Part shown: one piece after another, positions 1-64,000 of the stretch | Numbering within the stretch: position 1 is the stretch's first letter | Layout: each line of letters begins with the position of its first letter | Virus record (IMG/VR): IMGVR_UViG_3300028898_000252 | Coordinates: 285,946 to 349,945 of that record | From: a virus | Lineage: Duplodnaviria; Heunggongvirae; Uroviricota; Caudoviricetes | Strand: one strand, 5' to 3' | DNA length: 64,000 nt | Translations under genes and position numbers: made by a program | The notes under the pieces: generated by a model | Database searches by the model: none | Seen by the model: the letters and a program-made list of their open reading frames with translations, nothing else | What the model was told of the DNA's origin: nothing

Positions 1-8
1 GCTCTTCA

Positions 9-1388
9 ATGCAAGAGATTGGAATTCAAAATAGACCAATATGGATAACTGGTTCTGTTACATCTACTGGCGGTAGCGGTGGTTCTGGTGGAACAGTTAC
101 CCAGGGAAATCAAGGAACGATTCCTCAATCTTGGTATGTTCAACTTACAAACGGTTCGACAACCATTGGAACTAGTCAGGCAACAGCATTATTCGTGACT
201 GGAAACATTACTGCTTCAATATCTGGAATTCCTACGATTACAGGCTCTGTAGCAGTTGTTTCTTTTCCTTCCTTTGGAACAAATGGTGGATCGATACCTT
301 CTGTTGGAAACTTAATTGGAGGAACATCAACAGGTACAGATTTTAGAGTTTTATCAACTGATACAACTGGAAAATTAAATGTAAATGCTACATTGTCAAA
401 TCCATCCGTTGGAGGAACAGGATCAATTGCTCCATATTCTGCCTCTTTAAATGGCTTAAAAGATCTATCTGGCAATATTCGCGCGGCTGCTGGCGACAAT
501 GATGGTTCTCAGTATGTTTCATTTCGAGAAAATACGGCAACTGGTACTTTAGGTTCTTTAAATGCCGCTATAACTATTGCACTTAGCGGCTCTACAAGCG
601 TAGGATTTCAATTGGCAGCAGGAACTTTAATAGGAACACTTACCGCAGAAATATCTTATGACGGCGGCACAACTTGGTCGAATACTGGTTTTTTCGATGT
701 CGATACCAAAGGTTTGCAAGATACAATAGTTTTTTCATCTGCAAATACAGCACAAACCAAAGTTCTTGTTGTTGCTCCTGGTGGTGGTCTCGCAAGAGTA
801 AGAGTTTCTGCTTATACTTCTGGCACAACAACTGGAACAATTCGTACATCAATTATACCACAAATAATTGTCTATAATTCACCGCTAGATGGAAGAAGAA
901 CGACTTATTCTGCCGCAACAGCAGTGTTTACGCCCGCCGCAACAGCAACAGATATCTTTACGATTATTGGGTCAGCTACTAAAACTATTAGAGTATTACA
1001 ACTACAAATTTCTGCAACTATTACAGCAGCTGCTTCAAATAACATATTTCTTATTAAAAGAAGCACGGCAAATACAGGGGGAACTTTTGTTGCTGCAACA
1101 AAAGTTCCCCATGATTCACAATCTGCCGCGGCAACAGCAACAGTTCAACACTATACGGCAAATCCAACCGCGCTAGGAACGATAGTTGGTAATGTAAGAA
1201 CATACAGAGGAATTATTCCAGCCTCTGCGACAGCAGTTTCAAATCCTATAGTCGTATGGGAATTCGGAACTAGACCAGCACAAGGAATTGTTTTAAGAGG
1301 AACTGGGGAGCAACTTGTTGTAAATTTAAATGCGGCGACATTTGCAGGTGGAAATATAAGCATTTCGGTAGAATGGACAGAAGAATAA
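9..1388 (+). CDS. Putative virion structural protein (tail-fibre/baseplate-like, G/S/T-rich)
   Basis: 459 aa, very rich in G/S/T/A beta-strand-like segments; first of three co-oriented long ORFs; could extend beyond the window edge. Confidence 0.55.
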   Translation: MQEIGIQNRPIWITGSVTSTGGSGGSGGTVTQGNQGTIPQSWYVQLTNGSTTIGTSQATALFVTGNITASISGIPTITGSVAVVSFPSFGTNGGSIPSVGNLIGGTSTGTDFRVLSTDTTGKLNVNATLSNPSVGGTGSIAPYSASLNGLKDLSGNIRAAAGDNDGSQYVSFRENTATGTLGSLNAAITIALSGSTSVGFQLAAGTLIGTLTAEISYDGGTTWSNTGFFDVDTKGLQDTIVFSSANTAQTKVLVVAPGGGLARVRVSAYTSGTTTGTIRTSIIPQIIVYNSPLDGRRTTYSAATAVFTPAATATDIFTIIGSATKTIRVLQLQISATITAAASNNIFLIKRSTANTGGTFVAATKVPHDSQSAAATATVQHYTANPTALGTIVGNVRTYRGIIPASATAVSNPIVVWEFGTRPAQGIVLRGTGEQLVVNLNAATFAGGNISISVEWTEE

Positions 1389-1401
1389 AAGGAAATAAAT
1401 T

Positions 1402-3078
1402 ATGATTGAATTTTCAGGGGCATTATCAAAACGATTTTATAAATGGAAACAGTTTTTAACTGTTGCGACTAATAGAGCAGGAAGAATTCAATATGATGAA
1501 GATTCCAACTTTTACTTAATTTATTTTTATGATGGGCCCGAAGTCTTTTGGACAAGAATTTGGAAAACTACAGTTCCTTCTGATATAGAAATTTCTGATG
1601 ACTATCTTGATAGCGAAAACACTGAAGATAAAATCGAATTTCTTTCACTTTCTTCTTTGTATAACCAGAGCAACATTCCTCGAACAACAAAAGGTGTCGT
1701 TGGTTCAGCTGCGGCAAAAGGATTAGGAGGATTTACACCCAACCCGAACAACAATCCAGAAGAACCTGACCCAGATGAAATTGTTTCACTTTATGCAGAT
1801 GGTGAAGGGTCTTTAGTTACAAGAGGATATGCTTTTACAGATGAAGGATCTTTTCGAGAAGATTTTGGTGGTAAAGAGTTAATTTCCTTAATAGAAGGAA
1901 TTGGAACATCTGTAGTTTCTTCGAGTCAAATAATAGGTTCAGGTTCCTTTTTTACTCAAGAATTTGATAGAGATTATTATATAAGAATTTCTGGATCTAC
2001 CGATTGGATGCGTGTTGTTAGAGTTCCAACAGATGAATCTGTGATAGTCGACACAGTTTTTGATTCCACTTTTAGTGGTTCGCTGCAAAAAACAAGATGG
2101 ATAAATATTTACACTGGATCGAACAGTGGACAAGTATCAGTGGATAATTCTCATGTTATTTTATCCGCAAGTTCGACAATAAGTGAATCAGTTGGAATTA
2201 AACGATTTGCTGATTATGGTCCAATGTTTTCGATTTTAAGAGGAAAGCAAAATCAAAGACTTGATGGACAAAAATCATTTTTTGGATTTAGAGATAATAT
2301 AGAAACTCCAAATGCTCAAACAATTGTCTGTTTCGAAGGAAGCGATAATACAAAAATTAAATTTATTACTTCTACAGTATCTTCTTCAAATGAAGAAAAC
2401 ACAGAAATAAGTACACTTACCTTACCAGCAAGTTTAACAACAGAGTTAGATATAACTTATAAAATTAGCGTAACCCCAGATTATTGTTCACTTACAGTGA
2501 ATGATGTTTTTTTAAGTAAGCATACTGTACATATCCCTGGCCCTTATTCCGAAATGGAACTAGTTTCAGGTATTGTCAATATCACAACTTCAAGTTCTGA
2601 CACTCATTTAATGTTTGATTCGATTTATTTTTCAAATCAAAATCAACTACAAATAGCTTCGTCTTTTACGGAACCAGTGCCGATAGTTGTAAAAGAAGAT
2701 TTGCATAATGTTACTGGGAAACTCACTACAAATTCTACAACTTCTGACCAAGTTATCATTGAATATAACGTTCCAACTGGAAAAGTTTTTTATTTAATAG
2801 GTTATTACATATCTGTTGAAGGTGGGGCAGACGCAAATCCAATGAAAATTGGAAGAAACAATATTAGTTCAGAACCGATTGTAAGTGGATCAGTTGATTC
2901 TAATATATTTAGAATTTTTAATGTTCCCGCCTCAATGGCAGTTCCACTCGATATTGATTTCGGTGGAAATCCAAGAAGATTGGCAACAGAGGGAGACACG
3001 GTTAAAGTAACAGTAACTCCTGCTTCAAGCGTTTCAACAACTTGGCGTGTTGGACTTGACTATGTTTTAAGATCATAA
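1402..3078 (+). CDS. Putative virion structural protein with beta-sandwich/lectin-like region
   Basis: 558 aa ORF, AAGGAA RBS, S/T-rich beta content. Confidence 0.5.
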   Translation: MIEFSGALSKRFYKWKQFLTVATNRAGRIQYDEDSNFYLIYFYDGPEVFWTRIWKTTVPSDIEISDDYLDSENTEDKIEFLSLSSLYNQSNIPRTTKGVVGSAAAKGLGGFTPNPNNNPEEPDPDEIVSLYADGEGSLVTRGYAFTDEGSFREDFGGKELISLIEGIGTSVVSSSQIIGSGSFFTQEFDRDYYIRISGSTDWMRVVRVPTDESVIVDTVFDSTFSGSLQKTRWINIYTGSNSGQVSVDNSHVILSASSTISESVGIKRFADYGPMFSILRGKQNQRLDGQKSFFGFRDNIETPNAQTIVCFEGSDNTKIKFITSTVSSSNEENTEISTLTLPASLTTELDITYKISVTPDYCSLTVNDVFLSKHTVHIPGPYSEMELVSGIVNITTSSSDTHLMFDSIYFSNQNQLQIASSFTEPVPIVVKEDLHNVTGKLTTNSTTSDQVIIEYNVPTGKVFYLIGYYISVEGGADANPMKIGRNNISSEPIVSGSVDSNIFRIFNVPASMAVPLDIDFGGNPRRLATEGDTVKVTVTPASSVSTTWRVGLDYVLRS

Positions 3079-3093
3079 TTTAAAAGGGGAAAA

Positions 3094-4212
3094 ATGGCTC
3101 AGCAGAAATTACAAATAATATATACAACATTTACAGAACTAGTTTCAAAAGTTCCAACCTATTATATTCCACAAGGCGAAGGTGGATATGTTTTATGCGC
3201 AGTTGCAGAAGATTTTTACGCAACTTGTAGAATACAGAGCGGATCAACAGACGCAGTTAATTTTGAATCAGCTTATAAAATAAGTGGTTCACAAGCTGCC
3301 TCGCTTGACGATGCTTTAATTCTTGGAACTATTGCAAATGGTATTCCGCTAATTAAAAAATATCAATCTGATTCTGCCATGCCTGTAACGATTGTCGGAA
3401 GAGAAGGTTCTGAAACAAATTGGTCGACACACAACTTTTGTGATGCAACAACTTGGTATGCTGATTCTGTTCGCATAGAAGAAGTTCTATTTAACGCTGG
3501 AGACAATCTTATATTTTCTGGTTCGCATCAAAAATGGATAAACATGTATGGTGGAAAAGTGTTTGACGAAGGAGCATTGGTTACAGATGTTGACCACGGT
3601 TATTTGGTAAATGTAATTGTTGGCGGGGTAACAATGTCGGCCCAAAATCAGTTTACTCAAACTGGTGGAGACTATTCAATAAACTTTAGAAGTGGATCTA
3701 TTACATTTTTTTCTCCTGTCACTTCTTCTGTTACGTGTTCGTATTCTTATGCAAATGGATCTTCATGGTATTTAACACCTGAGCCAACAAAAGCACTGGA
3801 TATTGAACAATCCGAAATTCAATTTTCTGAAAATGTTTTAATGAATGATCGAGTTAATTTTATTGTCGAAGGACCAATTGATATTTTCGCCCCACAACTT
3901 TTAATATCAAATGGAGGACCATACCCATCTGGAACACTAATTCCAGTAGAAACAACATGGTATGACACCATATATCAAATGGTTGATGAAGCACTAGGCA
4001 GCTATCCAATTATTCCAGCAATTGGAGGACCAGCAAGAGGAATAAGTTCATCAATTTTCGGGTTTCCTTTTACATATAATGCTGTAAGAAGACTTCGAAG
4101 TGTATATGGTCTTAGACTTAAAGTCAAACTCGATAATGACCTGGAATTTGGTGGGGATCGAGCAACTGCAACATTTTATTGTGTGGCAAGAAATGAATCT
4201 GATTTAGGTTAA
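3094..4212 (+). CDS. Putative virion structural protein
   Basis: 372 aa ORF, AAGGGG RBS, same operon. Confidence 0.5.
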   Translation: MAQQKLQIIYTTFTELVSKVPTYYIPQGEGGYVLCAVAEDFYATCRIQSGSTDAVNFESAYKISGSQAASLDDALILGTIANGIPLIKKYQSDSAMPVTIVGREGSETNWSTHNFCDATTWYADSVRIEEVLFNAGDNLIFSGSHQKWINMYGGKVFDEGALVTDVDHGYLVNVIVGGVTMSAQNQFTQTGGDYSINFRSGSITFFSPVTSSVTCSYSYANGSSWYLTPEPTKALDIEQSEIQFSENVLMNDRVNFIVEGPIDIFAPQLLISNGGPYPSGTLIPVETTWYDTIYQMVDEALGSYPIIPAIGGPARGISSSIFGFPFTYNAVRRLRSVYGLRLKVKLDNDLEFGGDRATATFYCVARNESDLG

Positions 4213-4214
4213 AA

Positions 4215-4763
4215 TTATTTTAAAGATTTATATTCTTTCATAAGTTTCCCAAATTTCTCTTTCTTTTCTTCAAATTCATCTGATTCCGAGTCTATTTCTT
4301 GAATTTCTTCTTTCAGTTTTAACATGGCCTCTAAAATTTGTTGTTTTGTTTTCACAGAATTTACAGAAACAGTTAGTTTTGCTGTTTGTTTTTCTTGTAA
4401 TTTTTCAGTTTTTGCACTTTCGTTTTGAAAGTTTCCAATTTTTACTTTTGGACGTTCTTTACCACGAATAAAAGTTTCAAGTGGCTCGAAAACTTGTCCG
4501 TCAATCATAACTTGTAATTTGCTTTTATAAAGTACCGATTCTTGCAAATTTGTTTTTAGCGGCGGAATTAAAACATTAAAAGATTCCGATTCTTCATTGT
4601 AAAGTGCCTCAAACATAAAAGCAATCTCCTTATCCTGTATAATAAATTTACACTCCTGAAGTTCTTCATTTCCAGAACCTTCCAAAGATAAATCAAAACT
4701 TAATTTATTATATTTTGTTAAGTCTATTTCAATTGGTTTTTCATTTTCCATTTTATTACTCAT
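4215..4763 (-). CDS. Hypothetical protein (late-type; N-terminal beta domain, charged C-terminal helices)
   Basis: 182 aa ORF; TAATTA 3 nt before ATG. Confidence 0.7.
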   Translation of the reverse strand: MSNKMENEKPIEIDLTKYNKLSFDLSLEGSGNEELQECKFIIQDKEIAFMFEALYNEESESFNVLIPPLKTNLQESVLYKSKLQVMIDGQVFEPLETFIRGKERPKVKIGNFQNESAKTEKLQEKQTAKLTVSVNSVKTKQQILEAMLKLKEEIQEIDSESDEFEEKKEKFGKLMKEYKSLK

Positions 4764-4777
4764 AACTAATTATTTTA

Positions 4778-5167
4778 CTAAATTTTTATAACTTTATTAA
4801 ATTTCACAATGAATTTTTTATCAGGATAAACAATTGTTTCTGTAATGTTTTTCACTTCTGCTACAAGAGTTTTTGCATCGCTTAAATTATCTTTTTCTAA
4901 TATCTTCATTAAAGAAATATGTTCCTTGTCGTTAACTTTTACTTTTATTTGAACTTTAATTTTTTTCTTTTTAAAAGTTTCTAACCAGTTAAGAATTTGT
5001 TCTGGTGTGAAATATGGATATGCAAGATAGCCAGTAGAGGCAGAACCGCCAGAAATTCCTATTGGAACTATTTCTGGTTCAATTACAATTTCACAGTCTG
5101 GGTGGTCATAGCAAATAACATCATCATAAAGATATAAATCAGAATCATAGTCTACTAGATCTGCCAT
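4778..5167 (-). CDS. Hypothetical protein
   Basis: 129 aa ORF; TAATTA upstream. Confidence 0.65.
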   Translation of the reverse strand: MADLVDYDSDLYLYDDVICYDHPDCEIVIEPEIVPIGISGGSASTGYLAYPYFTPEQILNWLETFKKKKIKVQIKVKVNDKEHISLMKILEKDNLSDAKTLVAEVKNITETIVYPDKKFIVKFNKVIKI

Positions 5168-5203
5168 TTGTTAGTTAATTACATTAAAGGAATTATTACG
5201 TTT

Positions 5204-6070
5204 ATGAACAAAGAGATGAAAAAAATATTGGTTTTAAGTGGTGGTGGTGCTTATGGCAGCTATCAAATTGGCGTCTTGAAAGCTCTTTTGGAAAAAAATT
5301 TAGCTGGCTGGGATATTGTTGCAGGTGTTTCTGTTGGTGCAATAAACACTTTATGGCTAAGTTCTTTTAATAAAGAAGAAATTAAAGATGCAATTACTTC
5401 ACTTGAAACTTTATGGGGAACATTAATAAAAGGAAATAAATCAATTTATAAACCTTGGTATTTTAAACCTTTAAATTATCTTGCTTCTTTTTGGAAAGGC
5501 TCATTATATAATACAAAACCACTTTTAAATTTACTTAAAACGAATTCTAATCTTGAAAAACTTAATTTTTCAAATGTGTCTTCTTATGTTGGCGCGGTTT
5601 CTTTGAATTCAGGAAACTTTTCGCTGATTGATATTAAAAATAACGATAAAGCTTTGGAATGGGTGCTGGCTTCAGCCAGTATGCCAATGCTATTCAATCC
5701 AATTGAAATCAATTCAGAAAAATGGGTTGATGGAGGTGTAAAATCAGTTACTCCTCTTAAAGAAATTATAAACGAAATTGGAATAGAAAATATTTCACAC
5801 ATTGATGTAATTCTTGCTAATCCAACAACTTTAGACAAAAATCAAAAGAAATTCACATCTGTGATAGAAGTTGCAACCTCCTGTTTAGAAGGAGCGGTAA
5901 ATGAAATTATGATCACGGATCTTGATATTGATATTGAGTCGTTTAAAGGCACATACTCAATTTATAAACCAGAATCTCATTTAGAATTCGATGCCTTTAA
6001 TTTCGATCCAAAGGAACTTAAAAAGGCAATAATCAAAGGCTATGAAGAAACACTTAAGAAATTAAAATAA
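5204..6070 (+). CDS. Patatin-like phospholipase
   Basis: Gly-rich loop LSGGGAYG, nucleophile elbow GVSVG, ASASMP, catalytic DGG; ATG at 5204 preferred over TTG 5168. Confidence 0.92.
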   Translation: MNKEMKKILVLSGGGAYGSYQIGVLKALLEKNLAGWDIVAGVSVGAINTLWLSSFNKEEIKDAITSLETLWGTLIKGNKSIYKPWYFKPLNYLASFWKGSLYNTKPLLNLLKTNSNLEKLNFSNVSSYVGAVSLNSGNFSLIDIKNNDKALEWVLASASMPMLFNPIEINSEKWVDGGVKSVTPLKEIINEIGIENISHIDVILANPTTLDKNQKKFTSVIEVATSCLEGAVNEIMITDLDIDIESFKGTYSIYKPESHLEFDAFNFDPKELKKAIIKGYEETLKKLK

Positions 6071-6406
6071 AGGTTTTGGAATTTTTATTTCACCTTGAAC
6101 TATAAGTGGAAAAGTAAAATAGTCATAAGGAAACAGAGAAGGGATTACCGCGTCTAAGGTATTCGAAATAATAAAAGTCTGCTCGGTTTCTCTTATTCTA
6201 AATTCAAAAGGTTCATAATAAATTCCATTCGTTCCCAAGCATTTAAATTTTATTATTAACCTATCAAAACTAATACTAACCTCTGGATCAACAACCAATA
6301 CAATTAGTGGCTGAATCGCTAACCATTCCAATATATCCTTAAAATAAGGTTTGAACTCCACACTATTAAGAATAAGTGATTTAAGATCTGATTTTTTTAC
6401 TCTCAT
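6062..6406 (-). CDS. Hypothetical protein
   Basis: 114 aa ORF overlapping its neighbours in operon fashion. Confidence 0.55.
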   Translation of the reverse strand: MRVKKSDLKSLILNSVEFKPYFKDILEWLAIQPLIVLVVDPEVSISFDRLIIKFKCLGTNGIYYEPFEFRIRETEQTFIISNTLDAVIPSLFPYDYFTFPLIVQGEIKIPKPLF

Positions 6407-6881
6407 TAAGCTTTCTCAATTCTTCTACATAAGAAGAGAAATTATCAATTTTTTCTCCAAATTTAAGACCCTTTCTTTTCTCACTCCAGGAATAATGTAC
6501 CAGCGAAGGAAAACTTTTTGCTCTTATAGAATAAGAAATGCTTACTTTTTCAATTTTGAAATAAAAACTAAAATGAGTATAATGTTCTTTAAGAGATTCT
6601 TCGTCGAGATAATTGAAAATTTGAACTTTTCCAAGTCCTGAAAAAGAATAACTTGAATCGAATATTTTTAATTCATTTAATGATGTTTCAACAATGAATG
6701 AATCAACGGGAACAATAATAACCTTGCTAGTCCAAAAATTATAATTTTCTTGATACTCTTCTACCGTTTTTTTATCTTCCGATAAAGTTTTGTTTATTCT
6801 TACTGCAAACTGTTTACTCAAGTCATTAAACAATTCTTTTTCTTCCTGCGTTATGAATAGTGGGATTTTCATCTGGTTCAT
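6381..6881 (-). CDS. Hypothetical protein
   Basis: 166 aa ORF, AAGGA RBS. Confidence 0.7.
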   Translation of the reverse strand: MNQMKIPLFITQEEKELFNDLSKQFAVRINKTLSEDKKTVEEYQENYNFWTSKVIIVPVDSFIVETSLNELKIFDSSYSFSGLGKVQIFNYLDEESLKEHYTHFSFYFKIEKVSISYSIRAKSFPSLVHYSWSEKRKGLKFGEKIDNFSSYVEELRKLNESKKIRS

Positions 6882-6886
6882 TTTTT

Positions 6887-7270
6887 TTATTCCTTGTTTG
6901 TGTAATACTTAAACAATTTTAATAACTCATTTTTGATTATTGGCTTGTTCAAATTCGTTTCATAAATGTTTGGCGTTACAGAAAAAACTACATTCTCTTC
7001 GTTTTCGACATAGAGAAAAATTTCACATAAACTATTTGAATATTTTTTGATAGAAACCTCGTCTAAAAATAAATCAAAAATAGAAAACTGTATCGAAATT
7101 TTTTCTTGAGAAAATGCTACAGAAACGCTTTGTGAAGGTTCCGTCCCTAAAAAAATTTTATTTTTTATATTTGGGTTATTTAGGTTGGGAGAATATATTG
7201 AACGACACAAGTCAAAAACTTGATATGTTAATTTTTCAATACTAGTTTCTGGTTTGTTGTTTATCGACAT
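6887..7270 (-). CDS. Hypothetical protein
   Basis: 127 aa ORF downstream of a sigma70-like promoter. Confidence 0.7.
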   Translation of the reverse strand: MSINNKPETSIEKLTYQVFDLCRSIYSPNLNNPNIKNKIFLGTEPSQSVSVAFSQEKISIQFSIFDLFLDEVSIKKYSNSLCEIFLYVENEENVVFSVTPNIYETNLNKPIIKNELLKLFKYYTNKE

Positions 7271-7283
7271 TGGAAACTAGTGC

Positions 7284-7312
7284 AGTTTAGTGACTGAAAA
7301 TGTTCGAGTCAA
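7284..7312 (-). promoter_or_regulatory. sigma70-like promoter
   Basis: TTGACT-N17-TAAACT. Confidence 0.6.
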
Positions 7313-7341
7313 GTACTTGTTTTCTTGAAATTTGTCGAATC

Positions 7342-8526
7342 TTAGCGCAATAAATTTTCGATTGAAATAACAGATTCTGGGGCAACTCTATACTCTTCCA
7401 TACTTTCCAGGTATTTAATATTCGGATCTTTCATGTTCACTTTACAAACTAAGATTCCAACATTTTCTACGGTTTTATTTTTAAAAACATTCATTAAATT
7501 AGAAGAATCAAAAAATACAGGATCGTACCTATCTGAATAAGCCAAATAATACCGATAATAATCAAATATTTGATTTATCGTTAATCTTTCTAAATTCTTT
7601 TCTTCCGAATAAATCGGCCAATTTAAATCAATCGTGTCTGCGACACCAGCTTGCATTGCTAAAGTTTTAAGATCATAAATATCTATTTTGCCTTGGGCAA
7701 TTAAAATTGCCTCCTTTAAACATCTTGCAATTTCTTTTGCGATATATAAATCAGCAGTGAAAGAAATAGCAAAATTGCCAGCTTTATCCCTGTTGTGCCC
7801 GCCAATACCTTCAATTTCTTGCGCTGTTACATTTTTTCTAAAGCCATTTTCAAATATTTCTTTTGCATTTGTCGAGGCATGATATAAAGTTTCTACGTCT
7901 TCAAGGTTTTTATGTTCTAAATCTTTTTCGTCATATGCTAAAATCGTTTGTTGAAGTCTTTCTAATTTAGGGATAGCAAATTCAATTATTAGTTTACCAA
8001 GTTCATTAACGGCTATTGCTAAATTTTTTATTGAGAGATAAAGGTCGTGTGGTAAAATATGGTTGTTGTCAATAATTTCTGATTCGAGCTCATTTAAATT
8101 TTCTAAAATTTTATTTGAAAATTGATAAAAATTTTCAAAATCTTCTTGAAAAAACTTAAGATCTTGAATAATATATTTTAAAAAATCTGCGCTTCTTGAA
8201 TTTGACTTAGCAAGAGAAAACAAGTTTTGTACCCTGCTTGTTAAGTGCTCATTGTTTCGATTTATATTTCTTTTAAAGTTTTTTACTTGATATTTTAAGT
8301 CATCAAAACTATATGAAGCTAAGGGGGCTAAAATGTTGTCAAGATAATATTCTTTATCTCTTCTTTCATAAGACTCATCTTCTTCTAGAAATTTATTAAT
8401 TTCTTCATAACTGGAAATAATTTCGTGTTCGTATTTTAATATTCTTTTAGATAGGTTTTCGAAAAATAACTTTACGTTTCTTGGTTTAAAAGTAAATTTT
8501 TCAAACACGAAATTATATATTTGCAT
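7342..8526 (-). CDS. Putative internal head protein with C-terminal ADP-ribosyltransferase-like domain
   Basis: Starts MQIYNFVFE; helical N-half; C-half LYHAST..IFENGF..ISFTADLYIA..EEYRV resembles ART strand order. Confidence 0.5.
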   Translation of the reverse strand: MQIYNFVFEKFTFKPRNVKLFFENLSKRILKYEHEIISSYEEINKFLEEDESYERRDKEYYLDNILAPLASYSFDDLKYQVKNFKRNINRNNEHLTSRVQNLFSLAKSNSRSADFLKYIIQDLKFFQEDFENFYQFSNKILENLNELESEIIDNNHILPHDLYLSIKNLAIAVNELGKLIIEFAIPKLERLQQTILAYDEKDLEHKNLEDVETLYHASTNAKEIFENGFRKNVTAQEIEGIGGHNRDKAGNFAISFTADLYIAKEIARCLKEAILIAQGKIDIYDLKTLAMQAGVADTIDLNWPIYSEEKNLERLTINQIFDYYRYYLAYSDRYDPVFFDSSNLMNVFKNKTVENVGILVCKVNMKDPNIKYLESMEEYRVAPESVISIENLLR

Positions 8527-8533
8527 TACTATT

Positions 8534-9823
8534 TTAACTAGTTGTATCAATTGTTGCTAATAGCAATTCTGGTGGACTAATTCCACCACTAAGATCTGGT
8601 CGATCTCTAAAATAAGAAAAGTTTTCGATAGTTCTAAAAAATGACTTGAATGCATTTAAGGATTTGAAAAGTTTTCCTAGTTTTTGGGGAAAGAGTAATT
8701 CGACATTTTCTTTTTCTTCAAGAAACTGTTTAATTGATTGTATTGCAACACTTCCCTGAATTGCCATAAGATTAGTTTTTTCTTTCGGCAAAACACTAAA
8801 ACCATACATGTGATTTTTATTAGACTTAACAAAAGATAAAAATGAATTTAATCCATTTAAAAGTTTCACAATCCATTCTGTAAGCCATCTATTTCTATTG
8901 TTTAATTTAAACTCTTCTAGATATTTTTTTATTTGGATACAAAGTTTTATAAAAGATATTTTAAAATTCTGTTCGGCGATGGTTAACTCTTCAGGAGAAC
9001 TTTCTGCTATTGATAACAAACCTTCGTATGTTTTCCACGCAGTGTATAAATTTTCATAGAGCGAGCCTGAAAAACTTCTAATTTGTTTAGAAACATCTGT
9101 TGATGATAGATCTGAGTATCTTTGTTTCAATTCTTGAAATTCAGGATTTCTATATATCATATTTCTAAAAACACTACTTATTGCGGCGTTTAAAGCTTCT
9201 GTTTCTTTGGTAATAAAACTATTATAAATATCAATTTTTTCATTAACTTTTTCTTCTATTAATTTCTCAACAAGATTTTTAATTTTCAAATCAACCAGTT
9301 TATTTGGATCATGCGAATCGTTTTCCGAGTAAATTTTTTCTATATAAGATCTAATTTCTTCATAACTCGATAATGTTTGAAGACCAAGTATTCTAAAAAG
9401 AGCTTCCTGATAATCCTCAAGAGTTTTAAATCTTAAATTTTTGGTAAATAATTTTATTGATGTTAAATCTTGTCCAAGCAGAAAAGTTAAATTTCCCATT
9501 TCTTCTAATATTCTTTTTAATTTATCCAGCAAATCAATATAGTTTGTATCAACACGAAATAAAAGTTTCAGTTTTGGATGACTTGTAAAATATTCAAGTA
9601 GAAGATCGTAATATTTTGACTCAAAATGATAAAAAATTTGTTGATTTGGAATGACATGTTTATAATTTCTAGAAAATTGATTATGTGCAAAATTTTTTAA
9701 ACTATCATGCATTTTCTCATTTGGAACAATTGTATCTATAAAGTCTTGAACAGTTGAGTTAATATCTAAATCTTCTTTTATTTCAGTTTCAAATATAAAA
9801 CTATAAAGAACTTTCTTGGTCAT
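8534..9823 (-). CDS. Hypothetical helical protein with LxxFIFE N-terminal peptide
   Basis: 429 aa; MTKKVLYSFIFE; TATTTA upstream. Confidence 0.75.
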   Translation of the reverse strand: MTKKVLYSFIFETEIKEDLDINSTVQDFIDTIVPNEKMHDSLKNFAHNQFSRNYKHVIPNQQIFYHFESKYYDLLLEYFTSHPKLKLLFRVDTNYIDLLDKLKRILEEMGNLTFLLGQDLTSIKLFTKNLRFKTLEDYQEALFRILGLQTLSSYEEIRSYIEKIYSENDSHDPNKLVDLKIKNLVEKLIEEKVNEKIDIYNSFITKETEALNAAISSVFRNMIYRNPEFQELKQRYSDLSSTDVSKQIRSFSGSLYENLYTAWKTYEGLLSIAESSPEELTIAEQNFKISFIKLCIQIKKYLEEFKLNNRNRWLTEWIVKLLNGLNSFLSFVKSNKNHMYGFSVLPKEKTNLMAIQGSVAIQSIKQFLEEKENVELLFPQKLGKLFKSLNAFKSFFRTIENFSYFRDRPDLSGGISPPELLLATIDTTS

Positions 9824-9981
9824 TTCTTTTTTTAAATAGAAAATACTGAAAATAAAAATTAAAAACTTTAATTTTATTCAAAGTTTTGAGTTTTATCGTT
9901 TTTTAAATTATATTAGCATTTTTCTACTCGGTTAAACCTCGACCTGTTGCACCAGAAATATAGAGAGGCTATCTTATCAGG

Positions 9982-10566
9982 ATGGAAGAAGAAAACAGAG
10001 GTAACGAACTTATTGTTACTGTTGATGACATTACAGCCGAAGCCGATCTTGTATTTGAAAAATACGAAACACAAAACCATACTGGAAAAATAATTGCTCG
10101 CGACAAATCTGACAGATACGTAATTTGGCATATGCAAAACGGCAAGCTACATCGCACATCGGGACCAGCCAGAATTTTTGGTTTTAGACATTCAAAAGAA
10201 TGTGATTATTTTTATGAAGGTAAAGAATACGGAACCGAAATTCGCGACGACACGGGAACTAAAATTTTAGTTTGCGACAATTTGGTATTTTTAGACAAAT
10301 ATATCATATTAAAAGAGTATGAAAAGGATGGAATTAAATTTTATGATCTTCTAGGAGAAGATAAAATCTCTTTTTCGGTTCCAAACATTAAAGGACTGAT
10401 TCAAAATTCAAAAGAAGAATATAAACAGAAAAATACCATTTATCATATGGGTGCGGAAAAGTTTTACTCTTCTTTTGATGAGTTTGAAACAGAATTTTGG
10501 AACAAGCTTATGGATGGAACACTCGATCCTAAAAATGAATTGTTTCAAATAATAGAAAACCTTTAA
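9982..10566 (+). CDS. HRxxGPA-repeat family protein (single divergent repeat)
   Basis: NHTGKII...NGKLHRTSGPA. Confidence 0.7.
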   Translation: MEEENRGNELIVTVDDITAEADLVFEKYETQNHTGKIIARDKSDRYVIWHMQNGKLHRTSGPARIFGFRHSKECDYFYEGKEYGTEIRDDTGTKILVCDNLVFLDKYIILKEYEKDGIKFYDLLGEDKISFSVPNIKGLIQNSKEEYKQKNTIYHMGAEKFYSSFDEFETEFWNKLMDGTLDPKNELFQIIENL

Positions 10567-10568
10567 TT

Positions 10569-11678
10569 TTATCTTAAATTAGACAATCCTATTTTTTTAA
10601 TAGGAAAATCTGAGTATCTGCCTAAAGCACGTATAACAAAATCAAACATGGAGTTATCCAACGTTTGAGTTTCAAATAAATTTTCAATCTCTTCTGCTGG
10701 GGCTGCATCGAAACTATCTGTATAGTATGAGGTTCCATCAGTTAAAGTAATTTTAAAGATTTCGTTATAAGTATTTCTTCCAATTCTTTCAACCGAGGCA
10801 AGCTTATTCTTTAACATTGATTTCATATTTAAAAGTTTGCTTCGATCTGATTTAATAAAATCATATTCTGCTCCTAAAACACGCTCAAGATCTAAAATAT
10901 AGTCATGATAAACATCTTTTAATTCTGTACTTGCTTGTCCTTCTGCGCTTGAAAGCCGATTTTGTGTTGGTGAGTATGTTACGATCGCCTTTGCCTGATT
11001 TTTGTTATTGAACAATACCATAAGAGTTCTAAAATCGTCGGTGGACATAAGTCCAGCAGAACCACAGTTTTTCATTTGCTTACCAATTAAATCACATTTA
11101 GCACCACCATCAATCCATCGCCAACCATTCTCATATCGTTTAACAACTTTTCCAGGATCTTTAAATAATGATTTTTTATCGAGTTTGTCTTGGGCTTCTC
11201 TAAATTCTAGATCTTTGTATGGTTTTAAATCTGTTATAGATCCATTTAAAATTCCCTTTATTAGAGATCGATTAAAAAAAGGATCTTCCGTAAGATTCTT
11301 TTCAATTTCTTCTTTATATAAGCTTTTAAGCTTTTCAAGGTTTTGAGTTTTGTAGTTTTCTGGATTATAAGAGCTGCTCTCCATTCCATATTCCTGTCTT
11401 ATTTTATGGTATTCCTCAAAAGAAGAGCGCTCAAGAGCTTCATATGCTTCAACTAATCCATAAATATTCATTTTTCCATATGGGAAAAGTTTAAACGCAA
11501 GACGCCACCATTTATTTTCGTCTTTTCCTCCGCTATATTCTTTAAACCAGCGAGCTAATAAAAAAGCTTTGTTGTCAAACTTTTCGATAAAAATCGAGGC
11601 AACAACTTCAGGGAAACCCATTCCAACTAACAGCGATTTTGACGGCATTTCAAATATAAAAGATTTAAGTTCAAACAT
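10569..11678 (-). CDS. Hypothetical protein with LKSFIFE N-terminal peptide
   Basis: 369 aa; MFELKSFIFE; internal GKQMKNCG segment; TAATTA upstream. Confidence 0.75.
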   Translation of the reverse strand: MFELKSFIFEMPSKSLLVGMGFPEVVASIFIEKFDNKAFLLARWFKEYSGGKDENKWWRLAFKLFPYGKMNIYGLVEAYEALERSSFEEYHKIRQEYGMESSSYNPENYKTQNLEKLKSLYKEEIEKNLTEDPFFNRSLIKGILNGSITDLKPYKDLEFREAQDKLDKKSLFKDPGKVVKRYENGWRWIDGGAKCDLIGKQMKNCGSAGLMSTDDFRTLMVLFNNKNQAKAIVTYSPTQNRLSSAEGQASTELKDVYHDYILDLERVLGAEYDFIKSDRSKLLNMKSMLKNKLASVERIGRNTYNEIFKITLTDGTSYYTDSFDAAPAEEIENLFETQTLDNSMFDFVIRALGRYSDFPIKKIGLSNLR

Positions 11679-11717
11679 AACAAAAATAATTACTTTAAAT
11701 TTTTATATTTATGAAAT

Positions 11718-12458
11718 ATGTTAAGCATAAAGAAACTTATATTTGAAAATAACGACCCTCCAAAGATTCTTACATTAGAAGATGTGTTTGAATCATTTCA
11801 AGTTAAATATCCAGGAATATTAGAACAAGTTTCTGAAATAGATACAAAGGTTCCTTCTGGAAAAGAACATGTAGAAGTTAAACTTATTGAGGTTGATAAA
11901 CCTTATTTGATTACTTTGTTTTATGATCAAAAACAAGGCGAGTATGTTGTTAGAATCTTGGAACTCCAAGACGCAGAAAATGATGCAGAAAATAAAGACC
12001 CTTTTAAACTGTTTCACGTTCAAAACAGTTTTTCATCATTTATTGCTCTATACGAGTCACTAGACTTTCTTAAAAACAAAATTGTTGATGATATCGCTAA
12101 TTTATTTAAAAAAGCGGCACTCAGAGCAAAACTTATTAATAAATCACAACTTGACATTGAAAAAGAAATTGAACTTCTCTATAAACCTGCTTTTGAATCG
12201 CAAGGAATTAGTGTTGTGGACTTTAAAAAAATTGGGAAAGATTACAAAACAATTGAAATTTTAGGAGTGAAAAACGAAAAAGTGTTTATTTTGGATCTTG
12301 AAATTTTTAAAGATATGATTTCACCTAGAATTATGCCAGTTTCGAGAAAATCTTCTAAACAAATAATGCTTCCTACGATCTATATTATAAATAGATTTAA
12401 TGGAAACATGGAAGATGTTGTAAACCATCTTGCCGCTTTAGTTTCTAAAAACATTTAA
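11718..12458 (+). CDS. Paralogue family A protein (IFE N-terminus)
   Basis: MLSIKKLIFE; C-terminal similarity to the ORFs at 12455, 14264, 15090, 15945. Confidence 0.75.
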   Translation: MLSIKKLIFENNDPPKILTLEDVFESFQVKYPGILEQVSEIDTKVPSGKEHVEVKLIEVDKPYLITLFYDQKQGEYVVRILELQDAENDAENKDPFKLFHVQNSFSSFIALYESLDFLKNKIVDDIANLFKKAALRAKLINKSQLDIEKEIELLYKPAFESQGISVVDFKKIGKDYKTIEILGVKNEKVFILDLEIFKDMISPRIMPVSRKSSKQIMLPTIYIINRFNGNMEDVVNHLAALVSKNI

Positions 12459-13186
12459 AAATTAGTGTTTACAAAAAAGTCATATTGACTTTCAAGATAT
12501 CCAATCGCCCAATTTAAAGCCTTTTCAAAATCATACTCATAGTTCTTTAGATAAACACTCCCAGAAGTAAGATCGTCTTCTAAAAGTTCGCTCATTAAAG
12601 TTACTGTGAATTTATCTTCGAAAATTCTAACAACAAAACTAACGTACCTGTTTTTATTGTCATTAGCATCAACAAAAAAACTATTTCTATCAACAAGTTG
12701 ATCAGCTTCTATTATTTTAAATCCATGTTTTTTAAACACTTCAGCATGAAGTTTTTCAAATTCAGAAATAAAATCATGAGTTTCGCGGCCAAGCAGTTCT
12801 GTTTTTGTATATTTTTTAAACATTGAGAAAATAAAGTTCAAAGATTGTTCTTTAAGATCTTCAACACTGTCATAAAAGAAAATTTTCTCATCTGGCATTT
12901 GTCCTATCTCGGGTTTAGCTGGTCGAACTTCAATCACACCCTGATCGCTTTCAAGATATTCTGTATCGAAAAAAATATCAAGTAAAACAGTTCCATCATT
13001 AAGTGATACCTGTAATAAATATAAATCTTTTCTGTATTCGAAAAGAGGACGAATAACTTGGAGATTTTGAGTTTTCAGCTCTATCTCCGTAACAATGTCT
13101 TCAAAAATTTCAAAAATCGAAGACTTTTCTATTTTAGGTTTCGACTCTTCGAATATAAAAGACTTTATTTTTATAGAATTGTTCAT
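12455..13186 (-). CDS. Paralogue family A protein (IFE N-terminus)
   Basis: Start reassigned to MNNSIKIKSFIFE (ATG 13186), TAATTA upstream. Confidence 0.75.
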   Translation of the reverse strand: MNNSIKIKSFIFEESKPKIEKSSIFEIFEDIVTEIELKTQNLQVIRPLFEYRKDLYLLQVSLNDGTVLLDIFFDTEYLESDQGVIEVRPAKPEIGQMPDEKIFFYDSVEDLKEQSLNFIFSMFKKYTKTELLGRETHDFISEFEKLHAEVFKKHGFKIIEADQLVDRNSFFVDANDNKNRYVSFVVRIFEDKFTVTLMSELLEDDLTSGSVYLKNYEYDFEKALNWAIGYLESQYDFFVNTNF

Positions 13187-13194
13187 CAGTATTA

Positions 13195-13544
13195 TGTTTG
13201 TAATTATATCGATAGCGGTGCGCAATGATACAGTCAAACATTTTTTTAAAGAACTCATAGAAAGTATAGTATCTTGTTCAAATGGTTTGTTAACTTATTC
13301 AAACTTGAAACAAGTCAATAAACTTGAATCTGTTGATCTTAAACAAACTATGAATGAAAATAAAATATGGTTGATTCAGTTTAAAAATGACACATCTATT
13401 GGTGGGTGTTATACAGTTATGATTTCAGAACCTGGAACTGTAAAGTTTTACTATGAAGCATTTAACTTACTTGAGTTTCAAACCGAAGAAAATGTTTTGG
13501 CGGCGGTCGTTAATTTCATTATGAATTCTATTAGTTTAACATGA
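13195..13544 (+). CDS. Hypothetical protein (start uncertain)
   Basis: 3-prime part of ORF 13095..13544 fills the gap between two minus-strand genes. Confidence 0.45.
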
Positions 13545-13565
13545 TTTATTTATCATTAACTTATG

Positions 13566-14207
13566 TTAAGGAATAAAACTAAACTCAAATACTGAGTCGC
13601 TGCTAATATAAACTTCGTTTGCTAAAACGGTTTTAGAAATAATTCTGTAGGAGTTCCCAAGCGCTAAACGACCATGCTCAGCCGCATAAGGTTTATATAC
13701 CGTAACCCAATCTCCAGGGTTTATTTTGTAGTCTTTTGTTTCTTGCGGAGCGCCACCACCACCAAGAATTTTGTCATCGAGCTTTTCTATCTTTTGAGAT
13801 ATAAAACTGTAATACGCAGAAGGAGACTGAAACCCACGAACCACAACATCTTTTGGAAACTTTCCTGTTTTTGCCATGTATCTTTTTTGCTTCATCAGTA
13901 AATCAATTTCTTCTTGATAAGAAAGTTGTTTCGGAACGGCTCTGTATATTTTAACCAACGCTTCAGGTTTTCCTTTTAAAAAAAATAACAAACTTATTAT
14001 TTCTTCTTCGCCGCCTTGTCCAAAACTATATTCTTTTACAGAACGAGATAATGAGTCGTAAAAATCTTGTGGGTATGTTCCGTTTTTTGTTACATCCCAA
14101 ATTGGAGCACCAGATTCTTTTGTTGGTGCTTTATGACTTCCTCGGTAAGAAAAATCTCCATTTCTCTTTTCTTCAAAAATTACTTGTTTCAAACTTATTG
14201 TCATCAA
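13566..14207 (-). CDS. Putative ADP-ribosyltransferase-like internal head protein
   Basis: MTISLKQVIFE; VKIYRAVP..INPGDWVT..YAAEHG..SVFEFSF resembles R-S/T-E ART strand order. Confidence 0.5.
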   Translation of the reverse strand: MMTISLKQVIFEEKRNGDFSYRGSHKAPTKESGAPIWDVTKNGTYPQDFYDSLSRSVKEYSFGQGGEEEIISLLFFLKGKPEALVKIYRAVPKQLSYQEEIDLLMKQKRYMAKTGKFPKDVVVRGFQSPSAYYSFISQKIEKLDDKILGGGGAPQETKDYKINPGDWVTVYKPYAAEHGRLALGNSYRIISKTVLANEVYISSDSVFEFSFIP

Positions 14208-14263
14208 AACCTAAATAAGTAAGTTTAACTTAAATTGTTAAAATAGTTAACAAAGAGAAATAT

Positions 14264-15076
14264 ATGAAAAAATTAAAACCATTGCTTAAAAATTTTATTT
14301 GGTTTGAGCAAAGTTTTGCTCAAACCACTGATCCTCTTGAAGAACAACTTGAGTATTTAAAAATGGCAATTGAAAGAGTTTTTCTTGAAAATGATGGACT
14401 TGAATCTCTTGATGACCTAAAACAAAGTGGTGACAAAGAGTATGAATTTTCTTTTGTTTACCACGATGATCTTATCATCCAATTTGTTTTTCATATAAGA
14501 AAAAAACTTCAGGGGTTTTTCATCTCATCTTATCCAAGTGCCAAAAACAAAAATGCAAATGATAAAATAAAGCACATTGGTTTCTATGATGACGAGGACG
14601 AAATAACACTTGAACCAGAAAAAGAAGAAGAGTATATTGAAAAGCTCGTTAGTTTTATGACTAAATCAATAAAAACCAATGTAAACATATATGAAAATCT
14701 TGAGGAAAACCAGACAAGTATTGTTGATGAGTTTGTCGAAAACTATAAAGAAGCTTTCGCGGCAAAAAACATAAAAGTAACCGAAGATGTTTATATTCCA
14801 AAAACAAAAGCAAGTGTCGGAGTGTTTCCATTCTCTTTTAGAGCCTCATACAGACAACTTAAAGACATTGAGATTTTTGGCACCATTGAAACAAAAAGTC
14901 CAAGCATCGAAATAAGTGCAACAGTTCCTGGTGTTGGACAATTTATTATAGCAAGAAAATCATACATGGCAAAGTATGAAAACATGATGAGTAAAACTTT
15001 AGAATGGGTTACGAACAGAACCCAAAACATGCTAGACCAAGCAATAGCAGAATATATACAAAGACCGCGACAATAA
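14264..15076 (+). CDS. Paralogue family A protein
   Basis: MKKLKPLLKNFIWFE; EFVENYKEAF motif shared with 15090. Confidence 0.75.
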   Translation: MKKLKPLLKNFIWFEQSFAQTTDPLEEQLEYLKMAIERVFLENDGLESLDDLKQSGDKEYEFSFVYHDDLIIQFVFHIRKKLQGFFISSYPSAKNKNANDKIKHIGFYDDEDEITLEPEKEEEYIEKLVSFMTKSIKTNVNIYENLEENQTSIVDEFVENYKEAFAAKNIKVTEDVYIPKTKASVGVFPFSFRASYRQLKDIEIFGTIETKSPSIEISATVPGVGQFIIARKSYMAKYENMMSKTLEWVTNRTQNMLDQAIAEYIQRPRQ

Positions 15077-15089
15077 AAGGTAATAGATA

Positions 15090-15911
15090 ATGAGCCAAAA
15101 CGACAAACTGTTACACAAGTTTATCTTTCGATTAAATGAAGCTGAAAACCAATCGGGGCAACCTCCTCTAGATGATTCATCTGTAGATGACATAATAGAC
15201 AGGCTAATAGAAAGAATTTCTGTTCAACTCTTAAACAAAGACATTAACTTTCTAGATGTTGAAAAAAAAGTGCATGACGAAAATGAAACCACAACATACA
15301 CAATAACCTACGAACTTAGCGAAACCGTTGATCTTAAACTGTTGCTGGGTATAAGAGCCGTATCTCCGAAATATGCTTATATTCATTCTCTGTTAGCTCA
15401 CAAAGACCCAAATAGGTTTTCTAAAGAAAATGATCATCTTGTTCGTAGCTCAAACTTAAAAAGAATATACCTAAAATTATTCAAAAACCTTGAGGAAGAC
15501 TTGTTTAAGGAAAGCATGGACTTGCTTGAGTCAAACATCAATATTTATCGGCGGCTAAACGAAAACAGAAACCTTGATAAAGAATTCGAGGCAAACTACA
15601 AAGAAGCCCTTGAGTCAATGGACATAACTCCAAAGTCAATAAAGAAAATAACCAATAATCCAAACCTTGTTGCTGAATATAACATAAGTGTCTTCTTTTA
15701 TGAAGAAGAAGTAAGTTTAACTTTTAAAATAACCAAAACAGAAGTTTCCATAAATAATCGTTATAATAATGAATTGATTGCCTCAGAACAACTCGGCAAC
15801 CATAACTTTGACATGAAAGAAACACTCAAATCCCTTGCAAAAAAAATAGATAGATGGTTCATAAACACCTCCGCACAAAACCAAGAAAACTATAACAACT
15901 ACGAAGACTAG
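15090..15911 (+). CDS. Paralogue family A protein
   Basis: LLHKFIFRLNE; EFEANYKEAL. Confidence 0.75.
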   Translation: MSQNDKLLHKFIFRLNEAENQSGQPPLDDSSVDDIIDRLIERISVQLLNKDINFLDVEKKVHDENETTTYTITYELSETVDLKLLLGIRAVSPKYAYIHSLLAHKDPNRFSKENDHLVRSSNLKRIYLKLFKNLEEDLFKESMDLLESNINIYRRLNENRNLDKEFEANYKEALESMDITPKSIKKITNNPNLVAEYNISVFFYEEEVSLTFKITKTEVSINNRYNNELIASEQLGNHNFDMKETLKSLAKKIDRWFINTSAQNQENYNNYED

Positions 15912-15944
15912 TACTGAATAGATAATAGTTACTCCTGTATAACA

Positions 15945-16788
15945 ATGCCCGCAACAAACAATAAAAAAACTATCCATATCCAGATTCATCTTCTCAAGAA
16001 CTTTAAAAGAAAGTATTGAACTAGAAGGAAAAAAAGGAGAAGAAGAAGAAACCGATGGTGGATCTGTTGCTATCCTAAATCGACTAATAGAAAAACTTAA
16101 TATTAAGTTTCAAGATGAAATCGAATTCTTATCTACCTCAACGGTAAATGAAGGAACTAACTATATAACCCATATCATATCGTTTCAACTAAACGACCGA
16201 ACAACAAACCTTGAACTAACAATAAAAGAACCAGGCGAATACGAAAAAAAAGGAAAAAACGATATCTGGTATGTCATGTGCGAACTTTCAGATGAACCAG
16301 CATTTAGTAGCCCAATACGAAAAATGGCCGTTGTTGATGAACAACAAGGAGACGATGAACAAGAAAACCTTTTTGATGTTTCTGTATCCCTCATCCAAAA
16401 TAAACTCAAACAACACCTTATGCATAAAGAAGGTGCCGAAATAAAAAGACAGTTCGAAACATTCTTCAAGTCTCATCTGCAAGAAATTGAAATCTTTCCA
16501 ACCTCTGATCTTAAACTTGTTAAAGATGACTCCTCTGGAACAAACATTGATATAATGTATGGTTTAAAGGTTAGGTATAATGCCGAACCAGCTACTCTTA
16601 ATTTCTTTTTAAGAAACAATGTTTTAACATGTTATATAGAGTACCTAATAGAATACTACGGAACAGGTTTTCAAACAAGCACTCGCACGGTCTTTCTAGA
16701 CTATGACTACAACTTTAAAAATGCCTTCAAAGCCCTCGCCGAAAAAATAAAAGAAATCATGAACACACTGTATGCTCGCGAAGGTTAA
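15945..16788 (+). pseudogene. Paralogue family A gene with +1 frameshift in A7 run (15963-15969)
   Basis: ATG 15945 frame stops after 24 codons; the next frame is open 15943-16788 and resembles 15090 (NRLIEKL vs DRLIERI). Confidence 0.7.
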
Positions 16789-16895
16789 TAACTGTTTCTT
16801 TTTTTATATCATACTTTCATCATTCATAAAAATTTCCCAAAAAAATTTTTCCCACTTAATTGTGCAACTTCGGTTTCCTATTCCTCGAAATTTGT

Positions 16896-17114
16896 TTTAT
16901 AGCTATTGGGGGTCCTTTGTAAAAAAAATTTCTCCCCAAAAAAATTTTCTCTCCCTGTAATTTGTGGGTTAAAATGAAACTATAAAAGAGTTTAAAATAG
17001 GTTTTCCCAAAAAAAATTTCCCTCCCTGAAGAACGTGGATTCATAAAAAAGAAAACTTTATAGCTATTGGGGGTCCTTTGTAAAAAAATTTCTCCCCAAA
17101 AAAATTTTTTCTCC
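16896..17114. repeat. About 58-bp direct repeat (16896-16954, 17057-17114) in A/T-tract DNA at the left island edge
   Basis: TTTATAGCTATTGGGGGTCCTTTGTA(7-8)TTTCTCCCCA7TTTT..CTCC twice. Confidence 0.9.
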
Positions 17115-17253
17115 TGGGAGAACGTGGATTAGCACGGTATATGCCAGGAATTACTTCAAAAACCCCCTAAAACCGCCCCCTAGGGGCCTCGTTTTTAACC
17201 CCTTGTTTAAGCCAGGGCCCATTTGCGGGTTGAAACCCCAGGCCCTGTATCCA

Positions 17254-17778
17254 TTATGTGGTTTCGATTTTCTTAAAGTCGTCTCCGAATCGAATGCGCT
17301 CACTTGTAACGCATTCGTCTGAATACTTCGAGAGAATCTTTTCGACGGCATCAATTCGGAGGTTGATTGCCTCGAATGTTTCTGTGTAGCGGTGAACGCG
17401 GATTCTGCGAGCCGTACAGGAATAGTTGTTAATCCCTGAATACTTCAATTCGTTTCTGTAACCAGTCACCGCTACTGGTTTACCAATGGGAGTAAGATGC
17501 TCGACATTTTGCTCGCCGTAACGTTCCCAGAACAAGTTTCGCCAGGAATAGCCTGTGCCGTTATCTCCGCTTCCGTAGAGCAAGTCGACTGCCGACATAA
17601 TGAGGTTGCCGATATCGCTGCTCATATCGTTGCAGTTTTTTGGAATTCGTTTTTCTCTATTCGAGATAGGATAGTCAGCTTCGAACAATGCGTTGTGTTT
17701 CATTGCAATTATATCGAGTGCCAACTCGACGATGGTAGAATCGTCCTCGGGAGTAACCTCCGTGAGTTTGTTTTCCAT
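17254..17778 (-). CDS. Hypothetical protein (island cassette)
   Basis: 174 aa, GGGAG RBS, follows element 17824. Confidence 0.75.
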   Translation of the reverse strand: MENKLTEVTPEDDSTIVELALDIIAMKHNALFEADYPISNREKRIPKNCNDMSSDIGNLIMSAVDLLYGSGDNGTGYSWRNLFWERYGEQNVEHLTPIGKPVAVTGYRNELKYSGINNYSCTARRIRVHRYTETFEAINLRIDAVEKILSKYSDECVTSERIRFGDDFKKIETT

Positions 17779-17865
17779 TTGAAATTGTTTCTCCCTTCTG
17801 TCTATCTCTTAGCACAATCCACGAAGGTTTATTTACCTTGCGAGAAGTATGCCAAGGGAAAGATA

Positions 17866-17900
17866 GAAAAGAAAACGACCCTGAGTGTATCAGGGTGGTT
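17866..17900 (-). terminator. Intrinsic terminator
   Basis: ACCCTGA-TACAC-TCAGGGT then CGTTTTCTTTT. Confidence 0.6.
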
Positions 17901-17928
17901 CTCTCGAAACGATCAAAGCGAGTTTGAT

Positions 17929-18168
17929 TCAGGGTGCCCGCTCGAAAACGGTTTCATCGTTGCGTCGAATTCGGAACTCTGCTGCGCTCAGGTGAGCGAA
18001 AGAACCACCGCGCCCGAATTCGGGGTGGGTTCCGTTGACGAGTTGTTTTGCGTAGCGAGCATCCTGCGCGTCGCGAATGGTTGCAAAATCCAACCATTTG
18101 CCATCGCGCTTGATTTGCGCAACGTCATATTCCTTGAAGGTGTATTCCGCGGGCTGTGTTTTGTGCAT
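17929..18168 (-). CDS. Hypothetical protein (island cassette)
   Basis: 79 aa, GAGG RBS, follows element 18214. Confidence 0.7.
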   Translation of the reverse strand: MHKTQPAEYTFKEYDVAQIKRDGKWLDFATIRDAQDARYAKQLVNGTHPEFGRGGSFAHLSAAEFRIRRNDETVFERAP

Positions 18169-18249
18169 AGTTTGAATTCCTCTCTCTGTGAATATGGTTT
18201 ACCACAATTCTTGGAGGTTTATTTACCTTTCAAGAAGTATGCCAGTCGA

Positions 18250-18684
18250 TCAGTCTTCGCTGATATCCTCCTCTGCCATATCTTTCAGATATGATTCGAA
18301 CGAGGGAGCATTCCAATCACATCCGTATTCGTAGTCGCCTCCGCCCTCGTAATCTTCTCGGTTTTCTCGCCTTTTGATGCGATCGAGACATTCGTTGAGC
18401 GTATACTTGCGAAACGACCTGTTTTTTTCTTCGGAGTAGTTCCGCTCTTCGATTTCCAGCGAACGAAAATCGAGTTCAGACTCTTCGGTTTTGAGCCACA
18501 TTTCTTGCTCGTCTTCGAGGGTTTCGTCGATTCCCTCGGCGATTGCTTGCTTCTCGGTAACACCTTGCGGGTTGCTGAATCGCAAAGTCTTTTCTCTGCG
18601 GCTGTTACCGAGAATGCGGTTAAGGGTAAACCTATCGTCAATATCGAGACGAGCAACAAAACCGCGGCGATGGTTGGTTTTCAT
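18250..18684 (-). CDS. Hypothetical protein starting MKTNHRRGF
   Basis: ATG 18684 with GGAAGG RBS, follows element 18728. Confidence 0.7.
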   Translation of the reverse strand: MKTNHRRGFVARLDIDDRFTLNRILGNSRREKTLRFSNPQGVTEKQAIAEGIDETLEDEQEMWLKTEESELDFRSLEIEERNYSEEKNRSFRKYTLNECLDRIKRRENREDYEGGGDYEYGCDWNAPSFESYLKDMAEEDISED

Positions 18685-18769
18685 TCTGTTGATCCTTCCG
18701 TGGTTATCTCTTACCACGTTTGGCTCTGAATTATTTACCTTGCAGGGACCGTGCCATCGCGGATTCTGA

Positions 18770-18816
18770 AAATAAAAAATGGGCTACTCGGGTGCTGGTT
18801 AGGCACTCGGTAGCCC
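18770..18816 (-). terminator. Intrinsic terminator
   Basis: GGGCTAC-CGAGTGC..GCACCCGA-GTAGCCC then ATTTTTTATTTT. Confidence 0.75.
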
Positions 18817-19003
18817 GTGAGCGGAAACGGAATCTCCGTTTATTTGTGGATTGAAGGGAGCACGTCGCGCGCTCAACCTCGGTTGAAGGGTAGGAAACAA
18901 CAGCAAGAGCGACGAATAGGGTTGCGATTGTTTAGCTCCTCTCTGTGTTTAGGTTTAGCACACCCTTGAAGGAATTATTTTCCTTTCAAGAGATATGCCA
19001 GTG

Positions 19004-19129
19004 TTAGCGGTTGCCGTTTTTGAGGTTGAGGGTTTCGGTTGCCTTTGCGATCATTCCACCAGCGACGAGCGCGGCGAACATCATCACGAAGGCGAAAGCT
19101 GCCCCGTTGGCGAACGTGTTAGCGATCAT
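19004..19129 (-). CDS. 41-aa single-TM peptide (not in ORF track)
   Basis: MIANTFANGAAFAFVMMFAALVAGGMIAKATETLNLKNGNR; AAGGA upstream. Confidence 0.55.
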   Translation of the reverse strand: MIANTFANGAAFAFVMMFAALVAGGMIAKATETLNLKNGNR

Positions 19130-19259
19130 GGGTTTGTGTGGTTTCCTTTCGCTGGCGACGAATCACCGCTGCAACCTCAACGATGCTGTAGGTTGTGCGC
19201 GCGATGGCGAGAATCAACAGAACGATCATAGAGAAATGGTTGTCGATGGAGGGTTCCAT
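19119..19259 (-). CDS. 46-aa hydrophobic peptide (not in ORF track)
   Basis: MEPSIDNHFSMIVLLILAIARTTYSIVEVAAVIRRQRK...; GAGG RBS after element 19300. Confidence 0.6.
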   Translation of the reverse strand: MEPSIDNHFSMIVLLILAIARTTYSIVEVAAVIRRQRKETTQTHDR

Positions 19260-19338
19260 TTGTTTTCCTCTCTGTGAGTATGTCTTAACATACCATTGAA
19301 GGATTTATTTACCTTTCAAGAGGTGTGCCAAGGTTTCG

Positions 19339-19569
19339 TCACTGGTCGGAAGGAAACCAACCCTTCACAACGGCGTTGTGGGCAATTCCAAGACGAAACA
19401 CCTGGGATCGTACTCGAATGCCGCTCGAAGCATTGAACACCTTGATTGAGGCATTCAGGGCGTTTGGGGCGGCATTCAGAGCAGCGGCGAACGCCTCGTG
19501 TTCGGTTGCTCCGAAACCGCTAGCGCTCAGTCCCGTTTGATTACGGGTCCATCGAAATTTACCTTGCAT
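19339..19569 (-). CDS. Hypothetical protein
   Basis: 76 aa; TAATG coupling with upstream ORF. Confidence 0.6.
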   Translation of the reverse strand: MQGKFRWTRNQTGLSASGFGATEHEAFAAALNAAPNALNASIKVFNASSGIRVRSQVFRLGIAHNAVVKGWFPSDQ

Positions 19570-19781
19570 TAGTTCATCACCCTTTCAGGTGCGGTTGAGG
19601 GATCGTGACCGAGGTTGAAAGCGGAGCGAAACAACTGTGCTTGCTCGCGCGTATCCGTGAAATGATCGAACACGGCCCCAGTCACGTCGGAGCGAAAACG
19701 GACCCTCCACATTTCACGCGGCGGGCGTTGGTTGCGAAGAAAAAACGCCTTCAACTTTTCGAGAAGTAACTTGTCGAGCAT
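19569..19781 (-). CDS. Hypothetical protein
   Basis: 70 aa; GGAGG RBS; follows element 19846. Confidence 0.7.
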   Translation of the reverse strand: MLDKLLLEKLKAFFLRNQRPPREMWRVRFRSDVTGAVFDHFTDTREQAQLFRSAFNLGHDPSTAPERVMN

Positions 19782-19928
19782 GACAACCTCCGTTCTGTTT
19801 GACCGTTTCGAATTCCCTTGTGAGTATGTCTTATCACACTCAGTTAAGGTTTATTTACCTTTCACAAACCATGCCAAGCACAGTTTATGAAAACTTTGTT
19901 TTCAAGACCTATGCCAGACTTTTGCCGC

Positions 19929-20312
19929 TCATGCAAACTTGCATGCCGACAAGGTTTTCATCACGGAATACATCCTGTCGATGACCGCGGGGACCTTTTT
20001 GTCGTTGTCGTGGTAAAACATGTTTGCGGCGAGAATAACATTTCTAATCGCCTTGCGCTTGTTCATTCCGACCGCGATATGCACCGCACCGCCACGAATT
20101 GCGATTGAACACCTCCAGCCGTGATCGCGTACGGCATCGAAAACAACATTGACAGGATTGACGCGATTGTTATTCAGCAGGTCGACCAATTTTTCGACCT
20201 TCGCGCCCCCGCTGTAAACCTCGATAACGGCGGCTTCGAGCAAGGTATTGAACCTTTGCTCTCTTGCTTCGATGGCTCGAAAGAATGCCTTGAATGATTC
20301 GAATTGTTCCAT
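19929..20312 (-). CDS. Hypothetical protein
   Basis: Start reassigned to MEQFESF with AAAGGG RBS. Confidence 0.65.
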   Translation of the reverse strand: MEQFESFKAFFRAIEAREQRFNTLLEAAVIEVYSGGAKVEKLVDLLNNNRVNPVNVVFDAVRDHGWRCSIAIRGGAVHIAVGMNKRKAIRNVILAANMFYHDNDKKVPAVIDRMYSVMKTLSACKFA

Positions 20313-20494
20313 TGTGAAACCCTTTCGTTGGAGAATGACAGCCGCAGAAATAGGATTTGCACCTACAGTTTCCTCTGTTTTGCAGAGGTTTTGGCCACGA
20401 TTCGGCACGGGACCTATTCCCGTTCTGCGGTATAGACTTGTTAACACAACCTCGAAGGTTTTATTTACCTTTCAAGAGGTGTGCCAACGAAGGT

Positions 20495-20707
20495 TTAGTC
20501 GTGATACCAAACATCCTCGCCGTGAATGTTTTTCGACGGAAAAACAACCGTATCCGTGTCCTCGTTGTGCTTCGTGACAGCGAACATCACCTTTCGCTGA
20601 GCGTTGCGCAGCACCTTGCGAGCAAAGCGCTTGAAACCATTGTGAAAGTGGCGATGGTGGGAGTCCTCGCTGCGAGCGGTGAATCCTCGACGGTGGTTCG
20701 TTTTCAA
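20495..20707 (-). CDS. Basic peptide starting MKTNHRRGF
   Basis: 70 aa, TTG start, GGGAG RBS, follows element 20750. Confidence 0.65.
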   Translation of the reverse strand: MKTNHRRGFTARSEDSHHRHFHNGFKRFARKVLRNAQRKVMFAVTKHNEDTDTVVFPSKNIHGEDVWYHD

Positions 20708-20844
20708 TTCCGTTCTCCCTTCTGTCTAGGTCTTAACACACTCTATCGTGAATTATTTTCCTTTCACGAATCGTGCCAAGGTTGACCAAGAGGCTGTCTC
20801 GGTGGGTTGAGGCATTCAGAATTAATTTCAAAATCTGTGCCGCG

Positions 20845-20874
20845 AAAATAAAAAAGCCCCGATTCGCTCGGGGC
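20845..20874 (-). terminator. Intrinsic terminator
   Basis: GCCCCGA-GCGAA-TCGGGGC then TTTTTTATTTT. Confidence 0.8.
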
Positions 20875-20912
20875 GTGGCGGGTTTGGTTATGTATCCAAA
20901 CCAATTGGTTTC

Positions 20913-21287
20913 TCAATCCTCGTTTTCCGACGAGAACGCGATCGAACGAATTCCGATCTCATGGTAGTTTTTCCATGAGAATGTCAGCCGCTTCGAATCG
21001 TCATCGCAGCCTTTCAAAACGACGTGCGTGCAATCCCCCGATTGCGTGACGACCGAAGCGACCTCCCACAATTGCGAGCCGTGCGCTCGCTTTCCCTTCA
21101 CTTCGAGAATGTCACCAACCTTGACGCGCGAAAGGATGATCCACACGGGATCGCGTCGCGTTCGGTCCGAAACTTGAAATTTTCGTTCGGTCAAGTCATC
21201 GTAGAGGCGGCGAGCCTTCGTGTTTTCATTCGCCCACGCGCGAAACGAACCGATGATTGCCGAGAGGATATCCTTGTTGTTGCTCAT
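20913..21287 (-). CDS. Hypothetical protein (possible SH3-like C-terminus)
   Basis: 124 aa; VKVGDILEV. Confidence 0.65.
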   Translation of the reverse strand: MSNNKDILSAIIGSFRAWANENTKARRLYDDLTERKFQVSDRTRRDPVWIILSRVKVGDILEVKGKRAHGSQLWEVASVVTQSGDCTHVVLKGCDDDSKRLTFSWKNYHEIGIRSIAFSSENED

Positions 21288-21335
21288 GTTTCTTTTCTCT
21301 TTTCTTTTCGTTGAAGTTGATTGAAGGGTTGGTTT

Positions 21336-21710
21336 TCAGAGAGAGAGGGCGAAAGCGATATCGAGAGCAACAGGGGTTTTGTTTTCCTCCGTTACTCCGT
21401 TGTACTTGATCGCGTGTTCCGCGAGGTTGTAGTGGTCAATCAATTCGACCTCGCAAGGTAGGGGAGTGTTGCAGGCGAGCCGCGTAATCGGAGGCATTTT
21501 TTTGTCTCCGAAAAGTTTTACCAACAAAAACTCTGTTCCGTATTGACCAGTGGAGGCGGAACTTGCGGTCAATTGGTAGACCGCAGAAACCTCTTTGCGG
21601 CCTTTCCGAAATGACAGCAAGAAAAACCTTGCAACCTTGACAAACACCGTAATCGAACAACCGAGTGTTTCGGTGTTGATTCGATCACCAACCTTGAAAA
21701 GATGGTTCAT
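21336..21710 (-). CDS. Hypothetical protein
   Basis: Start reassigned to MNHLFKVGD with AAGGGA RBS. Confidence 0.65.
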   Translation of the reverse strand: MNHLFKVGDRINTETLGCSITVFVKVARFFLLSFRKGRKEVSAVYQLTASSASTGQYGTEFLLVKLFGDKKMPPITRLACNTPLPCEVELIDHYNLAEHAIKYNGVTEENKTPVALDIAFALSL

Positions 21711-21866
21711 TCGTTTTTTCCCTTGTTGCTTGACGAAAACCTTGTCGGCGACTGGCTTATCGACAATAATTTTCTTGGGGTTGCGAGACAGGGTGATTCC
21801 TGGCCAGTTTCTATCTCTTATCACAGCTTTCAGCATTGAATTTTCCTTTCAAGCGCTATGCCAAGA

Positions 21867-22049
21867 TTACCTTTTCCGTTGTTTGATTTTCGAACCAGAG
21901 GGCACCACGAGAAACCATTCGAACCTGTTGACAATTGCATTCCAAACCTTGTATCTCCGAATCACTCTCGTGTAGAGAGCACCTTGACGCAGGGTTTCGA
22001 GGTATGAGTCGAACGGACCCAGGTGGTTTTCTGAATAACAGTCGCCCAT
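21867..22049 (-). CDS. Hypothetical protein
   Basis: 60 aa; AAGGTGA RBS; follows element 22101. Confidence 0.65.
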   Translation of the reverse strand: MGDCYSENHLGPFDSYLETLRQGALYTRVIRRYKVWNAIVNRFEWFLVVPSGSKIKQRKR

Positions 22050-22136
22050 TCGTTCACCTTCCCTTGCTGGCGTGTCTACCTCATATCACGATTGATTCTG
22101 TTTTATTTTCCTTGCAGGGATCATGCCAGCAGTGGA

Positions 22137-22355
22137 CTACTTCGAAACCTCAACTCCAATAATCAAAACCATCGGAGGCTCGCCTACAGAAGTCTCGAAA
22201 CCAGAAACTTTCGTCTGGAAAACTTCATCCTTCTCTGGATTATCCATGAGAGCTTCATTCAGTCGGAGGATCAACCTTTGCGCTTCATCACGCGAAAGGC
22301 CGATAACCAAACGATTTTTGAAAATCTCGTCTGCGGTTTTTTCCCAGTGCGCCAT
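22137..22355 (-). CDS. Hypothetical protein
   Basis: MAHWEK start, AAGGA RBS; follows element 22399. Confidence 0.65.
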   Translation of the reverse strand: MAHWEKTADEIFKNRLVIGLSRDEAQRLILRLNEALMDNPEKDEVFQTKVSGFETSVGEPPMVLIIGVEVSK

Positions 22356-22490
22356 GATCTTTTCCTTTCCGTGGTTATGATCTAACACATTCAGCTCTGA
22401 ATTATTTACCTTGCAGGGATCATGCCAACCACGGGAGATTGAGAATTATTTTCAAATTGCTGCGGCACAAAAAATGCAGGGCCAAAAACG

Positions 22491-22530
22491 ATAAAAGGGC
22501 AACCCGCTTGTTAAAGCGAAGTTGCCCCTT
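22491..22530 (-). terminator. Hairpin/terminator after the tRNA-ncRNA operon
   Basis: GGGCAAC-TTCGCTT..AAGCGG-GTTGCCC then TTTTAT. Confidence 0.65.
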
Positions 22531-22569
22531 TGGGTTTATTTACTTTGCAAACCGTGTGCCAACGTTTAG

Positions 22570-22644
22570 CGTCTCTGATAGGACTTGAACCTATGACCTA
22601 CCGCTTAGAAGGCGGTCGCTACTATCCAACTGAGCTACAGAGAC
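22570..22644 (-). tRNA. tRNA-Arg(UCU)
   Basis: GTCTCTG/CAGAGAC acceptor, TAGCTCAGTTGGATAG D arm, ACCGC-CTTCTAA-GCGGT, GGTTCAAGTCC; CCA not encoded. Confidence 0.92.
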
Positions 22645-22649
22645 AAAGC

Positions 22650-22732
22650 GTCTCGTAACGTTACTGTGCGCCGCTTACACTACGGTTTTGAGGCCGCGGA
22701 GAGTCGAACTCCGTCTGCAACGTTTCCGAGAC
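22650..22732 (-). ncRNA. Circularly permuted tRNA-like RNA (YrlA/Y-RNA-like)
   Basis: Order stem - T arm (CGGAG-TTCGACT-CTCCG) - closed acceptor hairpin - TA - D arm (GTGT-AAGCGGC-GCAC) - stem. Confidence 0.7.
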
Positions 22733-22919
22733 TGAAACAGTCTACAGGAGCACTGTTTCGATGTGCAGTCGATACGCAATCCGTCTCGTAACGTCATCGC
22801 GACGTTGGATTGTCCACTATTGGCAATCAACCTTTCGAGGTTGACTCTCGCTCTCGCCGCGAGAAGGCTAGTGGTGCTGAGAGCATATAATACCGACATA
22901 TCCCCTCGGTTAACGGGTT

Positions 22920-22988
22920 GACTGAGCGGTTTAACTGTTTAACCTAACAGGTTACCCTGTGCAGGATTCGCACCCGCATATCTCAGTC
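22920..22988 (-). ncRNA. Circularly permuted tRNA-like RNA (YrlA/Y-RNA-like)
   Basis: GACTGAG-ATAT-GCGGG TGCGAAT CCTGC-ACAGG GTAA CCTGT-TA-GGTT AAACAGTTA AACC-G-CTCAGTC. Confidence 0.72.
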
Positions 22989-23197
22989 GGTGTGATGGTG
23001 GTTTGTATTGTTTCACTAGCATTCAGTAACCATCGGTACCGAATGCCAGCGGCCACGATTTATTTAACCCAACACCGAGCATTGTGGCTTGTTTGGTATT
23101 GGACCACGGAATTATTCTCCGTGGATTTGCTTTCCTTAAATGGTGGAAAGCACGACAGCGTTTACGACTCCATACTATATGTCGCCTCTAGCATGAA

Positions 23198-23262
23198 TGG
23201 TGCTCTCATATGGACTCGAACCAATGCCTAGCAGCGCGGTTAAGCGCTCTAGGTATGAGAAC
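23198..23262 (-). ncRNA. D-armless tRNA-like RNA with encoded ACCA
   Basis: GTTCTCAT/ATGAGAGC-ACCA, CCTAG-AGCGC-TTAACC-GCGCT-G-CTAGG, TGG-TTCGAGT-CCA. Confidence 0.7.
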
Positions 23263-23387
23263 ATGTTTTATGTTAAGGAATCTATCGTTTTGACGTTGTT
23301 GCCCCGATCGCCTCGCTCTCTCTGTCTACATTCTAGCGCGACCGAGCAAGGTTTATTTACCTTTCAAGTATCGTGCCAGGGAAAAGG

Positions 23388-23516
23388 GTACCGCCGCGGG
23401 AATCGAACCCGCTTTAGACGTTCTAGCCAACGTCTAAATCTCCAAGGTAGAACCCCATAGTTTTATCGGTGCTTGACTAGAGCGCCCGCTATGTTGTCTA
23501 ACTTTAGGTAGCGGTA
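23388..23516 (-). ncRNA. 129-nt tRNA-like RNA (acceptor + T arm + two long hairpins)
   Basis: TACCGCT/GGCGGTA, GCGGG-TTCGATT-CCCGC, TTTAGACGTT/AACGTCTAAA. Confidence 0.65.
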
Positions 23517-23519
23517 TAG

Positions 23520-23602
23520 TGCCAGCAACGGGACTTGAACCCGTATGCCCTTGCGGACGGCGGATTTTGAATCCGCTGCGTATTCCATTCCGCCACGCTG
23601 GC
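23520..23602 (-). tRNA. tRNA-Leu(CAA)
   Basis: GCCAGCG/TGCTGGC-A, GCGGA-TTCAAAA-TCCGC, long variable arm GTCC-GCAA-GGGC, GGTTCAAGTCC. Confidence 0.93.
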
Positions 23603-23949
23603 ATTTGTTCTGCAATCTCGTTTGCAGAGGACGATACCGAGACACATTCTAATATGCGGCTCGATATTAACACGCTGGGATGACACAATGATCATCCGTG
23701 TGGTACAGCTTAGTTTGATATGTGTACCTAGTTCACAGCCCGCGGTTTTCATTGGCTGCAAAACAAGTTGTGCCAGTCACTTAGCCCGTGTTTGCAGGAT
23801 ACGCGCACGCCGACTAGCTTACGCTCGCGTTTCCGACGTATGGGATATATTACCGTTCACTCGCTTTCCTTTTCGTTGCTGCCCGCCCCATGAATCTCTC
23901 TTACCACACCCGAGCAAGGTTTATTTCCCTTGCAAGCGCTATGCCAGGG

Positions 23950-24189
23950 TCAGAGCGCGACCACCGCGAGGGTTTCGCGACCGTTTTCCCACGGGCAGAG
24001 CCACGCTTTCGCGTAGCCGTTGGGTGCTTGCACGATCACGGGATTACGGGGCGACGCCCGTTTCGCGCGGCAAGCGCGGACGATTTTGTCCACCCCAGAA
24101 TCGATAGAATAGTGAGTCACGAATGTAGCTGCCGTTTCGTTGAACTCGAACACCACTGCTTTCGAATCGTTCACTTTTGCATCCTCCAT
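23950..24189 (-). CDS. Hypothetical protein
   Basis: 79 aa between elements 24221 and 23916. Confidence 0.6.
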   Translation of the reverse strand: MEDAKVNDSKAVVFEFNETAATFVTHYSIDSGVDKIVRACRAKRASPRNPVIVQAPNGYAKAWLCPWENGRETLAVVAL

Positions 24190-24254
24190 CCCCCATAATC
24201 TTATGTTAGTACAACCGAGCAGGGTTTATTTACCTTGCACAAGCCATGCCAGAG

Positions 24255-24617
24255 TTAGACCTTGGCGGAATCCTCCGCTCGACGAATAACCCACCATTCG
24301 GTTCCCGCGCCGTCGCGGTCGATTTCACCCACAAGGATGAATTCATTGCTGAGCATATCCATAAACACGCCCTCCCATGCCCCGCGGGTTGTTCGAACGG
24401 ACACACCGAGGATTCTGGAAAACTCAGCCGCAGCCGCAGATTTTCTGACTACGGACGAAAGATTTGTCTTCCGAACGTCGATCTTTCCGCCGCCGCTCAA
24501 TTCGAGCTCGAAACCCTCTTGGGTTTGCTCGATCGCAGTCACGGGAATGAATTCGAGATTCAACCGTTGACGAGCGACGATATTCAAATCGAGACCATCC
24601 GACACAATGCAGTCCAT
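24255..24617 (-). CDS. Hypothetical protein
   Basis: 120 aa, AAGGG RBS, follows element 24669. Confidence 0.7.
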   Translation of the reverse strand: MDCIVSDGLDLNIVARQRLNLEFIPVTAIEQTQEGFELELSGGGKIDVRKTNLSSVVRKSAAAAEFSRILGVSVRTTRGAWEGVFMDMLSNEFILVGEIDRDGAGTEWWVIRRAEDSAKV

Positions 24618-24710
24618 TGTTTGAAACCCTTTCTTCGTTGGTGTGTTCTCTGTATAGCAGACCCTAGCAAGGTTTATTTACCTTGCAATCGGTATGCCAA
24701 GGATGATTAG

Positions 24711-24781
24711 TAGGTCCAGAAGGAATCGAACCTTCGTTAACTGGTTAAAAGCCAGCTACTCTACCATTGAGTTATGGACCC
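24711..24781 (-). tRNA. tRNA-Lys(UUU)
   Basis: GGGTCCA/TGGACCT-A, GCTGG-CTTTTAA-CCAGT, GAAGG-TTCGATT-CCTTC. Confidence 0.93.
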
Positions 24782-25130
24782 TTAGAGCGCCGCTGTTTAC
24801 CAACGATTCCCCGTATGCGGGGCAACCTCGGGACAGCGGGCGGTTTTGCACCATTCTTTTATTCGTTTTAGGCCGAATCACACCCGTTAGGTAGCTATCG
24901 GCCTATCGTTTACGACGATACATCAGCGTTTCCTCTTCGCTATATTATTAGAACCTACGCATGCGCGCGGTAGGCTTATGGGTTCGAGGTAGTGAATGCG
25001 GAATGACCCGCGCCCGTATCGTGTTGGCAGCGTGCGGTTTCGCTCGGTATCCGCTGCTAGTTTTACCGATCGACTAGCAACCGCTCAGTGGAGCGGCTGA
25101 CAAGGTGTGTGTAGCACGACTCGGCAGGGT

Positions 25131-25469
25131 TTATTTACCTTGCACCGTCTGTGCCAGCGGGACGCCGCCCGACCACGGGGCATCGTCGATCATTTCGAAA
25201 ATGGTTTGAATTTCCTCGACTGAAAGAGTGGTGTCGTGATACCACTCCGTCAACCTTCGGTCGAAAGCGTCGGCAAGGTCGCGGGTTTCAGCGAATTCGA
25301 ATTCGACCTCTTCGAACATCGAATTGTAAAACCTCGGAGGTTGCTCGCCATTTGCCGCGCGGTGTTCGATGATCGCCTGCTCGCATTCTCCCACGAATTC
25401 GGCGAGTTGTTCTCGCGAATAACCGCGGAGTTTCAGCGTTTGCAATTCTGAGAGATTCTTCGTCGACAT
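25131..25469 (-). CDS. Hypothetical acidic protein; stop codon supplied by the next element
   Basis: MSTKNL start; ends LAQTVQGK-TAA, the translation of element 25126-25156. Confidence 0.65.
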   Translation of the reverse strand: MSTKNLSELQTLKLRGYSREQLAEFVGECEQAIIEHRAANGEQPPRFYNSMFEEVEFEFAETRDLADAFDRRLTEWYHDTTLSVEEIQTIFEMIDDAPWSGGVPLAQTVQGK

Positions 25470-25546
25470 TTTCTTTCGTTGCTCCTCTCTGTGGGTATGT
25501 CTTACCACACCCTTGAAGGAATTATTTACCTTGCAAGCGGTGTGCC

Positions 25547-25579
25547 AAAAAAAATAGGCTTGGAATAGATCCGAAGCCT
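25547..25579 (-). terminator. Intrinsic terminator
   Basis: AGGCTT..AAGCCT then ATTTTTTTT. Confidence 0.65.
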
Positions 25580-25769
25580 CTCACCATTCGTTATATCGCC
25601 TTCAACCGCAAGTTAACTTAATAACTCGCTGAATGGCCGCACTCCCAGGCATCGCGCTATGGACTAGCCTTATGGTTGCGCTTTGTTATGGCCGCTTGCA
25701 CGGTTTGGTTGAAGCAATGCCGTTATCCAACGGCGGTATTGGCTTGACAGAGAATCCTGTTCTCTGTCA
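25580..25769 (-). ncRNA. Candidate structured ncRNA downstream of tRNA-Ile
   Basis: No minus-strand ORF; long-range pairing TTGCTTCAACC/GGTTGAAGGCGA plus two hairpins. Confidence 0.45.
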
Positions 25770-25846
25770 TGGTAGGCGTAAATGGACTCGAACCATTGAC
25801 CCCACGGTTATAAGCCGTGTGCTCTAACCGACTGAGCTATACGCCC
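25770..25846 (-). tRNA. tRNA-Ile(UAU)
   Basis: GGGCGTA/TACGCCT-ACCA, CACGG-CTTATAA-CCGTG, AATGG-TTCGAGT-CCATT. Confidence 0.9.
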
Positions 25847-26037
25847 AACGAATGCGGCCTCGCCTTATTCAGCGCCCGCGGTGAATGCTAACCAGCTTGT
25901 CACGGCCAGTGCATTATTTTACCTGCTTTCCGTATCGTTGCGGGTTGAGGTTTTGAGGCAACCTTGCTCGTTGCCCCGTGAGTATGTCTTAGCACGACTC
26001 GGCAGGGTTTATTTGCCTTGCACCGTTCGTGCCAGGG

Positions 26038-26346
26038 TTACGCCAGCTTCGACCACGCCAGCGCGAACAAACGCACGGCGAAAGCCAGGGCGAAAACCGC
26101 AGCGCTCACCCTTGCAATCCCCAGCGCGTTTTTTGACGTTCCGTAACCGTACTCGGACGCAAGAAAACTGTTTGTCAGCCTCTCAGCGATCATGGAAACC
26201 ACGAAAAGCGATCCAAACAACAACAGGTGTTGTCCTGCGGAGAGCGAGAGAAACATCCCGAAAAACGTTCCGATCGCGCCCGAAGCGATGGCGAGCACAA
26301 GCAACACAGCCGCCGCGACTGCGGCGAAAACCTTACCAAAGGTCAA
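26038..26346 (-). CDS. Small multi-pass membrane protein
   Basis: About 3 hydrophobic segments; TTG start just after the upstream stop (start uncertain). Confidence 0.6.
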   Translation of the reverse strand: MTFGKVFAAVAAAVLLVLAIASGAIGTFFGMFLSLSAGQHLLLFGSLFVVSMIAERLTNSFLASEYGYGTSKNALGIARVSAAVFALAFAVRLFALAWSKLA

Positions 26347-26348
26347 GG

Positions 26349-26729
26349 TTACGACCTTCGCGAGTGTGACGCGCGCTGGAGAATCGGAAGACCAAGAACA
26401 CCACTCGGTCCAACCTTTGCAAACGCATCGGTTTGCTCGTTGCCGCGTTCGCCAGGGACGAAAAGCGTCACCTCGGCATAGCGGTTGCTGTGCCCCGCGC
26501 AGCACTTGGTTTCACTCGAAACCGTTGCGCGCCAGTCAGAAGCGGAAAAAAACTTTTCCGTTTCCTTTCCCGCAGCGTCGTGTCGGATCACTTCGACCGC
26601 GTAGCGCTCCAATTGGAGCCGTTCGCGGAGTTCATCGGCGTGCATTTCCGCCGCTGTGCGTGTGTCGAGCTCCATTCCTTCATCGAAGGAAACATCGCCA
26701 CTGTCTGAACCATTCACTTCGATCGTCAT
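26349..26729 (-). CDS. Hypothetical protein
   Basis: 126 aa, GGAGGT RBS, follows element 26797. Confidence 0.7.
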   Translation of the reverse strand: MTIEVNGSDSGDVSFDEGMELDTRTAAEMHADELRERLQLERYAVEVIRHDAAGKETEKFFSASDWRATVSSETKCCAGHSNRYAEVTLFVPGERGNEQTDAFAKVGPSGVLGLPILQRASHSRRS

Positions 26730-26831
26730 TGCCTACCTCCATGTAGGGTTGCTAGAGGTTATCTCCAGCAACAACTTTTGAATAACACAACCCTCGAAGG
26801 TTTATTTACCTTGCAGGGATCATGCCATTCT

Positions 26832-26892
26832 TGGAGGGCTTGGGAGAATCAAACTCCCCGCAAAGTTTTTGCTTTGCGAACCATTAAGCCCT
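26832..26892 (-). ncRNA. Minimal tRNA-like RNA (acceptor + T arm + one hairpin, TCCA end)
   Basis: GGGCTT/AAGCCC-TCCA, GGGAG-TTTGATT-CTCCC, GCAAAG-CAAAAA-CTTTGC. Confidence 0.55.
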
Positions 26893-26897
26893 TGCGG

Positions 26898-27380
26898 TCA
26901 CTCCGCTAGTGCCGCCTGAATCTCGGAAAGTTTCTTCTCGAAGGTGAAACGAGTTTCGAAACGCTCGCACACTTCGCGCAATTCCTCGAAACCACTCGCG
27001 ATTTGTTCGAGCGAATCGGGGTCAACCTCGTTGGGCGCGGTGCGGTCGACCAGCTTCGCATACTCGGTCAACTCGATTCCGAATTGAGCGCCGCGCCAAT
27101 CTCCGTTAGCGTCGCGGTAGTTGAGCACACGCTTTTCGAGCGCGTACATGATCGCGCCGTCCACATCACCCGCCTTTTGCGCGGTGCGCAGCTCGACCAG
27201 CTTCCGATACGACGCGCGCAGGTTTTCCACACCCGCGACGATCATATCAAACTTCTCGTCGACATTCGCGTTTCGAAACGCCGCCAAGTTTTCGAGCGGC
27301 TTGTGCTTGCACGCGTCGAACGAGCGCGTGGCTTCGAGAAGAGCCGCCTTATCTGCAACAACAACAACGTTCGTTCCCAT
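26898..27380 (-). CDS. Hypothetical helical protein
   Basis: MGTNVV start; GC3-rich codons; follows element 27467. Confidence 0.7.
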   Translation of the reverse strand: MGTNVVVVADKAALLEATRSFDACKHKPLENLAAFRNANVDEKFDMIVAGVENLRASYRKLVELRTAQKAGDVDGAIMYALEKRVLNYRDANGDWRGAQFGIELTEYAKLVDRTAPNEVDPDSLEQIASGFEELREVCERFETRFTFEKKLSEIQAALAE

Positions 27381-27612
27381 TTTTTTCTTTTGCTCCAATG
27401 TTTGAAAAACCGTTCACTTGCTGTGTGAGCACCGTTGCTCACACTCTCTACTTAGCACAACTCGACAAGGTTTATTTACCTTGCAGGGTTCATGCCAAGC
27501 GTGGCACTTCCGCCGAGGGTTGCACTCGGCATAGCTATTGCTTGTTAGCTTTAGCTATCGTGTCCTGGTGACACCGAAAGTGTTTTGTTCTGCCCCTTTC
27601 GGGGCGAGGGTT

Positions 27613-28236
27613 TCAACCCTCGGCGGTTTCGTCGTCGGTCGCAGCGTCGAGCGCTTCGAGCGCGGGCGAATTGCTCAGGTCGGTTGCAGCCGCGCCAGCA
27701 AACCGCGACGGAGGCGCGGAAAGCGCGACGACACGCGCCGTGCGCGCAGGCTTCGCGGGCTTGGGAGCCTCGGGAGCCTTGGGTTTGATTCCGAGCATCG
27801 CAGCGACCGAGGTTTGCGGCGCGTTGGGATTGATTCGCGCGATTCCCGCGCACTCCATTGCAGCGCGGAAGGTTTCGATCAGTGACAGCGCCTCGATCGC
27901 GCAACCCGCGCTATCGCGCGAGTGGAGCACGAAAACGTTGTCGCGACCGATGACCTCACTGCCGTACACGACCTCGCCGCGAACGATGCGAAGCAACAGC
28001 GTCGAGCCCGCCGTGTCCGAGTTTGGCCCGCCGCGCGCGGCGCGCACGCCTTCGAGCAGCGCGAGCGCCGAGCCGCCTTCGTCATCGGTCAAGCGGAACA
28101 TCACGGGCTCTTGTGGCTCGATCCACAGATCAGACTTCGACGCGTCGCCGCCCTCGCCGCACTGCTCGCGAACGTGCGCAACGAGCGCCGCGAGAACCAT
28201 TCCAGCGACAACCGAACGAACAGAATTCTTGCTCAT
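27613..28236 (-). CDS. Hypothetical protein with A/P-rich disordered C-terminus
   Basis: MSKNSV start; follows element 28332. Confidence 0.7.
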   Translation of the reverse strand: MSKNSVRSVVAGMVLAALVAHVREQCGEGGDASKSDLWIEPQEPVMFRLTDDEGGSALALLEGVRAARGGPNSDTAGSTLLLRIVRGEVVYGSEVIGRDNVFVLHSRDSAGCAIEALSLIETFRAAMECAGIARINPNAPQTSVAAMLGIKPKAPEAPKPAKPARTARVVALSAPPSRFAGAAATDLSNSPALEALDAATDDETAEG

Positions 28237-28331
28237 GTTTTTTTCTCTCTTTTCTTTCGTTTTGTGAACTCGCGAGCACCGCAACCGTGCGGTGCATCAT
28301 CTCTTGTGAATCTCTCTTAGCACGACTCGGC

Positions 28332-28362
28332 AAGGTTTATTTACCTTGCACCGTCTGTGCCA
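28332..28362 (-). promoter_or_regulatory. Representative sigma54-type -24/-12 promoter
   Basis: TGGCACAGACGGTGCAAGGTAAATAAACCTT; GG-N10-GC; upstream of the ORF starting at 28236. Confidence 0.75.
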
Positions 28363-28532
28363 ACCTAACAACCATCGAAACTCACGTTCGCAGGTTAGGT
28401 GGGATGGTACGAATGTTGTTTGTTCGTGCCGTCCCGTCTACTCTGCAACCGATACCCTGTCATGTGCTCTGTCTAGCACACTCTCGGAAGGTTTATTTAC
28501 CTTTCAAGTATCGTGCCAGGACAGTTTCAGGC

Positions 28533-29054
28533 TCAGTCGTCATCGGCAGCATCGAAAAACTTGCCGATCGCGAGGAATTCACCGCGAGTGCAAGCGGCGT
28601 GCCACTCAGGATTCGAGCCCGTCCCGTTTGGAATCGGGCTGAAATTCAATTTCTGTACCATCGTGCGGCGTGCTTTGAATTCGGCGAATCCTGGGAATTC
28701 AACCGAAGCAAGCACCGCGCCGTTGTTTTTCGACCAGTCGTAAAAGTACCGTTGTTTTCCGACGGCACCGTCGTCGGCCAGTGGGGCAACAACGAGACAG
28801 CTTGTTCCTCGCGCCCCGCGTGAGGAATGATTCCCCAGCAAAATGAATCGCCGCTTGTTGATTCGCACAGTTGAATACTTTGGCGCTGCTTTTGCAGCAA
28901 GCACCGTATCCCGCTGAAACTCGCTGAATTCATCGTAGTCAGGCGAATCCCGCTTGATTCGCCCCTGGCGAGCACCTTCGCCTGCGGTACAGTCAAGGTC
29001 GAGCCTTTCAGGCTCGACAACATTGTCATTGTCATTGTCGTTTTCGTTTGCCAC
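28533..29054 (-). CDS. Hypothetical protein
   Basis: GTG start with GAGGAG RBS; NDNDND microrepeat; follows element 29098. Confidence 0.7.
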   Translation of the reverse strand: MANENDNDNDNVVEPERLDLDCTAGEGARQGRIKRDSPDYDEFSEFQRDTVLAAKAAPKYSTVRINKRRFILLGNHSSRGARGTSCLVVAPLADDGAVGKQRYFYDWSKNNGAVLASVEFPGFAEFKARRTMVQKLNFSPIPNGTGSNPEWHAACTRGEFLAIGKFFDAADDD

Positions 29055-29296
29055 TCGCTGTGCTCCTCTCTGTGAATCTCTCTTAGCACGACCGACCAAG
29101 GTTTATTTACCTTGCAGGGTTTGTGCCAACAACCTTGGTCGTTGGAGTTTCGAGCGAAACGCGGCGATCGTCCGTCCCGCCCTGTGTTCTCTGTCTAGCA
29201 CAACCCAAGGTGCTTTATTTACCTTGCAAGCATCATACCAGGGTTGGGCGTTTGGCGCGGTGCGAGCCTCTATCGACCGCGCGTACACGCGTGCGT

Positions 29297-29370
29297 AGCA
29301 TAAACCATGCCAGGTAAGACTACCTAAAAAAACCGTTGGCATGATACTTGCAAGTGGCATGGTTTATGCC
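29297..29370. promoter_or_regulatory. Divergent cluster of three GG-N10-GC boxes at the right island edge
   Basis: Minus 29297-29312; plus 29337-29352 and 29355-29370; perfect 15-bp inverted repeat 29298-29312/29355-29369. Confidence 0.75.
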
Positions 29371-29485
29371 TTCGCGGGGCAACCCTCAACCGTTACCATA
29401 TATGGCAGTATGAAACACCTAAACATTTAGTGAAATGAAATTTAATGAAACTAGGTATGAATTTTATTTGTACTAAGGTTTAGAG

Positions 29486-29959
29486 TTAAACTTTGTATTT
29501 TATAAAAAGAGTTTCGAGTTTTGTTTTAAGTTCTGGATAATGATAAAGGAAACTTTTATTCTTTTTTGGATCAAGGAGTCTTTCGTAAATTTGTTTGTAT
29601 GAGTTTCTCTCAAGCCACGAGAGATAAGCTGAAATAAACTTATCATCTTCGAGATAGTCAAACAAAGTGACTTCAACCATTTCAAAAAATGTTTCTTTGT
29701 CGAGTTTAATTGTTTTGGAGCATATTAGAGCATAATATGCACAAAGTTTTTTGATAAGAAACTCATCATTTTCAAAATCAAGAACTTGTGGTTTTTGGGC
29801 TTTGGGAGAGGAAGTATTCCAGTTTTGGGAAACAATTATTGTCGATTGTGATTCATGTGCGGTAATTGTGTTATAAGAAGGGTCAAACAAAATGGCACGG
29901 TAATCACAACCTGTAAATGTTTTAACAAAGGTTTTGAGTTCTTTGTTTTCAAGTTTCAT
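29486..29959 (-). CDS. Hypothetical protein
   Basis: MKLENK start with AAGGAGG RBS. Confidence 0.75.
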   Translation of the reverse strand: MKLENKELKTFVKTFTGCDYRAILFDPSYNTITAHESQSTIIVSQNWNTSSPKAQKPQVLDFENDEFLIKKLCAYYALICSKTIKLDKETFFEMVEVTLFDYLEDDKFISAYLSWLERNSYKQIYERLLDPKKNKSFLYHYPELKTKLETLFIKYKV

Positions 29960-30121
29960 TGTTTTGTTGCCTCCTTTTTTTGATTGTTTTGTTTCAACCC
30001 AAACTCTTATTGTTTTGGGTTGATTTATCTTAGCCGCAAACCTTATAAAAGGTTTGGGATTTAAGCTTTGAATTAATATGATAAACATTTAGTATTTTGA
30101 CCCTCCCCTCCCCTTAAAAGA

Positions 30122-31300
30122 TTAATTCTTTTTAGAGTTAAGCTGCGAAAGGTTTTCTTCAAGGGCTTGGTCAATAACTTGCAAAGTATCTCTAAACTGT
30201 TGAGTAAAACTATCAGTAAGGGCTTTGAATTCTTTCTTGAGATTCACATTATCGTTTTCGGCGGAATACCATTCGATTCTGAATCTATCAATAACTTCTG
30301 AATACTGGGAAAGGAATTCAAGTCCTTCGCAGATTGATTTATCAAACACTTCAATTGGATAGTTTCTCAGGTCGAGGCCGTTTGCCTTGAACAAGTTTTC
30401 GTAGGCAAACTTTGCAAGAAACTTTCCAATGAAGCCGAATTGATCTGTAACCTCTTCTTCGTTGTTTATTTCAATAGAAGGAATATAAACAGTCCATTTA
30501 TCAAGTGGAGAAATAAGAGTTTTGTTATCGTCTCTTGCCGATGATCCTGCGTCGGCGAATCGCATAATAACAAATGGTCCATATTGACCATCCCCAGAAT
30601 AAACTTGATAACCAACCATTCCTTTCGGAAAAGGATTCTTTCCTCGCTTTGCCGCGACAGAATAGTTGATTCCAAGGTTCATGTTTCGATAATCAGACCT
30701 TCTTTTCGATTCTTTCCATTCTGCCTTTTTAATATTGTTTTCAATTTCGATTTGCTGAAGGTGTTTGTTGTACAGATTCATAATCTCTTCATCGGCATCA
30801 ACTTCAACAAAAAGACCATCCTTTTTAAAGGATTTTCCTTTGTAGAAAACAGGAGGCAAATAAACATTACTTGTTTGAATGTGTTCAGCTGCAAACTTTT
30901 TTTCTTCTTTAAGATAGTAGGTGATAACAAGACTGTCATTATTCAAACCATCATAGTAATATGAATTCATTTCAACATTCACAATTGGATTTGATGGGTC
31001 GATAATATATTTCTCTGTGACTGAAATCCAGCCATATTTGTTGACGATTGGTTCTTGTGCCTGAAACATTTCAAGATACTTTTTTTGGATTGCCTCGAAT
31101 TCTTCTTTCTCGTGCAAGTAATACACAGGGGAATTTGAACATGTTTCATAGTTTTTCAATTCCTCTTCGGTCATTTCGTTTCTGCGGCGAACTCTCTTTT
31201 CGACAAGTTCGCTGTAATTCAGTTTTTTTCTCAATTCCTCGTGAGCTTTGTATGCAGGGTTTTCATCCGTTCGGAACACACTCAACGACTTTGCGACCAT
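30122..31300 (-). CDS. Hypothetical protein under the outlying element 31407
   Basis: 392 aa, GGGAG RBS. Confidence 0.8.
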   Translation of the reverse strand: MVAKSLSVFRTDENPAYKAHEELRKKLNYSELVEKRVRRRNEMTEEELKNYETCSNSPVYYLHEKEEFEAIQKKYLEMFQAQEPIVNKYGWISVTEKYIIDPSNPIVNVEMNSYYYDGLNNDSLVITYYLKEEKKFAAEHIQTSNVYLPPVFYKGKSFKKDGLFVEVDADEEIMNLYNKHLQQIEIENNIKKAEWKESKRRSDYRNMNLGINYSVAAKRGKNPFPKGMVGYQVYSGDGQYGPFVIMRFADAGSSARDDNKTLISPLDKWTVYIPSIEINNEEEVTDQFGFIGKFLAKFAYENLFKANGLDLRNYPIEVFDKSICEGLEFLSQYSEVIDRFRIEWYSAENDNVNLKKEFKALTDSFTQQFRDTLQVIDQALEENLSQLNSKKN

Positions 31301-31572
31301 GTTTTTATTTCTCCCGAGTGAATTGGTTTTTGTTGCCCCGATTATCGCTGCGGTGAGCCTCTATCACTCGCGCGATCACGAGCACACGCATAGCACAATC
31401 CCCCGCGGATTATTTACCTTGCAACGACCGTGCCAGCTACCGAGGGCAAGAGGATTCGACCCCGCAAAGTTTGCAGGTTTCGCGAGCCTTTCAGTGTAAC
31501 GGTTACCCGAAACAAACGATCAAACAAGAAAAACAAAAGTGTAATGAAATTAAATCATATTAATTTCAATAG

Positions 31573-34500
31573 TTAATTGTTTTTAAAAAGATAAGAATTA
31601 AAATTAGAAAGATTTACAGTTTCTTCAAAGTTTTCTTGAAGAGATTTGGTTTGGTTCATTTCATTTTCTATTTCAATTCGAATTCTTTCTTTTGTTTCTA
31701 AGTGGAAACTAGAATTGGCGATAAAAGAATTAATTACCTTGTCTAGAATCTCTGTAACAAACTCTGTTTCACCTTGAATTCTAAACTCTTGAGAAACCTC
31801 ATCAAGAATTTCTCCATATTTTGGAAGCATGTGTTGTTTTAGAATTGGTATGATTCCTGCAATCATAAGTTTGAATAGTATTCTGCCGTTAGAAGAATCA
31901 AGAAAAAGTTTAAGTTTGTTTTCTTTAATTGAGTTTGATACCAACAACTGTACAAATTTTGTTATTTCATTTACTGCAACTCTTTTTGCAACTTCTCTTG
32001 CATCTGATTTAGCTATTTGAATCAGTTTTGGTTCTTTTAAAAACTGTTTGCGAAAACTTTCTTCGGAATATTCTTTTCCTTCAATCCACCATTCTTTTGT
32101 TCCATTTGAGAATTCACGAGCTGGACTATCTATTCTATGAAGTTTCCCTTCAACCCACCATTCTTTATTTCCACTTGAATATTCAACAGCAGGACCATCC
32201 AATCTGTGAAGTTTTCCTTCTTTAAACCAATATTTGGTTCCATCTGCCCATTCAACCGCGGGGCCATCTTCTCGGTGGAATTTATCCTCTTTATACCAAA
32301 GCTTATCTCCATTTACTCTCTCGATAGCTGGACCATCTATTCTATGCCGCTTGTCTTCAATATACCATTCTTTTGATCCGTCTACCCATTCAATAGCAGG
32401 ACCATCATCCCTATGACGTTTTCCTTCTCTAAGCCAAATTTTTATTCCAAATGAATTTTCGACTATTCCTGTATAGTTTTTTGGGGCAACTTCATTAATT
32501 TTTAGTTTTAATACAGGAATGTGATTTTTTATCATCTCATAAAGTTTTGAATATTCCCCGCGATCAACTGTAAGAACTTCTCCAGTGATAAGATTAAAAC
32601 CTTTGCAGTAGGTTTCTGTTCGTAAACGAATCCAATTTGGATCTATACTAGAAGAATATTGATTTGTTATTACATCAGAACCTTTTATAGTATCTTGGGC
32701 AAACAAAAACTCTCCTTCTTTATTAAAAGAGACATGGTTTGCTCCCAGCGAAACAGAAACTTGAGAAATGTTCTTTCCTCGATATTCCCAAGAGTTATCA
32801 GGATGTAATCCTGCCAATACCCAACCTGTCCCCGTTTCTTTATTATATTCTTCCCCTATTTCTTTAATGAAAGAAATAAACTCTTTTTCGGTTTTAACCT
32901 TTGGATAGATTTCTTTTATCCATTCTATGTTCAATTCTTTTTTGGGTTTTGAAACTTCTTGTTTTTCTTTATTTGTTTTGTTCGCCTTTTTTTCTTCTTG
33001 GAAGGCTTTTACAGCTTCGATAATATGACTGTCGTAAACACTTCCGCAATGAATTACTTCCTTTGTTTTTGAGTTATAAACTTCGATTTTTCTTATATCT
33101 TCATGGCGACAAAAATAAAGGTCAGAAATGTTTTCAATACCATCAAGCAAGGATTTATTCAAAAATGAATCTAAAGGTCTAACATAAAGAAAGTCTTTTT
33201 CATCTTTTGTTATTTTATTTTCTGAAATCAAAAACTTATTGTCTTTATCTTTGTTGTCAAACACAACATAGTCCGCTCCAAGGGAAGACAAAACTTTTTT
33301 TTCTACTCCATCTACCAAAAATTTACAAACAATAATCTTCGAGTATTCTGTAATCTGCCACCCTGATTTAGTTTCTTCGTTATATTCTTCTCCGCGAGCT
33401 TTAATCAAACTCTTGAAATTTTCCAGTGTCGAAATTTGTGGCAACATTTCGTTTAGAAACTCGCTATTGAGCTTATAGTCTTTTTGATTTGTAATTCTGA
33501 TAGCTTGCTCGGTCGATTCTGCTTTGAAAAAGCTTTTCTTTTTTATGCTGTAATATTCATTTTTAGATGTTTTTGTATAGTTTTTATCATTTGTAGCTAT
33601 TCTTAGTAAATTTCCGTTACCATAAAATGAAATATACCTTACTTGTTCTTTATTAGGGTCCGAAATTAGCGAAGCCTCATGTTCAATATAAAACAAATCT
33701 AGGTTATCATTAAAACAAATAAATGAACCACCAAGTGTATCGCACAGTGTTAATTTGTCATTTACATAGTAGCGATACTTGTTATGTCCATATTTTTCCC
33801 ACCCTGTTTTCGTTTCTTTGTTATATTCCAATCCATTTGCTTTAATAAATTCCTTAAATTTATTTAAGTTGGCAACGCTTGGAAAATATTTTTCGACCCA
33901 AGTCCTATCAAGTCCTGTTAATTTATTCACTTTTTCTTCTTTCTTGTTTGTTTCCTCAGAAGAAGGTTTCAAATCTCTTTTGTTTTCTTCAAGATAGGTT
34001 TTGATTATTTTGATCTGATCTGTGGCATAAATTGTTTCACATGGAATCATTTTTTTTGCTTTAGTATCATAAAATGACGACTTGGATATATCATGCGTGC
34101 GGCAAAAATAAAAGTTTTTAAACTCTTCTTGATTGTTTTTTACAAAGTCATTATAATAGGAACTATAGTCAGGCACTGTAATATATGCAATACCATTAAT
34201 ATTGTTAACGTTCTGCGTTACACACGATAGTGTTTTTTTACTATTAAACTTAACGGTATTACATCCAAGAGAAGAAACCGCAGGAGCACCTTTTTCAAAA
34301 TATTCATAAGATGACATATGCTCTAGCCATCCTGTTTTAGTTTTTTCATCATATTCTTCGCCGCGGTCTTTTATAAGAGTTAAAAAACCATCCAGCGAAG
34401 AAATTCTTGGAATTACTTCATCAATAAATTCTGTACCTAACTTATATTCTTTTTGACTTGCAATACTATCCGCATGAATGAGGTTATTAGCTTTAAACCA

Positions 34501-35823
34501 TTTCTTTTTGTTTAGGTTGAAAAATTCATACTCATAAACAGCATTTTGATATTTGTTATTAGTTGCAAGTTCCAAAACATTAGGTTGGTTGTTTTTATCA
34601 AAACGTTGTCGGATATACATCACCTGTTTTGAATGTTTATCTTCAATTGTAGATTCGTGATGTTTTATATAATCAAATTTTGATCCTTGAAACAGATAAG
34701 AGATTCCAGATCCGCCTAATGTATTGCAGTCGGCAATGGTATGATTTTTGTAATAGCTATAAGAAGAACCTTCTTCTTTCCAACCAAATCCTGTTTTAGT
34801 ATCATACTCTAATCCATTTATCTTAATAAACTCTTTAAACTTTTCCAAAGTCGAAACATGTGGATAAATGTTCTCAACCCAAGTGCCATCCAAGTTTTGT
34901 TTTTTGGTTTTCTTTTCTAGAACTTCATTTTCACTTTTACCTCCAACAGTTGATTTTTCAACCGTGTTATAAACCTTATAATGAAGTGTATTATCTCGAC
35001 AAATAAGCAAATAATCGTCTTTTGAAGGAAGTTCTTTTTTGTAAAGATTTGTATAAATTGTATCCACAAAATCTTTCCCACCTGCTTTATCAGCAAAGTT
35101 TTCAACAAAGCGAACCTTTCCAGTTTTTTTATCAAAACTAATTCTGGACAATCCAAGCTTTGAACTATCATTACTTTCGAACCAAAAAGTTTTTATTTCG
35201 CCTATATAGTCAGAGTCGAACACCCAGCACTCTGCTTTAGAAGTTTTACCAACAATATCTTTTGTTCCAACAACCGATTCACCTTTTTCTTTAATGAAAT
35301 TTAAAAATTTATCGAGTGTATCGATTTGCGGATAAATGGTTTCTAGCCATTCGGTCCCAAGAAGAATTTTCTTTTCTTCCATCTTTTCTTCTTTTTTTGG
35401 AGGAGAAATTGTGATGTGTTCATCTTTTGAATCCAAGTCATAGTGCATATCGCAATGAGTTATTCTAAATTTTAGACCAAGGTTATCTTCGGAATAGACG
35501 CAAACAGGTTGAATTTTAGTGGAATTACTTGGATACTCGTTCAAGTTACCGTTAATTTCGGCAAACATAAACTTGTCTCGACCGTCAAATTGAAATTTGG
35601 AAACACCAAGATTTTCATCAATCACAAGATTCCCATCTTTTCTGTAACGAAACTCTCCAATAGTTTTAGATTCCTGCCATCCTGTTTTAGTTTTTTTGTT
35701 ATATTCCCACCCATTGAGTTTAATAAACTCTTTGAATTTATCATAGTTGGAAACCAGCGGATAAAGATCATCTATCCATTTTTTGCCAAGTTTATAACTT
35801 GTTTTGCTGGCGGGTGCGTTCAT
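31573..35823 (-). CDS. 1416-aa modular protein: 7 tandem unknown domains + about 6 HRxDGPA repeats + helical C-terminal domain
   Basis: Recurrent LxxxWxExxYPxVxTLxxFxxFIKxxGxEYxxxTKTGW; HRDDGPAIEW repeats; IAKSDAREVAKRVAV tail. Confidence 0.9.
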   Translation of the reverse strand: MNAPASKTSYKLGKKWIDDLYPLVSNYDKFKEFIKLNGWEYNKKTKTGWQESKTIGEFRYRKDGNLVIDENLGVSKFQFDGRDKFMFAEINGNLNEYPSNSTKIQPVCVYSEDNLGLKFRITHCDMHYDLDSKDEHITISPPKKEEKMEEKKILLGTEWLETIYPQIDTLDKFLNFIKEKGESVVGTKDIVGKTSKAECWVFDSDYIGEIKTFWFESNDSSKLGLSRISFDKKTGKVRFVENFADKAGGKDFVDTIYTNLYKKELPSKDDYLLICRDNTLHYKVYNTVEKSTVGGKSENEVLEKKTKKQNLDGTWVENIYPHVSTLEKFKEFIKINGLEYDTKTGFGWKEEGSSYSYYKNHTIADCNTLGGSGISYLFQGSKFDYIKHHESTIEDKHSKQVMYIRQRFDKNNQPNVLELATNNKYQNAVYEYEFFNLNKKKWFKANNLIHADSIASQKEYKLGTEFIDEVIPRISSLDGFLTLIKDRGEEYDEKTKTGWLEHMSSYEYFEKGAPAVSSLGCNTVKFNSKKTLSCVTQNVNNINGIAYITVPDYSSYYNDFVKNNQEEFKNFYFCRTHDISKSSFYDTKAKKMIPCETIYATDQIKIIKTYLEENKRDLKPSSEETNKKEEKVNKLTGLDRTWVEKYFPSVANLNKFKEFIKANGLEYNKETKTGWEKYGHNKYRYYVNDKLTLCDTLGGSFICFNDNLDLFYIEHEASLISDPNKEQVRYISFYGNGNLLRIATNDKNYTKTSKNEYYSIKKKSFFKAESTEQAIRITNQKDYKLNSEFLNEMLPQISTLENFKSLIKARGEEYNEETKSGWQITEYSKIIVCKFLVDGVEKKVLSSLGADYVVFDNKDKDNKFLISENKITKDEKDFLYVRPLDSFLNKSLLDGIENISDLYFCRHEDIRKIEVYNSKTKEVIHCGSVYDSHIIEAVKAFQEEKKANKTNKEKQEVSKPKKELNIEWIKEIYPKVKTEKEFISFIKEIGEEYNKETGTGWVLAGLHPDNSWEYRGKNISQVSVSLGANHVSFNKEGEFLFAQDTIKGSDVITNQYSSSIDPNWIRLRTETYCKGFNLITGEVLTVDRGEYSKLYEMIKNHIPVLKLKINEVAPKNYTGIVENSFGIKIWLREGKRHRDDGPAIEWVDGSKEWYIEDKRHRIDGPAIERVNGDKLWYKEDKFHREDGPAVEWADGTKYWFKEGKLHRLDGPAVEYSSGNKEWWVEGKLHRIDSPAREFSNGTKEWWIEGKEYSEESFRKQFLKEPKLIQIAKSDAREVAKRVAVNEITKFVQLLVSNSIKENKLKLFLDSSNGRILFKLMIAGIIPILKQHMLPKYGEILDEVSQEFRIQGETEFVTEILDKVINSFIANSSFHLETKERIRIEIENEMNQTKSLQENFEETVNLSNFNSYLFKNN

Positions 35824-35947
35824 TTCTATGTTCTCTTTGATTCTGCCGTTTTCAATAATATGAACCGTTCCAACAAACTCTTTTGGAATTCTTTCTTTTG
35901 ATGTTAAAAACAGCGTCTTTTCATTTTCTGGGTATCCTCTTAAACTA

Positions 35948-36379
35948 TCACCAAAAAAACAACGTTTTGGATTTGTCTAATATTGAAATGTAGCGTGTAA
36001 CAGGTGATTTAGAGCGACCAGGTTCTTTTAAATTGAATTTTGTGGTTACAAAGTCTGGTTTAATTTGATAATCATATTCTTCATATTCAAAGTCATTTTT
36101 TGAATTTGGTTCAAGCGAACCGAGTTTTATTTCGGTAATTTTATCTGTGGAACCAAGAAGTATCATTTTAATATTTGTGTCAGGATCGGGTTCACAATGT
36201 CCATTGCTGAAATAAATCATTTTTGCTGTGTTGTCGCGCGGAATGCTCCATCCAGTATTTGTTTTTGGATTATACTCTTTTTCGGGATGTTTAAGAATCC
36301 AATTTATAAAATCTTGTCTTGTATTAAACTCCCTAACAAAATCAACAACATCTTCGTCTGTTTTGATGAACTTATTCAT
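35948..36379 (-). CDS. Stand-alone copy of the EYNxxTxTGW domain
   Basis: DFINWILKHPEKEYNPKTNTGW. Confidence 0.7.
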   Translation of the reverse strand: MNKFIKTDEDVVDFVREFNTRQDFINWILKHPEKEYNPKTNTGWSIPRDNTAKMIYFSNGHCEPDPDTNIKMILLGSTDKITEIKLGSLEPNSKNDFEYEEYDYQIKPDFVTTKFNLKEPGRSKSPVTRYISILDKSKTLFFW

Positions 36380-37437
36380 TGGATGATTCCTCCTCCGACA
36401 ACATGTTTATCATGTTTGTAAAACACGATCGATTGCCCTTTTGACACACCATAAACAGGTGTTTCGAATTCAACAAGGAAAGTACCATCTTCATTCTTTA
36501 CAAGAGATTTAACTCTCACCGCGTCGGTTTGATACCTACAAACCGCATAAAGATCCTCGATCCGAAAGTCTGTATCGTGAAATTCAACGTTTTTAATTTG
36601 AAATGAATTGAAATAAATATCATTGTGATCGCCCGCAACAACCGTATTAGAATCAGAAAGAACCTTGAGAGCATATTTTGGTTTTCCATCTTTCGAGGAA
36701 ATGGGCAACCTCTGCCCAACAACAACCCTAGATAGCCCGCCGTGGTTTCCTAGTTTATTTCCGCTTTGATCCACGATCGCGCCTGCGGCGATCCCCACGC
36801 CACGAGCAGAGAGATAATCGCTTGCCCGTTTACCTTCGAGGAAACAAAGATCAACGCTGTCAGGCTTTTTGGCAATATGAATTCCCATCTCTTCTGCAAG
36901 TTTTCTTACTTCAGGTTTTGTCATCTTTCCAAGAGGGAACAAAAGTCTTGAAAGAATATTTTTGGGAATATCCCAAAGAAAATAACTTTGATCTTTTGAT
37001 CGATCATCTCCTCTTGTAAGCAATCCATTTTCAATGTTTGCATAATGTCCAGTGGACACATAATCTGCTTTATATTGAATTGCCGCTTGAACCAGCGAAG
37101 GAATTTTAATAAGGTTATTACAGGTTACACAAGGATTAACAACTTCTCCATTCTTATGTCCTTCGATATATTTATTGATAACTTCCGAAGCAAAAGATTT
37201 TCTTCTCGAAAACACAAGGTGTTCGATTCCAAGAAGATCGCAAACTTGTGTTGCGTCAATTGTATCGGAGAAGGAACAACATCCTTTTCCGTCTTCAGAC
37301 GCATATGCAAACAAGGACAAAGTTACCCCGATTACTTCGTATCCCTGTTGTTTTAATAGTGCCGCTGCAACAGCGGAATCAATCCCACCCGACAAACCAA
37401 CAATTACTTTGCCCTTGTTTTGTCCTGCGGATCGCAT
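36376..37437 (-). CDS. mnmA: tRNA U34 2-thiouridylase MnmA
   Basis: SGGIDS PP-loop, GCCS, NPCVTCN, TGHYA, KDQSYFL, KPDSVDLCF, GQSIVFY; start reassigned to ATG 37437. Confidence 0.96.
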   Translation of the reverse strand: MRSAGQNKGKVIVGLSGGIDSAVAAALLKQQGYEVIGVTLSLFAYASEDGKGCCSFSDTIDATQVCDLLGIEHLVFSRRKSFASEVINKYIEGHKNGEVVNPCVTCNNLIKIPSLVQAAIQYKADYVSTGHYANIENGLLTRGDDRSKDQSYFLWDIPKNILSRLLFPLGKMTKPEVRKLAEEMGIHIAKKPDSVDLCFLEGKRASDYLSARGVGIAAGAIVDQSGNKLGNHGGLSRVVVGQRLPISSKDGKPKYALKVLSDSNTVVAGDHNDIYFNSFQIKNVEFHDTDFRIEDLYAVCRYQTDAVRVKSLVKNEDGTFLVEFETPVYGVSKGQSIVFYKHDKHVVGGGIIQ

Positions 37438-37443
37438 ATTACC

Positions 37444-37472
37444 GTGATAAGCCCCGCGAGCGGGGCTGTCAA
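37444..37472 (-). promoter_or_regulatory. sigma70-like promoter with palindromic spacer; probable leaderless mnmA mRNA
   Basis: TTGACA-GCCCCGCTCGCGGGGCT-TATCAC-6 nt-ATG. Confidence 0.7.
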
Positions 37473-37490
37473 CGACAAGAGTCAAATATT

Positions 37491-37982
37491 TTATTCTTGA
37501 AACAATTCATCTTTAAAATTTATTCGAAAGTTTTTTGGAAATTCTTGAACTCCAAAAGTTTCACATAATTCTTTTTGATAAAAAATACCCGTGGCGCAAT
37601 ACTGATCTGAATTTACAGTTCTTGAATTAAAGATAAAAACATGATATTCTTTTATTCCCCTATCAACTGTTAAAAACTTTGATAATATGTTTAAGTCTGC
37701 CCTTTTTATATCTGTTCTTGATAAAAAGGCAAGAGCGTCAACGTAAAAATAAACACGATAGTAAGAATCATATAATATATCAACCGACATAGCTTTGAAT
37801 ATTTTGTTTTGAATTAAATCATAGTTTCTTGAAACAAGAGATTCTTTTGACTCAAGGCAAATACCATCTTTCTCTAAGATGGTAATAGATTTTTCAATGT
37901 TTAGGTTAAGAAACTTTGATTTTGTTCCAAGTTTTAAGTCTGCAAGGACCTTTTCTTTCACTTCTTCGTTTTTAAGATTCAT
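37491..37982 (-). CDS. Hypothetical protein (paralogue of 37991)
   Basis: DLKLGTKSKFLN vs DLELKENSKLIN. Confidence 0.75.
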   Translation of the reverse strand: MNLKNEEVKEKVLADLKLGTKSKFLNLNIEKSITILEKDGICLESKESLVSRNYDLIQNKIFKAMSVDILYDSYYRVYFYVDALAFLSRTDIKRADLNILSKFLTVDRGIKEYHVFIFNSRTVNSDQYCATGIFYQKELCETFGVQEFPKNFRINFKDELFQE

Positions 37983-37990
37983 GGTCTTTC

Positions 37991-38464
37991 TTATTCTCGA
38001 TATGGATAAACGGTTACAGACTTTGGATAAGCAAACCTATTGTTAAACACAGCTGAAATTTCACTTTCAAGAACATTTGTTCTTGCACTATAAAAATTTG
38101 CAGAAATGTTATATGAACGAAATTCTAGTATTAGAACCTCCATTATTTTAGTTTCCATCAAACAAGGAATTGTTCCAAATTCTTTTTCCTTTTCAAAAGA
38201 AAAACTTTTTGGTTCAAAACCAAAAGAAACACGAACAACGGGGTTATACATCATTCCACCTATTTTTATTTCGCATAAATTGTTAATCTTCAACATTTCT
38301 AAGAAATTATTCAATATATTTTCTTTTGTATTTAAAACAATAAACTTCTTTTCTATTTCTTTAAGTTTGTTGTCAATAAGAAAGTTAATAAGTTTTGAAT
38401 TTTCTTTCAATTCAAGGTCTTTTTTAATTTTTTGCTCTAAGCTCATTAACTCATCACTATACAT
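37991..38464 (-). CDS. Hypothetical protein (paralogue of 37491)
   Basis: 157 aa ORF. Confidence 0.75.
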   Translation of the reverse strand: MYSDELMSLEQKIKKDLELKENSKLINFLIDNKLKEIEKKFIVLNTKENILNNFLEMLKINNLCEIKIGGMMYNPVVRVSFGFEPKSFSFEKEKEFGTIPCLMETKIMEVLILEFRSYNISANFYSARTNVLESEISAVFNNRFAYPKSVTVYPYRE

Positions 38465-38615
38465 TTTAGAATTACCTACAGTCGACGTTTGCTTTCTGGC
38501 GTGAGTTTGTCGGTTTCCTATTCAGGAATAAACTGGAAAAGCTTGTGGGGAATCTGAAAAGGTATCCTCGAAGGGATTGATGCTCAAGTCTTTGGTTTTG
38601 TTGCCCCGAAAACCC

Positions 38616-38644
38616 TCTATTGGTTCTTTAACCACAACCGTCAA
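38616..38644 (-). promoter_or_regulatory. Possible sigma70-like promoter
   Basis: TTGACG-N17-AATAGA in a 320-bp intergenic gap. Confidence 0.4.
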
Positions 38645-38785
38645 GTAGACATTACTTTTTGCCTGTCGCTTTCTTTGTGGTCACTACACTAAGAGGGTCT
38701 GGGAGAGAAAGGTTAGTTTAGAGCTAATAGAAAAGAAGTATTCAATACTTTCTTCTGTTTTCAAGACTTAACCAAGGAGATAACC

Positions 38786-38974
38786 TTATGAGGTCTTCCT
38801 CTTATCTCTTTTCAAGAGAAAGAACCAGATACAAAGCAATAGAATACCTCCAGTAAACAAAGAAAAGTTATCATTTAAATAACCAAACACTAAAAACAAA
38901 ACCGTAAACAAGAAATACAAACCGAGAACAATTATCATTCCCATAATAACCATTAGAGCGAAGAGTCTTTCCAT
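38786..38974 (-). CDS. Small 2-TM membrane protein
   Basis: 62 aa, two hydrophobic stretches, basic tail. Confidence 0.7.
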   Translation of the reverse strand: MERLFALMVIMGMIIVLGLYFLFTVLFLVFGYLNDNFSLFTGGILLLCIWFFLLKRDKRKTS

Positions 38975-38980
38975 TTTCTT

Positions 38981-39355
38981 TTATTCTCCTTTTTTGAGTT
39001 CTATTTCTTCTTCTTTTATTCCGAGTTTGTCTTTGATTTGACAAAGAGTTTTGTGCGAGGCAGAAAGATTAAAATTAATCTTTGATTCAAAAACAACAAT
39101 GTCTGGATCGCTATCGTATGGTTTGACAGAGCTATTATAAAGCCTAAGAACTTCAGGATAGTTTTGCTTGTCATATTCTTGAATGAGTTTTAGAAGAGAT
39201 TCTTTCTTATTCTCATTTGCGAGAATGATTTCAATATCTGAATTTATCATTTCAAGAGAAAATCCTGCGGCATGACAAAAAGCATCTTCTTTTGTGAAAT
39301 AAGAACTTATAACTTCTTTGTTTACTAATCCGATTAGGGATACAACAAATGACAT
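38981..39355 (-). CDS. Hypothetical protein
   Basis: 124 aa ORF in operon. Confidence 0.7.
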   Translation of the reverse strand: MSFVVSLIGLVNKEVISSYFTKEDAFCHAAGFSLEMINSDIEIILANENKKESLLKLIQEYDKQNYPEVLRLYNSSVKPYDSDPDIVVFESKINFNLSASHKTLCQIKDKLGIKEEEIELKKGE

Positions 39356-39356
39356 T

Positions 39357-39629
39357 TTAGTTTCTCATTCTTTCTCTTATCCAAGTTGCAAGCGCGAGTT
39401 TTGTGTTTTTAATACATAAAACATGGCCGTTAAGAACGGCAACTAATACTTGTTTATCATTTTCATAAAGATCAATTTTTTTGACAGGTTTTCCTTCTGC
39501 AATATAAACACTCATGAGTCGGTCATAAAGACCTTTAAGATTTTCGTGTTGAGCAGAGATGGAATTCTTTTCAACAGACTTGAACCCAAACTCATCCTTT
39601 GTTTCTACTTCGAACTTCATTGTCCACAT
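39357..39629 (-). CDS. Hypothetical protein
   Basis: 90 aa, AAGGAG RBS. Confidence 0.7.
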   Translation of the reverse strand: MWTMKFEVETKDEFGFKSVEKNSISAQHENLKGLYDRLMSVYIAEGKPVKKIDLYENDKQVLVAVLNGHVLCIKNTKLALATWIRERMRN

Positions 39630-39650
39630 TGTTTTATTTCTCCTTGACTG

Positions 39651-40025
39651 TTAGCCGATCTCTTCATTGTATTTTATCTTTATTAGCTTAAACAAGCGAC
39701 TAAAAAGATTATTATGTACCATCCCAGAAATAATAGGAAATTCTTGAATTCCTTGGTTTTCTGTAAGGAACTTAAGCCAATATAAGTTATGTTTGCCTTT
39801 TTCTTTTCCAAGAAACAAAGCTTCGTCGACTAACGATCCTAATATTTCTTGGTCAAAACAAATTCCTTCTATATACCAATACTCAAGATTTATTCTCAGT
39901 TTTGTTTTATCTGAAAAAACTATTGCAGGACCATCTATTCGATGGAGTTTGCCTTCTTTATACCATCTTTCGGTCCCATCTAATGCTTTATAATATCCGT
40001 TGTAGCCTTTTTTATCATTTCCCAT
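39651..40025 (-). CDS. HRxDGPA-repeat protein with FLGKEKGK cap
   Basis: KLHRIDGPA; FLGKEKGKHNLYWLKFLT..EFPII. Confidence 0.85.
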   Translation of the reverse strand: MGNDKKGYNGYYKALDGTERWYKEGKLHRIDGPAIVFSDKTKLRINLEYWYIEGICFDQEILGSLVDEALFLGKEKGKHNLYWLKFLTENQGIQEFPIISGMVHNNLFSRLFKLIKIKYNEEIG

Positions 40026-40042
40026 TTGGGTTTGTTTCTTTT

Positions 40043-40426
40043 CTACTTGTTTAATACATCGCAGCCATGTTCTTTTTTAAGAAGAAGAAATGCCTCAATA
40101 AAATAAGGATCTTGAGTCATCCCAGGAATAATAGGGAATTCGTAAATTCCATCTTCTTTTAGAAACTTTAACCATTCAAGATCGAATTTTCCCTTTTCTT
40201 TTCCAAGAAATACTGACTCTCCAATTACTTGTCTGAGATAACCAAAAGAGATATATTTGCCTTCAAGGTGCCAACACAAATCATTCTCTGAATATATTTC
40301 AGCTGGTCCATTTGTTCGATGAAGTTCACCATTTTTATACCATTTTTTAACTTGATTAGGATATTCTACTATTCCTGTGAAGTCTTCTGGTAAAAGTTCT
40401 AATTTTTTTAGTTTTAGAATTTTCAT
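40043..40426 (-). CDS. HRxDGPA-repeat protein with FLGKEKGK cap
   Basis: ELHRTNGPA; same cap. Confidence 0.85.
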   Translation of the reverse strand: MKILKLKKLELLPEDFTGIVEYPNQVKKWYKNGELHRTNGPAEIYSENDLCWHLEGKYISFGYLRQVIGESVFLGKEKGKFDLEWLKFLKEDGIYEFPIIPGMTQDPYFIEAFLLLKKEHGCDVLNK

Positions 40427-40432
40427 TTTAGT

Positions 40433-40939
40433 TTATCTTATAAACCCCTTTAAAACAAAAGAAAGTTTCGCATATGTGTCCATTCCAGGAATAATAGGAA
40501 ATTCTTGAATTCCTTGGTTTTCTGTAAGGAACTTAAGCCAATATAAGTCATACTTACCTTTCTCTTTTCCAAGAAAAAGATTTTCTTCTCTTAACCTTAA
40601 TAAGATTGTTGAATTATAATTTTTTCCATCAATCCACCAATGATTTCTTCCATCTGAAGACTCAACCGCTGGTCCATCTATTCGGTGTAGTAATCCACTA
40701 ACCCACCATTCTTTATGACCATTTATGTCTTCAAAAGCTGGCCCGTCTAGTCTATGGAGAACTCCATCAATTCTCCATTCTTTATATCCGTTTAATGATT
40801 CAACAGCGGGTCCGTCTTCTCGGTGCTTTATTCCCTCTTTAAAAAAAATAATGCGGTTATTAAATTCAACAACTCCACTAAACTTTGCGATGAGTAAAGG
40901 CCAAAATTCTTTTTCATCTTTACAATGAATTATTTCCAT
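40433..40939 (-). CDS. HRxDGPA-repeat protein (3 repeats) with FLGKEKGK cap
   Basis: HREDGPA, HRLDGPA, HRIDGPA. Confidence 0.85.
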   Translation of the reverse strand: MEIIHCKDEKEFWPLLIAKFSGVVEFNNRIIFFKEGIKHREDGPAVESLNGYKEWRIDGVLHRLDGPAFEDINGHKEWWVSGLLHRIDGPAVESSDGRNHWWIDGKNYNSTILLRLREENLFLGKEKGKYDLYWLKFLTENQGIQEFPIIPGMDTYAKLSFVLKGFIR

Positions 40940-41697
40940 TTATTTTTTTCATAAACTCCTTTTTCAAGATTTTGCTCTTTCACAAAGTTAATTGCATCTC
41001 TATTCGGGAGACCCAAAACAATATTTTCTTCCAAAACCTGGAACTTGTTTACATAAACAAAAATTGATTCAAAGAAGTCCCATATCGCATTAATTTTCGA
41101 TTCACAAACCTCTTGCAAGAACTTTTCTTTCTCTCCTGGGAAATAATGCTCTCGAAAAGATCCGTTATATTTTCCTTCTTTTTCGATCCATACTTCTCCT
41201 CCTCTTCTTTTCCAAGAAGACAAAAGGAAATCATTTTCATATTCAGTATGAATACCTTTCCTTTCGGGAAAAGTTTCCAAAACAGTTCTTCTATCTTTCT
41301 CTTGTACTTGACGACCAAACAGATAAATAACCCACCCAGTTTTTGAACGAAAAGAAACATTTTCATTTCCATATTTGTTGGCGAGGAATATATACCAATC
41401 AGGTTTGTGTTCATCTCTAAGTTGAAAAAAACAATCTTCAACATCTTGATGAGTTCTTCCATTATATTTAGAATCAATTTTCGTAAGAGACATAATATGT
41501 CTTTCTTTTACCCAAAATTTTTCTCCGCTAGGAGATTTAAGAAAATATGTTTCATCAATTCCATATTCCGTTTTGTGATCCAAAACCACAAATGTATCGC
41601 AAATATCTTTATAGTCCGCCGTTCCATTTGCAAAATACTTCCAGGCTCGGTATTTGATAACATAGCTACAGTTTTTTTCGAAGATAGATTTAGACAT
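40930..41697 (-). CDS. Hypothetical protein (paralogue of 49917)
   Basis: KPDWYIFLANKYG / KINAIW / NIVLGLP matched by similar segments in 49917. Confidence 0.75.
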   Translation of the reverse strand: MSKSIFEKNCSYVIKYRAWKYFANGTADYKDICDTFVVLDHKTEYGIDETYFLKSPSGEKFWVKERHIMSLTKIDSKYNGRTHQDVEDCFFQLRDEHKPDWYIFLANKYGNENVSFRSKTGWVIYLFGRQVQEKDRRTVLETFPERKGIHTEYENDFLLSSWKRRGGEVWIEKEGKYNGSFREHYFPGEKEKFLQEVCESKINAIWDFFESIFVYVNKFQVLEENIVLGLPNRDAINFVKEQNLEKGVYEKNKWK

Positions 41698-41721
41698 TTC
41701 AAATGTCTTTCTTGATTAGAG

Positions 41722-42000
41722 TTATGATTGTTTTTCTATTGCGAGAATATCTCCGTTTATGTTTTGAACGGCAACAAAACCTTGCATCGGAATAATAACA
41801 TCTTCGAGAGAGATAAGTTCATTTTTAAGAAACCACTTTGATTCATAGTTTTGAATATCGTTTAGTAATATCCAACTAGAATAAGACCATCTTTTATGAT
41901 CTTTGTCTATTGCATAATTTGTTTGAAGAGCATAAACAATTCTTTTGTGTTCTTCTCTATTCGCCAAGATTACCTCCACACGGAGACCATTTCCATTCAC
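41722..42000 (-). CDS. Hypothetical protein
   Basis: 92 aa ORF. Confidence 0.6.
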   Translation of the reverse strand: MNGNGLRVEVILANREEHKRIVYALQTNYAIDKDHKRWSYSSWILLNDIQNYESKWFLKNELISLEDVIIPMQGFVAVQNINGDILAIEKQS

Positions 42001-42292
42001 CCAAATAAGACTTTAAACAAATTCTTATCATTGTGCCGCCCTTAAATTCAGCTGCGTGCATCAAGTTTCCATCGGGGCTATAAGCATACATAATATAGTT
42101 TCCGTCATCTTCAATACAATACTTTTCTGTATTAACAACATCCCCAGAAAACTGAACAAGGAAAGGAATCGAAACATCATTTACTTTTCTAAAATAGAAA
42201 GATTCTTTTGGGTATCCTTTCAACTCATGTTCTTTACAAGAATATCTCTTGTCTTTTGACATTTCTTTTTTTGTGAACTTTGGAGTATTCAT
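41957..42292 (-). CDS. Hypothetical protein (start uncertain)
   Basis: MNTPKF start, coupled to the upstream stop. Confidence 0.55.
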   Translation of the reverse strand: MNTPKFTKKEMSKDKRYSCKEHELKGYPKESFYFRKVNDVSIPFLVQFSGDVVNTEKYCIEDDGNYIMYAYSPDGNLMHAAEFKGGTMIRICLKSYLGEWKWSPCGGNLGE

Positions 42293-42433
42293 ACATTTAT
42301 TCCTTGAAACCAAGGTGCCATTATCAAAAGATAAAACAGAAACCAACAAGTAAATACCAGCCAAACATAGTTGTAAACACTCTCGCAAACTTTATCAAAC
42401 AGCGAATAGGTTTCGAGTTCTTTCATGGCGGTT

Positions 42434-42988
42434 TTACTCGATTGATGAGGGAAGTTCTTGATCAGAAGAAAATTTATCAACAACAACTTCTTTTATTTCA
42501 AGAACAAATGCGTCATATTCATGTGTTTCACTGAAATCATCATAAAACACACAAAAAAACGGAGAGAAATAAGAACTATCATTTCGCCTATAATAGTCAT
42601 CAACATCAAAATTCTCAGTTTCTTGCAGTGTTTCAGAAATATTCTGAATAATTTCATTTACTTTTTTAACATCAAAGTTATCACTAAAAGAATTATTGTA
42701 TGTTTCCTTCAAAAACTTAACAACAACTTCAATACTTTCTGTTATAAAAATTTGTTCTCCAGACAGAAAGAAATCATTTTCTTTTCTATCGTTAAGTTCT
42801 TCAATGAAAATTTTATAAAGATTATAAATACCTTCTTTAATTTTCAAAACCGCGGCATCAATAGCAAATGTCTCTTTTGAAAAAAGACCAAGATCAATAA
42901 CTTCCGATTGATAGAAATCAGCAATGTAAGATACTGCAACTAATTTTGCTTCGAAATTATAGGTTGTTTGCAAGTCGTTATTTGCCAT
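42434..42988 (-). CDS. Paralogue family B protein
   Basis: DLGLFSKETFA..LKETYN..SPFF..LEIKEVVVD. Confidence 0.75.
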   Translation of the reverse strand: MANNDLQTTYNFEAKLVAVSYIADFYQSEVIDLGLFSKETFAIDAAVLKIKEGIYNLYKIFIEELNDRKENDFFLSGEQIFITESIEVVVKFLKETYNNSFSDNFDVKKVNEIIQNISETLQETENFDVDDYYRRNDSSYFSPFFCVFYDDFSETHEYDAFVLEIKEVVVDKFSSDQELPSSIE

Positions 42989-43088
42989 TACAAGCTCCTT
43001 TTAGGGAATTGGTGGTGCTTCGGCGGTTCAATGCACATAAACCCGCCGCGGAGACTTGTAAAGGTAGAATCGGAATTTATTTAAACTT

Positions 43089-43604
43089 TTAAAGTTTATC
43101 TGGAAGTTCTTCTCCTGAATTTTCTTCAGGAACTTGATCAATAAGTTTTTCTTCTATAACAAGAACAAATTTTTCGGGGCTAAAATAATTTTCTCTTACA
43201 TCAAAGAGATGTAGAAAAGGAGTCCATTTTTCGACAGAAAAATAGCTAAATTCTTTTGTTGCTATTTTTTGTTTAATCTCTGTCGAAACTTTATAGATGA
43301 TATCATTAATTTCTTCATGAGACATATCTTCTTTAAGAGAATTATAGGTTTCTTTTAAAAAATTCTTTAATTCTTTTACTTTGCTATATCCTTGATAGGA
43401 AGGATCGTTATATTTAGTAAAAATTGGAAGCTCTTTGTGGATACGAACAATTGATTTTTTTAGTTTGTTCGCGGCAAATTCTAAAGCAAAAGACTTTTTT
43501 GAAAAAGTTCCAACATCGATTTTATAAGACTGACCCATGTATGAATGTAATTTTGACATAAAATAAGTTTCATAAACTGCTGTTGGGATTAGGAGATCAC
43601 TCAT
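43089..43604 (-). CDS. Paralogue family B protein
   Basis: DVGTFSKKSFA..LKETYN..TPFL..LVIEEKLID. Confidence 0.75.
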   Translation of the reverse strand: MSDLLIPTAVYETYFMSKLHSYMGQSYKIDVGTFSKKSFALEFAANKLKKSIVRIHKELPIFTKYNDPSYQGYSKVKELKNFLKETYNSLKEDMSHEEINDIIYKVSTEIKQKIATKEFSYFSVEKWTPFLHLFDVRENYFSPEKFVLVIEEKLIDQVPEENSGEELPDKL

Positions 43605-43614
43605 TTTGTTTTCC

Positions 43615-44274
43615 TTACCAAAGGTATTTTCTGGCCTTCATTAGTTTAACGAGCATTTCTTCATCTTTTTTGTCAATTTTTTCTTCCAGTTCATCTGCGA
43701 TTTTTCGTAACCTTGTTTCTTCTGGATCTCTTGGTTTTGGAGTTGTTCCATCATTTTCAATGATTTTATCTGTAAAATACTTATGCCAAGCATTATCGGC
43801 ATCATCTAATTCTTTTTTAGCTTTTGGTCTTTCAACCATAAACCATTCATAAACATCAACAATGTTTCTTCTTTCATCTCGGTCGGTTTCGAGATGAAGC
43901 TCTTGAACCTCGACAAAGCGTTTAAAGTTTTCAATTCCTCCGTGGCGAACTTCAACAAACAACTTTAAGATATTAATACACGCATATAAGAGTTTTGAAT
44001 CTTCGCTAAAAAGAATGCCTCCGTTATCTTCGTGAGTTAAATCAAGTAAATGATCCTTTTTTATGTGTTTTGAAACAAAGTCATATTTCATGTTCGAAAC
44101 TTTTCTTTTAATAAAATCAACCTTTGATGGAAGTATTTCCGACAAGAAATATCTGACAGGATATGCCTGTTTAGCATCTCTTTCCCAATCTTCCCATGTA
44201 TAATCATCTTTTTTACAAAAGGGTTTCATTGGAAGAGCAGCAGGTTTTCCTGGGACTTTAAACGGGTTTTTCAT
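43615..44274 (-). CDS. Hypothetical phage protein
   Basis: MKNPFK start; C-terminal DEEMLVKLMKARKYLW. Confidence 0.75.
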   Translation of the reverse strand: MKNPFKVPGKPAALPMKPFCKKDDYTWEDWERDAKQAYPVRYFLSEILPSKVDFIKRKVSNMKYDFVSKHIKKDHLLDLTHEDNGGILFSEDSKLLYACINILKLFVEVRHGGIENFKRFVEVQELHLETDRDERRNIVDVYEWFMVERPKAKKELDDADNAWHKYFTDKIIENDGTTPKPRDPEETRLRKIADELEEKIDKKDEEMLVKLMKARKYLW

Positions 44275-44290
44275 GTTATTGTCTTTGTTG

Positions 44291-44803
44291 TTATGTCCAC
44301 GTTTCACAGCTGCGACGAGATTTAATATCCAGAATACTTTTTATTTCTTCGACCCACTCTGAAATAAGCATTGAATCCAAAACAGATCCTTCTTCTAGTT
44401 CTTCAAGAAAATTATCTAACCTACACCGCCACATTGAACTTGGCCTTGTTTTTCTTTCAAGAAAAATATCGCCGAAAGTATTCTTTTCTGGATCTAGTCC
44501 CAAATAAAAAAGATCGTGATAAGATTCGTTTGCACTTTCGAAGTAACCCAACATTCTTGGAATATCACTTAAACAAGGAAAACCTGGAAGGTCCGTTCCA
44601 TATATGGAAAGCAAATATTCTGGTGCACAAATCTCGGGATTTTCTTCGCACCAATCATCGTGGCAATGAGAATTATAAGAGGCACAAACATCAATTAGTT
44701 CCTCATAAGTTCGAATGTTAAATGGCTCCAAAAGATCCAACAACCTGCTATATTCAGCAGGTTTTTTTAGTTTCATCCACTCAACACCACCGTCGGCACC
44801 CAT
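44291..44803 (-). CDS. Hypothetical protein
   Basis: 170 aa, AAGGA RBS. Confidence 0.75.
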   Translation of the reverse strand: MGADGGVEWMKLKKPAEYSRLLDLLEPFNIRTYEELIDVCASYNSHCHDDWCEENPEICAPEYLLSIYGTDLPGFPCLSDIPRMLGYFESANESYHDLFYLGLDPEKNTFGDIFLERKTRPSSMWRCRLDNFLEELEEGSVLDSMLISEWVEEIKSILDIKSRRSCETWT

Positions 44804-45178
44804 TTTTTATTTCCTTTTTTGTTTGAGGTTTCGTAGTTCATAGATCACAGAATTGGCATATCGATAATTTGAACTTCAAATTCATCTACTGTTTTATAAT
44901 TTTCATTTTGAGCAACCAATTTGATTATATTAGTTGGCAATCCTCTGTTAACAACTAAGTTTCGTTCTAAAAACTGACCAACGTTTTCTATTGGCTCAAT
45001 CTTTCCTGGGGCAACTACTTTATTTGCTTGAAGCATTGGCACCTTAAAACCCGAAGTGACTTTCAAATAGTCTGCGGCATAAAGTCCACACTCAATTTTC
45101 GAACAATAATATCCAGAAGACTTCTCCAATTGATTTAATGCATCTTTAATTGTTTCAACGAGGTTTCATACCAAAGTC

Positions 45179-45391
45179 TTACTGTTTCAGTGAATTTAAT
45201 TGGATTAGTTGGGTTTGGAAGGCTAACTTCTTCATAAACTCTTTAATTAATTTTTCTGTTTGACCTTCAGCGACAAACTCTTTAATTAAATTTTCTGTTT
45301 TAAGAGCATATTCGTTTCCAGTATACTTATTAACAATTTTACCAGGACAACGACTCCAGTAATATTTCTTTTGTGTTTCTTTTGTTTCCAT
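45179..45391 (-). CDS. Hypothetical protein with internal TE(N/K)LIKEF duplication
   Basis: 70 aa. Confidence 0.6.
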   Translation of the reverse strand: METKETQKKYYWSRCPGKIVNKYTGNEYALKTENLIKEFVAEGQTEKLIKEFMKKLAFQTQLIQLNSLKQ

Positions 45392-45404
45392 ATTTTTTTA
45401 TATA

Positions 45405-45929
45405 TTATAGTACTTTAATGAAATTGTTTAAAACTTCAGGAATCATCTCAAGGGATTCTTTCTCCGTTGAGTCTCCAAGACTGTCTACAACAACTTCGGT
45501 AATATTATATTCGTATTGCCCGTATACGGGCTCTCCAAAATAATTTTGAAGTTGGTCTATAACCAGACTTTCCGAACGATTGGCGGTAATAAATTCATTT
45601 AGTTTAAGATAAACATTGGCAATAAATCGATTTCCATCTGATAGGGAAAGTGGAATATCTTTATTGATATTAACAATATATTCTTGAAATATTGGTGCAA
45701 AAATTTTAACAAAATAAGTTTTAATTTTGCGCGCTTTAAATGCGTTAATACAAATTTTTGCTGCTTTGAGCAAAGCTTCTCTAATACGTTCTTTCATTGC
45801 TTCAAGTGCGGTTGATTCAGTATCAAAAACAAATATATCTTCGGGCAAAATAATATCTTTGCCATCTGATTTGAAAAAGCTATATCCCCAAGTCAAAACA
45901 TAAACTTTTTTCACTTGTTCGTCTGACAT
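45405..45929 (-). CDS. Paralogue family B protein
   Basis: YVLTWG..IFVFD..ITEVVVD. Confidence 0.75.
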   Translation of the reverse strand: MSDEQVKKVYVLTWGYSFFKSDGKDIILPEDIFVFDTESTALEAMKERIREALLKAAKICINAFKARKIKTYFVKIFAPIFQEYIVNINKDIPLSLSDGNRFIANVYLKLNEFITANRSESLVIDQLQNYFGEPVYGQYEYNITEVVVDSLGDSTEKESLEMIPEVLNNFIKVL

Positions 45930-45947
45930 TTTGGTTTTCCTTTCGTG

Positions 45948-46484
45948 TCAAAGGTTTGCAAACAAGAATTGATCAAAGCGAGAAAGAATATCTTTCTCAT
46001 CTTTTGGAATGCTAATAGTATCAACAACTTTTTCAACAATTCTATATTCTCCTGGGGAGACTATTCCTAGTCCAGAGTCATAAATTGTAAGAAAATCAAT
46101 AAGATTATCAAAAAATTGTATGGTGGTTTCCGTATCTTCTCCTTCGTAAAGTTTTTGCAAAGATTCAACAATTGAATCAATAATCTGATTAGCTTTATCA
46201 ATGGAAATTTTTGATCCGATTGAATTAAAATTTTTTTCCAAAATACACGCAACAGAAACAAGTTTTTCCATAGAAATTTGTTTGGAGGTCTTGGCAGCAA
46301 CAAGAACAAGATTCATCATTCCCAACAATTTAGATTTCAAGTCCTCTTGCATTCCTTCAAACGCTGTTGGTCTATTCTCAAAAATAAAAATCTTAGTTTC
46401 AACATCAATCGAATAATGGCCTGTGTATTCATTATAAGAACCCCAAGTCAAAACAAAGCACTTCTGAGTTTGTTCTGTCGACAT
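45948..46484 (-). CDS. Paralogue family B protein
   Basis: MSTEQT start, AGGAG RBS; FVLTWG..IFIFE..IVEKVVD. Confidence 0.75.
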   Translation of the reverse strand: MSTEQTQKCFVLTWGSYNEYTGHYSIDVETKIFIFENRPTAFEGMQEDLKSKLLGMMNLVLVAAKTSKQISMEKLVSVACILEKNFNSIGSKISIDKANQIIDSIVESLQKLYEGEDTETTIQFFDNLIDFLTIYDSGLGIVSPGEYRIVEKVVDTISIPKDEKDILSRFDQFLFANL

Positions 46485-46528
46485 TTTATTCTCCTTTGGG
46501 GGAATTGAGAGCAGCGCGGTGTATCGTG

Positions 46529-46557
46529 CCTGTAAGGCTTGCGACAACACACGTCAA
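46529..46557 (-). promoter_or_regulatory. sigma70-like promoter
   Basis: TTGACG-N17-TACAGG. Confidence 0.5.
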
Positions 46558-46621
46558 CCCCTCTATGGTTTTCTGCCCAAACCAAAAATATGAAATGAAA
46601 TTTAAAGAACCGATAAATAAT

Positions 46622-47098
46622 TTATGTTGGTTTTTTAACCATCAAAACAATAAATTCTGTTCTGTTTTTCGAATTTATAACATTATTAATTTGTTGAACT
46701 TCAAATCCTCTTTTTGCATAGTTGTTAATATCTATTGTCAAATGTCTTAGATTTTCCATTTGGAAAATTAGATATTCTGGAGAATTCTCAATAGAGGCAT
46801 CAAGTTTGTTTTTCAACAAATCGTTTTGAAGCTTCAGAGATTCAATCTCTTTTTCCAAAGTCTTTTTTTCTTCTTCAAATTTTTTTGTTTTAAGATCGAG
46901 AATTGCTTTCATTCCGTCATTATTTTGTGAGTTTCTGTTAAGTTCTTCAGTTAGATCTTTAACTTTTTTTGCAAGAGAAAGAAAAGTTTGGTTTTTCTCT
47001 TTCTCTTTAAGAAAAGAAATTTCTTGTTTGAGTTCAGAATTTTTCTTTTGAAGTTCTTCGAAGGCTTCTTTCGTTGGAGCGAAGTTCCTGAAAATCAT
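46622..47098 (-). CDS. Coiled-coil protein
   Basis: MIFRNF start; heptad E/K/L pattern. Confidence 0.7.
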   Translation of the reverse strand: MIFRNFAPTKEAFEELQKKNSELKQEISFLKEKEKNQTFLSLAKKVKDLTEELNRNSQNNDGMKAILDLKTKKFEEEKKTLEKEIESLKLQNDLLKNKLDASIENSPEYLIFQMENLRHLTIDINNYAKRGFEVQQINNVINSKNRTEFIVLMVKKPT

Positions 47099-47102
47099 CG
47101 AT

Positions 47103-47381
47103 TTATTCCTTTTGTTCGGGTTTTTGACGAGGACGAAGAGCAATCAAATACAAACAACTATCTCTTGATGTACGGGAAAATTCAACAATAACATAGTTTG
47201 TGGAACCTTCTTTGTAAAAAGAAGCGATTTCGTCAATATCATAATCCAAAAAGATTTCATTTTTAAGGTAATCTTTTGGATTCCATTCAAGAAGAATAAT
47301 AGTTTCTCCAAAGGAGTTTTTATACTTTGACCTTTCAACAGCATAGAGAAAGGTTTGTATTGGTTGTTTTTTTAGTTGCAC
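47103..47381 (-). CDS. Hypothetical protein
   Basis: 92 aa, GTG start, AAGGA RBS. Confidence 0.65.
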   Translation of the reverse strand: MQLKKQPIQTFLYAVERSKYKNSFGETIILLEWNPKDYLKNEIFLDYDIDEIASFYKEGSTNYVIVEFSRTSRDSCLYLIALRPRQKPEQKE

Positions 47382-47396
47382 GGTTTTATTTCCTTT

Positions 47397-47930
47397 TCAC
47401 ACCAAAAAATTTGGAATCCATTCTTCTGGATATGGATATGATTGCATCTCGTTTACTTCAAATGTTTCTACGTCAATTTGAATAGGACTCAATTGATCAC
47501 TTTCTCCAACAAGAAAAAACGGCGAAAAAAACGTTGGCTCTCTATGTAATAGATCTATTCTAGTAATATCTGTAATAAATCCTTTTTTGTTTTGGTCCAA
47601 AAACTCAACAGTATCTTTAATTTCGGTATTAAGATTTTTAACACTCATTGTTTCATTAATTTTATTATAGAAAGTTTTAAGAACATCAGATAAGTCATAA
47701 GCCTCTCTTGGGTTGTTTGTGCTAACTGACTTTAGGTCTCTATGAAACAAGAAAACTTGAATTTTAATCCTGTTAATGAGAATAGGCATAAAGAATGTTT
47801 CGCTTGTAAAAACTCCAAGGCTTTCACGAAACATTTTTACCGTTGGCTTCATATTATCAAAGTTAGATAACAAACATTTGCCAACAAACGCAGGCAAAAA
47901 CACTTGGTCGAGAACTTTGTTGTCCGTCAT
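47397..47930 (-). CDS. Paralogue family B protein (tandem duplicate)
   Basis: MTDNKVLDQVFL. Confidence 0.8.
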   Translation of the reverse strand: MTDNKVLDQVFLPAFVGKCLLSNFDNMKPTVKMFRESLGVFTSETFFMPILINRIKIQVFLFHRDLKSVSTNNPREAYDLSDVLKTFYNKINETMSVKNLNTEIKDTVEFLDQNKKGFITDITRIDLLHREPTFFSPFFLVGESDQLSPIQIDVETFEVNEMQSYPYPEEWIPNFLV

Positions 47931-48017
47931 TTGATTTTTCTTTCTGGTTTATGAGGTTTTGGCATAGAGAAAAGATTGTATTGGTTGGTTTTTAGTCGCA
48001 TAGTTTTATTTCTTTTT

Positions 48018-48521
48018 TCACTCCAGGAAGTCGGGAATTGAATCTGTGATTTGAGCTTCGTTCGCCTCGAAAGATTTGATCTTAATTTGAAAAGGAATAA
48101 TATATCCAGAGTCATCTACCATAAAAAACGGCGAATAGTTCCAGGATTTTGTACGATCCATCGACATGTTTCGAAGATATCCTCTGTTTGAGTCTATTTT
48201 TTTAACAATCTCTCTAATTTTTTGATTAATAGTTTGAATTTTCATTGTTTCATTAATCAATGAGTAAAAGGTCTTAAGATCATCAAACAGCCCATTAGTT
48301 TCCTTAACGCTTATTTTCATGTTTTTCAAATAATTGTTTAAATCTTTGTTGAAATTAAAAACTTGGACCTTAAGTTGATTAACTATTACAGGCATAAAAA
48401 ATGTTTCTCTTGCAAAAATTCCAAGTATTTTGTGTGTATCCTCATACGAATATCTTTCAAGAGTTCCATCACAAATAAACATAAGCAAAAACACTTGATC
48501 GAGAACCTTGTTGTCCGCCAT
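48018..48521 (-). CDS. Paralogue family B protein (tandem duplicate)
   Basis: MADNKVLDQVFL. Confidence 0.8.
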   Translation of the reverse strand: MADNKVLDQVFLLMFICDGTLERYSYEDTHKILGIFARETFFMPVIVNQLKVQVFNFNKDLNNYLKNMKISVKETNGLFDDLKTFYSLINETMKIQTINQKIREIVKKIDSNRGYLRNMSMDRTKSWNYSPFFMVDDSGYIIPFQIKIKSFEANEAQITDSIPDFLE

Positions 48522-48573
48522 TTGATTTTTCTTTCTGGTTTATGAGGTTTTGGCGAGCGAAACTGTCACAAGC

Positions 48574-48602
48574 TCTATAACGAGCACTGTGCTTGCCGTC
48601 AA
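48574..48602 (-). promoter_or_regulatory. sigma70-like promoter
   Basis: TTGACG-N17-TATAGA. Confidence 0.65.
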
Positions 48603-48621
48603 CCCTCTTGTTAAACACATT

Positions 48622-49431
48622 TCACTCTCTAATAATCGGCTCTTTATTTTCAAAAAGAGTTTCTGGAAGATTCTGGATAGAAGACAGTTTAGGAAACTCT
48701 ACTTCCATATATCTTGATCTTGTGATTATTAAGTTTGGATTCTTGTGCGCCTCGTGTTTTGGAGACAACTCAGAAAGCTCTTCTTTTGAGAAAGGAGTTG
48801 ACAAAGTTACTTTTTTAATATAAGTGCCGCGTTTAAATCTACTTGGATAATCATCCCAGTTAATTCCTTTTTCTTTAAAAAGTTTTTCTTGTTTTTGTTT
48901 GCCGTCTAAACCATGAAGAGACTTATGAGAAAAGTTACACTGCGCAGCCATTGAAATTGAATTCTTTGTTGCGTCAAGTTCTCTCCAAAGAATTGTGTTT
49001 GCTGCCTCTGCTAAAGTTGGAACATTCCAAACGCGGCAATCAAAACTTGGAAACTTACCTTTCTTCTCAGGTAAAAACTCTTCGAGTCTTGAATAAAAAT
49101 ACACAGAGCAAATTGCAGAAAGTGTTGAGCATATTTTTTGAATCCTGCCTCCAAAATAAGGTTCCTCTTTTTGTTTCGGAAGCATCACAAGAGAAATCTC
49201 ATCACTTTGAGTGTATCCTAATACAGAGTTAGTTTCTTTTGTTAGGTGTAAAGTTGTTTCAAACATGAGTTGTTGAAATCTTGTGTCAAAAGGTCTTTCA
49301 AGTCCTTTTGTGAAAGTATGAAAACTTCTTCCATCGAGGCGAACCATAATTGGAAGTAATGGCATGAGTTTCCTCATTGCTTCCATTCCTTCATATTCTT
49401 TCATTCTGTTTCCGAGAGCGTCATTGTCCAT
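48622..49431 (-). CDS. thg1: Thg1-like 3-prime-5-prime polymerase / tRNA-His guanylyltransferase
   Basis: RMKEYE, VRLDGRSFH, YTQSDEIS, FGGRIQK, FDCRV, WRELDATKNSI, FKRG. Confidence 0.95.
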   Translation of the reverse strand: MDNDALGNRMKEYEGMEAMRKLMPLLPIMVRLDGRSFHTFTKGLERPFDTRFQQLMFETTLHLTKETNSVLGYTQSDEISLVMLPKQKEEPYFGGRIQKICSTLSAICSVYFYSRLEEFLPEKKGKFPSFDCRVWNVPTLAEAANTILWRELDATKNSISMAAQCNFSHKSLHGLDGKQKQEKLFKEKGINWDDYPSRFKRGTYIKKVTLSTPFSKEELSELSPKHEAHKNPNLIITRSRYMEVEFPKLSSIQNLPETLFENKEPIIRE

Positions 49432-49913
49432 TTTTTATATCCTTCTACTTTATCGAGATCCATTCCAGGCATAATAGGAAATTCTTCAATCCCATCTTTT
49501 GTTAAAATTTTTAACCATTCAAGACCATATTTTCCTTTTTCTTTTTTAAGAAAGATTGATGAATCTTGTATTAAAAACCATAAGATAGTTGGGGCATATA
49601 GATGACCATCTACATACCAACGTTGTAATCCAGTTTCTAGTTCAACTGCTGGACCATCTACCCTATGACGTTTTCCTTCTTTGTACCAGAATTCATCTCC
49701 GTTTGAATGTTCAACCGCAGGACCATCTTCTCGATGAAGTTTGCCCTCTTTATACCAAGATTTGTATTCGCCAGATTCTTCAACCGCAGGACCATTTTCT
49801 CTGTGAAGTTTACCCTCTTTAAAATAAGAAACTTTGGTTCCGTTTTTCTGTTCAACAATTCCTGTATAATTTATTGGAAGTTCATCGGAACTATTCAATT
49901 TTATAGTTATCAT
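49401..49913 (-). CDS. HRxDGPA-repeat protein (3 repeats) with cap
   Basis: NYTGIVE lead; FLKKEKGKYGLEWLK cap. Confidence 0.85.
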   Translation of the reverse strand: MITIKLNSSDELPINYTGIVEQKNGTKVSYFKEGKLHRENGPAVEESGEYKSWYKEGKLHREDGPAVEHSNGDEFWYKEGKRHRVDGPAVELETGLQRWYVDGHLYAPTILWFLIQDSSIFLKKEKGKYGLEWLKILTKDGIEEFPIMPGMDLDKVEGYKKWTMTLSETE

Positions 49914-49916
49914 AGC

Positions 49917-50795
49917 TTACCTTTCATATTTGCCAATAGGTAATTTCAATATTTTAACCTCTTGAATCATTTCTCCATCAGGAAGTCCTTTAATAATATT
50001 TGACTTAAGGACTTCAAAGTTGTATATGTGTCTAATCAAAAGCTTATTACAATATTCACTTATAATTTTCCATGCTAGATTAATTTTGTTTTTCAGTATT
50101 TCTTCTTCAAGTTCTGTTTGCCACATTGGATTATAATGTTTATATAACTTAAGATTATACTTTCCAAACCTTGGTAAATCTATCATAGATTCAGTCCACC
50201 AAGAATTTGAAGGATGCCTCTTGAAGTTATCAAAATACCAATAGTCCGAACCAAAAACTTCAACTCTAGGAATAACGCTTTGAATAAATAAACTTGGAAA
50301 TCTTCTCGTTCTGTTAAAGGTTTCGTCGACTTCTGTATGGCAAAACCTTGGATCACCCAATGGTTCAAACTCTATTTGGTCTTCTCTGTTGAAACCATAA
50401 AACCTTGTTTTCCCTTTTTGAATAACTTTATATGGTCCATATTTTTGAGTAAAAAATGCTAGCCAGTTTGGTTTTTGATTATCTAACATATTTGGAAATG
50501 TCATATCTATTACATCTGATAAATTTCGCCTATAAAGAATTTCGATTTGGTCAAATTCTTCTATTTTGTATTCAACTGCTGAATCAAGATCCATTATTTT
50601 GATTTTGAAAGTTCCATCATAAATAAATTTTTCTGATTCATTGCCACCAGACTCAAAATATCCATAGTCTTTGTTTGGTTTGCCGACAGAAACCACTCTC
50701 CCAACAAATGAGGCACCAGATGTTAAAGTAAACCTATAAGTTTGATTTGTTGAAAGATGAGTTTCGTCATATTTTTTTGAGTTTTGATTTGACAT
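49917..50795 (-). CDS. Hypothetical protein (paralogue of 40930)
   Basis: MSNQNS start. Confidence 0.75.
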   Translation of the reverse strand: MSNQNSKKYDETHLSTNQTYRFTLTSGASFVGRVVSVGKPNKDYGYFESGGNESEKFIYDGTFKIKIMDLDSAVEYKIEEFDQIEILYRRNLSDVIDMTFPNMLDNQKPNWLAFFTQKYGPYKVIQKGKTRFYGFNREDQIEFEPLGDPRFCHTEVDETFNRTRRFPSLFIQSVIPRVEVFGSDYWYFDNFKRHPSNSWWTESMIDLPRFGKYNLKLYKHYNPMWQTELEEEILKNKINLAWKIISEYCNKLLIRHIYNFEVLKSNIIKGLPDGEMIQEVKILKLPIGKYER

Positions 50796-50897
50796 ATAGC
50801 TCAACCTTCGCAAGAGGCAAAACAAACAAAGCATAAAAGGCAACAACCAAACAAATGGCAGCTGCCGCAAAAATCTCTTTAACTATTATTCTAAGTT

Positions 50898-51194
50898 TCA
50901 TTCTTCTCCACAAGCAAGAGAACGGTCCATCCAATAAAGTTCATTAGACCTAGTTCTAACTCTAACAAATGTTTTGTCTTCAATTGTTTGGATTCCAACA
51001 ATCTCAAGTTCTGAAGTAGGATCTTTTTCTTCTTCGAGTTCTGGAAACAAACTATCGAAGTAATAAATTGCATCAATCTTTTCAAAAACTCGATAAATTT
51101 TATTGTCGTGTTCTATCAACTCTGAATATGCAATTGCCGTTAAAAGCTTATGAAAGAAAACGGATTCTCGATTTACTTTGACGGTTTCCATCAT
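50898..51194 (-). CDS. Hypothetical protein
   Basis: 98 aa, coupled to the ligase stop. Confidence 0.65.
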   Translation of the reverse strand: MMETVKVNRESVFFHKLLTAIAYSELIEHDNKIYRVFEKIDAIYYFDSLFPELEEEKDPTSELEIVGIQTIEDKTFVRVRTRSNELYWMDRSLACGEE

Positions 51195-52288
51195 GACCTC
51201 ATTAGATAGTTTCTGGAGACGTATTTGAGAGCAACCCTTCCGATCTTATAGTCAGTCTTTTCAACTTCTGTTTTAATAACAATGCCTTCTCTAATATGAT
51301 CCTTTCCACAACCTTCCAAACTTGTTTCTGATTCTTCAGCAAGAGTTTCAAGAAGTTGAGGATTGTGTTTTCCGTGATAAAGGACAGGAACGGTTTTTAG
51401 TCCTTCATATTCTTTTGAAGACACAAGTTCTCCAAACGGAACCCATTGATTGTTTTTAAGAACATCAAAAATACGAACTCCATATTCTCCTTTTTTAATT
51501 CCATAATGGAATTTATCTCCTTGAACGTTGCCGCCAAAAAGTTCTCCATAAATAATAATTCCTGGGTTTGCCTTGCACCATTCCTCAATCCAAGGATTGA
51601 ATTTCAAGGCTTCCCACCAAGAACATTCGGGAGCATCCTTTTCAATTAATTCACCTGTGAGGGGATGAACGAAAGAGATTTTTTCTCCCTCGGTTTTCTT
51701 TTTCCATGTAGTTCTCGAACCACAGTGCATCTCGCCATCCCAAAAAACATATCGAGCAGAACTTCCGTGCAATTTGCATGTGTAAAAAACCACATCTTCC
51801 TCAGAAATAAGCTTGCCATACTTGCGTATGTTTTCTAAGTCATACTTAGGAATTCTTGAGATTCCTGGGATGGAAGGTTCTTTTGTTTGAAGTCCCGATT
51901 TAAGCGCGGCACCTTCCGCTCCCCAAGCATTTTTAACAGGAGGCGGTTCCCACCTTGTAATTCCATATTCCTCCATAACATCATCACCAACTTTGTGATG
52001 TGACTGTGCTTTAATCAAAAGTCCTTCCGACCAAACACCTCGAAGTCTTCGGCAAGTGATTCTTTGTTTTTCTTTTGTTCCTTTTTGGAGGAAAGCAAAT
52101 TCAGAGCGAGCAGTAGGAACCATATAGTCAGGTTCAACAAAGATTCCAAGGTCTCCTACTTTGAACTCTCCAATTTTTGAAATGATTGAGTAGTCATACC
52201 CCTTTACTTTAATAATTTCTAGAGCATCTGCCCCAGGATGCTTTACAACAGTTTCGATTTCAACAACGAGAACTTCGTGCTCAGACAT
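51191..52288 (-). CDS. RNA ligase, DRB0094/Rnl5 family
   Basis: N-terminal OB fold HPGADALE..RLRGVWSEGLL; motif I KLHGSS, YGELFG, FDV, VPVL, REGIVIK, LKYVS. Confidence 0.92.
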   Translation of the reverse strand: MSEHEVLVVEIETVVKHPGADALEIIKVKGYDYSIISKIGEFKVGDLGIFVEPDYMVPTARSEFAFLQKGTKEKQRITCRRLRGVWSEGLLIKAQSHHKVGDDVMEEYGITRWEPPPVKNAWGAEGAALKSGLQTKEPSIPGISRIPKYDLENIRKYGKLISEEDVVFYTCKLHGSSARYVFWDGEMHCGSRTTWKKKTEGEKISFVHPLTGELIEKDAPECSWWEALKFNPWIEEWCKANPGIIIYGELFGGNVQGDKFHYGIKKGEYGVRIFDVLKNNQWVPFGELVSSKEYEGLKTVPVLYHGKHNPQLLETLAEESETSLEGCGKDHIREGIVIKTEVEKTDYKIGRVALKYVSRNYLMRS

Positions 52289-52309
52289 TTGATTGGTTTC
52301 CTTTCAGGA

Positions 52310-52642
52310 TTATGAGAGTTTGATTGAAGAAACAATTTGATCAATCTCTTTTTGAGAGACCTTCCATGTTGTTGCCCCTTTTTCTTTAATGAGAAAAATA
52401 CTTTGTTCTAAAGAATCTCGAAGAAGTTTTGAGTGAACAGATCCAAAAACTGCTGCTCTAACAGTTGGAAGAAATATTTGTTTTGGAACCTTGTTGAACA
52501 ACTTGTTTAGGTTTAAAACAATTTCGGCAACATCACCGTATTTTCCTTTTGAGAAGGAACTACTAATATAAATTGACAGAAGTCTCGCCGACTTGGTTTG
52601 ATCCGAGGAGTTTAGAACTTCAATCAGTTGATTTGTTTTCAT
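52310..52642 (-). CDS. Hypothetical protein
   Basis: 110 aa. Confidence 0.65.
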   Translation of the reverse strand: MKTNQLIEVLNSSDQTKSARLLSIYISSSFSKGKYGDVAEIVLNLNKLFNKVPKQIFLPTVRAAVFGSVHSKLLRDSLEQSIFLIKEKGATTWKVSQKEIDQIVSSIKLS

Positions 52643-52935
52643 GGCCAGCTTGTTTCTTTTTTGTTGAAAGCGAAAACAGTCAAACCTAAATCAATAGTTT
52701 GATAGACCGCTGGAAATATAAAACAAAGAGAAATCGTTTTTGAAGCGACAGTAAAAAGAATTATCATTGATATAACAAATAACCAAATCTTGAAATTGTC
52801 AACAACATCAGCAAAAGAAATTCTAATCTTGTTCTCTTTAATGAGTTTTATTACTTTACCAAGAGTAGGAATCCATACCGCATTAATAAACAAACAGTAC
52901 ATTATTACTGCTGAGTCAATTGGTTCGAATTTCAT
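52639..52935 (-). CDS. Small membrane protein
   Basis: 3 hydrophobic segments; MKFEPID like its neighbour MITFQPID. Confidence 0.7.
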   Translation of the reverse strand: MKFEPIDSAVIMYCLFINAVWIPTLGKVIKLIKENKIRISFADVVDNFKIWLFVISMIILFTVASKTISLCFIFPAVYQTIDLGLTVFAFNKKETSWP

Positions 52936-53234
52936 TTTGTTTTATCTCGATTCTTTAAGTGATTCCAAATCATCCAACCAAACATTGCTGTGTGAAAACA
53001 CAAGAAAACTATAATTGCAAGCGAAATCTGACCTTGAAAATAACAAAAACCAGTTAATAAAAAGAATACAAAAAGAAATCCAATCAAAGATGTAGTCAAG
53101 TAAAGTTTACTACCAATAGTTTTAGGACTTTTTTTGATAAAGTCATTTTGCTGATAGGTAATAAATAAAACATAAAGACATATTGAAATCAGCAAAAGAA
53201 TTTGATTTTTGTCGATTGGTTGAAAAGTTATCAT
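52932..53234 (-). CDS. Small membrane protein
   Basis: 3 hydrophobic segments. Confidence 0.7.
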   Translation of the reverse strand: MITFQPIDKNQILLLISICLYVLFITYQQNDFIKKSPKTIGSKLYLTTSLIGFLFVFFLLTGFCYFQGQISLAIIVFLCFHTAMFGWMIWNHLKNRDKTK

Positions 53235-53383
53235 AGCGGAATTCCATCGTCGAAGTCTTCAAATTCTTCTCTTTCCTCGAAAGGTTCTTCTTTTGTTTTA
53301 ATTTTATCTACTTTAGAGGTGTCCAACTCAGCTTTATAGTTCTGAAGTCCTTCTAATCGTTTTTCTTTTCTTTGTGTTTTCAT
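53231..53383 (-). CDS. 50-aa peptide with acidic tail ending DFDDGIPL (not in ORF track)
   Basis: AAGGA RBS, ATGA coupling. Confidence 0.6.
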   Translation of the reverse strand: MKTQRKEKRLEGLQNYKAELDTSKVDKIKTKEEPFEEREEFEDFDDGIPL

Positions 53384-53424
53384 GTGAATTACTTTCCTTT
53401 CCTTTGTTTCGAAAACAAGAAAAC

Positions 53425-53964
53425 TTATCCTTCTCCATCATCATAAAACAATTCTATTTCCGAGCCGTCGGGGTGACATTGATTATATTTTTCAACAACT
53501 TGTTCTAGCTCTCTGTTAATATAATGTTTTCGATGGGAAGCATCAGCAGAAAACTCTCCAACATTATTGTAGTCTTCTTTAAGTTTTTCAGAAAGCTCTC
53601 GAAGTTGTTTGTTTGTCATGTTTGCGTCATAGCGATTCACTCGTTCTGGATAATACCTATAAGTTTCTTTTTGGTAAGCATAGACACACTCACCTGAAGG
53701 TTTTTGATTGTTGTATGGTTTTCCATCTCTAAACCATTCTGTTGCTCCGTCTGCCCATTCAACAGCGGGACCGTCATCCCGATGAAGCAATCCATTTCTG
53801 TACCAAAATTTGGTACCATCTTTCATAATCAATGCAGGGCCATCTTCTCGATGATGCAAACCATTTTTGTACCAAGCGGTTGATTGATTCGTGCGAATCA
53901 AAATACCCGTAAAACGGGGAGGCAGAGGACTAATATCAGTCGGAGACATTTCTAGAGTTTGCAT
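53425..53964 (-). CDS. HRxDGPA-repeat protein (2 repeats) with unique C-terminus
   Basis: HHREDGPA, LHRDDGPA. Confidence 0.85.
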   Translation of the reverse strand: MQTLEMSPTDISPLPPRFTGILIRTNQSTAWYKNGLHHREDGPALIMKDGTKFWYRNGLLHRDDGPAVEWADGATEWFRDGKPYNNQKPSGECVYAYQKETYRYYPERVNRYDANMTNKQLRELSEKLKEDYNNVGEFSADASHRKHYINRELEQVVEKYNQCHPDGSEIELFYDDGEG

Positions 53965-53970
53965 TTAGCA

Positions 53971-54321
53971 TTATCCTTTTTTTGCACTACCCTTGTTTCT
54001 TCTTTCAATTTCTTCGTTAAATTCTTTTTCTGAATAATATCTTTCTCCTTCAATCCACCATTCTTTGTGACGAACTCCCCACTCAACCGCGGGACCATTG
54101 GTTCTATGTCGTTTACCTTCTTTAAACCATTCTTTGTAGCCGTTTTTGTTTTCAACAGCGGGACCATCTTCTCGATGTAATTCGCCACCTTTGTACCATC
54201 TGTTTCCTATAGATTCAACTATAGCAATTCCTGTAAAATTAGATGGTCGAGTATCCAAATCCCCCAACTTAATTACTGTTTGTGAATTTCCAGCAGAAGG
54301 ATTCTCTTTTGTAGTTTTCAT
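53971..54321 (-). CDS. HRxDGPA-repeat protein (2 repeats)
   Basis: NFTGIA lead; YSEKEF cap. Confidence 0.85.
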   Translation of the reverse strand: MKTTKENPSAGNSQTVIKLGDLDTRPSNFTGIAIVESIGNRWYKGGELHREDGPAVENKNGYKEWFKEGKRHRTNGPAVEWGVRHKEWWIEGERYYSEKEFNEEIERRNKGSAKKG

Positions 54322-54984
54322 TTATGAATCCTTTTGTTCGAGTTTTATTATTAGTGTTTTGTCTTCCAATTTTATTTCTCTTAGATCAATCTTAATTTCT
54401 GTTGGGAAATTCTTCGGCAGCAATATGCTCAAAACAATGGTTCCGTTTTCCATATTGATTATTTCAACTTTGTTTTCAGAAACGATTTCAATAGGCTTAT
54501 CTTTAGTTTCTTGGTTTCTTCTTTTAATTTCTTTCTTGAAATCTTCTTCGGAATAATATTTTCCTTCAATCCACCATTCTTTTGTTCCATCTGCCCATTC
54601 ACAAGCAGGACCATCAATTCGGTGTCGTTTATCTTCTACATACCATTCTTTATCTCCATTTGAATATTCAAATGCTGGACCGTCTTCTCGGTGGAGTTTT
54701 CCATTAACCCACCATTCTTTTGATCTATCTCTCCGTTCAACAGCGGGACCATCAAGCCGATGATGAAATCCTTTGCTAAACCAATATTTATCTCCATTTT
54801 CTAATTCAATAATTCCTGTAAAGTTGTCAGGAACAAACTCTGATTTTTTTATTTTAAGAATTTCTAACCCATCAGAAGATTTTGTTTCGACTGACGGTTT
54901 CTTTGTTTCTGTTTTAGAAACTTTCTTTGTATTCTTCTTTGTTTTGGTTTTCGCCGTTTTCATCATTTCCTCCTGTTGATTCAA
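54322..54984 (-). CDS. HRxDGPA-repeat protein (3 repeats)
   Basis: DNFTGIIE lead; YSEEDFKKEI cap. Confidence 0.85.
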   Translation of the reverse strand: MNQQEEMMKTAKTKTKKNTKKVSKTETKKPSVETKSSDGLEILKIKKSEFVPDNFTGIIELENGDKYWFSKGFHHRLDGPAVERRDRSKEWWVNGKLHREDGPAFEYSNGDKEWYVEDKRHRIDGPACEWADGTKEWWIEGKYYSEEDFKKEIKRRNQETKDKPIEIVSENKVEIINMENGTIVLSILLPKNFPTEIKIDLREIKLEDKTLIIKLEQKDS

Positions 54985-56828
54985 CCCATCGCGGTTTTCA
55001 AGGCAACCGCAGAAGAACCAACAGTTTCCTCGTGTGTTGAATTGGATTCAACACCAGAATCAAGAGCAACCCTAACAGGTTCAACGGTTTCCTCGAAAGA
55101 GGAAAACAAACTTCCAAACTGAGAAGTCATCCCCGATGTAAGCATCGAGAGCATTGGCGTTACCATATCAATAACATGAAGGGTTGCGTCTGTTTCCCCC
55201 TGAATTCTCATTTCCTCCGAAAGAACTTGAACAATCATAACATGTTGAGGTTTCAACATTCCATAATTGGCGGCGTACGTCGCCAATTGCGGCAACATCA
55301 AACCCGAGGCAAACTTTACCATTGCCCGACCAGCCTCCGAAGAAAAGAATTCTTCGAGGTTAGACTTCAAAGCAGTTTTTTGCTTCCCTTTCTTTCCAGA
55401 AGAAATCAATTCAATCAACAAATCTTGTATGATGTTGCTGATTTGTTGAACCGCAACACGCTTTGCGACTTCAACCGCATCGGACTTTGCAATCTCAAAA
55501 ACCTTTTCCTTCGTGCTTTTTGTCATTTTCTTTTCCTCGCTTGCTGGTGTACCTTCACTCTTGAGGCTTGCCGCGGAGGCTGTCAAGGGAGCAGCAATTT
55601 CGGTTTTGATGTTTGTTTCTGAGTTAATGTTTTTCTGGTTTCTTCTTTCAATTTCTTTCTTGAAATCTTCTTCGAAATAATATTTTCCTTCAATATACCA
55701 TTCTTTATCTCCATTTGAATATTCAACTGCTGGACCATCTATTCTATGCCGCTTGTCTTCAACCCACCATTCTTTTTTTTCATTTACCCATTCAATTGCA
55801 GGTCCATCTAATCTATGACGGTTTCCTTCTTTAAACCATTCTTTTAATCCGTCTGGATATTCAATTGCTGGACCATCTTCTCTATGACGGTTTCCTTCTT
55901 TAAACCATGCTTTATATCCGTTTGCATACTCAATAGCAGGACCATCCAGTCTATGATAGATTCCTTCTTTACTCCAATATTTATTTCCTGATTCGTATTC
56001 CGCAAGACCAGTAAAGTTTTTAGGAATATTTTCATATGACTTCAGTTTGATTGTTTTCATCATATTTTCTCCTTGTGGTTTGGGCTGTTTTGATTGATTT
56101 CTTTTTTCAACCTCTTTTTTGAAATTTTCTTCGGAATAATATTTTCCATTAAGCCACCATGCTTTATTTCCATTTGGATATTCAGCCGCAGGACCATCAA
56201 TTCGGTGCCGTTCATTTTCTACATACCATTCTTTTGATCCATCTGCCCATTCAACCGCGGGGCCATCTTCTCGATGTTGTTTTCCATCTTTGTACCATAG
56301 TTTAGTTCCATCTTCCCATTCAATAATTCCTGTATAGTTTTCTTCTGGTAGCGGGAGTCCCTCTCTTTGCTTTATGACCTTCATGGTGTTCTCCATTTGG
56401 TTGGATGAAGTTTGATTTCTTTTTTCAATTTCTTTCTTAAAATCTTCTTCGGAATATCCTTTATTATCTAAAAACCATAATTTTTCTCCATCTTCACATT
56501 CAATAGCTGGGCCATCTTCTCGGTGAAGATTTCCATTAATCCACCATTCTTTTGTTCCATCTGCCCATTCAATAGCAGGTCCATCTATTCGGTGGCGTTT
56601 TCCTTCGGTATACCAATGTTTGGTTCCATTCCAATATTCAACCGCTGGTCCATCATTCCGATGAAGCGATCCATTTTTTCGCCATTCTTTAGTTCCTGAT
56701 TCAAATTCAATAATTCCTGTAAACCTCGGTGGAATTAATTCCAGTGGTTTAAGTTTCAAGGTTTCCATTTCTTTGGTCAACCTCGTTGGCATTTCAGCTG
56801 GCTCGAATGTGTCGGTTTTGTATTCCAT
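54981..56828 (-). CDS. Three-block HRxDGPA-repeat protein with helical C-terminal domain
   Basis: Three lead-repeat-cap blocks (3+2+4 repeats); IAKSDAVEVAKRVAV tail; start 56828 or 56768. Confidence 0.88.
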   Translation of the reverse strand: MEYKTDTFEPAEMPTRLTKEMETLKLKPLELIPPRFTGIIEFESGTKEWRKNGSLHRNDGPAVEYWNGTKHWYTEGKRHRIDGPAIEWADGTKEWWINGNLHREDGPAIECEDGEKLWFLDNKGYSEEDFKKEIEKRNQTSSNQMENTMKVIKQREGLPLPEENYTGIIEWEDGTKLWYKDGKQHREDGPAVEWADGSKEWYVENERHRIDGPAAEYPNGNKAWWLNGKYYSEENFKKEVEKRNQSKQPKPQGENMMKTIKLKSYENIPKNFTGLAEYESGNKYWSKEGIYHRLDGPAIEYANGYKAWFKEGNRHREDGPAIEYPDGLKEWFKEGNRHRLDGPAIEWVNEKKEWWVEDKRHRIDGPAVEYSNGDKEWYIEGKYYFEEDFKKEIERRNQKNINSETNIKTEIAAPLTASAASLKSEGTPASEEKKMTKSTKEKVFEIAKSDAVEVAKRVAVQQISNIIQDLLIELISSGKKGKQKTALKSNLEEFFSSEAGRAMVKFASGLMLPQLATYAANYGMLKPQHVMIVQVLSEEMRIQGETDATLHVIDMVTPMLSMLTSGMTSQFGSLFSSFEETVEPVRVALDSGVESNSTHEETVGSSAVALKTAMG

Positions 56829-56894
56829 AGCTTCAACGAAAGCCCTTCTTTTTATTGGTTGAACAGAGAAAAGTTTCACCACGTTCTCCGTTTT

Positions 56895-57059
56895 TCAATT
56901 TCCTGGTTTTGCCACCTGAATTCCATTATCCTTAATATAATCTTCTGCGCACTTCTTTGAAGTGAACGAAGAAATCCTGTAAGATTCGCCGACTAGTGGC
57001 TGAATCTCAATATAAAACCACCGATCCCCTTCGACGATTTTGAATTGCTTGACTTGCAT
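56895..57059 (-). CDS. 54-aa hypothetical protein (not in ORF track)
   Basis: MQVKQFKIVEGDRWFYIE...; GGAG RBS. Confidence 0.6.
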   Translation of the reverse strand: MQVKQFKIVEGDRWFYIEIQPLVGESYRISSFTSKKCAEDYIKDNGIQVAKPGN

Positions 57060-57105
57060 TTATGGACTCCGTTGTTATTGGGAAAAGACAACGAGCTACC
57101 ATGCC

Positions 57106-57133
57106 TCTATAAGCACGCACGGCACCCTGTCAA
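57106..57133 (-). promoter_or_regulatory. sigma70-like promoter
   Basis: TTGACA-N16-TATAGA. Confidence 0.6.
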
Positions 57134-57163
57134 GAGCACCCAAAACAGGCTGTTCTTAAATGT

Positions 57164-57562
57164 TTATTCTTCGGATGGAATTGTCATTCCTGGAAAGAAA
57201 GGAATTTCTTCAATTCCTTTTTTTGTTAAAAACTTATACCACACAAGTCCATATTTTCCTATTTCCCTGTTTAAGAAAATATTATATTTAAAATAACTAA
57301 GTAGAGAGTACATATGATACTCTTCTCCTTCAATAGACCATATTTTTGATTTATCAAAATATTCAATAGCTGGGCCGTTTTCTCGGTGAAGCAAACCTTC
57401 TATATACCAATATTTTGTTCCGTTTGAGAATTCAACAGCAGGTCCATCTTCTCGATGAAGGTTGCCATTTTTATACCATTCTTTGATTCCATTTCCCCAT
57501 TTAACAATTCCTGTATAGTTGTCGGGAATGTATTCATTAAGTTTTAGTTTTAAGACTTGCAT
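57164..57562 (-). CDS. HRxDGPA-repeat protein (2 repeats) with cap
   Basis: PDNYTGIVK; FLNREIGKYGLVWYKFLT. Confidence 0.85.
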   Translation of the reverse strand: MQVLKLKLNEYIPDNYTGIVKWGNGIKEWYKNGNLHREDGPAVEFSNGTKYWYIEGLLHRENGPAIEYFDKSKIWSIEGEEYHMYSLLSYFKYNIFLNREIGKYGLVWYKFLTKKGIEEIPFFPGMTIPSEE

Positions 57563-58035
57563 TTACTGTTTAACACCTCTATTGCTTTATCAACATCTAC
57601 TTGTCTTATACCACAAAGAGGATTTGTTTTAACAAGTTTATCTGTTAAGTGCCCCATGTCGGTTGAATCATCTAAAATCACAAATCCATCAACTTCAAAC
57701 TTTATGGAATTGTTATCTAGCCACTCTTGAATTTGCATGCCCCTTTGGCAGTGTCGGTATTTCTTTGCTTTAAAATGAGTTTGAGGAGTTGAGTCGATAA
57801 CCTCTCCAATACACCCCATGTCTTTAAGAATTTCAATCAGAATATCATAATAAAGAATCCTCCAGGTTGAAGAAACAACTATTTTTGCATTTGTTGCCTC
57901 GATAATTTTATTAAGTAAAGGAATCGAAGCAGGATCAATTTGATCCCTTTGTCTTTGAGTCCATTTACCTGAATCATAGTGATAAGAATCAGAATTTAAT
58001 ACTCCATCAACATCAAGAAAGATTATGTTTGTCAT
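57550..58035 (-). CDS. HAD phosphatase, Swiss-Army-knife RNA-repair type
   Basis: IIFLDVDGVLN, IVVSSTWR, RGMQIQEWL, FVILDD. Confidence 0.88.
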   Translation of the reverse strand: MTNIIFLDVDGVLNSDSYHYDSGKWTQRQRDQIDPASIPLLNKIIEATNAKIVVSSTWRILYYDILIEILKDMGCIGEVIDSTPQTHFKAKKYRHCQRGMQIQEWLDNNSIKFEVDGFVILDDSTDMGHLTDKLVKTNPLCGIRQVDVDKAIEVLNSKCKS

Positions 58036-58532
58036 GGATTACTTCCGTAGATTTGTCTATATCCTTCGTAAATTTTCTCAACAACAGTCCTTTGTCGAAG
58101 ACAAGCATTTGGAAGCAAACACCCAGTATCATCTTCTTCCCAGAAATTAACACCTGAACTAAAGAATTCAAACTCTTCAGTTTTTGGTTGAAACCTTCTG
58201 TAAGCTTTTTCAACAACCTCTCTTGCTTCCGAGAGAGAAAGAACAGAATCCTCTTCTTTCATTCCCCATCTTCCATCAAGCAAAACAATTTCCATTGCTT
58301 TTTTAAAAATTTCTTCTGTTACTTCTGCCGCTAAGGCAAGTTGATAGTTTGCATCGTCAAATTCTGACTGTATAGTTTCATCATCTACATTTTTAACAAA
58401 CTCATCAAAACTTACCTCGGCGAGATATTTCTTATTCACTTTGTTTCTCTCCTGTGAGAATTGAAAAACGGAATCCGCTAGAGCTAGCATAAGGTCGCAA
58501 GCTAGCCAGTCAACCCCTTGCAGGCTATTCAC
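58032..58532 (-). CDS. Hypothetical acidic protein
   Basis: 166 aa; start uncertain. Confidence 0.65.
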   Translation of the reverse strand: MNSLQGVDWLACDLMLALADSVFQFSQERNKVNKKYLAEVSFDEFVKNVDDETIQSEFDDANYQLALAAEVTEEIFKKAMEIVLLDGRWGMKEEDSVLSLSEAREVVEKAYRRFQPKTEEFEFFSSGVNFWEEDDTGCLLPNACLRQRTVVEKIYEGYRQIYGSNP

Positions 58533-58594
58533 AATTAATTCTAGATTGTTGCCGCGCTAGCTGCGGCGAGTCCTCTATCCGTCCCCATAGAGGC

Positions 58595-59167
58595 TTATTT
58601 TTCTTTTTTGGCTAAACTATATGCTCTTGCTAAAATTTGATCGGCTGGAAGCTTGTCTCCTCCGATTTGTTGAGCAAGGTCTTTTAACACAACCGCAGCA
58701 TCGCCTTTTTGTTTTACTGCCCCAATTATTTGTTCTAAACCAGGAACTTTATCCATTTTTGTTTGAAGTTTTTTCCCCGCTGAACCTTGTACTTGTGAAG
58801 TTTGTTGGCTAAAGTTTTCGGAAATAGCTTTTGCCGCAGAGGTTGGTTGAGCATCAGGAAGTTTGCTAAACATTGAATCTGTGCGTTGTTTGCCAGCATC
58901 GGATTTTAATTTAACGTCTTTTTGTAAAAGAGCAAGATATTCTCTTTTCTCTTGATCAGACAAAGATCCAGCTTTCTTTTTATTTTTCAATTCTTCAAAT
59001 CTTTTTCTTTCTGGTGGGATAAGTGTTGGAACAACTTCATCTAAATCCAAACCAATTTGTCCCGAACCTTCTGATTCGTCAGAAAGCTCTTCAATTCCTT
59101 CATTAAGGGCCATAAGCATGAGTTGTTTAAACTCTTTTAAATTCATTCTATAAATTTTTTTGGGCAT
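58595..59167 (-). CDS. Late-type protein with MNLKEFKQLMLMALNE leader
   Basis: TATTTA upstream; leader ends in L-x-E. Confidence 0.7.
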   Translation of the reverse strand: MPKKIYRMNLKEFKQLMLMALNEGIEELSDESEGSGQIGLDLDEVVPTLIPPERKRFEELKNKKKAGSLSDQEKREYLALLQKDVKLKSDAGKQRTDSMFSKLPDAQPTSAAKAISENFSQQTSQVQGSAGKKLQTKMDKVPGLEQIIGAVKQKGDAAVVLKDLAQQIGGDKLPADQILARAYSLAKKEK

Positions 59168-59180
59168 TTACTTTACCTTC

Positions 59181-59639
59181 TCAACTAAATATAAGTTTTT
59201 TGGCGGACTTTGAAGTAACCTTTACAATTTCTTTTATTTGATTTAAATTTTGTTTAATTGTTTGATTTGGATGCCAGTTTTCATTAATATATTTTGTTGC
59301 CCTTCCATCTTTTAAGTCTTCAAGATAATCTTCACAAGGCAATTTAGGAATATAAACTCTGTGTTTGATTCCAAACTGTGTAGCAGTAATATCAATAATG
59401 GATTGGTCATATTCGACCCAACAATGAAAGCTTTTCGAGTTCGAAACTGAATCATAATAAAATCCAGTAACAAAACTAGAATCTAGTTTAAGAGCTTTAA
59501 AAGTTTTGTTTAAGGAATAACTCGCTATAGCACAATAACATTCAAGAGTTACTGGATTGCCTATTGAGTTATTCTTTAGGGCAAACTTTTCTATTTCGGT
59601 CCTCACCAAGAGGGATGTTTCAATAATTTTGCCGTCCAA
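59181..59639 (-). CDS. Transglutaminase-like (Cys-His-Asp) protein
   Basis: YCAIAS..FHCWVE..IIDITATQF. Confidence 0.65.
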   Translation of the reverse strand: MDGKIIETSLLVRTEIEKFALKNNSIGNPVTLECYCAIASYSLNKTFKALKLDSSFVTGFYYDSVSNSKSFHCWVEYDQSIIDITATQFGIKHRVYIPKLPCEDYLEDLKDGRATKYINENWHPNQTIKQNLNQIKEIVKVTSKSAKKLIFS

Positions 59640-60441
59640 AAGCTTTATGCCTCCTATTTCTTTCTTGAGCTTTTTTATATGTTTCTATTAGAGAATCTAT
59701 TGATTTAAACTCTGCGTGAAATTTTTCAGCAATATACCACGCAGGGCGAATAAATGCAATTTTTCCATTTCTGTTTATGCAACAATCTCTTTGAGAAAAA
59801 GAGGGAGGAAACAAAACCTTTTCTTTATAAAAGGTTCTATTCGTATCTACTATTCCAAAATGAAGTGAGCCATCTATAATCGCAACAAAATCAATGTCAG
59901 GATTTTCTTCAAAGAAGATACTTGTAGAGTTTATGAGGCACTCCAAATAAAATTTATATTTTGTTAAATCCATCTCATAAACTTTATCCAAGTGAGATTC
60001 AAGGTCTGATAAAACATGTTCTTGATTAAGAGAATCGGTTATTATTTCAATTTTTGTTTTTTGCTTGTCAACAGGTATTTTTCCTGTTTTAGTAAATGTG
60101 TATTCTAAGTTTTCGGAAAGATTTTTAATCTTGCAAACAAGGTCTTCATAATAGTTTTCGCCGCTATTTTTTTTATTGTAGTCTTTAGCTATTATTCTTT
60201 TAATAAAAGAGTTAATTTGAGATTGGATTATTAACGCTTTAGTTTTTTCCGATGTTGGAGTTTTTTCTATATTTTTATAATAAGGAAATCTACTTGACCT
60301 ATCAAGGTCTTTTCCTTCTTGTTTAAGAGATTTTGCAAAGAGAGTAACTTCAAATTCACCTCCTTTATCAAAAAAGGCTATTTGATTAGCAATTTCAGTT
60401 GTGAAAAATTCTAGTTTTGGTGGGTTTGCCGCCGAAATCAT
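59620..60441 (-). CDS. Hypothetical protein (paralogue of 61517)
   Basis: PDIDFV..RNGKIAF..LIET. Confidence 0.75.
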   Translation of the reverse strand: MISAANPPKLEFFTTEIANQIAFFDKGGEFEVTLFAKSLKQEGKDLDRSSRFPYYKNIEKTPTSEKTKALIIQSQINSFIKRIIAKDYNKKNSGENYYEDLVCKIKNLSENLEYTFTKTGKIPVDKQKTKIEIITDSLNQEHVLSDLESHLDKVYEMDLTKYKFYLECLINSTSIFFEENPDIDFVAIIDGSLHFGIVDTNRTFYKEKVLFPPSFSQRDCCINRNGKIAFIRPAWYIAEKFHAEFKSIDSLIETYKKAQERNRRHKAFGRQNY

Positions 60442-60451
60442 TTATAGTTTA

Positions 60452-60622
60452 TTATCCAATTTTTTCGAGGATTTTAAGAGCAACGAAAACAACCGCGGCA
60501 ATAATAGCAAAAACAATTAAAAGGTTAACAAGCAAAGTCAAAAGATAAATTTTTCCAAAAGATCGCTGTGATGATTCAAACGAGTTTCTCATATCATTTC
60601 TATTTTTTTCGAAGTTGAACAT
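60452..60622 (-). CDS. 56-aa single-TM peptide (not in ORF track)
   Basis: MFNFEKNR...LLVNLLIVFAIIAAVVFVALK. Confidence 0.6.
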   Translation of the reverse strand: MFNFEKNRNDMRNSFESSQRSFGKIYLLTLLVNLLIVFAIIAAVVFVALKILEKIG

Positions 60623-60623
60623 T

Positions 60624-60993
60624 TTATTTTCCTTTTTGTTTAGCTTCTCTTGTTTCTTGTTCTTGAACTATTTTCTGTTTGAAGTTTTCAATCTCCAAAA
60701 GTTTGGAGGTCTTTCGGTAATCGGGTAAATCTGAAACATCAATTTCGGCATCCATGTCTTCTCTGATAATTTCTTCTAATCCTAAATATTTTATTTCCGT
60801 GTACAACAAACCTAAGACCTTTAACATCATAATATGGTTCTTTTGAAGGATCTCTTAACAAAACTTGTAAAGTTCCATCCCAATAAGCGGGATTAAGAGA
60901 AACGGAAAAGATATCATGGTTATCAATACAAACATGAATCTCTCCAGTTGGGTCAAGTTTCTGAAGTTTTTCGATTAGGTCTTTTGTTTTCAT
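60624..60993 (-). pseudogene. Apparently frameshifted gene (60739..60993 + 60624..60830)
   Basis: Two overlapping frames switch around GGAAATAAAATATTTAGG (about 60781-60798). Confidence 0.5.
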
Positions 60994-61019
60994 TTTGTTT
61001 TCTTTCTAAGAAAATTAAA

Positions 61020-61523
61020 CTATATGAATCCTCTGTAAGAACCATAATCTTCATATCCATACTCTTCGTGGTATTCTGTAAGAGAATCATCTCTCGTATA
61101 TTGTTCCATACCAAGAAGTTTCAAAACAAGATGATTTGGAGCAATCATTCTTTTTGCCTCAAGTTCTGTGTACCTAGCTGGAATTCCAAACTTAAGTTCC
61201 GCAAACTTTCCAATCGCAGACGAACGAGAAATCCCCGCCATACAATTCACAACAAGGATAAACTCTTGAGAGTTGTTTATATGATGATTAAAAATAAAGT
61301 TCTTTACTTTTCTTGCAAGATTTTTTGTAAATGCTTTCCGACTTGTTTTGTCTGTGATATCATCAAAAAACAAAGGCAAAGTATGTTTGTTACCACCAGA
61401 AACAAGTCGTTTCTTTTGATCGTTTGCAATGGTAATCCAAGCAACTTTTTCCCCAAGCTTTTTTAACTGAGGAACTATTACCTTTGCAGTTTCTCGATCT
61501 GTCACAATGATTTGCTTTACCAT
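61020..61523 (-). CDS. Protein-tyrosine/dual-specificity phosphatase-like protein
   Basis: CX5R loop VNCMAGISRS, upstream FDD, downstream PN. Confidence 0.85.
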   Translation of the reverse strand: MVKQIIVTDRETAKVIVPQLKKLGEKVAWITIANDQKKRLVSGGNKHTLPLFFDDITDKTSRKAFTKNLARKVKNFIFNHHINNSQEFILVVNCMAGISRSSAIGKFAELKFGIPARYTELEAKRMIAPNHLVLKLLGMEQYTRDDSLTEYHEEYGYEDYGSYRGFI

Positions 61524-62389
61524 TTAGGCTCCTCATTCCTAATTTGAAAATATGCCTTTTCAGCCGAAATAATTGTTTCAATTAGAACTTTTCTCGTCGA
61601 CAAACATTTTGTTTCAATATATTTGTTGTAGTTTTGAGAAAGTTGAAAAACTATATCGTCTGTTTTACCATAAGCCATTTTTCCATTTCGAAACCAAAAC
61701 AAATTATACGACAGTGCAAGAAAAGACATAAAGGTCTCATTGGCAATTCCATTAGCAATTTTATAGCCTTCTTTTTTTAGTTTTGCTGCCCCATTGGGAA
61801 ATTCATATTCAATGGAATAGAGATATACAGTGTCGAGGAATCTAGAAAAAACAACAAAATCAATTTCAGGAGAATCGTCAAGCAATTTTTTTGTGAGATT
61901 TTCCAAGTGAACAATATACATTTCAAACATAGCAGATTGAAAATTGCTTATTTCCTCTGTAATAAACTTAACAGTATCAGAAGAAACAATTTCTTTTTCG
62001 TTTGAAACAAGTTTTGCTTCGGCGAGCATCGGATGTTTACACACAATTAATTTATCAAGCTGCCCAGGAACCTCGACTCTAATATATAGAGTTTCGTTGT
62101 AATCATTTTTTGTGTCGTTTGATGTTTTAAGTTTTGAGAAACATTCAGCAATAAGATTGCTAATTTGTTTAATCAGAAATGGTTTAATGTTTTTAATTGC
62201 GTTTTCGTGTAAATTGCCCCGATTGATCACTTTTGATTTTCTGTAAATAAACTTTGATCCATCAAAGTAGTTAGAAAGAACACCAAATTCAATAGATTCA
62301 AAACTATCTCCATCTGGAAGATTTAGGAATTTATCAAGTTCTTCGGCGGAAGGGACAACACCAGGATTCGGAGTATAGTTTTCTTGCAT
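61517..62389 (-). CDS. Hypothetical protein (paralogue of 59620)
   Basis: PEIDFV..RNGKMAY..LIET. Confidence 0.75.
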   Translation of the reverse strand: MQENYTPNPGVVPSAEELDKFLNLPDGDSFESIEFGVLSNYFDGSKFIYRKSKVINRGNLHENAIKNIKPFLIKQISNLIAECFSKLKTSNDTKNDYNETLYIRVEVPGQLDKLIVCKHPMLAEAKLVSNEKEIVSSDTVKFITEEISNFQSAMFEMYIVHLENLTKKLLDDSPEIDFVVFSRFLDTVYLYSIEYEFPNGAAKLKKEGYKIANGIANETFMSFLALSYNLFWFRNGKMAYGKTDDIVFQLSQNYNKYIETKCLSTRKVLIETIISAEKAYFQIRNEEPKW

Positions 62390-62407
62390 TTAAGCGTATT
62401 CCTTTCG

Positions 62408-62761
62408 TCAGAGAACCATGACGCCGTATTCATCTTTACCAATTGAGTAATAAACCTTTTCGACCCCTTTTCTTTTCATGCAGCGCATACAACCGCCACA
62501 AGGTTTCGAAGGCATCCAAATACCTTTGTCTCCAATCCTGACAACAGCAACAATTGCCCCAACATCAATTTTGCGACAAATTCTTGCTTCTGCGTGAACT
62601 TTCCATGTTGGAGCCTGTGCCTTTTCGTTGTATGAGGTAACAAATTTACCATCGGCTCTTAGAGCTGCGGCTCCGTGTTTGAAATTAAGTTCTCTTGTTT
62701 GCGCGCGCCAAACAGCAATGCCTGTTGCCATATCGAGCAGTCTTTCGCCGTTGCATCGCAT
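62408..62761 (-). CDS. Zn-dependent cytidine/dCMP deaminase-fold protein
   Basis: KHGA, HAE, SKPCGGC, VYYS. Confidence 0.88.
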   Translation of the reverse strand: MRCNGERLLDMATGIAVWRAQTRELNFKHGAAALRADGKFVTSYNEKAQAPTWKVHAEARICRKIDVGAIVAVVRIGDKGIWMPSKPCGGCMRCMKRKGVEKVYYSIGKDEYGVMVL

Positions 62762-62777
62762 GAATTACCTCTCTCCC

Positions 62778-62805
62778 TCAATAACCACAACCGAGAGACT
62801 GTCAA
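62778..62805 (-). promoter_or_regulatory. sigma70-like promoter
   Basis: TTGACA-N16-TATTGA. Confidence 0.5.
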
Positions 62806-62827
62806 GAGGCAGTAAAACCGCAAAGTT

Positions 62828-63958
62828 CTATTCTTTTCCTAGAAGAAGTTTTTCTTTTTCCTGGGTTGCCTCGATTGAAACACCCAGAGTTTCCGAGATT
62901 GGAGATTCCAGCACCAACGGATTTGCTCTTATACCTGTTGATTCAGTCTTTTGATTATCTAAAAACTGAAATGAAACGAAACTATCAGTGTTTATATTTT
63001 CAATAACAAGATCAATAAATCCATCTGTTAAATCAACTTTTGATTGTATGTCAAACTCTTCTACAATAGATTGATAAACATCTTGATATTTTTCAGGTAG
63101 TTGCGGTTTGAGAAGTGGCAACAACTGAGATGTTAATACCTTGATAATACTTATTCCAATATCTGTTTTGAAGAAGTCTTTTATCTTTTGATGTTCTGTC
63201 TTTTTAAGGTTGCCAAAAATGTGTTGAACAACAAGCGCGGCAACAATGTTTGCTATTCTTTTAACAGCAACACGTTTGGCAATCTCTTTTGCTTTGGCCG
63301 AAACATCTGGAAATATTTGTTGTTGTGGCGGTGGATTATCTATTTCCTTTCGTGCTGTAATATACAGCTCTTTATGACTTATATTAAATTCAGGAATTAA
63401 TTCTCCTATTTCTTTAAGAAATTCTTCTTCGTTTAAGTTATGATCTTTAACAAGACACTTGAATTCAAATGTTTCAGATAGATTTTTTTTAAGGTCTCCA
63501 AAATGGACATGCGACATGTTTTGTTTTGGAAAACTAAAATAATAAAGAAAGCTATTATTAGTAGTTTGTGTTTTCGTAATATTAAATTCATCTTTATAAG
63601 AAAAGACCTTTGTCGTTAAAGCTGCTTCTTTTTTAAGAAAACTTTCTAAGTCCATTTTTAGATTAGGCCCAGAACGAAATTCTTCGTTGCCAATTTTCAA
63701 TCTAAAGTCTTTCGTTTTTGTGTCAAACAAGCATTGAAGAATCTCTCCTGTTTCTTTTTGTTTGAGTCTCGCTAAACAATTTCCACCACAAAAATATTCT
63801 GGTGGATTAATTTGCTCATATCCGTGTCTCTTTATTATTTTGATTTCTTTATCAAAAAGAGCAGAAGCAAGTGTTTCGGTTTGGTTTCGCAAATTTATAT
63901 GATCCAAATATGAAATTTTTTTACTAAAGGTATGGTCTTCGTAGTATGTTTGAGACAA
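62828..63958 (-). CDS. Hypothetical protein with the AKRVAV helical C-terminal domain
   Basis: AKEIAKRVAVKRI..FFKTDIG..IVEEFDIQ, similar to the tails of 31573 and 54981. Confidence 0.8.
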   Translation of the reverse strand: MSQTYYEDHTFSKKISYLDHINLRNQTETLASALFDKEIKIIKRHGYEQINPPEYFCGGNCLARLKQKETGEILQCLFDTKTKDFRLKIGNEEFRSGPNLKMDLESFLKKEAALTTKVFSYKDEFNITKTQTTNNSFLYYFSFPKQNMSHVHFGDLKKNLSETFEFKCLVKDHNLNEEEFLKEIGELIPEFNISHKELYITARKEIDNPPPQQQIFPDVSAKAKEIAKRVAVKRIANIVAALVVQHIFGNLKKTEHQKIKDFFKTDIGISIIKVLTSQLLPLLKPQLPEKYQDVYQSIVEEFDIQSKVDLTDGFIDLVIENINTDSFVSFQFLDNQKTESTGIRANPLVLESPISETLGVSIEATQEKEKLLLGKE

Positions 63959-64000
63959 TAATTTTCCTGTTAAGTCAAAATCATAAATTTTGTTGTCTTG

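Follow-up and report, generated by a model that had tools for sequence, protein, structure and literature searches.

We tentatively interpret a family of repeated elements ("heads") in a T4-like jumbo phage as composite modules of promoter and stem-loop, akin to promoter-early stem-loops (PeSLs), each heading a mobile gene or RNA cassette in a hyperplastic island. The phage genome (390,884 bp, 391-kb; record IMGVR_UViG_3300028898_000252) was assigned to the T4 type from its Gp23 capsid. The entire window, i.e., the 64,000-nucleotide stretch that was analyzed, is phage DNA, and the island is a block inside the phage genome.

A search with TGGCAY-N6-TGMAAGGWAAATAA, allowing up to two mismatches, returned 26 matches, which all fall on the minus strand between 17829 and 31435; 20 are exact. 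Shuffled sequences gave an expectation of 0.01 for the full pattern; for a shorter core, there were 37 matches against 3.8 expected. Ungapped alignment revealed no indel in the GG-N10-G(C/A) spacing of any of the 26 copies, and shifted spacings of N5 or N7 gave zero matches in the island. These results confirm the 26 co-oriented minus-strand copies with exact spacing described in a first-pass annotation. The annotation had seen none in the rest of the window, and a scan of the whole 390,884-bp genome likewise restricted the motif to the island, except for a weak match with one mismatch at window position 42302. Motif-derived sequence is indeed present at the claimed start, 17130, as a truncated copy with the outer stem only and not as a full element. 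A single inverted copy on the plus strand (29337-29355) had been overlooked; it lies inside a 15-bp perfect inverted repeat whose partner region is 29294-29312. The features are as follows.

17130..31435, minus: hyperplastic island of 26 cassettes comprising ORFan genes, tRNAs, and ORF-less units
31391..31435, minus: head 1 (TGGCAC..GTGCTA), preceding AT-rich ORFs at 31300-30122 (392 aa) and ~29958-29486
29337..29355, plus: inverted sigma54-like box, facing the 3' end of the AT-rich two-gene unit
29196..29240, minus: head 2, TGGTAT variant; 112-nt unit without ORF
29084..29128, minus: head 3, then ORF of ~173-188 aa (to 28533)
28474..28518, minus: head 4; 156-nt unit without ORF
28318..28362, minus: head 5, then ORF of 207 aa (28236-27613)
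27453..27497, minus: head 6, then ORF of 160 aa (27380-26898)
26783..26827, minus: head 7, then ORF of 126 aa and hydrophobic ORF (26729-26038)
25990..26034, minus: head 8, then non-coding RNA sequence and tRNA-Ile(tat), 25846-25770
25503..25547, minus: head 9, then ORF of 112 aa
25112..25156, minus: head 10, then ORF-less stretch and tRNA-Lys(ttt), 24781-24710
24655..24699, minus: head 11, then ORF of 120 aa; unit missing from relative L065
24207..24251, minus: head 12, then ORF of 74-79 aa; unit missing from L065
23902..23946, minus: head 13, then ORF-less stretch and tRNA-Leu(caa), 23602-23519
23334..23378, minus: head 14, then ~700 nt without convincing ORF and tRNA-Arg(tct), 22644-22569
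22517..22561, minus: head 15, GCAAAG variant running directly into a terminator hairpin; "empty" 134-nt unit
22383..22427, minus: head 16, then ORF of 72 aa; unit missing from L065
22084..22128, minus: head 17, then ORF of 60 aa
21819..21863, minus: head 18, loop AAAATTC, then ORFs of 166 and 124 aa and a terminator
20856..20874, minus: intrinsic terminator (GC stem of 7 bp, T-run); head 19 lies 78 nt further on
20734..20778, minus: head 19, then ORF of 70 aa
20442..20486, minus: head 20, then ORF of ~127-172 aa
19898-19916: degenerate partial copy just upstream of head 21
19832..19876, minus: head 21, then ORFs of 70 and 76 aa
19286..19330, minus: head 22, then two tiny hydrophobic ORFs of 46 and 41 aa
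18956..19000, minus: head 23; 244-nt unit without ORF
18712..18756, minus: head 24, then ORF of 144 aa
18200..18244, minus: head 25, then ORF of 79 aa and terminator, 17896-17878
17810..17854, minus: head 26, TCGCAAGG variant, then ORF of 174 aa
17130..17146, minus: truncated terminal copy, TGGCAT-N5-GTGCTA, outer stem only; island end; kept in relative L067

The placement of the heads supports the earlier view that they behave as regulatory signals heading units. As had been noted, they begin 3-15 nt past stop codons or after intrinsic terminators (good ones for at least five heads), and tRNA-like 3' ends lie directly before several. On the downstream side, a Shine-Dalgarno-led start codon follows the T of TGGCA at 71-82 nt in 13 units; tRNAs are present in four units, and several lack an ORF.

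Each element is ~45 nt long and consists of TGGCAYR-N4-NTGMAAGG, a loop, and a fixed GTGNTA box 24-25 nt after the -12 position. Imperfect pairing, G·U pairs included, lets it fold into a hairpin, and both stems form in 56 of 62 distinct copies. The first reading had overlooked the box and the hairpin, as well as the cassette turnover and the resemblance to PeSLs. The sense strand is the more stable in 52 of these 62 copies (mean fold energy -17.0 vs -12.2 kcal/mol for antisense) owing to the G·U pairs. Cognate arms fit better than swapped arms within lineages (p 0.013 and 0.026), and the paired share of cells is 78%, falling to 25-45% on sliding the partner. Covariation between hairpin columns was not significant and RNAalifold found no consensus fold; the hairpin thus rests mainly on conserved sequence.

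Two relatives, L065 and L067 (protein identity 54% and 42%, respectively), were found via homologues of the 207-aa ORF behind head 5, and carry heads in the same sense orientation. They keep TGGCAY-N5-NTGMAAGG and GTGNTA, so that the sigma54-like 5' half belongs to the part retained on divergence, while the loop, TAAATAA in this phage, becomes TTGATAA or CTAAACC. This variation in an otherwise kept element indicates that the AT block is not a -10 box, and opposes both a sigma70 -10 and a T4-late reading of it. L065 is syntenic with this phage, minus three units and plus new units and one translocation. Entire units are also skipped or relocated in strain contigs, and the joints there fall at matching positions of two heads, namely element positions ~51-55, where homology ends. 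Assembled contigs break at repeats, in DNA runs too. The box is absent from more distant T4-like relatives and is therefore clade-specific.

A 322-kb T4-like relative, G001 (IMGVR_UViG_3300015050_001523), contains ~30 copies of TGGCAT-N5-WTGCAT. There, the box mostly faces backwards to the terminator of the previous gene or sits between convergent genes, and its spacer doubles as the terminator T-run. A simple promoter reading does not predict such backward-facing boxes. The inverted box at 29337-29355 of the present phage has the layout that is dominant in G001.

Base composition sets the island apart: its GC content is 49-57%, against 30-35% in the T4-like phage genome. Its genes are GC-rich with host-like codons (GC3 0.61 vs 0.26 elsewhere in the phage; AGA 0.10 vs 0.47; ATA 0.03 vs 0.23), and its tRNAs read AGA, AUA, AAA, and UUG, which the AT-rich remainder uses frequently. 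This combination suggests that the island may be the part expressed first on host resources; "early host-takeover module", as it had been called, is to be read as an inference. The proposal of a Myxococcota host found no support: the isolates nearest by capsid have Flavobacterium, Microcystis, and Rhodothermus as hosts, and activated sludge or wastewater is the habitat.

The 5' half matches the sigma54 consensus at 10 or more of 12 positions in all 26 copies. Position -27 is Y in 24 of the 26, -20 is always R, and the -12 element is GA instead of GC in nine; Salmonella sigma54 sites include GA and GT at -12 (PMC3844500). Sites identical through the AT block occur as single intergenic copies in Bacillus, Paenibacillus, Desulfosporosinus, and Mucilaginibacter genomes. 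No conserved enhancer-like sequence was found upstream of the heads, which begin only 3-15 nt past the preceding stop. The earlier statement that no sigma54 or enhancer-binding-protein gene is visible was borne out across the phage, in which searches for sigma54, the RpoN box, the Sigma54_activat domain, and the GAFTGA motif were all negative. No phage-encoded RNA polymerase was found in the phage either, so host polymerase must be used. The earlier reading of the elements as sigma54 promoters is supported in part, by the consensus match and its retention in relatives, but not by G001, whose box faces away from the genes that follow.

We suggest that each head would restart transcription of its own unit from a promoter half with -24/-12 geometry (YTGGCAYR-N4-NTGMA), for which host RNA polymerase with sigma54 is the most likely reader. 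The predicted start lies ~12 nt past the GC/GA, within the loop or just beyond it, so that transcripts would carry a constant leader of ~45-50 nt with a GAGAGGAG-type ribosome site at its end. When the upstream unit is read through, the whole head would fold in the RNA (~18 pairs including G·U), and this hairpin would attenuate, punctuate, or stabilize the upstream unit's RNA. As a 45-55-nt repeat, the head would also offer homology for general recombination, by which cassettes could be deleted, swapped, or moved.

The same placement and orientation would be expected of promoters read by a factor other than sigma54, either host polymerase whose specificity is altered by an unrecognised phage factor, brought in with the virion or made early, or one of the phage's own sigma70-family proteins on an unusual short-spaced bipartite site. 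Both phages compared encode sigma70-family proteins, the activator needed by sigma54 is absent from the phage, and the box is confined to the clade. We nevertheless consider this reading unlikely: the boxes recognized by known sigma70-family factors are separated by 16-18 bp rather than 4-5 bp, a motif read by a phage sigma should precede other phage genes too, yet it is confined to the island, and the sigma54 likeness reaches the flanks (Y at -27, R at -20, W at -11), which is hard to obtain by chance. Ordinary sigma70 early promoters, as in classical PeSLs (-35 YTGGCA, 16-bp spacer, -10 AATAAW), are highly improbable, although host sigma70 is normal for T4-type early genes (PMC2839356). A sigma70 scan gave only TTGGCA-N16-AATAAT, at six heads, where 9-10 of 12 positions match; in 20 of the 26 copies, A replaces the critical T at the end of the -10 box, the block is TTGATAA or CTAAACC in L065 and L067 with the remaining head kept, and the invariant TGMAAGG would fall in the spacer, which is normally variable. 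It is rather unlikely that the box is instead an orientation-independent protein site and not the units' start site, whether an operator/insulator bound by a DNA-binding protein of phage or host, or a decoy/roadblock holding E-sigma54 in closed complexes. Orientation and start-codon distance are strict in this phage (26/26 co-oriented), L065, and L067, and no candidate binding protein was identified; moreover, internal terminators mean that each unit behind them needs new initiation, for which the head is the only conserved sequence on offer. On the other side stand the ~30 G001 boxes, backwards or between convergent genes at a fixed distance from an AT palindrome and terminators, the one inverted copy in this phage (29337), the lack of a visible activator or enhancer, and the stability and silence of E-sigma54 closed complexes without activator (PMC3844500).

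Two further explanations concern the hairpin and the cassettes. The heads might act mainly as RNA, as intercistronic hairpins in long read-through transcripts like that of the T7 early operon, where they would be cut by an RNase III-like or phage nuclease, or stabilize and punctuate messages and release tRNAs, the sigma54 likeness being incidental to the stem sequence. The clearly greater stability of the sense hairpin through G·U pairs, the slightly better fit of cognate arms, and the tRNA-like 3' ends directly before several heads agree with this. We judge it quite improbable, as RNase III-type sites need no 25 nt of invariant primary sequence, covariation is non-significant, the heads after good terminators need new initiation, and across relatives it is one arm, not the pairing, that is most conserved. 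Site-specific recombination sites of an integron-like system are hardly credible, even though co-oriented small cassettes, each with an imperfect hairpin repeat, turn over between strains: searches found no tyrosine recombinase in either phage compared and no recombinase domain in the ORFs adjoining the array. In addition, attC sites have a variable center and RYYYAAC/GTTRRRY ends, whereas the center is the conserved part of the heads, and the joints lie where homology ends, as expected for homologous exchange.

Compared with known systems, the promoter-plus-stem-loop modules proposed here share with sigma54 -24/-12 promoters such as glnAp2 and pspA (consensus, PMC3844500) YTGGCAYR-N4-TTGCW, the exact GG-N10-GC spacing, an AT-rich stretch at the would-be melting site, and a position upstream of, and co-oriented with, the units. 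They differ in the lack of an enhancer or activator, the packing 3-15 nt after the previous gene, GA at -12 in about one-third of the heads, the box within a hairpin, the viral location, and the wrong-way box of the sister phage. The G001 modules belong to the same clade and share a 1416-aa repeat protein domain, the Gp23 capsid, a GC-elevated island, the tRNA set Arg-tct, Ile-tat, and Lys-ttt, and identical box spacing. Their box, however, is backwards relative to the gene it precedes, with a T-run after a GC hairpin as spacer and the palindrome TTATTAATTAATAA following, and copies occur on both strands. T7 early genes have RNase III processing hairpins between cistrons. These are likewise long imperfect hairpins on the sense strand, placed ahead of nearly all cistrons in a co-oriented array of early type. 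They lack, however, an extended stretch of invariant primary sequence, and they belong to a single transcript free of terminators, whereas terminators precede several heads here.

The PeSLs of T4-type phages (Arbiol et al. 2010, PMC2839356; Comeau et al. 2014, PMC4122927) are promoters combined with stem-loops containing G-T pairs; they mediate indels and occur in hyperplastic regions, where they precede ORFans. Their promoters, like T4-type early promoters, are of the sigma70 type and fit its consensus; early genes of T4-type phages normally use host sigma70 (PMC2839356). The heads do not fit that consensus but sigma54 -24/-12 instead. The heads also differ in forming a strictly co-oriented array, in leading tRNA and ORF-less units, and in lying in a block ~20 points richer in GC than the remaining genome. 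Promoter and terminator activity and mini-circles have been demonstrated for PeSLs, whereas the heads are predicted promoters. In both cases, a short intergenic motif in tens of copies is concentrated in a hyperplastic region of a T4-type phage directly upstream of ORFans, G-T pairs occur in its stem-loop, which overlaps the promoter boxes, and the motif marks the point of gene gain, loss, and replacement among related genomes. Because whole cassettes are gained, lost, and moved with joints at the heads, the PeSL cassette is the closest known counterpart.

The source record is a complete virus genome of 390,884 bp with direct terminal repeats, in which the window spans 285946-349945, and it originates from bioreactor, wastewater, and activated-sludge metagenomes. 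A match to the Gp23 major capsid protein (E 3e-59), together with tail sheath domains, identifies it as a T4-type myovirus, and the isolates nearest to its capsid protein are Flavobacterium phage immuto (41% identity), Microcystis phage Mel-JY01, and Rhodothermus phage RM378. The GC content is 30-35% genome-wide except for one block, window 17.8-29.4 kb, where it reaches 49-57%. No ORF of this minus-strand island of cassettes matched a Pfam family.

Each cassette opens with an element of about 45 nt, here called the head. A search for TGGCAY-N6-TGMAAGGWAAATAA, allowing up to two mismatches, gave 26 matches (20 exact), all on the minus strand at 17829-31435, versus 0.01 expected; the pattern is thus present exactly as the first-pass annotation had described it, and its reported confinement to the island was borne out by a scan of the whole 391-kb genome, which found the motif nowhere else. 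The copies align without a single gap, and a spacing one base shorter or longer gave no match in the island. All 26 heads are co-oriented with the downstream ORFs or tRNAs. On the gene strand, they start 3-15 nt past the previous stop codon or past an intrinsic terminator, of which two examples are the following.

20874-20856, minus strand: intrinsic terminator preceding a head
17896-17878, minus strand: intrinsic terminator preceding a head

Thirteen units show a start codon 71-82 nt downstream of the T of TGGCA, led by a GAGAGGAG-type ribosome site. An ORF is missing from several units, and the head at 22561 leads straight into a terminator. A second short motif (TTTGAAAWTAATTCTSAAT) is common to two post-terminator spacers (20790-20845 and 22430-22470, minus strand), just before the next head, and a weaker form of it precedes head 24. 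The left end of the island had been placed at 17130; the site is real, but the copy there is truncated to the outer stem (TGGCAT-N5-GTGCTA). It closes the island and is kept at the same place in one relative. The repeat is real and probably functional.

The sigma54-like core originally taken as the element holds, but the element had been drawn too short: a second box, YGTGNTA, stands 3' of the core at positions 39-45, 24-25 nt past the -12 position (62 distinct copies from the phage and its relatives). In 56 of these 62 copies, a loop is enclosed by two stems, TGGCAY with RTGNTA and GMAAGG with CCTTKC. G·U pairs make the fold of the gene (sense) strand the more stable one in 52 of the 62 copies (-17.0 vs -12.2 kcal/mol), and the proportion of paired cells is 78% in this structure versus 25-45% when the partner is slid. 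An arm-swap test was weakly positive (p 0.013 in the window and 0.026 in L065, a diverged relative with a related island), with weak compensatory change; column shuffles for covariation among the head copies were not significant, and RNAalifold gave no consensus fold for the heads. Therefore, the hairpin is not proven by covariation, and it is real as a property of the consensus.

The evidence from public runs consists of assembled Logan contigs. In contigs of other strains, whole units are missing, exchanged, or relocated, and the joints fall at equivalent positions of two heads, as listed here.

19830 to 20441: strain-contig joint
24206 to 24655: strain-contig joint
25986 to 29081: strain-contig joint
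18233 to 18996: strain-contig joint

L065, which was retrieved via homologues of the island's 207-aa ORF, has a syntenic island of 75-80% identity that lacks three units of the present phage, contains new units, and has one piece translocated. No tyrosine recombinase or Phage_integrase domain was detected in the phage or its relative. Since the joints lie where homology ends and no tyrosine recombinase was found, homologous exchange between heads is the simplest mechanism of cassette turnover. An integron attC array was rejected: attC-type sites have conserved ends, a variable centre, and an adjacent tyrosine recombinase, and here that enzyme is absent and conservation of the element peaks at its centre. 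RNA-library contigs stop at heads, but DNA contigs do so too (e.g., at 28491), which points to assembly breakage at repeats, and contig ends were therefore not taken as transcript starts or ends. A separate 133-nt stretch just 5' of tRNA-Arg (22648-22782) is absent from contigs of all four runs, whether from RNA libraries or from DNA; 13 letters are common to the two sides of the joint, and this is a frequent indel polymorphism at a short direct repeat.

The island encodes tRNAs Arg-tct, Leu-caa, Lys-ttt, and Ile-tat in four units, and Rfam and ARAGORN call just these four as full tRNAs. They decode AGA, UUG, AAA, and AUA. The GC3 of the island ORFs is 0.61 versus 0.26 for neighbouring phage genes (window 17254-29099 vs 31573-62389). 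AGA makes up 0.10 of the Arg codons in the island versus 0.47 in the neighbouring genes, and the corresponding values are 0.03 versus 0.23 for ATA and 0.45 versus 0.82 for AAA. This split fits an island translated on the host tRNA pool, with its tRNAs supplied to the AT-rich remainder, and suggests a staged expression programme, the timing of which we infer. The tRNA-like 3' halves below, with GGTTCGAWTCC-type T arms and acceptor-like ends, directly precede several heads, as if punctuating the units.

31436-31470: tRNA-like 3' half
26835-26880: tRNA-like 3' half
23380-23425: tRNA-like 3' half

Elsewhere on the minus strand of the window are an MnmA-type tRNA 2-thiouridylase (36376-37485; tRNA_Me_trans, E 1.5e-63) and an RNA ligase (51191-52288; E 3.7e-19), which, alongside the tRNAs, suggest that the phage invests heavily in maintaining or repairing tRNAs.

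The heads resemble sigma54 promoters closely; under this reading, transcription would start about 12 nt past the GC and depend on rpoN. All 26 fit at least 10 of the 12 positions of the consensus (TGGCAC-N5-TTGCW) without an indel and with GG and GC exactly 10 nt apart, and the flanking positions are Y at -27, R at -20, and A at -11. Nine of the 26 have GA at the -12 position, and genuine Salmonella sigma54 sites include GA or GT there (site list, PMC3844500). The island proteins of L065 and of L067, another diverged relative, are 54% and 42% identical, respectively, and their heads, in the same orientation, retain both TGGCAY-N5-NTGMAAGG and GTGNTA; the loop goes from TAAATAA to TTGATAA to CTAAACC, which argues against the AT block as a sigma70 -10 or a T4-late box. 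The conservation of the sigma54-like half in this comparison, while the rest drifts, is the strongest argument for its being a putative sigma54 promoter. The phage has one sigma70-family gene and no T7-like or multisubunit RNA polymerase domain, so that the host polymerase would be used. The first-pass annotation saw no sigma54 or bEBP gene in the window, and the domain search of the phage agrees, with Sigma54_DBD, the RpoN box, Sigma54_activat, and the GAFTGA motif all absent. Head alignments showed no conserved columns upstream of the box that could mark an enhancer, and the units are tightly packed. Sigma54 promoters normally require an AAA+ enhancer-binding activator and an upstream activator sequence, and these absences, the close packing, the GA copies, and the backward boxes of a 322-kb relative (below) count against sigma54. 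Judged from the sequences, the sigma54 reading of the heads is a tentative one, with somewhat less than an even chance of being right, and it appears rather doubtful that the host sigma54 holoenzyme initiates at the heads without a phage activator or enhancer. A host activator may act from solution, for example a PspF-type protein switched on by infection stress. Alternatively, a virion-delivered factor could be the activator, or the hairpin could assist melting, since the promoter would lie in a stem able to extrude, with the stretch that has to open as its loop.

The 322-kb relative IMGVR_UViG_3300015050_001523, retrieved via the 1416-aa protein encoded next to the island, also carries a GC-elevated island; the tRNA set is the same, and TGGCAT-N5-WTGCAT occurs about 30 times. 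Most boxes there either run backward, facing the preceding gene's terminator, or are placed between convergent genes, and the sense co-orientation fails; the T-run of a GC hairpin forms the spacer of the box. A protein-binding site usable in either orientation would account equally well for the backward boxes of this relative and the one inverted copy in our window (29337-29355). A promoter class, too, can serve in sense or antisense, and under the sigma54 reading the backward copies would be promoters of this same type that act in antisense or for shut-off. Each unit of the relative (examined at 136.7-139.7 kb) contains, in order along the gene strand, a strong terminator, the palindrome TTATTAATTAATAA, a backward sigma54-like box, and a GCGCC-AAA-GGCGC hairpin; CATAAAATAAATC comes next, some 40-60 nt upstream of the start. 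ATGCCA-18-TAAAAT in this relative may be a sigma70-type promoter in the sense direction, its spacer holding the hairpin; a sigma70 scan of its units gave no enrichment over shuffles. In our phage, a sigma70 scan of the heads found TTGGCA-16-AATAAT at six heads and no other match. The sigmaF/G, sigma28, sigma32, and sigmaH promoters and the MotA box were excluded by eye on spacing. Upstream of the other phage genes, neither Bacteroidetes-type promoters (TTTG / TAnnTTTG) nor the T4-late TATAAATA motif was enriched, and k-mer enrichment yielded just ribosome-site-like AT words. The N4-type promoter is a DNA hairpin read by a phage-encoded virion RNA polymerase; it was rejected here, as no T7-like or multisubunit polymerase domain was found in the phage and no ORF is longer than 1416 aa. 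The large phage ORFs are sheath or repeat proteins lacking assigned function. The 1416-aa protein itself (31573-35823, minus strand) was rejected as a polymerase, being a repeat/MORN-like protein. It had no Pfam or PDB match and contains about six copies of a repeat of about 150 aa (..YP.V.TL.KFKEFIK.NG.EY..KTKTGW..) and, after them, MORN-like repeats (DGPA.EW.DG.K.WY.EGK.HR) at residues 1120-1250, its sole region in common with related jumbo phages.

Wider searches brought few relatives of the array. A scan of viral contigs with the full pattern gave three single matches, which were judged to be chance. In the metagenome scan, most single matches fell at the C-terminal end of a single conserved protein (..PMWDMASAMQGK stop) encoded in a pilin-type gene cluster and were thus irrelevant; the true strain relatives were eight short contigs alone. 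The search via the phage sigma factor found no relatives, and the distant T4-like relatives LR756508, Flavobacterium phage immuto, and Microcystis phage Mel-JY01 have no such array. Bacterial genomes gave 28 single-copy matches, some resembling genuine sigma54 promoters of Firmicutes or Bacteroidota, with no array, CRISPR spacer, or host clue among them. Single intergenic sites identical to a phage head through the AT block, 20-180 nt 5' of ORFs, occur in Bacillus, Paenibacillus (three), Pseudogracilibacillus, Desulfosporosinus, and Mucilaginibacter, and these are probably genuine sigma54 promoters.

To our knowledge, the early and accessory modules described for phages rely on sigma70-type or phage-specific promoters, and a literature search found no description of such arrays in phages. 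If sigma54 reads the heads, this would be the first phage gene module, composed of ORFans and the phage's own tRNAs, to be run on sigma54, and would give viruses a new means of tapping the host's transcription; the heads would also offer more than 60 natural variants of a compact, enhancer-less -24/-12 element for promoter-opening tests.

The closest known counterpart is the promoter-early stem-loop (PeSL) of T4-type phages, a stem-loop with G-T pairs that overlaps a promoter upstream of ORFans and at which related genomes gain, lose, or replace genes (PMC2839356, PMC4122927). Promoter and terminator activity and mini-circle formation also characterise PeSLs. The two differ in that the PeSL promoter is a sigma70 consensus, whereas the heads give just a weak TTGGCA-16-AATAAW, whose AT block is unconserved in L065 and L067. 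They are alike in several respects. The genome is of the T4 type, as seen in its capsid and tail sheath; the repeated intergenic motif is limited to a hyperplastic island, 5' of ORFs without a Pfam family; the stem-loop of the heads overlaps a promoter-like half and contains G-T pairs; and the breakpoints of indels and replacements against strain contigs lie at heads, with cassette-level differences from L065. We conclude with good confidence that the head is a PeSL-type cassette head, combining a putative unit-restarting signal, a hairpin, and a recombination handle. Whichever factor reads the heads, the PeSL principle, a portable promoter-hairpin that insulates units and serves as a recombination handle for ORFan swapping, probably also operates in jumbo phages of 300-400 kb from wastewater.

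Follow-up and report, generated by a model that had tools for sequence, protein, structure and literature searches.

A GC-rich array of small cassettes headed by a sigma54-type promoter-like element in an uncultured AT-rich phage

Hyperplastic regions of T4-type phages contain PeSL (promoter-early stem-loop) cassettes (Arbiol et al. 2010, PMC2839356; Comeau et al. 2014, PMC4122927), which pair a sigma70-like promoter with a stem-loop that acts as a separate terminator (PMC2839356; PMC4122927). Cassettes of this kind had been proposed for a GC-rich island in the window described here (the whole 64,000-nt stretch of DNA that was analysed, in whose coordinates all positions are given), and the likeness held in part. 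As in PeSL regions, a short repeated motif of promoter and stem-loop precedes small genes, most of them unknown, within a variable region, and the indels and replacements that distinguish related phages have their endpoints in the motif, consistent with cassette shuffling at the repeat. Unlike PeSL, the island promoter is of the sigma54 type (TGGCAY-N5-NTGC) rather than sigma70-like, its hairpin overlaps the promoter rather than standing beside it, the island is one contiguous 12-kb block 19 GC points above the genome, and tRNAs or other RNAs are present in many units.

Pseudomonas phage YuA has one recorded sigma54-like promoter (PMC10914365). The island element shares with it, and with sigma54 promoters, the TGGCAC-N5-TTGC register and the invariant GG and TG, but is found in 26 copies in one phage with no enhancer or activator evident; it further departs from sigma54 promoters in having A for the -12 C in a quarter of its copies and strong extra conservation downstream. 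In integrons, an integrase acting at attC sites moves cassettes that lack promoters. The island resembles integron arrays in that its cassettes are small, co-oriented and exchangeable, with a repeated recombination site as their boundary, but each cassette has its own promoter and no integrase was recognised (0/20 proteins matched Pfam); cassette exchange looks like homologous recombination. Conjugative plasmids have codon-adapted leading regions (bioRxiv 10.1101/2025.04.03.647016). Like these, the island is a block that may be expressed ahead of the rest in a naive cell and is set apart in composition and codon usage, whereas the plasmid effect is far smaller and accompanies single-stranded entry.

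Extent, composition and content of the island

The island occupies 17111..29392 on the minus strand (12,282 bp, 51.3% GC, 25 co-oriented units; Table 1). By cumulative-deviation change-point analysis of the window, GC rose after 17,110 and fell after 29,392, in agreement with the abrupt changes first noted at about 17.15 and 29.4 kb; the contrast estimated by eye (50-60% GC against about 30%) was measured as 51.3% against 31.9% and 33.7% in the 5-kb flanks, a difference of 19 points. In 100-nt bins, GC went from 0.30 to 0.49 at the left border and from 0.49 to 0.27 at the right, and the switch at either border was completed in <100 nt. Local peaks within the island reached 70% (27.6-28.2 kb). 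The sliding GC and GC3 check found no match to the island genome-wide: across 758 12-kb windows of the whole 390,884-bp phage record the maximum outside it was 35.8% GC, and ORF GC3 was 0.56 in the island and 0.24 ± 0.06 elsewhere. GC1/GC2 were 0.57/0.42 in the island and 0.42/0.32 elsewhere, and island amino-acid composition was shifted relative to the rest (Ala 10.5 vs 4.6%, Arg 8.1 vs 3.5%, Lys 5.4 vs 9.8%). Non-coding DNA, which makes up ~30% of the island and much of which is structured, was also ~50% GC (0.50).

Start-to-start spacing of the elements was 112-1,649 nt, slightly wider than the 0.1-1.1 kb first noted because some units carry two genes or a gene and RNAs; the minus-strand orientation and delimitation by the repeat were both confirmed. 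The units hold 21 small proteins without known relatives, four tRNAs, and structured RNAs that include tRNA-like ones. Against relatives, island genes gave dN/dS of 0.08-0.38 and are therefore taken as real genes. A Pfam search of 20 island proteins gave no match. The Unit 2 protein has homologue clusters at 57-100% identity (dN/dS 0.08 against the related contig L049). The 160-aa protein of Unit 5 belongs to a small family (35-91% identity) and was modelled as helical (AF2 pLDDT 94.6); comparison of the predicted fold gave no informative match. The start MKTNHRRGF is common to the genes of Units 18 and 23. The tRNA genes were recognised as cloverleaves by two independent programs (ARAGORN; Rfam RF00005, 54-74 bits).

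Table 1. Features of the island and its borders (window coordinates; z, folding z-score).
Feature	Position	Strand	Content
Left edge	16836..17150	.	Degenerate element 17128-17150 (TGGCAT fused directly to GTGCTAA), then four ~85-nt AT-rich repeats (CCC-A7-T5-CCC) absent from remaining genome
Unit 25	17151..17854	-	Element 17826-17854; 174-aa gene 17254-17778; terminator-like hairpins 17164-17245
Unit 24	17855..18244	-	Element 18216-18244; 79-aa gene 17929-18168
Unit 23	18245..18756	-	Element 18728-18756; acidic 144-aa gene 18250-18684
Unit 22	18757..19000	-	Element 18972-19000; no ORF
Unit 21	19001..19330	-	Element 19302-19330; small membrane-like genes 19119-19259, 19004-19129
Unit 20	19331..19876	-	Element 19848-19876; 70-aa gene 19569-19781; 76-aa gene 19339-19569
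Unit 19	19877..20486	-	Element 20458-20486; 127-aa gene 19929-20312
Unit 18	20487..20778	-	Element 20750-20778; 70-aa gene 20495-20707
Unit 17	20779..21863	-	Element 21835-21863 (weakest); ORF 21336-21836, true start probably at internal ATG near 21710; 124-aa gene 20913-21287; terminator-like hairpin 20856-20874
Unit 16	21864..22128	-	Element 22100-22128; 60-aa gene 21867-22049
Unit 15	22129..22427	-	Element 22399-22427; 72-aa gene 22137-22355
Unit 14	22428..22561	-	Element 22533-22561 without box 2, leading directly into terminator-like hairpin
Unit 13	22562..23378	-	Element 23350-23378; ~680 nt mostly non-coding; tRNA-like RNAs 23195-23265 (z -4.7), 22918-22990 (z -3.9); doubtful ORF 22675-22899 (frameshifted in L048); tRNA-Arg(UCU) 22569-22644
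Unit 12	23379..23946	-	Element 23918-23946; structured RNA 23603-23752 (z -3.1); tRNA-Leu(CAA) 23519-23602; tRNA-like RNA 23379-23518 (z -2.4)
Unit 11	23947..24251	-	Element 24223-24251; 74-aa gene 23950-24174
Unit 10	24252..24699	-	Element 24671-24699; 120-aa gene 24255-24617
Unit 9	24700..25156	-	Element 25128-25156; structured non-coding RNA 24782-24931 (z -3.8); tRNA-Lys(UUU) 24710-24781
Unit 8	25157..25547	-	Element 25519-25547; 112-aa gene 25131-25469, end overlapping next element
Unit 7	25548..26034	-	Element 26006-26034; tRNA-Ile(UAU) 25770-25846; ~220 nt non-coding 25548-25769
Unit 6	26035..26827	-	Element 26799-26827; 126-aa gene 26349-26729; membrane-like 102-aa gene 26038-26346
Unit 5	26828..27497	-	Element 27469-27497; 160-aa gene 26898-27380
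Unit 4	27498..28362	-	Element 28334-28362; 207-aa gene 27613-28236, up to 70% GC
Unit 3	28363..28518	-	Element 28490-28518; no ORF; 116-nt RNA (z -2.0)
Unit 2	28519..29128	-	Element 29100-29128; 173-aa gene 28533-29054
Unit 1	29129..29240	-	Element 29212-29240; no ORF; 112 nt
Right-edge hairpin	29298..29369	.	Perfect 15-bp stem, 29298-29312 / 29355-29369; bare sigma54-type core 29337-29354 (+), pointing away from first island promoter
AT-rich flank gene	29486..29962	-	159 aa; GC3 0.26; homologues 69-91% identical
Outlying unit	30122..31435	-	Full element 31407-31435; GC-rich leader ~100 nt; AT-rich 392-aa gene 30122-31300, GC3 0.36

Codon usage and the cause of the high GC

The reading favoured here, at a probability of roughly 55%, is that the island is native to an uncultured AT-rich phage of 391 kb and forms its hyperplastic, probably early, cassette array, with a sigma54-type element as both promoter and exchange point. 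Some 25 co-oriented units, each headed by a ~60-nt composite element, would express small proteins without known relatives, four tRNAs and structured tRNA-like RNAs. The element promoters would be read by host core polymerase, most simply with host sigma54, since no phage RNA polymerase was detected. The array would serve as a host-takeover module and, we infer, an early one; its genes would use host-like codons, independent of phage tRNAs, and it would supply tRNAs for codons (AUA, AGA, AAA) needed by the AT-rich remaining genome. High GC would be maintained by selection for expression in the naive cell, by ongoing exchange with a GC-richer pool of cassettes, or by the two together.

Codons ATA, TTA, AGA and CTA were avoided by island genes and favoured by the remaining genome. 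Per 1000 codons, island and rest used ATA at 0.8 vs 24.1, TTA at 1.3 vs 31.6, AGA at 6.7 vs 20.3 and AAA at 24 vs 83. The four island tRNAs read AGA, UUG, AAA and AUA, and codons with a phage tRNA were enriched among those used more by the rest of the genome than by the island (one-sided p = 0.023). TTA showed the largest codon difference, yet no tRNA for it was found in a tRNA search of the phage. The original prediction that the GC-rich codons suit a GC-rich host is matched by the codon contrast and the four tRNAs, but not by the breadth of the shift, which extends to non-coding DNA and all codon positions. Because the shift is regional (non-coding 0.50; GC1 and GC2 also raised), codon selection is not its whole cause; with non-coding DNA at ~50% GC, the idea that the island is translated first in a GC-rich host is plausible but unproven.

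Tentatively, the architecture and shuffling could be as in the favoured reading and the high GC a side effect unconnected with translation timing. It would then stem from continual import of cassettes from GC-richer phages or hosts via the common element, with GC-biased repair at a recombination hot spot and the demand of the many structured RNAs for GC contributing. A shift that spans three codon positions, amino-acid composition and non-coding DNA is in keeping with this possibility, as are the GC-rich novel cassettes found in relatives and the large, much-structured non-coding share. Near-total avoidance of ATA, TTA and CTA, together with AUA, AGA and AAA tRNAs in the array, instead fits a functional split, and no donor genome was found when island proteins were searched against Pfam and P0010, a more distant relative of the 160-aa family, was searched against GenBank phages (tblastn, no match).

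A more speculative extension of the favoured reading, which we consider doubtful, is a giant phage with two codon sets, in which a GC-rich takeover module with a host-like character would be expressed from ~25 enhancer-less sigma54-type promoters and would deliver tRNAs for the AT-rich rest. The module itself would need no phage tRNAs, its tRNAs and tRNA-like RNAs would aid decoding of the rest, the hairpin built into the element may pre-open the DNA, and the promoter would serve as a universal splice point for the trading of cassettes between phages.

The composite element

All 26 copies of the element found in the window lie on the minus strand, 25 of them at 17,826-29,240 and one at 31,407-31,435. 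A whole-genome search (<=3 mismatches) gave 21 matches, all at the island or 31.4-kb sites and none elsewhere in the genome (reversed control pattern, 0). The ~60-nt element consists of a sigma54-type -24/-12 core, TGGCAY-N5-NTG(C/A)AAGG-N-AAATAA, followed at a fixed distance by a GTGnTA box (box 2, exactly 27 nt past the -12 T), downstream of which element-headed units have a Shine-Dalgarno site. Of the 25 genomic occurrences of the bare sigma54-type core, 20 lie within the island zone. Across 41 unique copies, T0 G1 G2 A4 and T12 G13 were invariant or nearly so (GG 41/41, TG 40-41/41, C3 39/41), and position 14 (-12 C) was C in 31 and A in 10. The AAGG-N-AAATAA block is invariant and is flanked in most copies by covarying hairpin arms, which differ in sequence between copies, straddle the -12 element and start region, and lack a T run; 22/41 copies folded with z < -1.5. 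Separate terminator-like hairpins are present in some units only.

Nothing was conserved upstream of about -30 at element copies, which argues against an enhancer. By domain search, the phage genome encodes no sigma54 and no enhancer-binding AAA+ domain (no PF00158); a host activator may work from solution, without an enhancer. Pfam RpoB and T7-type polymerase models gave no match in the phage, the T7-type model matching no control genome either. The invariant block past -12 and the fixed box 2 are unexplained by sigma54 alone.

It is unlikely, if conceivable, that the element is instead read by a phage-specified factor (a sigma70-family protein or an unrecognised one), with the sigma54 likeness convergent and the island a middle or late module that is not expressed first. 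The phage encodes one sigma70-family gene, conservation extends far beyond the sigma54 site (AAGG-N-AAATAA and box 2), enhancer and activator were not found, and a sigma70 reading, TTGGCA-16-AATAAT, scores 9-10 of 12 in seven copies. That reading is weak overall: it places the invariant TG (positions 12-13) in the spacer, and its -10-like hexamers mostly lack the key last T. The sigma54 consensus, by contrast, is matched in the identical register (TGGCAC-N5-TTGC), exact over 12 specified positions in 41 copies.

Variation among relatives and its meaning

Relatives lacked a 1,691-bp three-cassette block and a 299-bp cassette, with both crossovers inside the element core, and also showed an extra cassette, a swapped promoter/leader and altered cassette order. 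Junctions in L049 and L048 fall inside the core, and L054 carries a swapped element, the gene pair of Unit 20 being headed there by a 23946-type element; these metagenome relatives are short, low-coverage contigs in which crossovers in repeats could reflect assembly collapse. The extra cassette in L048 is the only case immune to this objection, because window-like DNA lies on both of its sides. Unit 15 is missing in L048 and kept in L074, and Unit 14, as its sequence reads (AAACCC microhomology), is the scar of a cassette still present in L048. Left and right halves of the 26 window elements assorted independently (r = 0.06). With breakpoints in the core and cassettes missing, added and reordered, the proposal that the repeat is a recombination point for cassette gain and loss was supported, and cassette content and order varied among related phages. 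The sequence comparison strongly indicates that the element core is the site of cassette loss, gain and re-pairing among these phages. Since relatives differ by whole units at the repeat, the island looks like a real, fast-changing accessory module using codons unlike those of the remaining genome.

That a foreign 12-kb element (mobile element, satellite or host DNA) was acquired horizontally in one recent event and has not yet drifted in composition would account for the sharp borders and 19-point GC difference but is very improbable. No integrase or transposase was recognised among the proteins searched, and scans within each edge zone separately gave no repeats beyond the AT-rich copies and hairpins and no att-like candidate. 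Beyond the island an AT-rich gene is headed by this element too, and relatives retain both the junction and the high GC3 even where protein identity has fallen to 52-57% and dS is saturated (GC3 0.53-0.68 for island genes, 0.26-0.27 for the flank gene).

An assembly chimera, with a GC-rich contig joined into the AT-rich phage contig, is scarcely credible, as originally argued from the 31.4-kb copy in its AT-rich context: independent support reaches the right junction and not the left, but L049, from a different assembly, aligns without interruption over 30,199-28,487 at 88.8% identity, crossing the right junction, with the 159-aa flank gene contiguous with the island, a 12,442-bp ENA contig appears to carry homologues of both the flank gene and two island genes, and a degenerate copy lies exactly at the left edge.

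Promoter-mediated cassette shuffling, known from T4-type phages, would be extended to an unrelated giant phage with a different promoter class, and tied to a compositional island. An enhancer-less sigma54-type array would challenge the rule that sigma54 always requires an upstream-bound activator, and would be a compact test system for activator-independent opening. Host takeover and anti-defence are candidate functions for the ~21 small proteins and for the tRNA-like RNAs. If the timing idea is true, base composition and codon choice would form a built-in programme ordering gene expression, switched by tRNA supply, in a phage with codon usage mismatched to that of its host.

Borders, composition and codon usage of the island

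The sharply bounded GC-richer island proposed in the original prediction was confirmed, with GC content rising after position 17,110 and falling after 29,392, each change within less than 100 nt. The 12,282-bp island was 51.3% GC versus 31.9% and 33.7% in its flanks, and the highest value in any other 12-kb stretch of the genome was 35.8%. The window covers bases 285,946-349,945 of an IMG/VR virus record; the complete record (390,884 bp, 32.9% GC, 141-bp terminal repeat, CheckV completeness 100%) carried 21 tRNA genes. At the island's left edge, between convergent genes, lay four ~85-nt AT-rich direct repeats around CCC-A7-T5-CCC, a motif found at no other place in the 391-kb genome; these repeats may act as terminators, as bent DNA or as an origin-like site.

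Curated island genes had GC1/GC2/GC3 of 0.57/0.42/0.62, whereas genes elsewhere had 0.42/0.32/0.23. Per 1000 codons, ATA was used 0.8 times in the island versus 24.1 in the rest, TTA 1.3 versus 31.6 and CTA 0.8 versus 9.0; AGA and AAA were threefold rarer in island genes than in the rest of the genome, and CGC, CTC, GCG, TCG and ATC were preferred. The codons read by phage tRNAs were those used more by the rest of the genome than by the island (p = 0.023), a phage tRNA being present for 6 of the 8 most-differing codons; TTA was an unexplained exception. High GC3 was kept in relatives at saturated dS, so the composition is maintained and is not the fading trace of a recent transfer. One main rival to the takeover reading given below attributes the high GC to side effects of cassette import, biased repair or RNA structure. 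The island shift was also seen in amino-acid composition and non-coding DNA, so codon selection alone is insufficient as its cause. Codon adaptation has been described in plasmid leading regions, which are loosely analogous (bioRxiv 10.1101/2025.04.03.647016).

Coordinates of the island, its neighbours and other features (window positions unless marked as genome positions)
Feature	Position	Strand
AT-rich direct repeats	16836-17114	
Island	17,111-29,392	minus
MKTNHRRGF protein, first	18250-18684	
MKTNHRRGF protein, second	20495-20707	
Element without box 2	22,533-22,561	minus
Structured RNA, first	22918-22990	
Structured RNA, second	23195-23265	
Structured RNA, third	23379-23518	
160-aa protein gene (unit 5)	26898-27380	
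AT-rich 159-aa flank gene	29486-29962	minus
Outlying element	31,407-31,435	minus
69-nt tandem repeats in 1416-aa gene	32050-32449	
tRNA with anticodon CUA	genome 61455-61527	plus
Bare core TGGCATGGAACTTGCT	genome 368651	minus

The repeated element and its reader

The element was present in 26 copies, each on the minus strand, of which 25 lay within the island and one beyond its right border; it was absent from the rest of the 391-kb genome, and a reversed control pattern gave 0 matches. Across 41 unique copies from the window and its relatives, the minus-strand consensus was T0 G1 G2 C3 A4 Y5 R6, N, T12 G13, AAGG, N, AAATAA, with C (31/41) or A (10/41) after T12 G13. The GTGnTA box (box 2) started exactly 27 nt past T12 in 41/41 copies and was usually followed by a purine-rich ribosome-binding site. 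The first part of the element was in exact register with the sigma54 consensus TGGCAC-N5-TTGC, and 20 of the 25 genome-wide occurrences of the bare sigma54-type core fell in the island zone. No conserved sequence was found upstream of about -30, and intergenic DNA beyond the island contained no further over-represented 9-mer. The variable spacer and -12 element of most copies paired with variable bases after the AT-rich block; the pairing arms differed in sequence among copies, and 22/41 folded at z < -1.5. One element lacked box 2 and led directly into a terminator-like hairpin. Among the window's own elements, left-half and right-half similarity were uncorrelated (r = 0.06). Separately, a bare sigma54-type core with a GC-rich leader, TGGCATGGAACTTGCT, precedes a 1235-aa gene in an intergenic gap ~82.7 kb to the right of where the window begins, and may be a further promoter of the same class, minus the AAGG-N-AAATAA block.

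The other main rival is that the element is read by a phage factor. The phage encodes one sigma70-family protein, along with a chaperonin, an Mre11-Rad50 fusion and many intein-split genes; searches of its genome detected neither an RpoB-like polymerase nor sigma54 nor an enhancer-binding protein. A T7-type polymerase model gave no match in the phage, which is uninformative since control genomes also gave none. For Pseudomonas phage YuA, a single sigma54-like promoter has been reported (PMC10914365). Among the intein-split genes, LAGLIDADG-domain inteins (loci L021-L024) divide the chaperonin, PhoH-like, glycosyltransferase and GDP-mannose dehydratase genes.

Content of the cassettes

Twenty-five units were mapped, with 21 credible protein genes (41–207 aa) and four tRNA genes (Arg-UCU, Leu-CAA, Lys-UUU and Ile-UAU). 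None of 20 island proteins searched matched Pfam, a single marginal PHROG match was obtained, a protein atlas search on cassette proteins returned nothing, and no paralogues were found elsewhere in the genome. For the 160-aa protein, a confidently predicted structure matched generic helical bundles only (Foldseek E ≥ 0.15; VIA Z ≤ 10.2). The dN/dS of island genes against relatives was 0.08–0.38, and the genes are under purifying selection. Two otherwise unrelated island proteins had the N-terminus MKTNHRRGF in common, encoded by differing synonymous codons; this conserved leader peptide is suggestive of a common signal or of an old recombination event where the genes begin.

Non-coding DNA made up about 30% of the island, with several significantly structured segments, some tRNA-like (z -2.4 to -4.7). 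Three compact, strongly structured RNAs were called as tRNA by ARAGORN in no case; T-arm-like GGTTCGA loops occurred in some of them, and one had a weak Rfam YrlA match (E 0.12). ARAGORN did call a tRNA with anticodon CUA elsewhere in the genome, which would be an amber suppressor; window ORFs were intact under the standard code.

Cassette exchange, relatives and interpretation

Assembly artefact is discounted at the right junction because metagenome contig L049 aligned unbroken across it, in one piece at 88.8% identity from 30,199 to 28,487, from the flank gene through the border into the island. In both window and L049, GC3 was 0.26–0.27 in the flank gene and 0.57–0.59 in the first island gene. 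Beyond 28,487, L049 resumed at 26,827, with 1,691 bp (three cassettes) missing; its junction was identical to the 28,518 element copy as far as the core and, from there onward, to the 26,827 copy. Contig L048 lacked a 72-aa cassette, with the crossover in the core, and carried an additional gene cassette at the exact site of the window's gene-less element, bounded by AAACCC microhomology. Repeat joins in short, low-coverage contigs may be assembly errors, but the extra L048 cassette cannot be so explained. In L054 the window's 70-aa gene (19569-19781) followed an element of another subtype, and the gene upstream was novel; L047 held homologues of three window cassettes (35–57% identical) in changed order; and L089 matched over 704 bp at 99.7% identity, with divergent DNA on both sides. 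Judging by protein look-ups, homologues of the flank gene and of two island genes probably lie together on a single 12,442-bp ENA contig (encoding P0021, P0005 and P0008); the relatives' proteins P0022 and P0024 were assigned to contigs of 24,341 bp and 18,078 bp.

In the metagenome scan, the complete composite element was recovered in eight short contigs, which belonged to four or more assemblies. A recurrent match, GGGATATGGCATCAGCTATGCAAGGTAAATAA, was rejected as a chance match, being the terminal part of a conserved ORF (...WDMASAMQGK and stop). A search of IMG/VR with the strict element pattern returned 0 matches, and searches there with flank proteins (single or aligned) or the 160-aa family alignment gave no relatives. 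The 1416-aa neighbour was abandoned as a route to relatives, matching only via its repeat domain; virus record G001 (the record of L012), reached through it, had no element. Matches of the protein in other phages (Celeribacter P12053L, Agrobacterium Atu_ph07) were confined to this 23-aa repeat domain, which is encoded by five 69-nt tandem repeats. True relatives were obtained via the Mre11-Rad50 protein (G002-G004; 64–78% aa identity), all of them fragments; collinear alignment of G002 and G003 stopped near coordinate 268 kb of the phage's own genome, before reaching the island, and no GC island was present in them. GenBank phages gave no DNA match, nor any match to cassette-family protein P0010. 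A GTDB genome scan gave 39 single matches in diverse bacteria, 0/39 with box 2, and these therefore give no clue to the host.

We put at roughly 0.8 the probability that the island is a native cassette array functioning in the manner of the promoter-early stem-loop (PeSL) arrays of T4-type phages (PMC2839356, PMC4122927), but with a sigma54-type element. In literature coverage that was incomplete, no phage was described as carrying a comparable compositional island. The fuller reading, in which this native array would also be an early takeover module using host sigma54 polymerase and host-like codons, is an inference with respect to host, timing and activator, and the combined statement is given slightly better than even odds. 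On that reading, the island would be the first region transcribed, with starts predicted in AAATAAAC about 11–13 nt past the -12 GC.

Follow-up and report, generated by a model that had tools for sequence, protein, structure and literature searches.

The cassette island and its repeated element

The analysed stretch of 64 kb (hereafter the window) is part of a phage genome of 390,884 bp. With a capsid gene gp23 of T4 type (E 3e-59) the phage is, judged from its sequence, a giant T4-type phage. The window harbors an island of 26 co-oriented cassettes (Table 1), which exhibits a GC-content of 47–58% versus 30–35% in its flanks. None of the island ORFs matched a Pfam or PHROG family above threshold, and only two sub-threshold matches were obtained. 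A purine-rich Shine-Dalgarno (SD) sequence and a start codon follow the repeated element in about 14 of the 26 copies. The remaining units carry tRNAs or no ORF.

Table 1. Window coordinates of the island and of the 26 element copies (columns 1–45), each copy being named after the position of its 5′ T; z, folding score against dinucleotide shuffles.
Feature	Position	Strand	GTGnTA box	Remarks
Island, 26 co-oriented cassettes	17130..31435	-		small orphan ORFs, 4 tRNAs, ORF-less units
Copy 31435 (copy 1)	31391..31435	-	GTGCTA	predicted to drive 392-aa and 200-aa ORFs
Copy 29240	29196..29240	-	GTGCTA	5′ foot TGGTA; ORF-less 112-nt unit
Copy 29128	29084..29128	-	GTGCTA	then SD and GTG start
Copy 28518	28474..28518	-	GTGCTA	ORF-less 156-nt unit; in relative L029 joined to body of unit 26827
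Copy 28362	28318..28362	-	GTGCTA	hairpin -21.6 kcal/mol
Copy 27497	27453..27497	-	GTGCTA	z -3.98
Copy 26827	26783..26827	-	GTGTTA	z -3.37
Copy 26034	25990..26034	-	GTGCTA	tRNA-Ile(tat) at unit end
Copy 25547	25503..25547	-	GTGGTA	z -4.05; then SD and ATG
Copy 25156	25112..25156	-	GTGCTA	tRNA-Lys(ttt) at unit end
Copy 24699	24655..24699	-	CTGCTA (variant)	z -4.82
Copy 24251	24207..24251	-	GTACTA (variant)	hairpin weak, z -0.29
Copy 23946	23902..23946	-	GTGGTA	tRNA-Leu(caa) inside unit
Copy 23378	23334..23378	-	GCGCTA (variant)	tRNA-Arg(tct) at unit end
Copy 22561 (truncated)	22517..22561	-		5′ foot, -12 box and AT loop present; 3′ arm and box missing
Copy 22427	22383..22427	-	GTGTTA	no stable hairpin, z +1.57; unit missing from relative L028
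Copy 22128	22084..22128	-	GTGATA	no stable hairpin, z +0.67
Copy 21863	21819..21863	-	GTGATA	
Copy 20778	20734..20778	-	GTGTTA	z -3.36; SD and TTG start; ORF is paralogue of unit 18756 ORF
Copy 20486	20442..20486	-	GTGTTA	z -3.14
Copy 19876	19832..19876	-	GTGATA	
Copy 19330	19286..19330	-	ATGTTA (variant)	then SD and ATG
Copy 19000	18956..19000	-	GTGCTA	hairpin labelled best, -20.8 kcal/mol, z -5.67; SD but no start codon
Copy 18756	18712..18756	-	GTGGTA	no stable hairpin, z +2.1; 3′ arm of L033 orthologue pairs
Copy 18244	18200..18244	-	GTGGTA	then SD and ATG
Copy 17854 (last)	17810..17854	-	GTGCTA	z -3.83; SD and ATG of 174-aa ORF

The copies were aligned on the minus strand and numbered from the T of TGGCA (column 1; window positions 17854 to 31435 for the outermost copies), so that GTGnTA occupies columns 40–45. 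No gaps were needed to align all 26 elements of the window, and T1, G2, G3, A5, G14, A16, G19, A21–A23 and T24 are invariant among them. Exactly 24 nt (columns 16–39) lie between column 15, the end of the -12 dinucleotide G(C/A), and GTGnTA. The box is exact at column 40 in 21 of the 26 copies, varies by one base in four (19330, 23378, 24251 and 24699) and is missing from the truncated copy 22561; no copy exhibited it at another offset within 70 nt. The original prediction had described this spacing for nine copies and the lack of the box for a further one near 22532 (5′ T at 22561). All nine, as well as the exception, are borne out by the full alignment, in which no variable offset was found. 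A search for the spaced pattern (TGGCA, G(C/A), 24 nt, GTGnTA; one mismatch allowed) yielded 25 matches in the window, compared to 0.23 expected from shuffles, and the motif is absent from the rest of the genome. Eight short, related metagenome contigs contributed 18 further distinct copies with an unchanged box column, and the exact GTGnTA is present in 37 of the 43 distinct copies.

Putative promoter signals within the element

A sigma-54 promoter has GG and TGC elements spaced by 10 nt in TGGCAC-N5-TTGCW, and the upstream part of the element is of this type. All 43 distinct copies share GG and the G of TGC, T13 is found in 25 of the 26 window copies, and the -12 position is C in 17 and A in nine of the latter. 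The resulting TGGCAY-N6-TG(C/A) fits bound sigma-54 sites of Salmonella, TTGA variants included (PMC3844500). The likeness comprises TGGCAY, 6 nt and TG(C/A)A, the exact 10-nt distance between GG and GC, and agreement in the T, A and Y-R after GGCA. Unlike such RpoN promoters, the phage element occurs in 26 copies within 14 kb, has a complementary downstream arm and contains an 11-base conserved run from -11 to -1 (AAGG-TAAATAA, with the invariant A16, G19, A21–A23 and T24), which sigma-54 does not explain. A further difference concerns activation. Neither a sigma-54 gene or its DNA-binding domain nor a Sigma54_activat domain or activator gene was found in the phage genome, and neither a common k-mer nor a shared activator site was found in the 150 nt preceding each copy. 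It appears possible that a host activator acts from solution on these predicted promoters. In the relative G001 the same bipartite box is mostly oriented away from the adjoining small ORFs, so that this genome does not provide clean support for the sigma-54 reading.

The same columns could be read as a diverged sigma-70 promoter with (T/C)TGGCA as -35, a 16-nt spacer and AATAA(A/T) as -10. A consensus scan scored 10/12 for three copies and 9/12 for three more, and G001 reads ATGCCA, 17 nt and CATAAA in gene orientation. The element would then be an ordinary sigma-70 version, with an unusually long stem-loop, of the promoter-early stem-loops (PeSLs) of the T4-type phages RB49 and phi1, whose published promoters are sigma-70 promoters (Arbiol et al., 2010; PMC2839356). 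However, G3 is invariant despite being a mismatch to the sigma-70 -35 hexamer TTGACA, the conservation of T13 and G14 in what would be the spacer is left unexplained, and A occupies the -7 position (column 27) in 20 of 26 copies. In addition, perfect TTGACA/TAnnnT promoters exist elsewhere in the genome, where about 21 canonical TTGACA-N16-18-TAnnnT promoters occur as modules with a GC stem-loop. A diverged sigma-70 promoter is therefore regarded as very unlikely.

For GTGnTA itself, the original prediction had suggested a sigma-70 extended -10 region, nested with the sigma-54-type promoter in one composite unit. Extended -10 regions take the form TRTG-n-TA, which is resembled by t-G-T-G-n-T-A at columns 39–45. 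Such a promoter would be read by the host sigma-70 or by a sigma-70-family factor of the phage, which does encode a 303-aa protein of this family, and its transcripts would start at the CA near columns 55–56 and have a short leader with SD. T44 and A45 are indeed invariant, column 43 is free, and C55 and A56 are conserved 6–7 nt past the would-be hexamer. Of 21 classical promoters in the phage genome, 11 also have GTG just upstream of the -10 TA, yet there it is one base further from TA. Sigma-70 extended -10 promoters (TGn-TATAAT) keep A-11 and T-7, whereas the element keeps TG-n-TA but mostly lacks T-7, and the other hexamer positions vary freely: position -7 (column 49) is T in two of 43 copies versus roughly 12 of 20 classical promoters. 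Moreover, there is no -35, with AAATAA at its position, and the complementarity of columns 28–39 to columns 7–19 would be left unexplained. This nested arrangement is thus considered quite unlikely. What holds of the composite unit is its fixed spacing: the two boxes are locked together as one unit, as had been argued, and the second one is dispensable for an ordinary sigma-54 promoter. The variant originally offered, that the upstream TGGCA..TGC box is an activator site, is possible.

GTGnTA as the proposed far foot of a stem-loop

GTGnTA can pair, as a reverse complement, with the -24 box TGGCAY. In the helix formed by columns 1–7 and 39–45, 92.4% of the cells are paired among the 43 distinct copies. 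U1-A45 and G2.U44 pair in all 43, A5-U41 in 42, C4-G42 in 39 (plus two U.G) and Y6-G40 in 40 (plus one U-A). Pair 7-39 covaries (AU 15, GC 11, GU 13), and an additional flanking pair -1/46 occurs as T-A ten times and as C-G three times. Against the hairpin, column 43 varies freely although it faces the invariant G3, with which it pairs in 29 of 43 copies, and the invariance of T44 and A45 would be accounted for by a TG-n-TA reading as well. Together with these feet, AAGG and CCTT form the stem of an imperfect hairpin whose loop is TAAATAA, and the middles of the arms vary in sequence yet remain complementary. The whole structure is 80% paired, compared to 27–43% when one arm is slid by 1–3 columns, and the observed pairing was reached by three of 500 shuffles. 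The pairing of columns 4 and 42 is part of the minimum-energy fold in 37 of 43 copies, 13 of 20 window copies reach z ≤ -2.2 against dinucleotide shuffles, and cognate arms fold at -14.4 kcal/mol versus -12.8 kcal/mol for chimeras between copies. The stability of the hairpin stems mostly from conserved letters. Mid-arm covariation is only modest, and the copies lack independence from one another. Three copies (18756, 22128 and 22427) keep GTGnTA without a stable fold, which indicates that something other than the hairpin constrains the box or did so until recently.

Folding is more stable for the sense than for the antisense strand (-14.4 versus -12.1 kcal/mol; Wilcoxon p 0.002), which points to a role at the RNA level. 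Column 44 is always T and, facing G2, pairs solely as G.U, so that the antisense strand lacks GG. The stem therefore most likely acts in the sense RNA. A canonical intrinsic (Rho-independent) terminator was rejected for the element, since its stem is followed by A/G-rich sequence (AAGAC and similar) and not by a U-tract, and none of the copies was picked up by a terminator scan. On the gene strand, the scan singled out only three terminator-like hairpins within the island or at its edge, which makes read-through from cassette to cassette likely; overall, it was not enriched over shuffles.

It is also conceivable that the complementarity matters in double-stranded DNA, in which an intact forward sigma-54 site would be opposed by a degenerate mirror copy (TAnCAC, its -12 part shifted by one base), RNA folding being incidental. 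Such a quasi-palindrome might be bound by a phage regulator or a parked sigma-54 holoenzyme, or might serve as a recombination hotspot. This would fit G001, which contains two perfect face-to-face box pairs sharing one AT-rich center, the cassette junctions inside the element (see below) and the conservation of AAGG-TAAATAA as in a protein-binding site. The better folding of the sense strand via G.U pairs and the arm middles that vary but stay complementary argue against it, and feet 39 bp apart from center to center are awkward for a single dimer. We consider this explanation unlikely.

Alternatively, columns 28–45 might act only downstream, as a 5′-UTR element of the sigma-54-type transcript, in which CCUU pairs with the SD or a phage protein binds GUGnUA, the complementarity to the promoter being a side effect. 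In several coding units CCUU(C) does pair with a GAAGG or GAGAGG SD in minimum-energy folds from column 26. However, units without an ORF or SD show the same conservation of CCTT and GTGnTA, and a candidate leader hairpin (35–42/49–56) was not supported beyond shuffles, which makes a pure 5′-UTR element most unlikely.

The explanation that we favor, and to which we assign about an even chance, is that GTGnTA is the far foot of a 45-nt stem-loop that encloses a sigma-54-type promoter and forms a PeSL-like cassette boundary. The -24 box TGGCAY would be the 5′ foot, the -12 box with AAGG the inner 5′ arm, TAAATAA the loop, CCTT with the variable stretch the inner 3′ arm and GTGnTA the 3′ foot. 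The box would stand at a fixed 24 nt past the -12 element because it has to reach back to pair with TGGCAY, and not because it is a second promoter. We infer that the core is read by the host sigma-54 holoenzyme, with an expected transcription start near column 27, the end of TAAATAA. Sense RNA carrying the stem would be made by read-through from the upstream cassette. There the stem might function as an attenuator, processing site or 3′-end stabilizer that insulates each cassette from the next, for which the embedded promoter would restart transcription.

Related phage modules and cassette shuffling

PeSLs are repeated modules of 50–70 nt composed of a strong promoter, a stem-loop, an SD and a start codon; their stem-loops have G-T pairs and may overlap promoter boxes (PMC2839356). 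Dozens of copies precede orphan ORFs in a plastic region, in which recombination adds, removes or swaps cassettes (PMC2839356). The element described here is likewise a repeated module of predicted promoter, stem-loop and SD/start that precedes orphan ORFs, and the region of the T4-type phage in which it lies is plastic as well. It belongs with the PeSLs as such a module, but its core is of sigma-54 type (-24 GG/-12 TGC). Also unlike PeSLs, the stem is predicted to surround the entire promoter plus about 19 nt of transcribed DNA, is imperfect and AU-looped instead of polyG/polyC, lacks a U-tract, and in many cassettes precedes tRNAs or non-coding units.

Phage T7 has imperfect RNase III hairpins of about 40–50 nt between its early genes. 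As in T7, the hairpins would recur on a read-through transcript just before the ribosome site of each gene. In contrast to T7, loop and feet are conserved in sequence far beyond the needs of RNase III. No RNase III gene was found in the phage genome.

With regard to function, we can offer only a highly speculative idea, to which we give little credence: the island might be an inducible counter-defense bank of 26 self-insulating cassettes behind tightly silent sigma-54 promoters. Its contents would be tRNAs, tRNA-like RNAs and small orphan proteins, switched on by a host stress activator that works from solution, such as an RtcR-type sensor of damaged tRNA, while trimming or attenuation of read-through by the RNA stem across the promoter would let each cassette be expressed singly. 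In this way, one accessory program of a T4-type phage would rely on the sigma-54 holoenzyme, a route untouched by any phage shut-off of sigma-70.

As described for PeSLs, recombination between copies shuffles the cassettes: relatives differ by whole cassettes, and the junctions fall inside the element. In L029, element 28518 runs on into the body of unit 26827, with 1.7 kb missing. In L028, the body of unit 22427 is missing and homology switches in a 32-nt overlap inside the element. The third case is copy 22561, which in the window precedes a strong hairpin with a T-run. Its orthologue on L028 has a complete box as well as a leader and ORF, and the window copy is a deletion remnant.

The island and the column of the GTGnTA box

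The window covers bases 285,946-349,945 of a complete phage record (390,884 bp, with direct terminal repeats) whose genome-wide GC content is 33%; among its genes is a capsid gene of the T4 gp23 type. Twenty-six copies of the element, all in one shared orientation (minus strand), are located between window positions 17854 and 31435, and a search of the whole 390,884-bp genome revealed the motif nowhere else. These elements head 26 units of 112-2195 nt each, within an island whose GC content of 47-58% compares with 30-35% in the flanks. In about 14 of the units a Shine-Dalgarno sequence and start codon come first; several contain no ORF, and four contain tRNAs on the same strand as the element. 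When the island ORFs were compared with Pfam and PHROG, no family scored above threshold and only two sub-threshold matches were obtained. Rfam (gathering and E-value thresholds) returned the four tRNAs and a sub-threshold YrlA-like match, and nothing else. Two ORFs open with the identical peptide KTNHRRGF... and are paralogues, which supports genuine coding at least in those cassettes. Unit 19000 (units and copies are named by the window position of the element's 5′ T) retains its complete leader and a strong Shine-Dalgarno site, but both in the window and in a relative ATC replaces the ATG of its sister units; the unit is a cassette that is dead or non-coding. A tRNA or tRNA-like structure often ends a unit immediately ahead of the next element, and elements 23378 and 31435 are closely preceded by T-arm-like motifs with acceptor-like ends. 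No relatives emerged from scans of the viral collection in which the motif or the 392-aa protein served as query.

All 26 copies can be aligned from the T of TGGCA (column 1) without any gap, which places GTGnTA at columns 40-45, exactly 24 nt past column 15. The box is exact in 21 copies, has one mismatch at the same column in four and is absent from copy 22561; at no other offset does it occur among the 26 copies. A spaced-pattern search gave 25 matches, with 0.23 expected by chance. A metagenome scan added eight short contigs of relatives with 18 further distinct copies, all of them with the box at the same column. Most of the other metagenome matches, which are single-copy and include a family of ten contigs, were dismissed as promoters, as they look like conserved coding 3′ ends. 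Copy 22561 is a deletion remnant, as its orthologue on L028, a short contig from a relative, keeps the full box, leader and an ORF. The fixed 24-nt spacing put forward in the original prediction is confirmed, and its idea of the two boxes forming one composite unit is upheld.

GTGnTA as a stem foot or as a second promoter

Apart from one wobble, TGGCAY and GTGnTA are reverse complements of each other. Across 43 distinct copies, the pairing of columns 1-7 with 39-45 holds for 92.4% of cells, with U1-A45 and G2.U44 formed in all copies, C4-G42 (including two U.G), A5-U41 and Y6-G40 (including one U-A) each in 41-42, while the pair 7-39 varies between A-U (15), G-C (11) and G.U (13). Further inside, CCTT (columns 28-31) stands opposite AAGG (columns 16-19) with an invariant TAAATAA loop between them, and outside the feet position -1 can pair with column 46 (T-A in ten copies, C-G in three). 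The whole structure is 80% paired, compared with 27-43% after sliding one arm by 1-3 columns. This hairpin is the minimum-energy fold in 37 of the 43 copies, with z ≤ -2.2 against dinucleotide shuffles in 13 of 20 window copies. Arms taken from the same copy give -14.4 kcal/mol and swapped arms -12.8 kcal/mol, a difference whose significance is optimistic as the copies are related. RNAalifold on the ungapped alignment found no consensus structure because the mid-stem register differs among copies, and pairing of columns 35-42 with 49-56 as another hairpin in the leader did no better than shuffles.

The sense strand is more stable than the antisense strand (-14.4 versus -12.1 kcal/mol, p 0.002) since most of its non-Watson-Crick pairs are G.U. 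In every copy column 44 holds T, never C, which keeps the wobble in RNA and prevents a GG, and with it a mirror -24 box, on the opposite strand; a mirror -12 box would be displaced as well, because the 3′ arm lacks one base relative to the 5′ arm. The stem would form in RNA, in transcripts that enter from the preceding unit. Read-through of this kind is expected, since a terminator scan picked out only three terminator-like hairpins on the gene strand within the island or at its edge, and showed no overall enrichment versus shuffles.

The original prediction had instead proposed, as one of two options, that GTGnTA is the extended -10 element of a sigma-70 promoter nested with a sigma-54 promoter, which is not supported. 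Conservation is limited to TG-n-TA, the would-be -7 T is a T in only two of 43 copies, and AAATAA stands where the -35 element should be. In contrast, the same phage has canonical promoters of the form TTGACA, 16-18 nt, TAnnnT, about 21 in number and with GC-rich stem-loops, and so can and does hold the sigma-70 consensus where it is used. The nested promoter is nevertheless kept as an unlikely explanation, because column 43 is free while T44 and A45 are invariant, CA is kept 6-7 nt past the presumed hexamer, and the box is retained by three copies (18756, 22128 and 22427) that form no stable hairpin. A testable structural reading supplants the tempting annotation of two nested promoters.

The putative core promoter and its candidate polymerase

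In the upstream box, the GG and the G of TGC never vary and are spaced as in sigma-54 promoters. Sigma-54 sites bound in Salmonella include TTGA variants (PMC3844500), which the nine TGA copies of this phage resemble. The flanking T, A and Y-R also match bound Salmonella sites. Against a simple sigma-54 reading, all eleven bases between -11 and -1 are invariant, which sigma-54 does not explain. Alternatively, the core could be a sigma-70 promoter of the form TTGGCA, 16 nt, AATAAA, which scores 9-10 of 12 in six copies. This appears unlikely, as the invariant G3 would be a mismatch to the -35 hexamer, T13 and G14 would sit inside the spacer, and position -7 is an A in 20 of 26 copies. The phage encodes a 303-aa sigma-70-family factor; phage genes for sigma-54, its activator, the RNA polymerase beta subunit or RNase III were not found, nor was an activator site common to the regions upstream of the copies. 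The lack of sigma-54 and activator genes and of a common site likewise speaks against a simple sigma-54 reading.

As regards a possible T4 late promoter at the TAAATA core, TATAAATA shows no enrichment ahead of genes, and the high AT content of the genome makes TAAATA frequent. For TGCT, a MotA box was ruled out because the -10 element is missing at the required distance, and an Frpo-like single-stranded-DNA promoter was ruled out because the template-strand hairpin would have C.A mismatches at the critical GG. A literature search revealed nothing relevant on sigma-54 use by large phages and no published study of sigma-54-type promoter arrays in them. If host sigma-54 reads the core, this would be an almost unstudied route of phage transcription.

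Relation to PeSLs and to other promoter-like sites

In the repeated promoter-early stem-loops (PeSLs) of T4-type phages, a strong promoter is combined with a stem-loop and with a Shine-Dalgarno sequence and its start codon, the whole module lying upstream of orphan genes in hyperplastic regions. Their stem-loop includes G-T pairs and can be placed between the promoter boxes, over them or next to them; PeSLs are terminators or attenuators and undergo modular shuffling through recombination (PMC2839356). The island shares their testable features, including shuffling, which is evident on contigs of relatives: L028 lacks the body of unit 22427, with a homology switch inside the element; L029 joins element 28518 to the body of unit 26827; L033 has a 23946-like element directly ahead of the body of unit 19876; and L045 lacks window 22700-23050, a 350-nt stretch containing the YrlA-like match. 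Unlike published PeSLs, the island element has a sigma-54-type core and a stem enclosing the entire promoter, and many of its cassettes are non-coding. We give about even chances to the element being a sigma-54-flavored, PeSL-like cassette boundary with GTGnTA as its 3′ stem foot. This reading ties sigma-54-type promoter arrays of large phages to established T4-type mobile regulatory cassettes. If the stem acts in RNA, the element would be a natural, compact promoter-plus-insulator module.

The T4-type relative G001 (322 kb) has about 27 TGGCAT-N5-ATGCAT boxes on both strands within a 20-kb GC-richer island. There, one GC hairpin lies ahead of the box, and behind it come an AT-rich palindrome and another GC hairpin. 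GTGnTA is absent at these boxes, so the bipartite box is the shared unit and the downstream arm is lineage-specific. Two G001 loci are perfect face-to-face box pairs. In a partial check, gene orientation relative to the box was mixed, with many small ORFs antisense, so that G001 gives promoter function no clean support; codon-usage scoring gave no orientation for the G001 island ORFs, and the sole ORF with a Pfam family (DUF7695) is sense to its box.

Coordinates of features in the phage and in the related genome G001
Feature	Location	Strand	Description
T-arm-like motifs	window 23379-23450 and 31440-31500	minus	GGTTCGA(A/T)TCC; uncalled by ARAGORN and Rfam
YrlA-like Rfam match	window 22918-22988		25 bits, E 0.12, sub-threshold
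Paralogous ORFs	window 18250-18717 and 20495-20707	minus	KTNHRRGF... opening
Unit 19000	window 18931-19000; L033:405-474	minus	ATC for ATG; strand refers to the window
Classical sigma-70-type modules	window 37472, 57133, 62805	all minus	TTGACA, GC-rich stem-loop, TAnnnT
TTCCTGGA motif sites	genome 66430-92093 and 386370; window about 6061, 40042, 47396		
Good sigma-54-like box	genome 240608	minus	abuts canonical CTTGAC...TAGAAT promoter; outside island
G001 module (~140 nt)	G001 124-144 kb (L007/L008)		GATGCAAG box, GC hairpin, sigma-54-like box, TTAATTAA-centred AT palindrome, second GC hairpin

A motif of about 26 nt with TTCCTGGA lies upstream of nine gene starts. At seven of the nine sites it encodes a conserved peptide (about EFPIIPGME), and it is probably a repeated C-terminal domain and not a promoter. 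Besides the three classical TTGACA/TAnnnT modules in the table, about 18 more are scattered across the genome. The stem-loop of these modules, rich in GC, falls within or around the 16-18-nt spacer, and they resemble ordinary PeSLs. One module has the MnmA-like gene directly downstream, and in 11 of the 21 GTG stands two bases ahead of the -10 TA.
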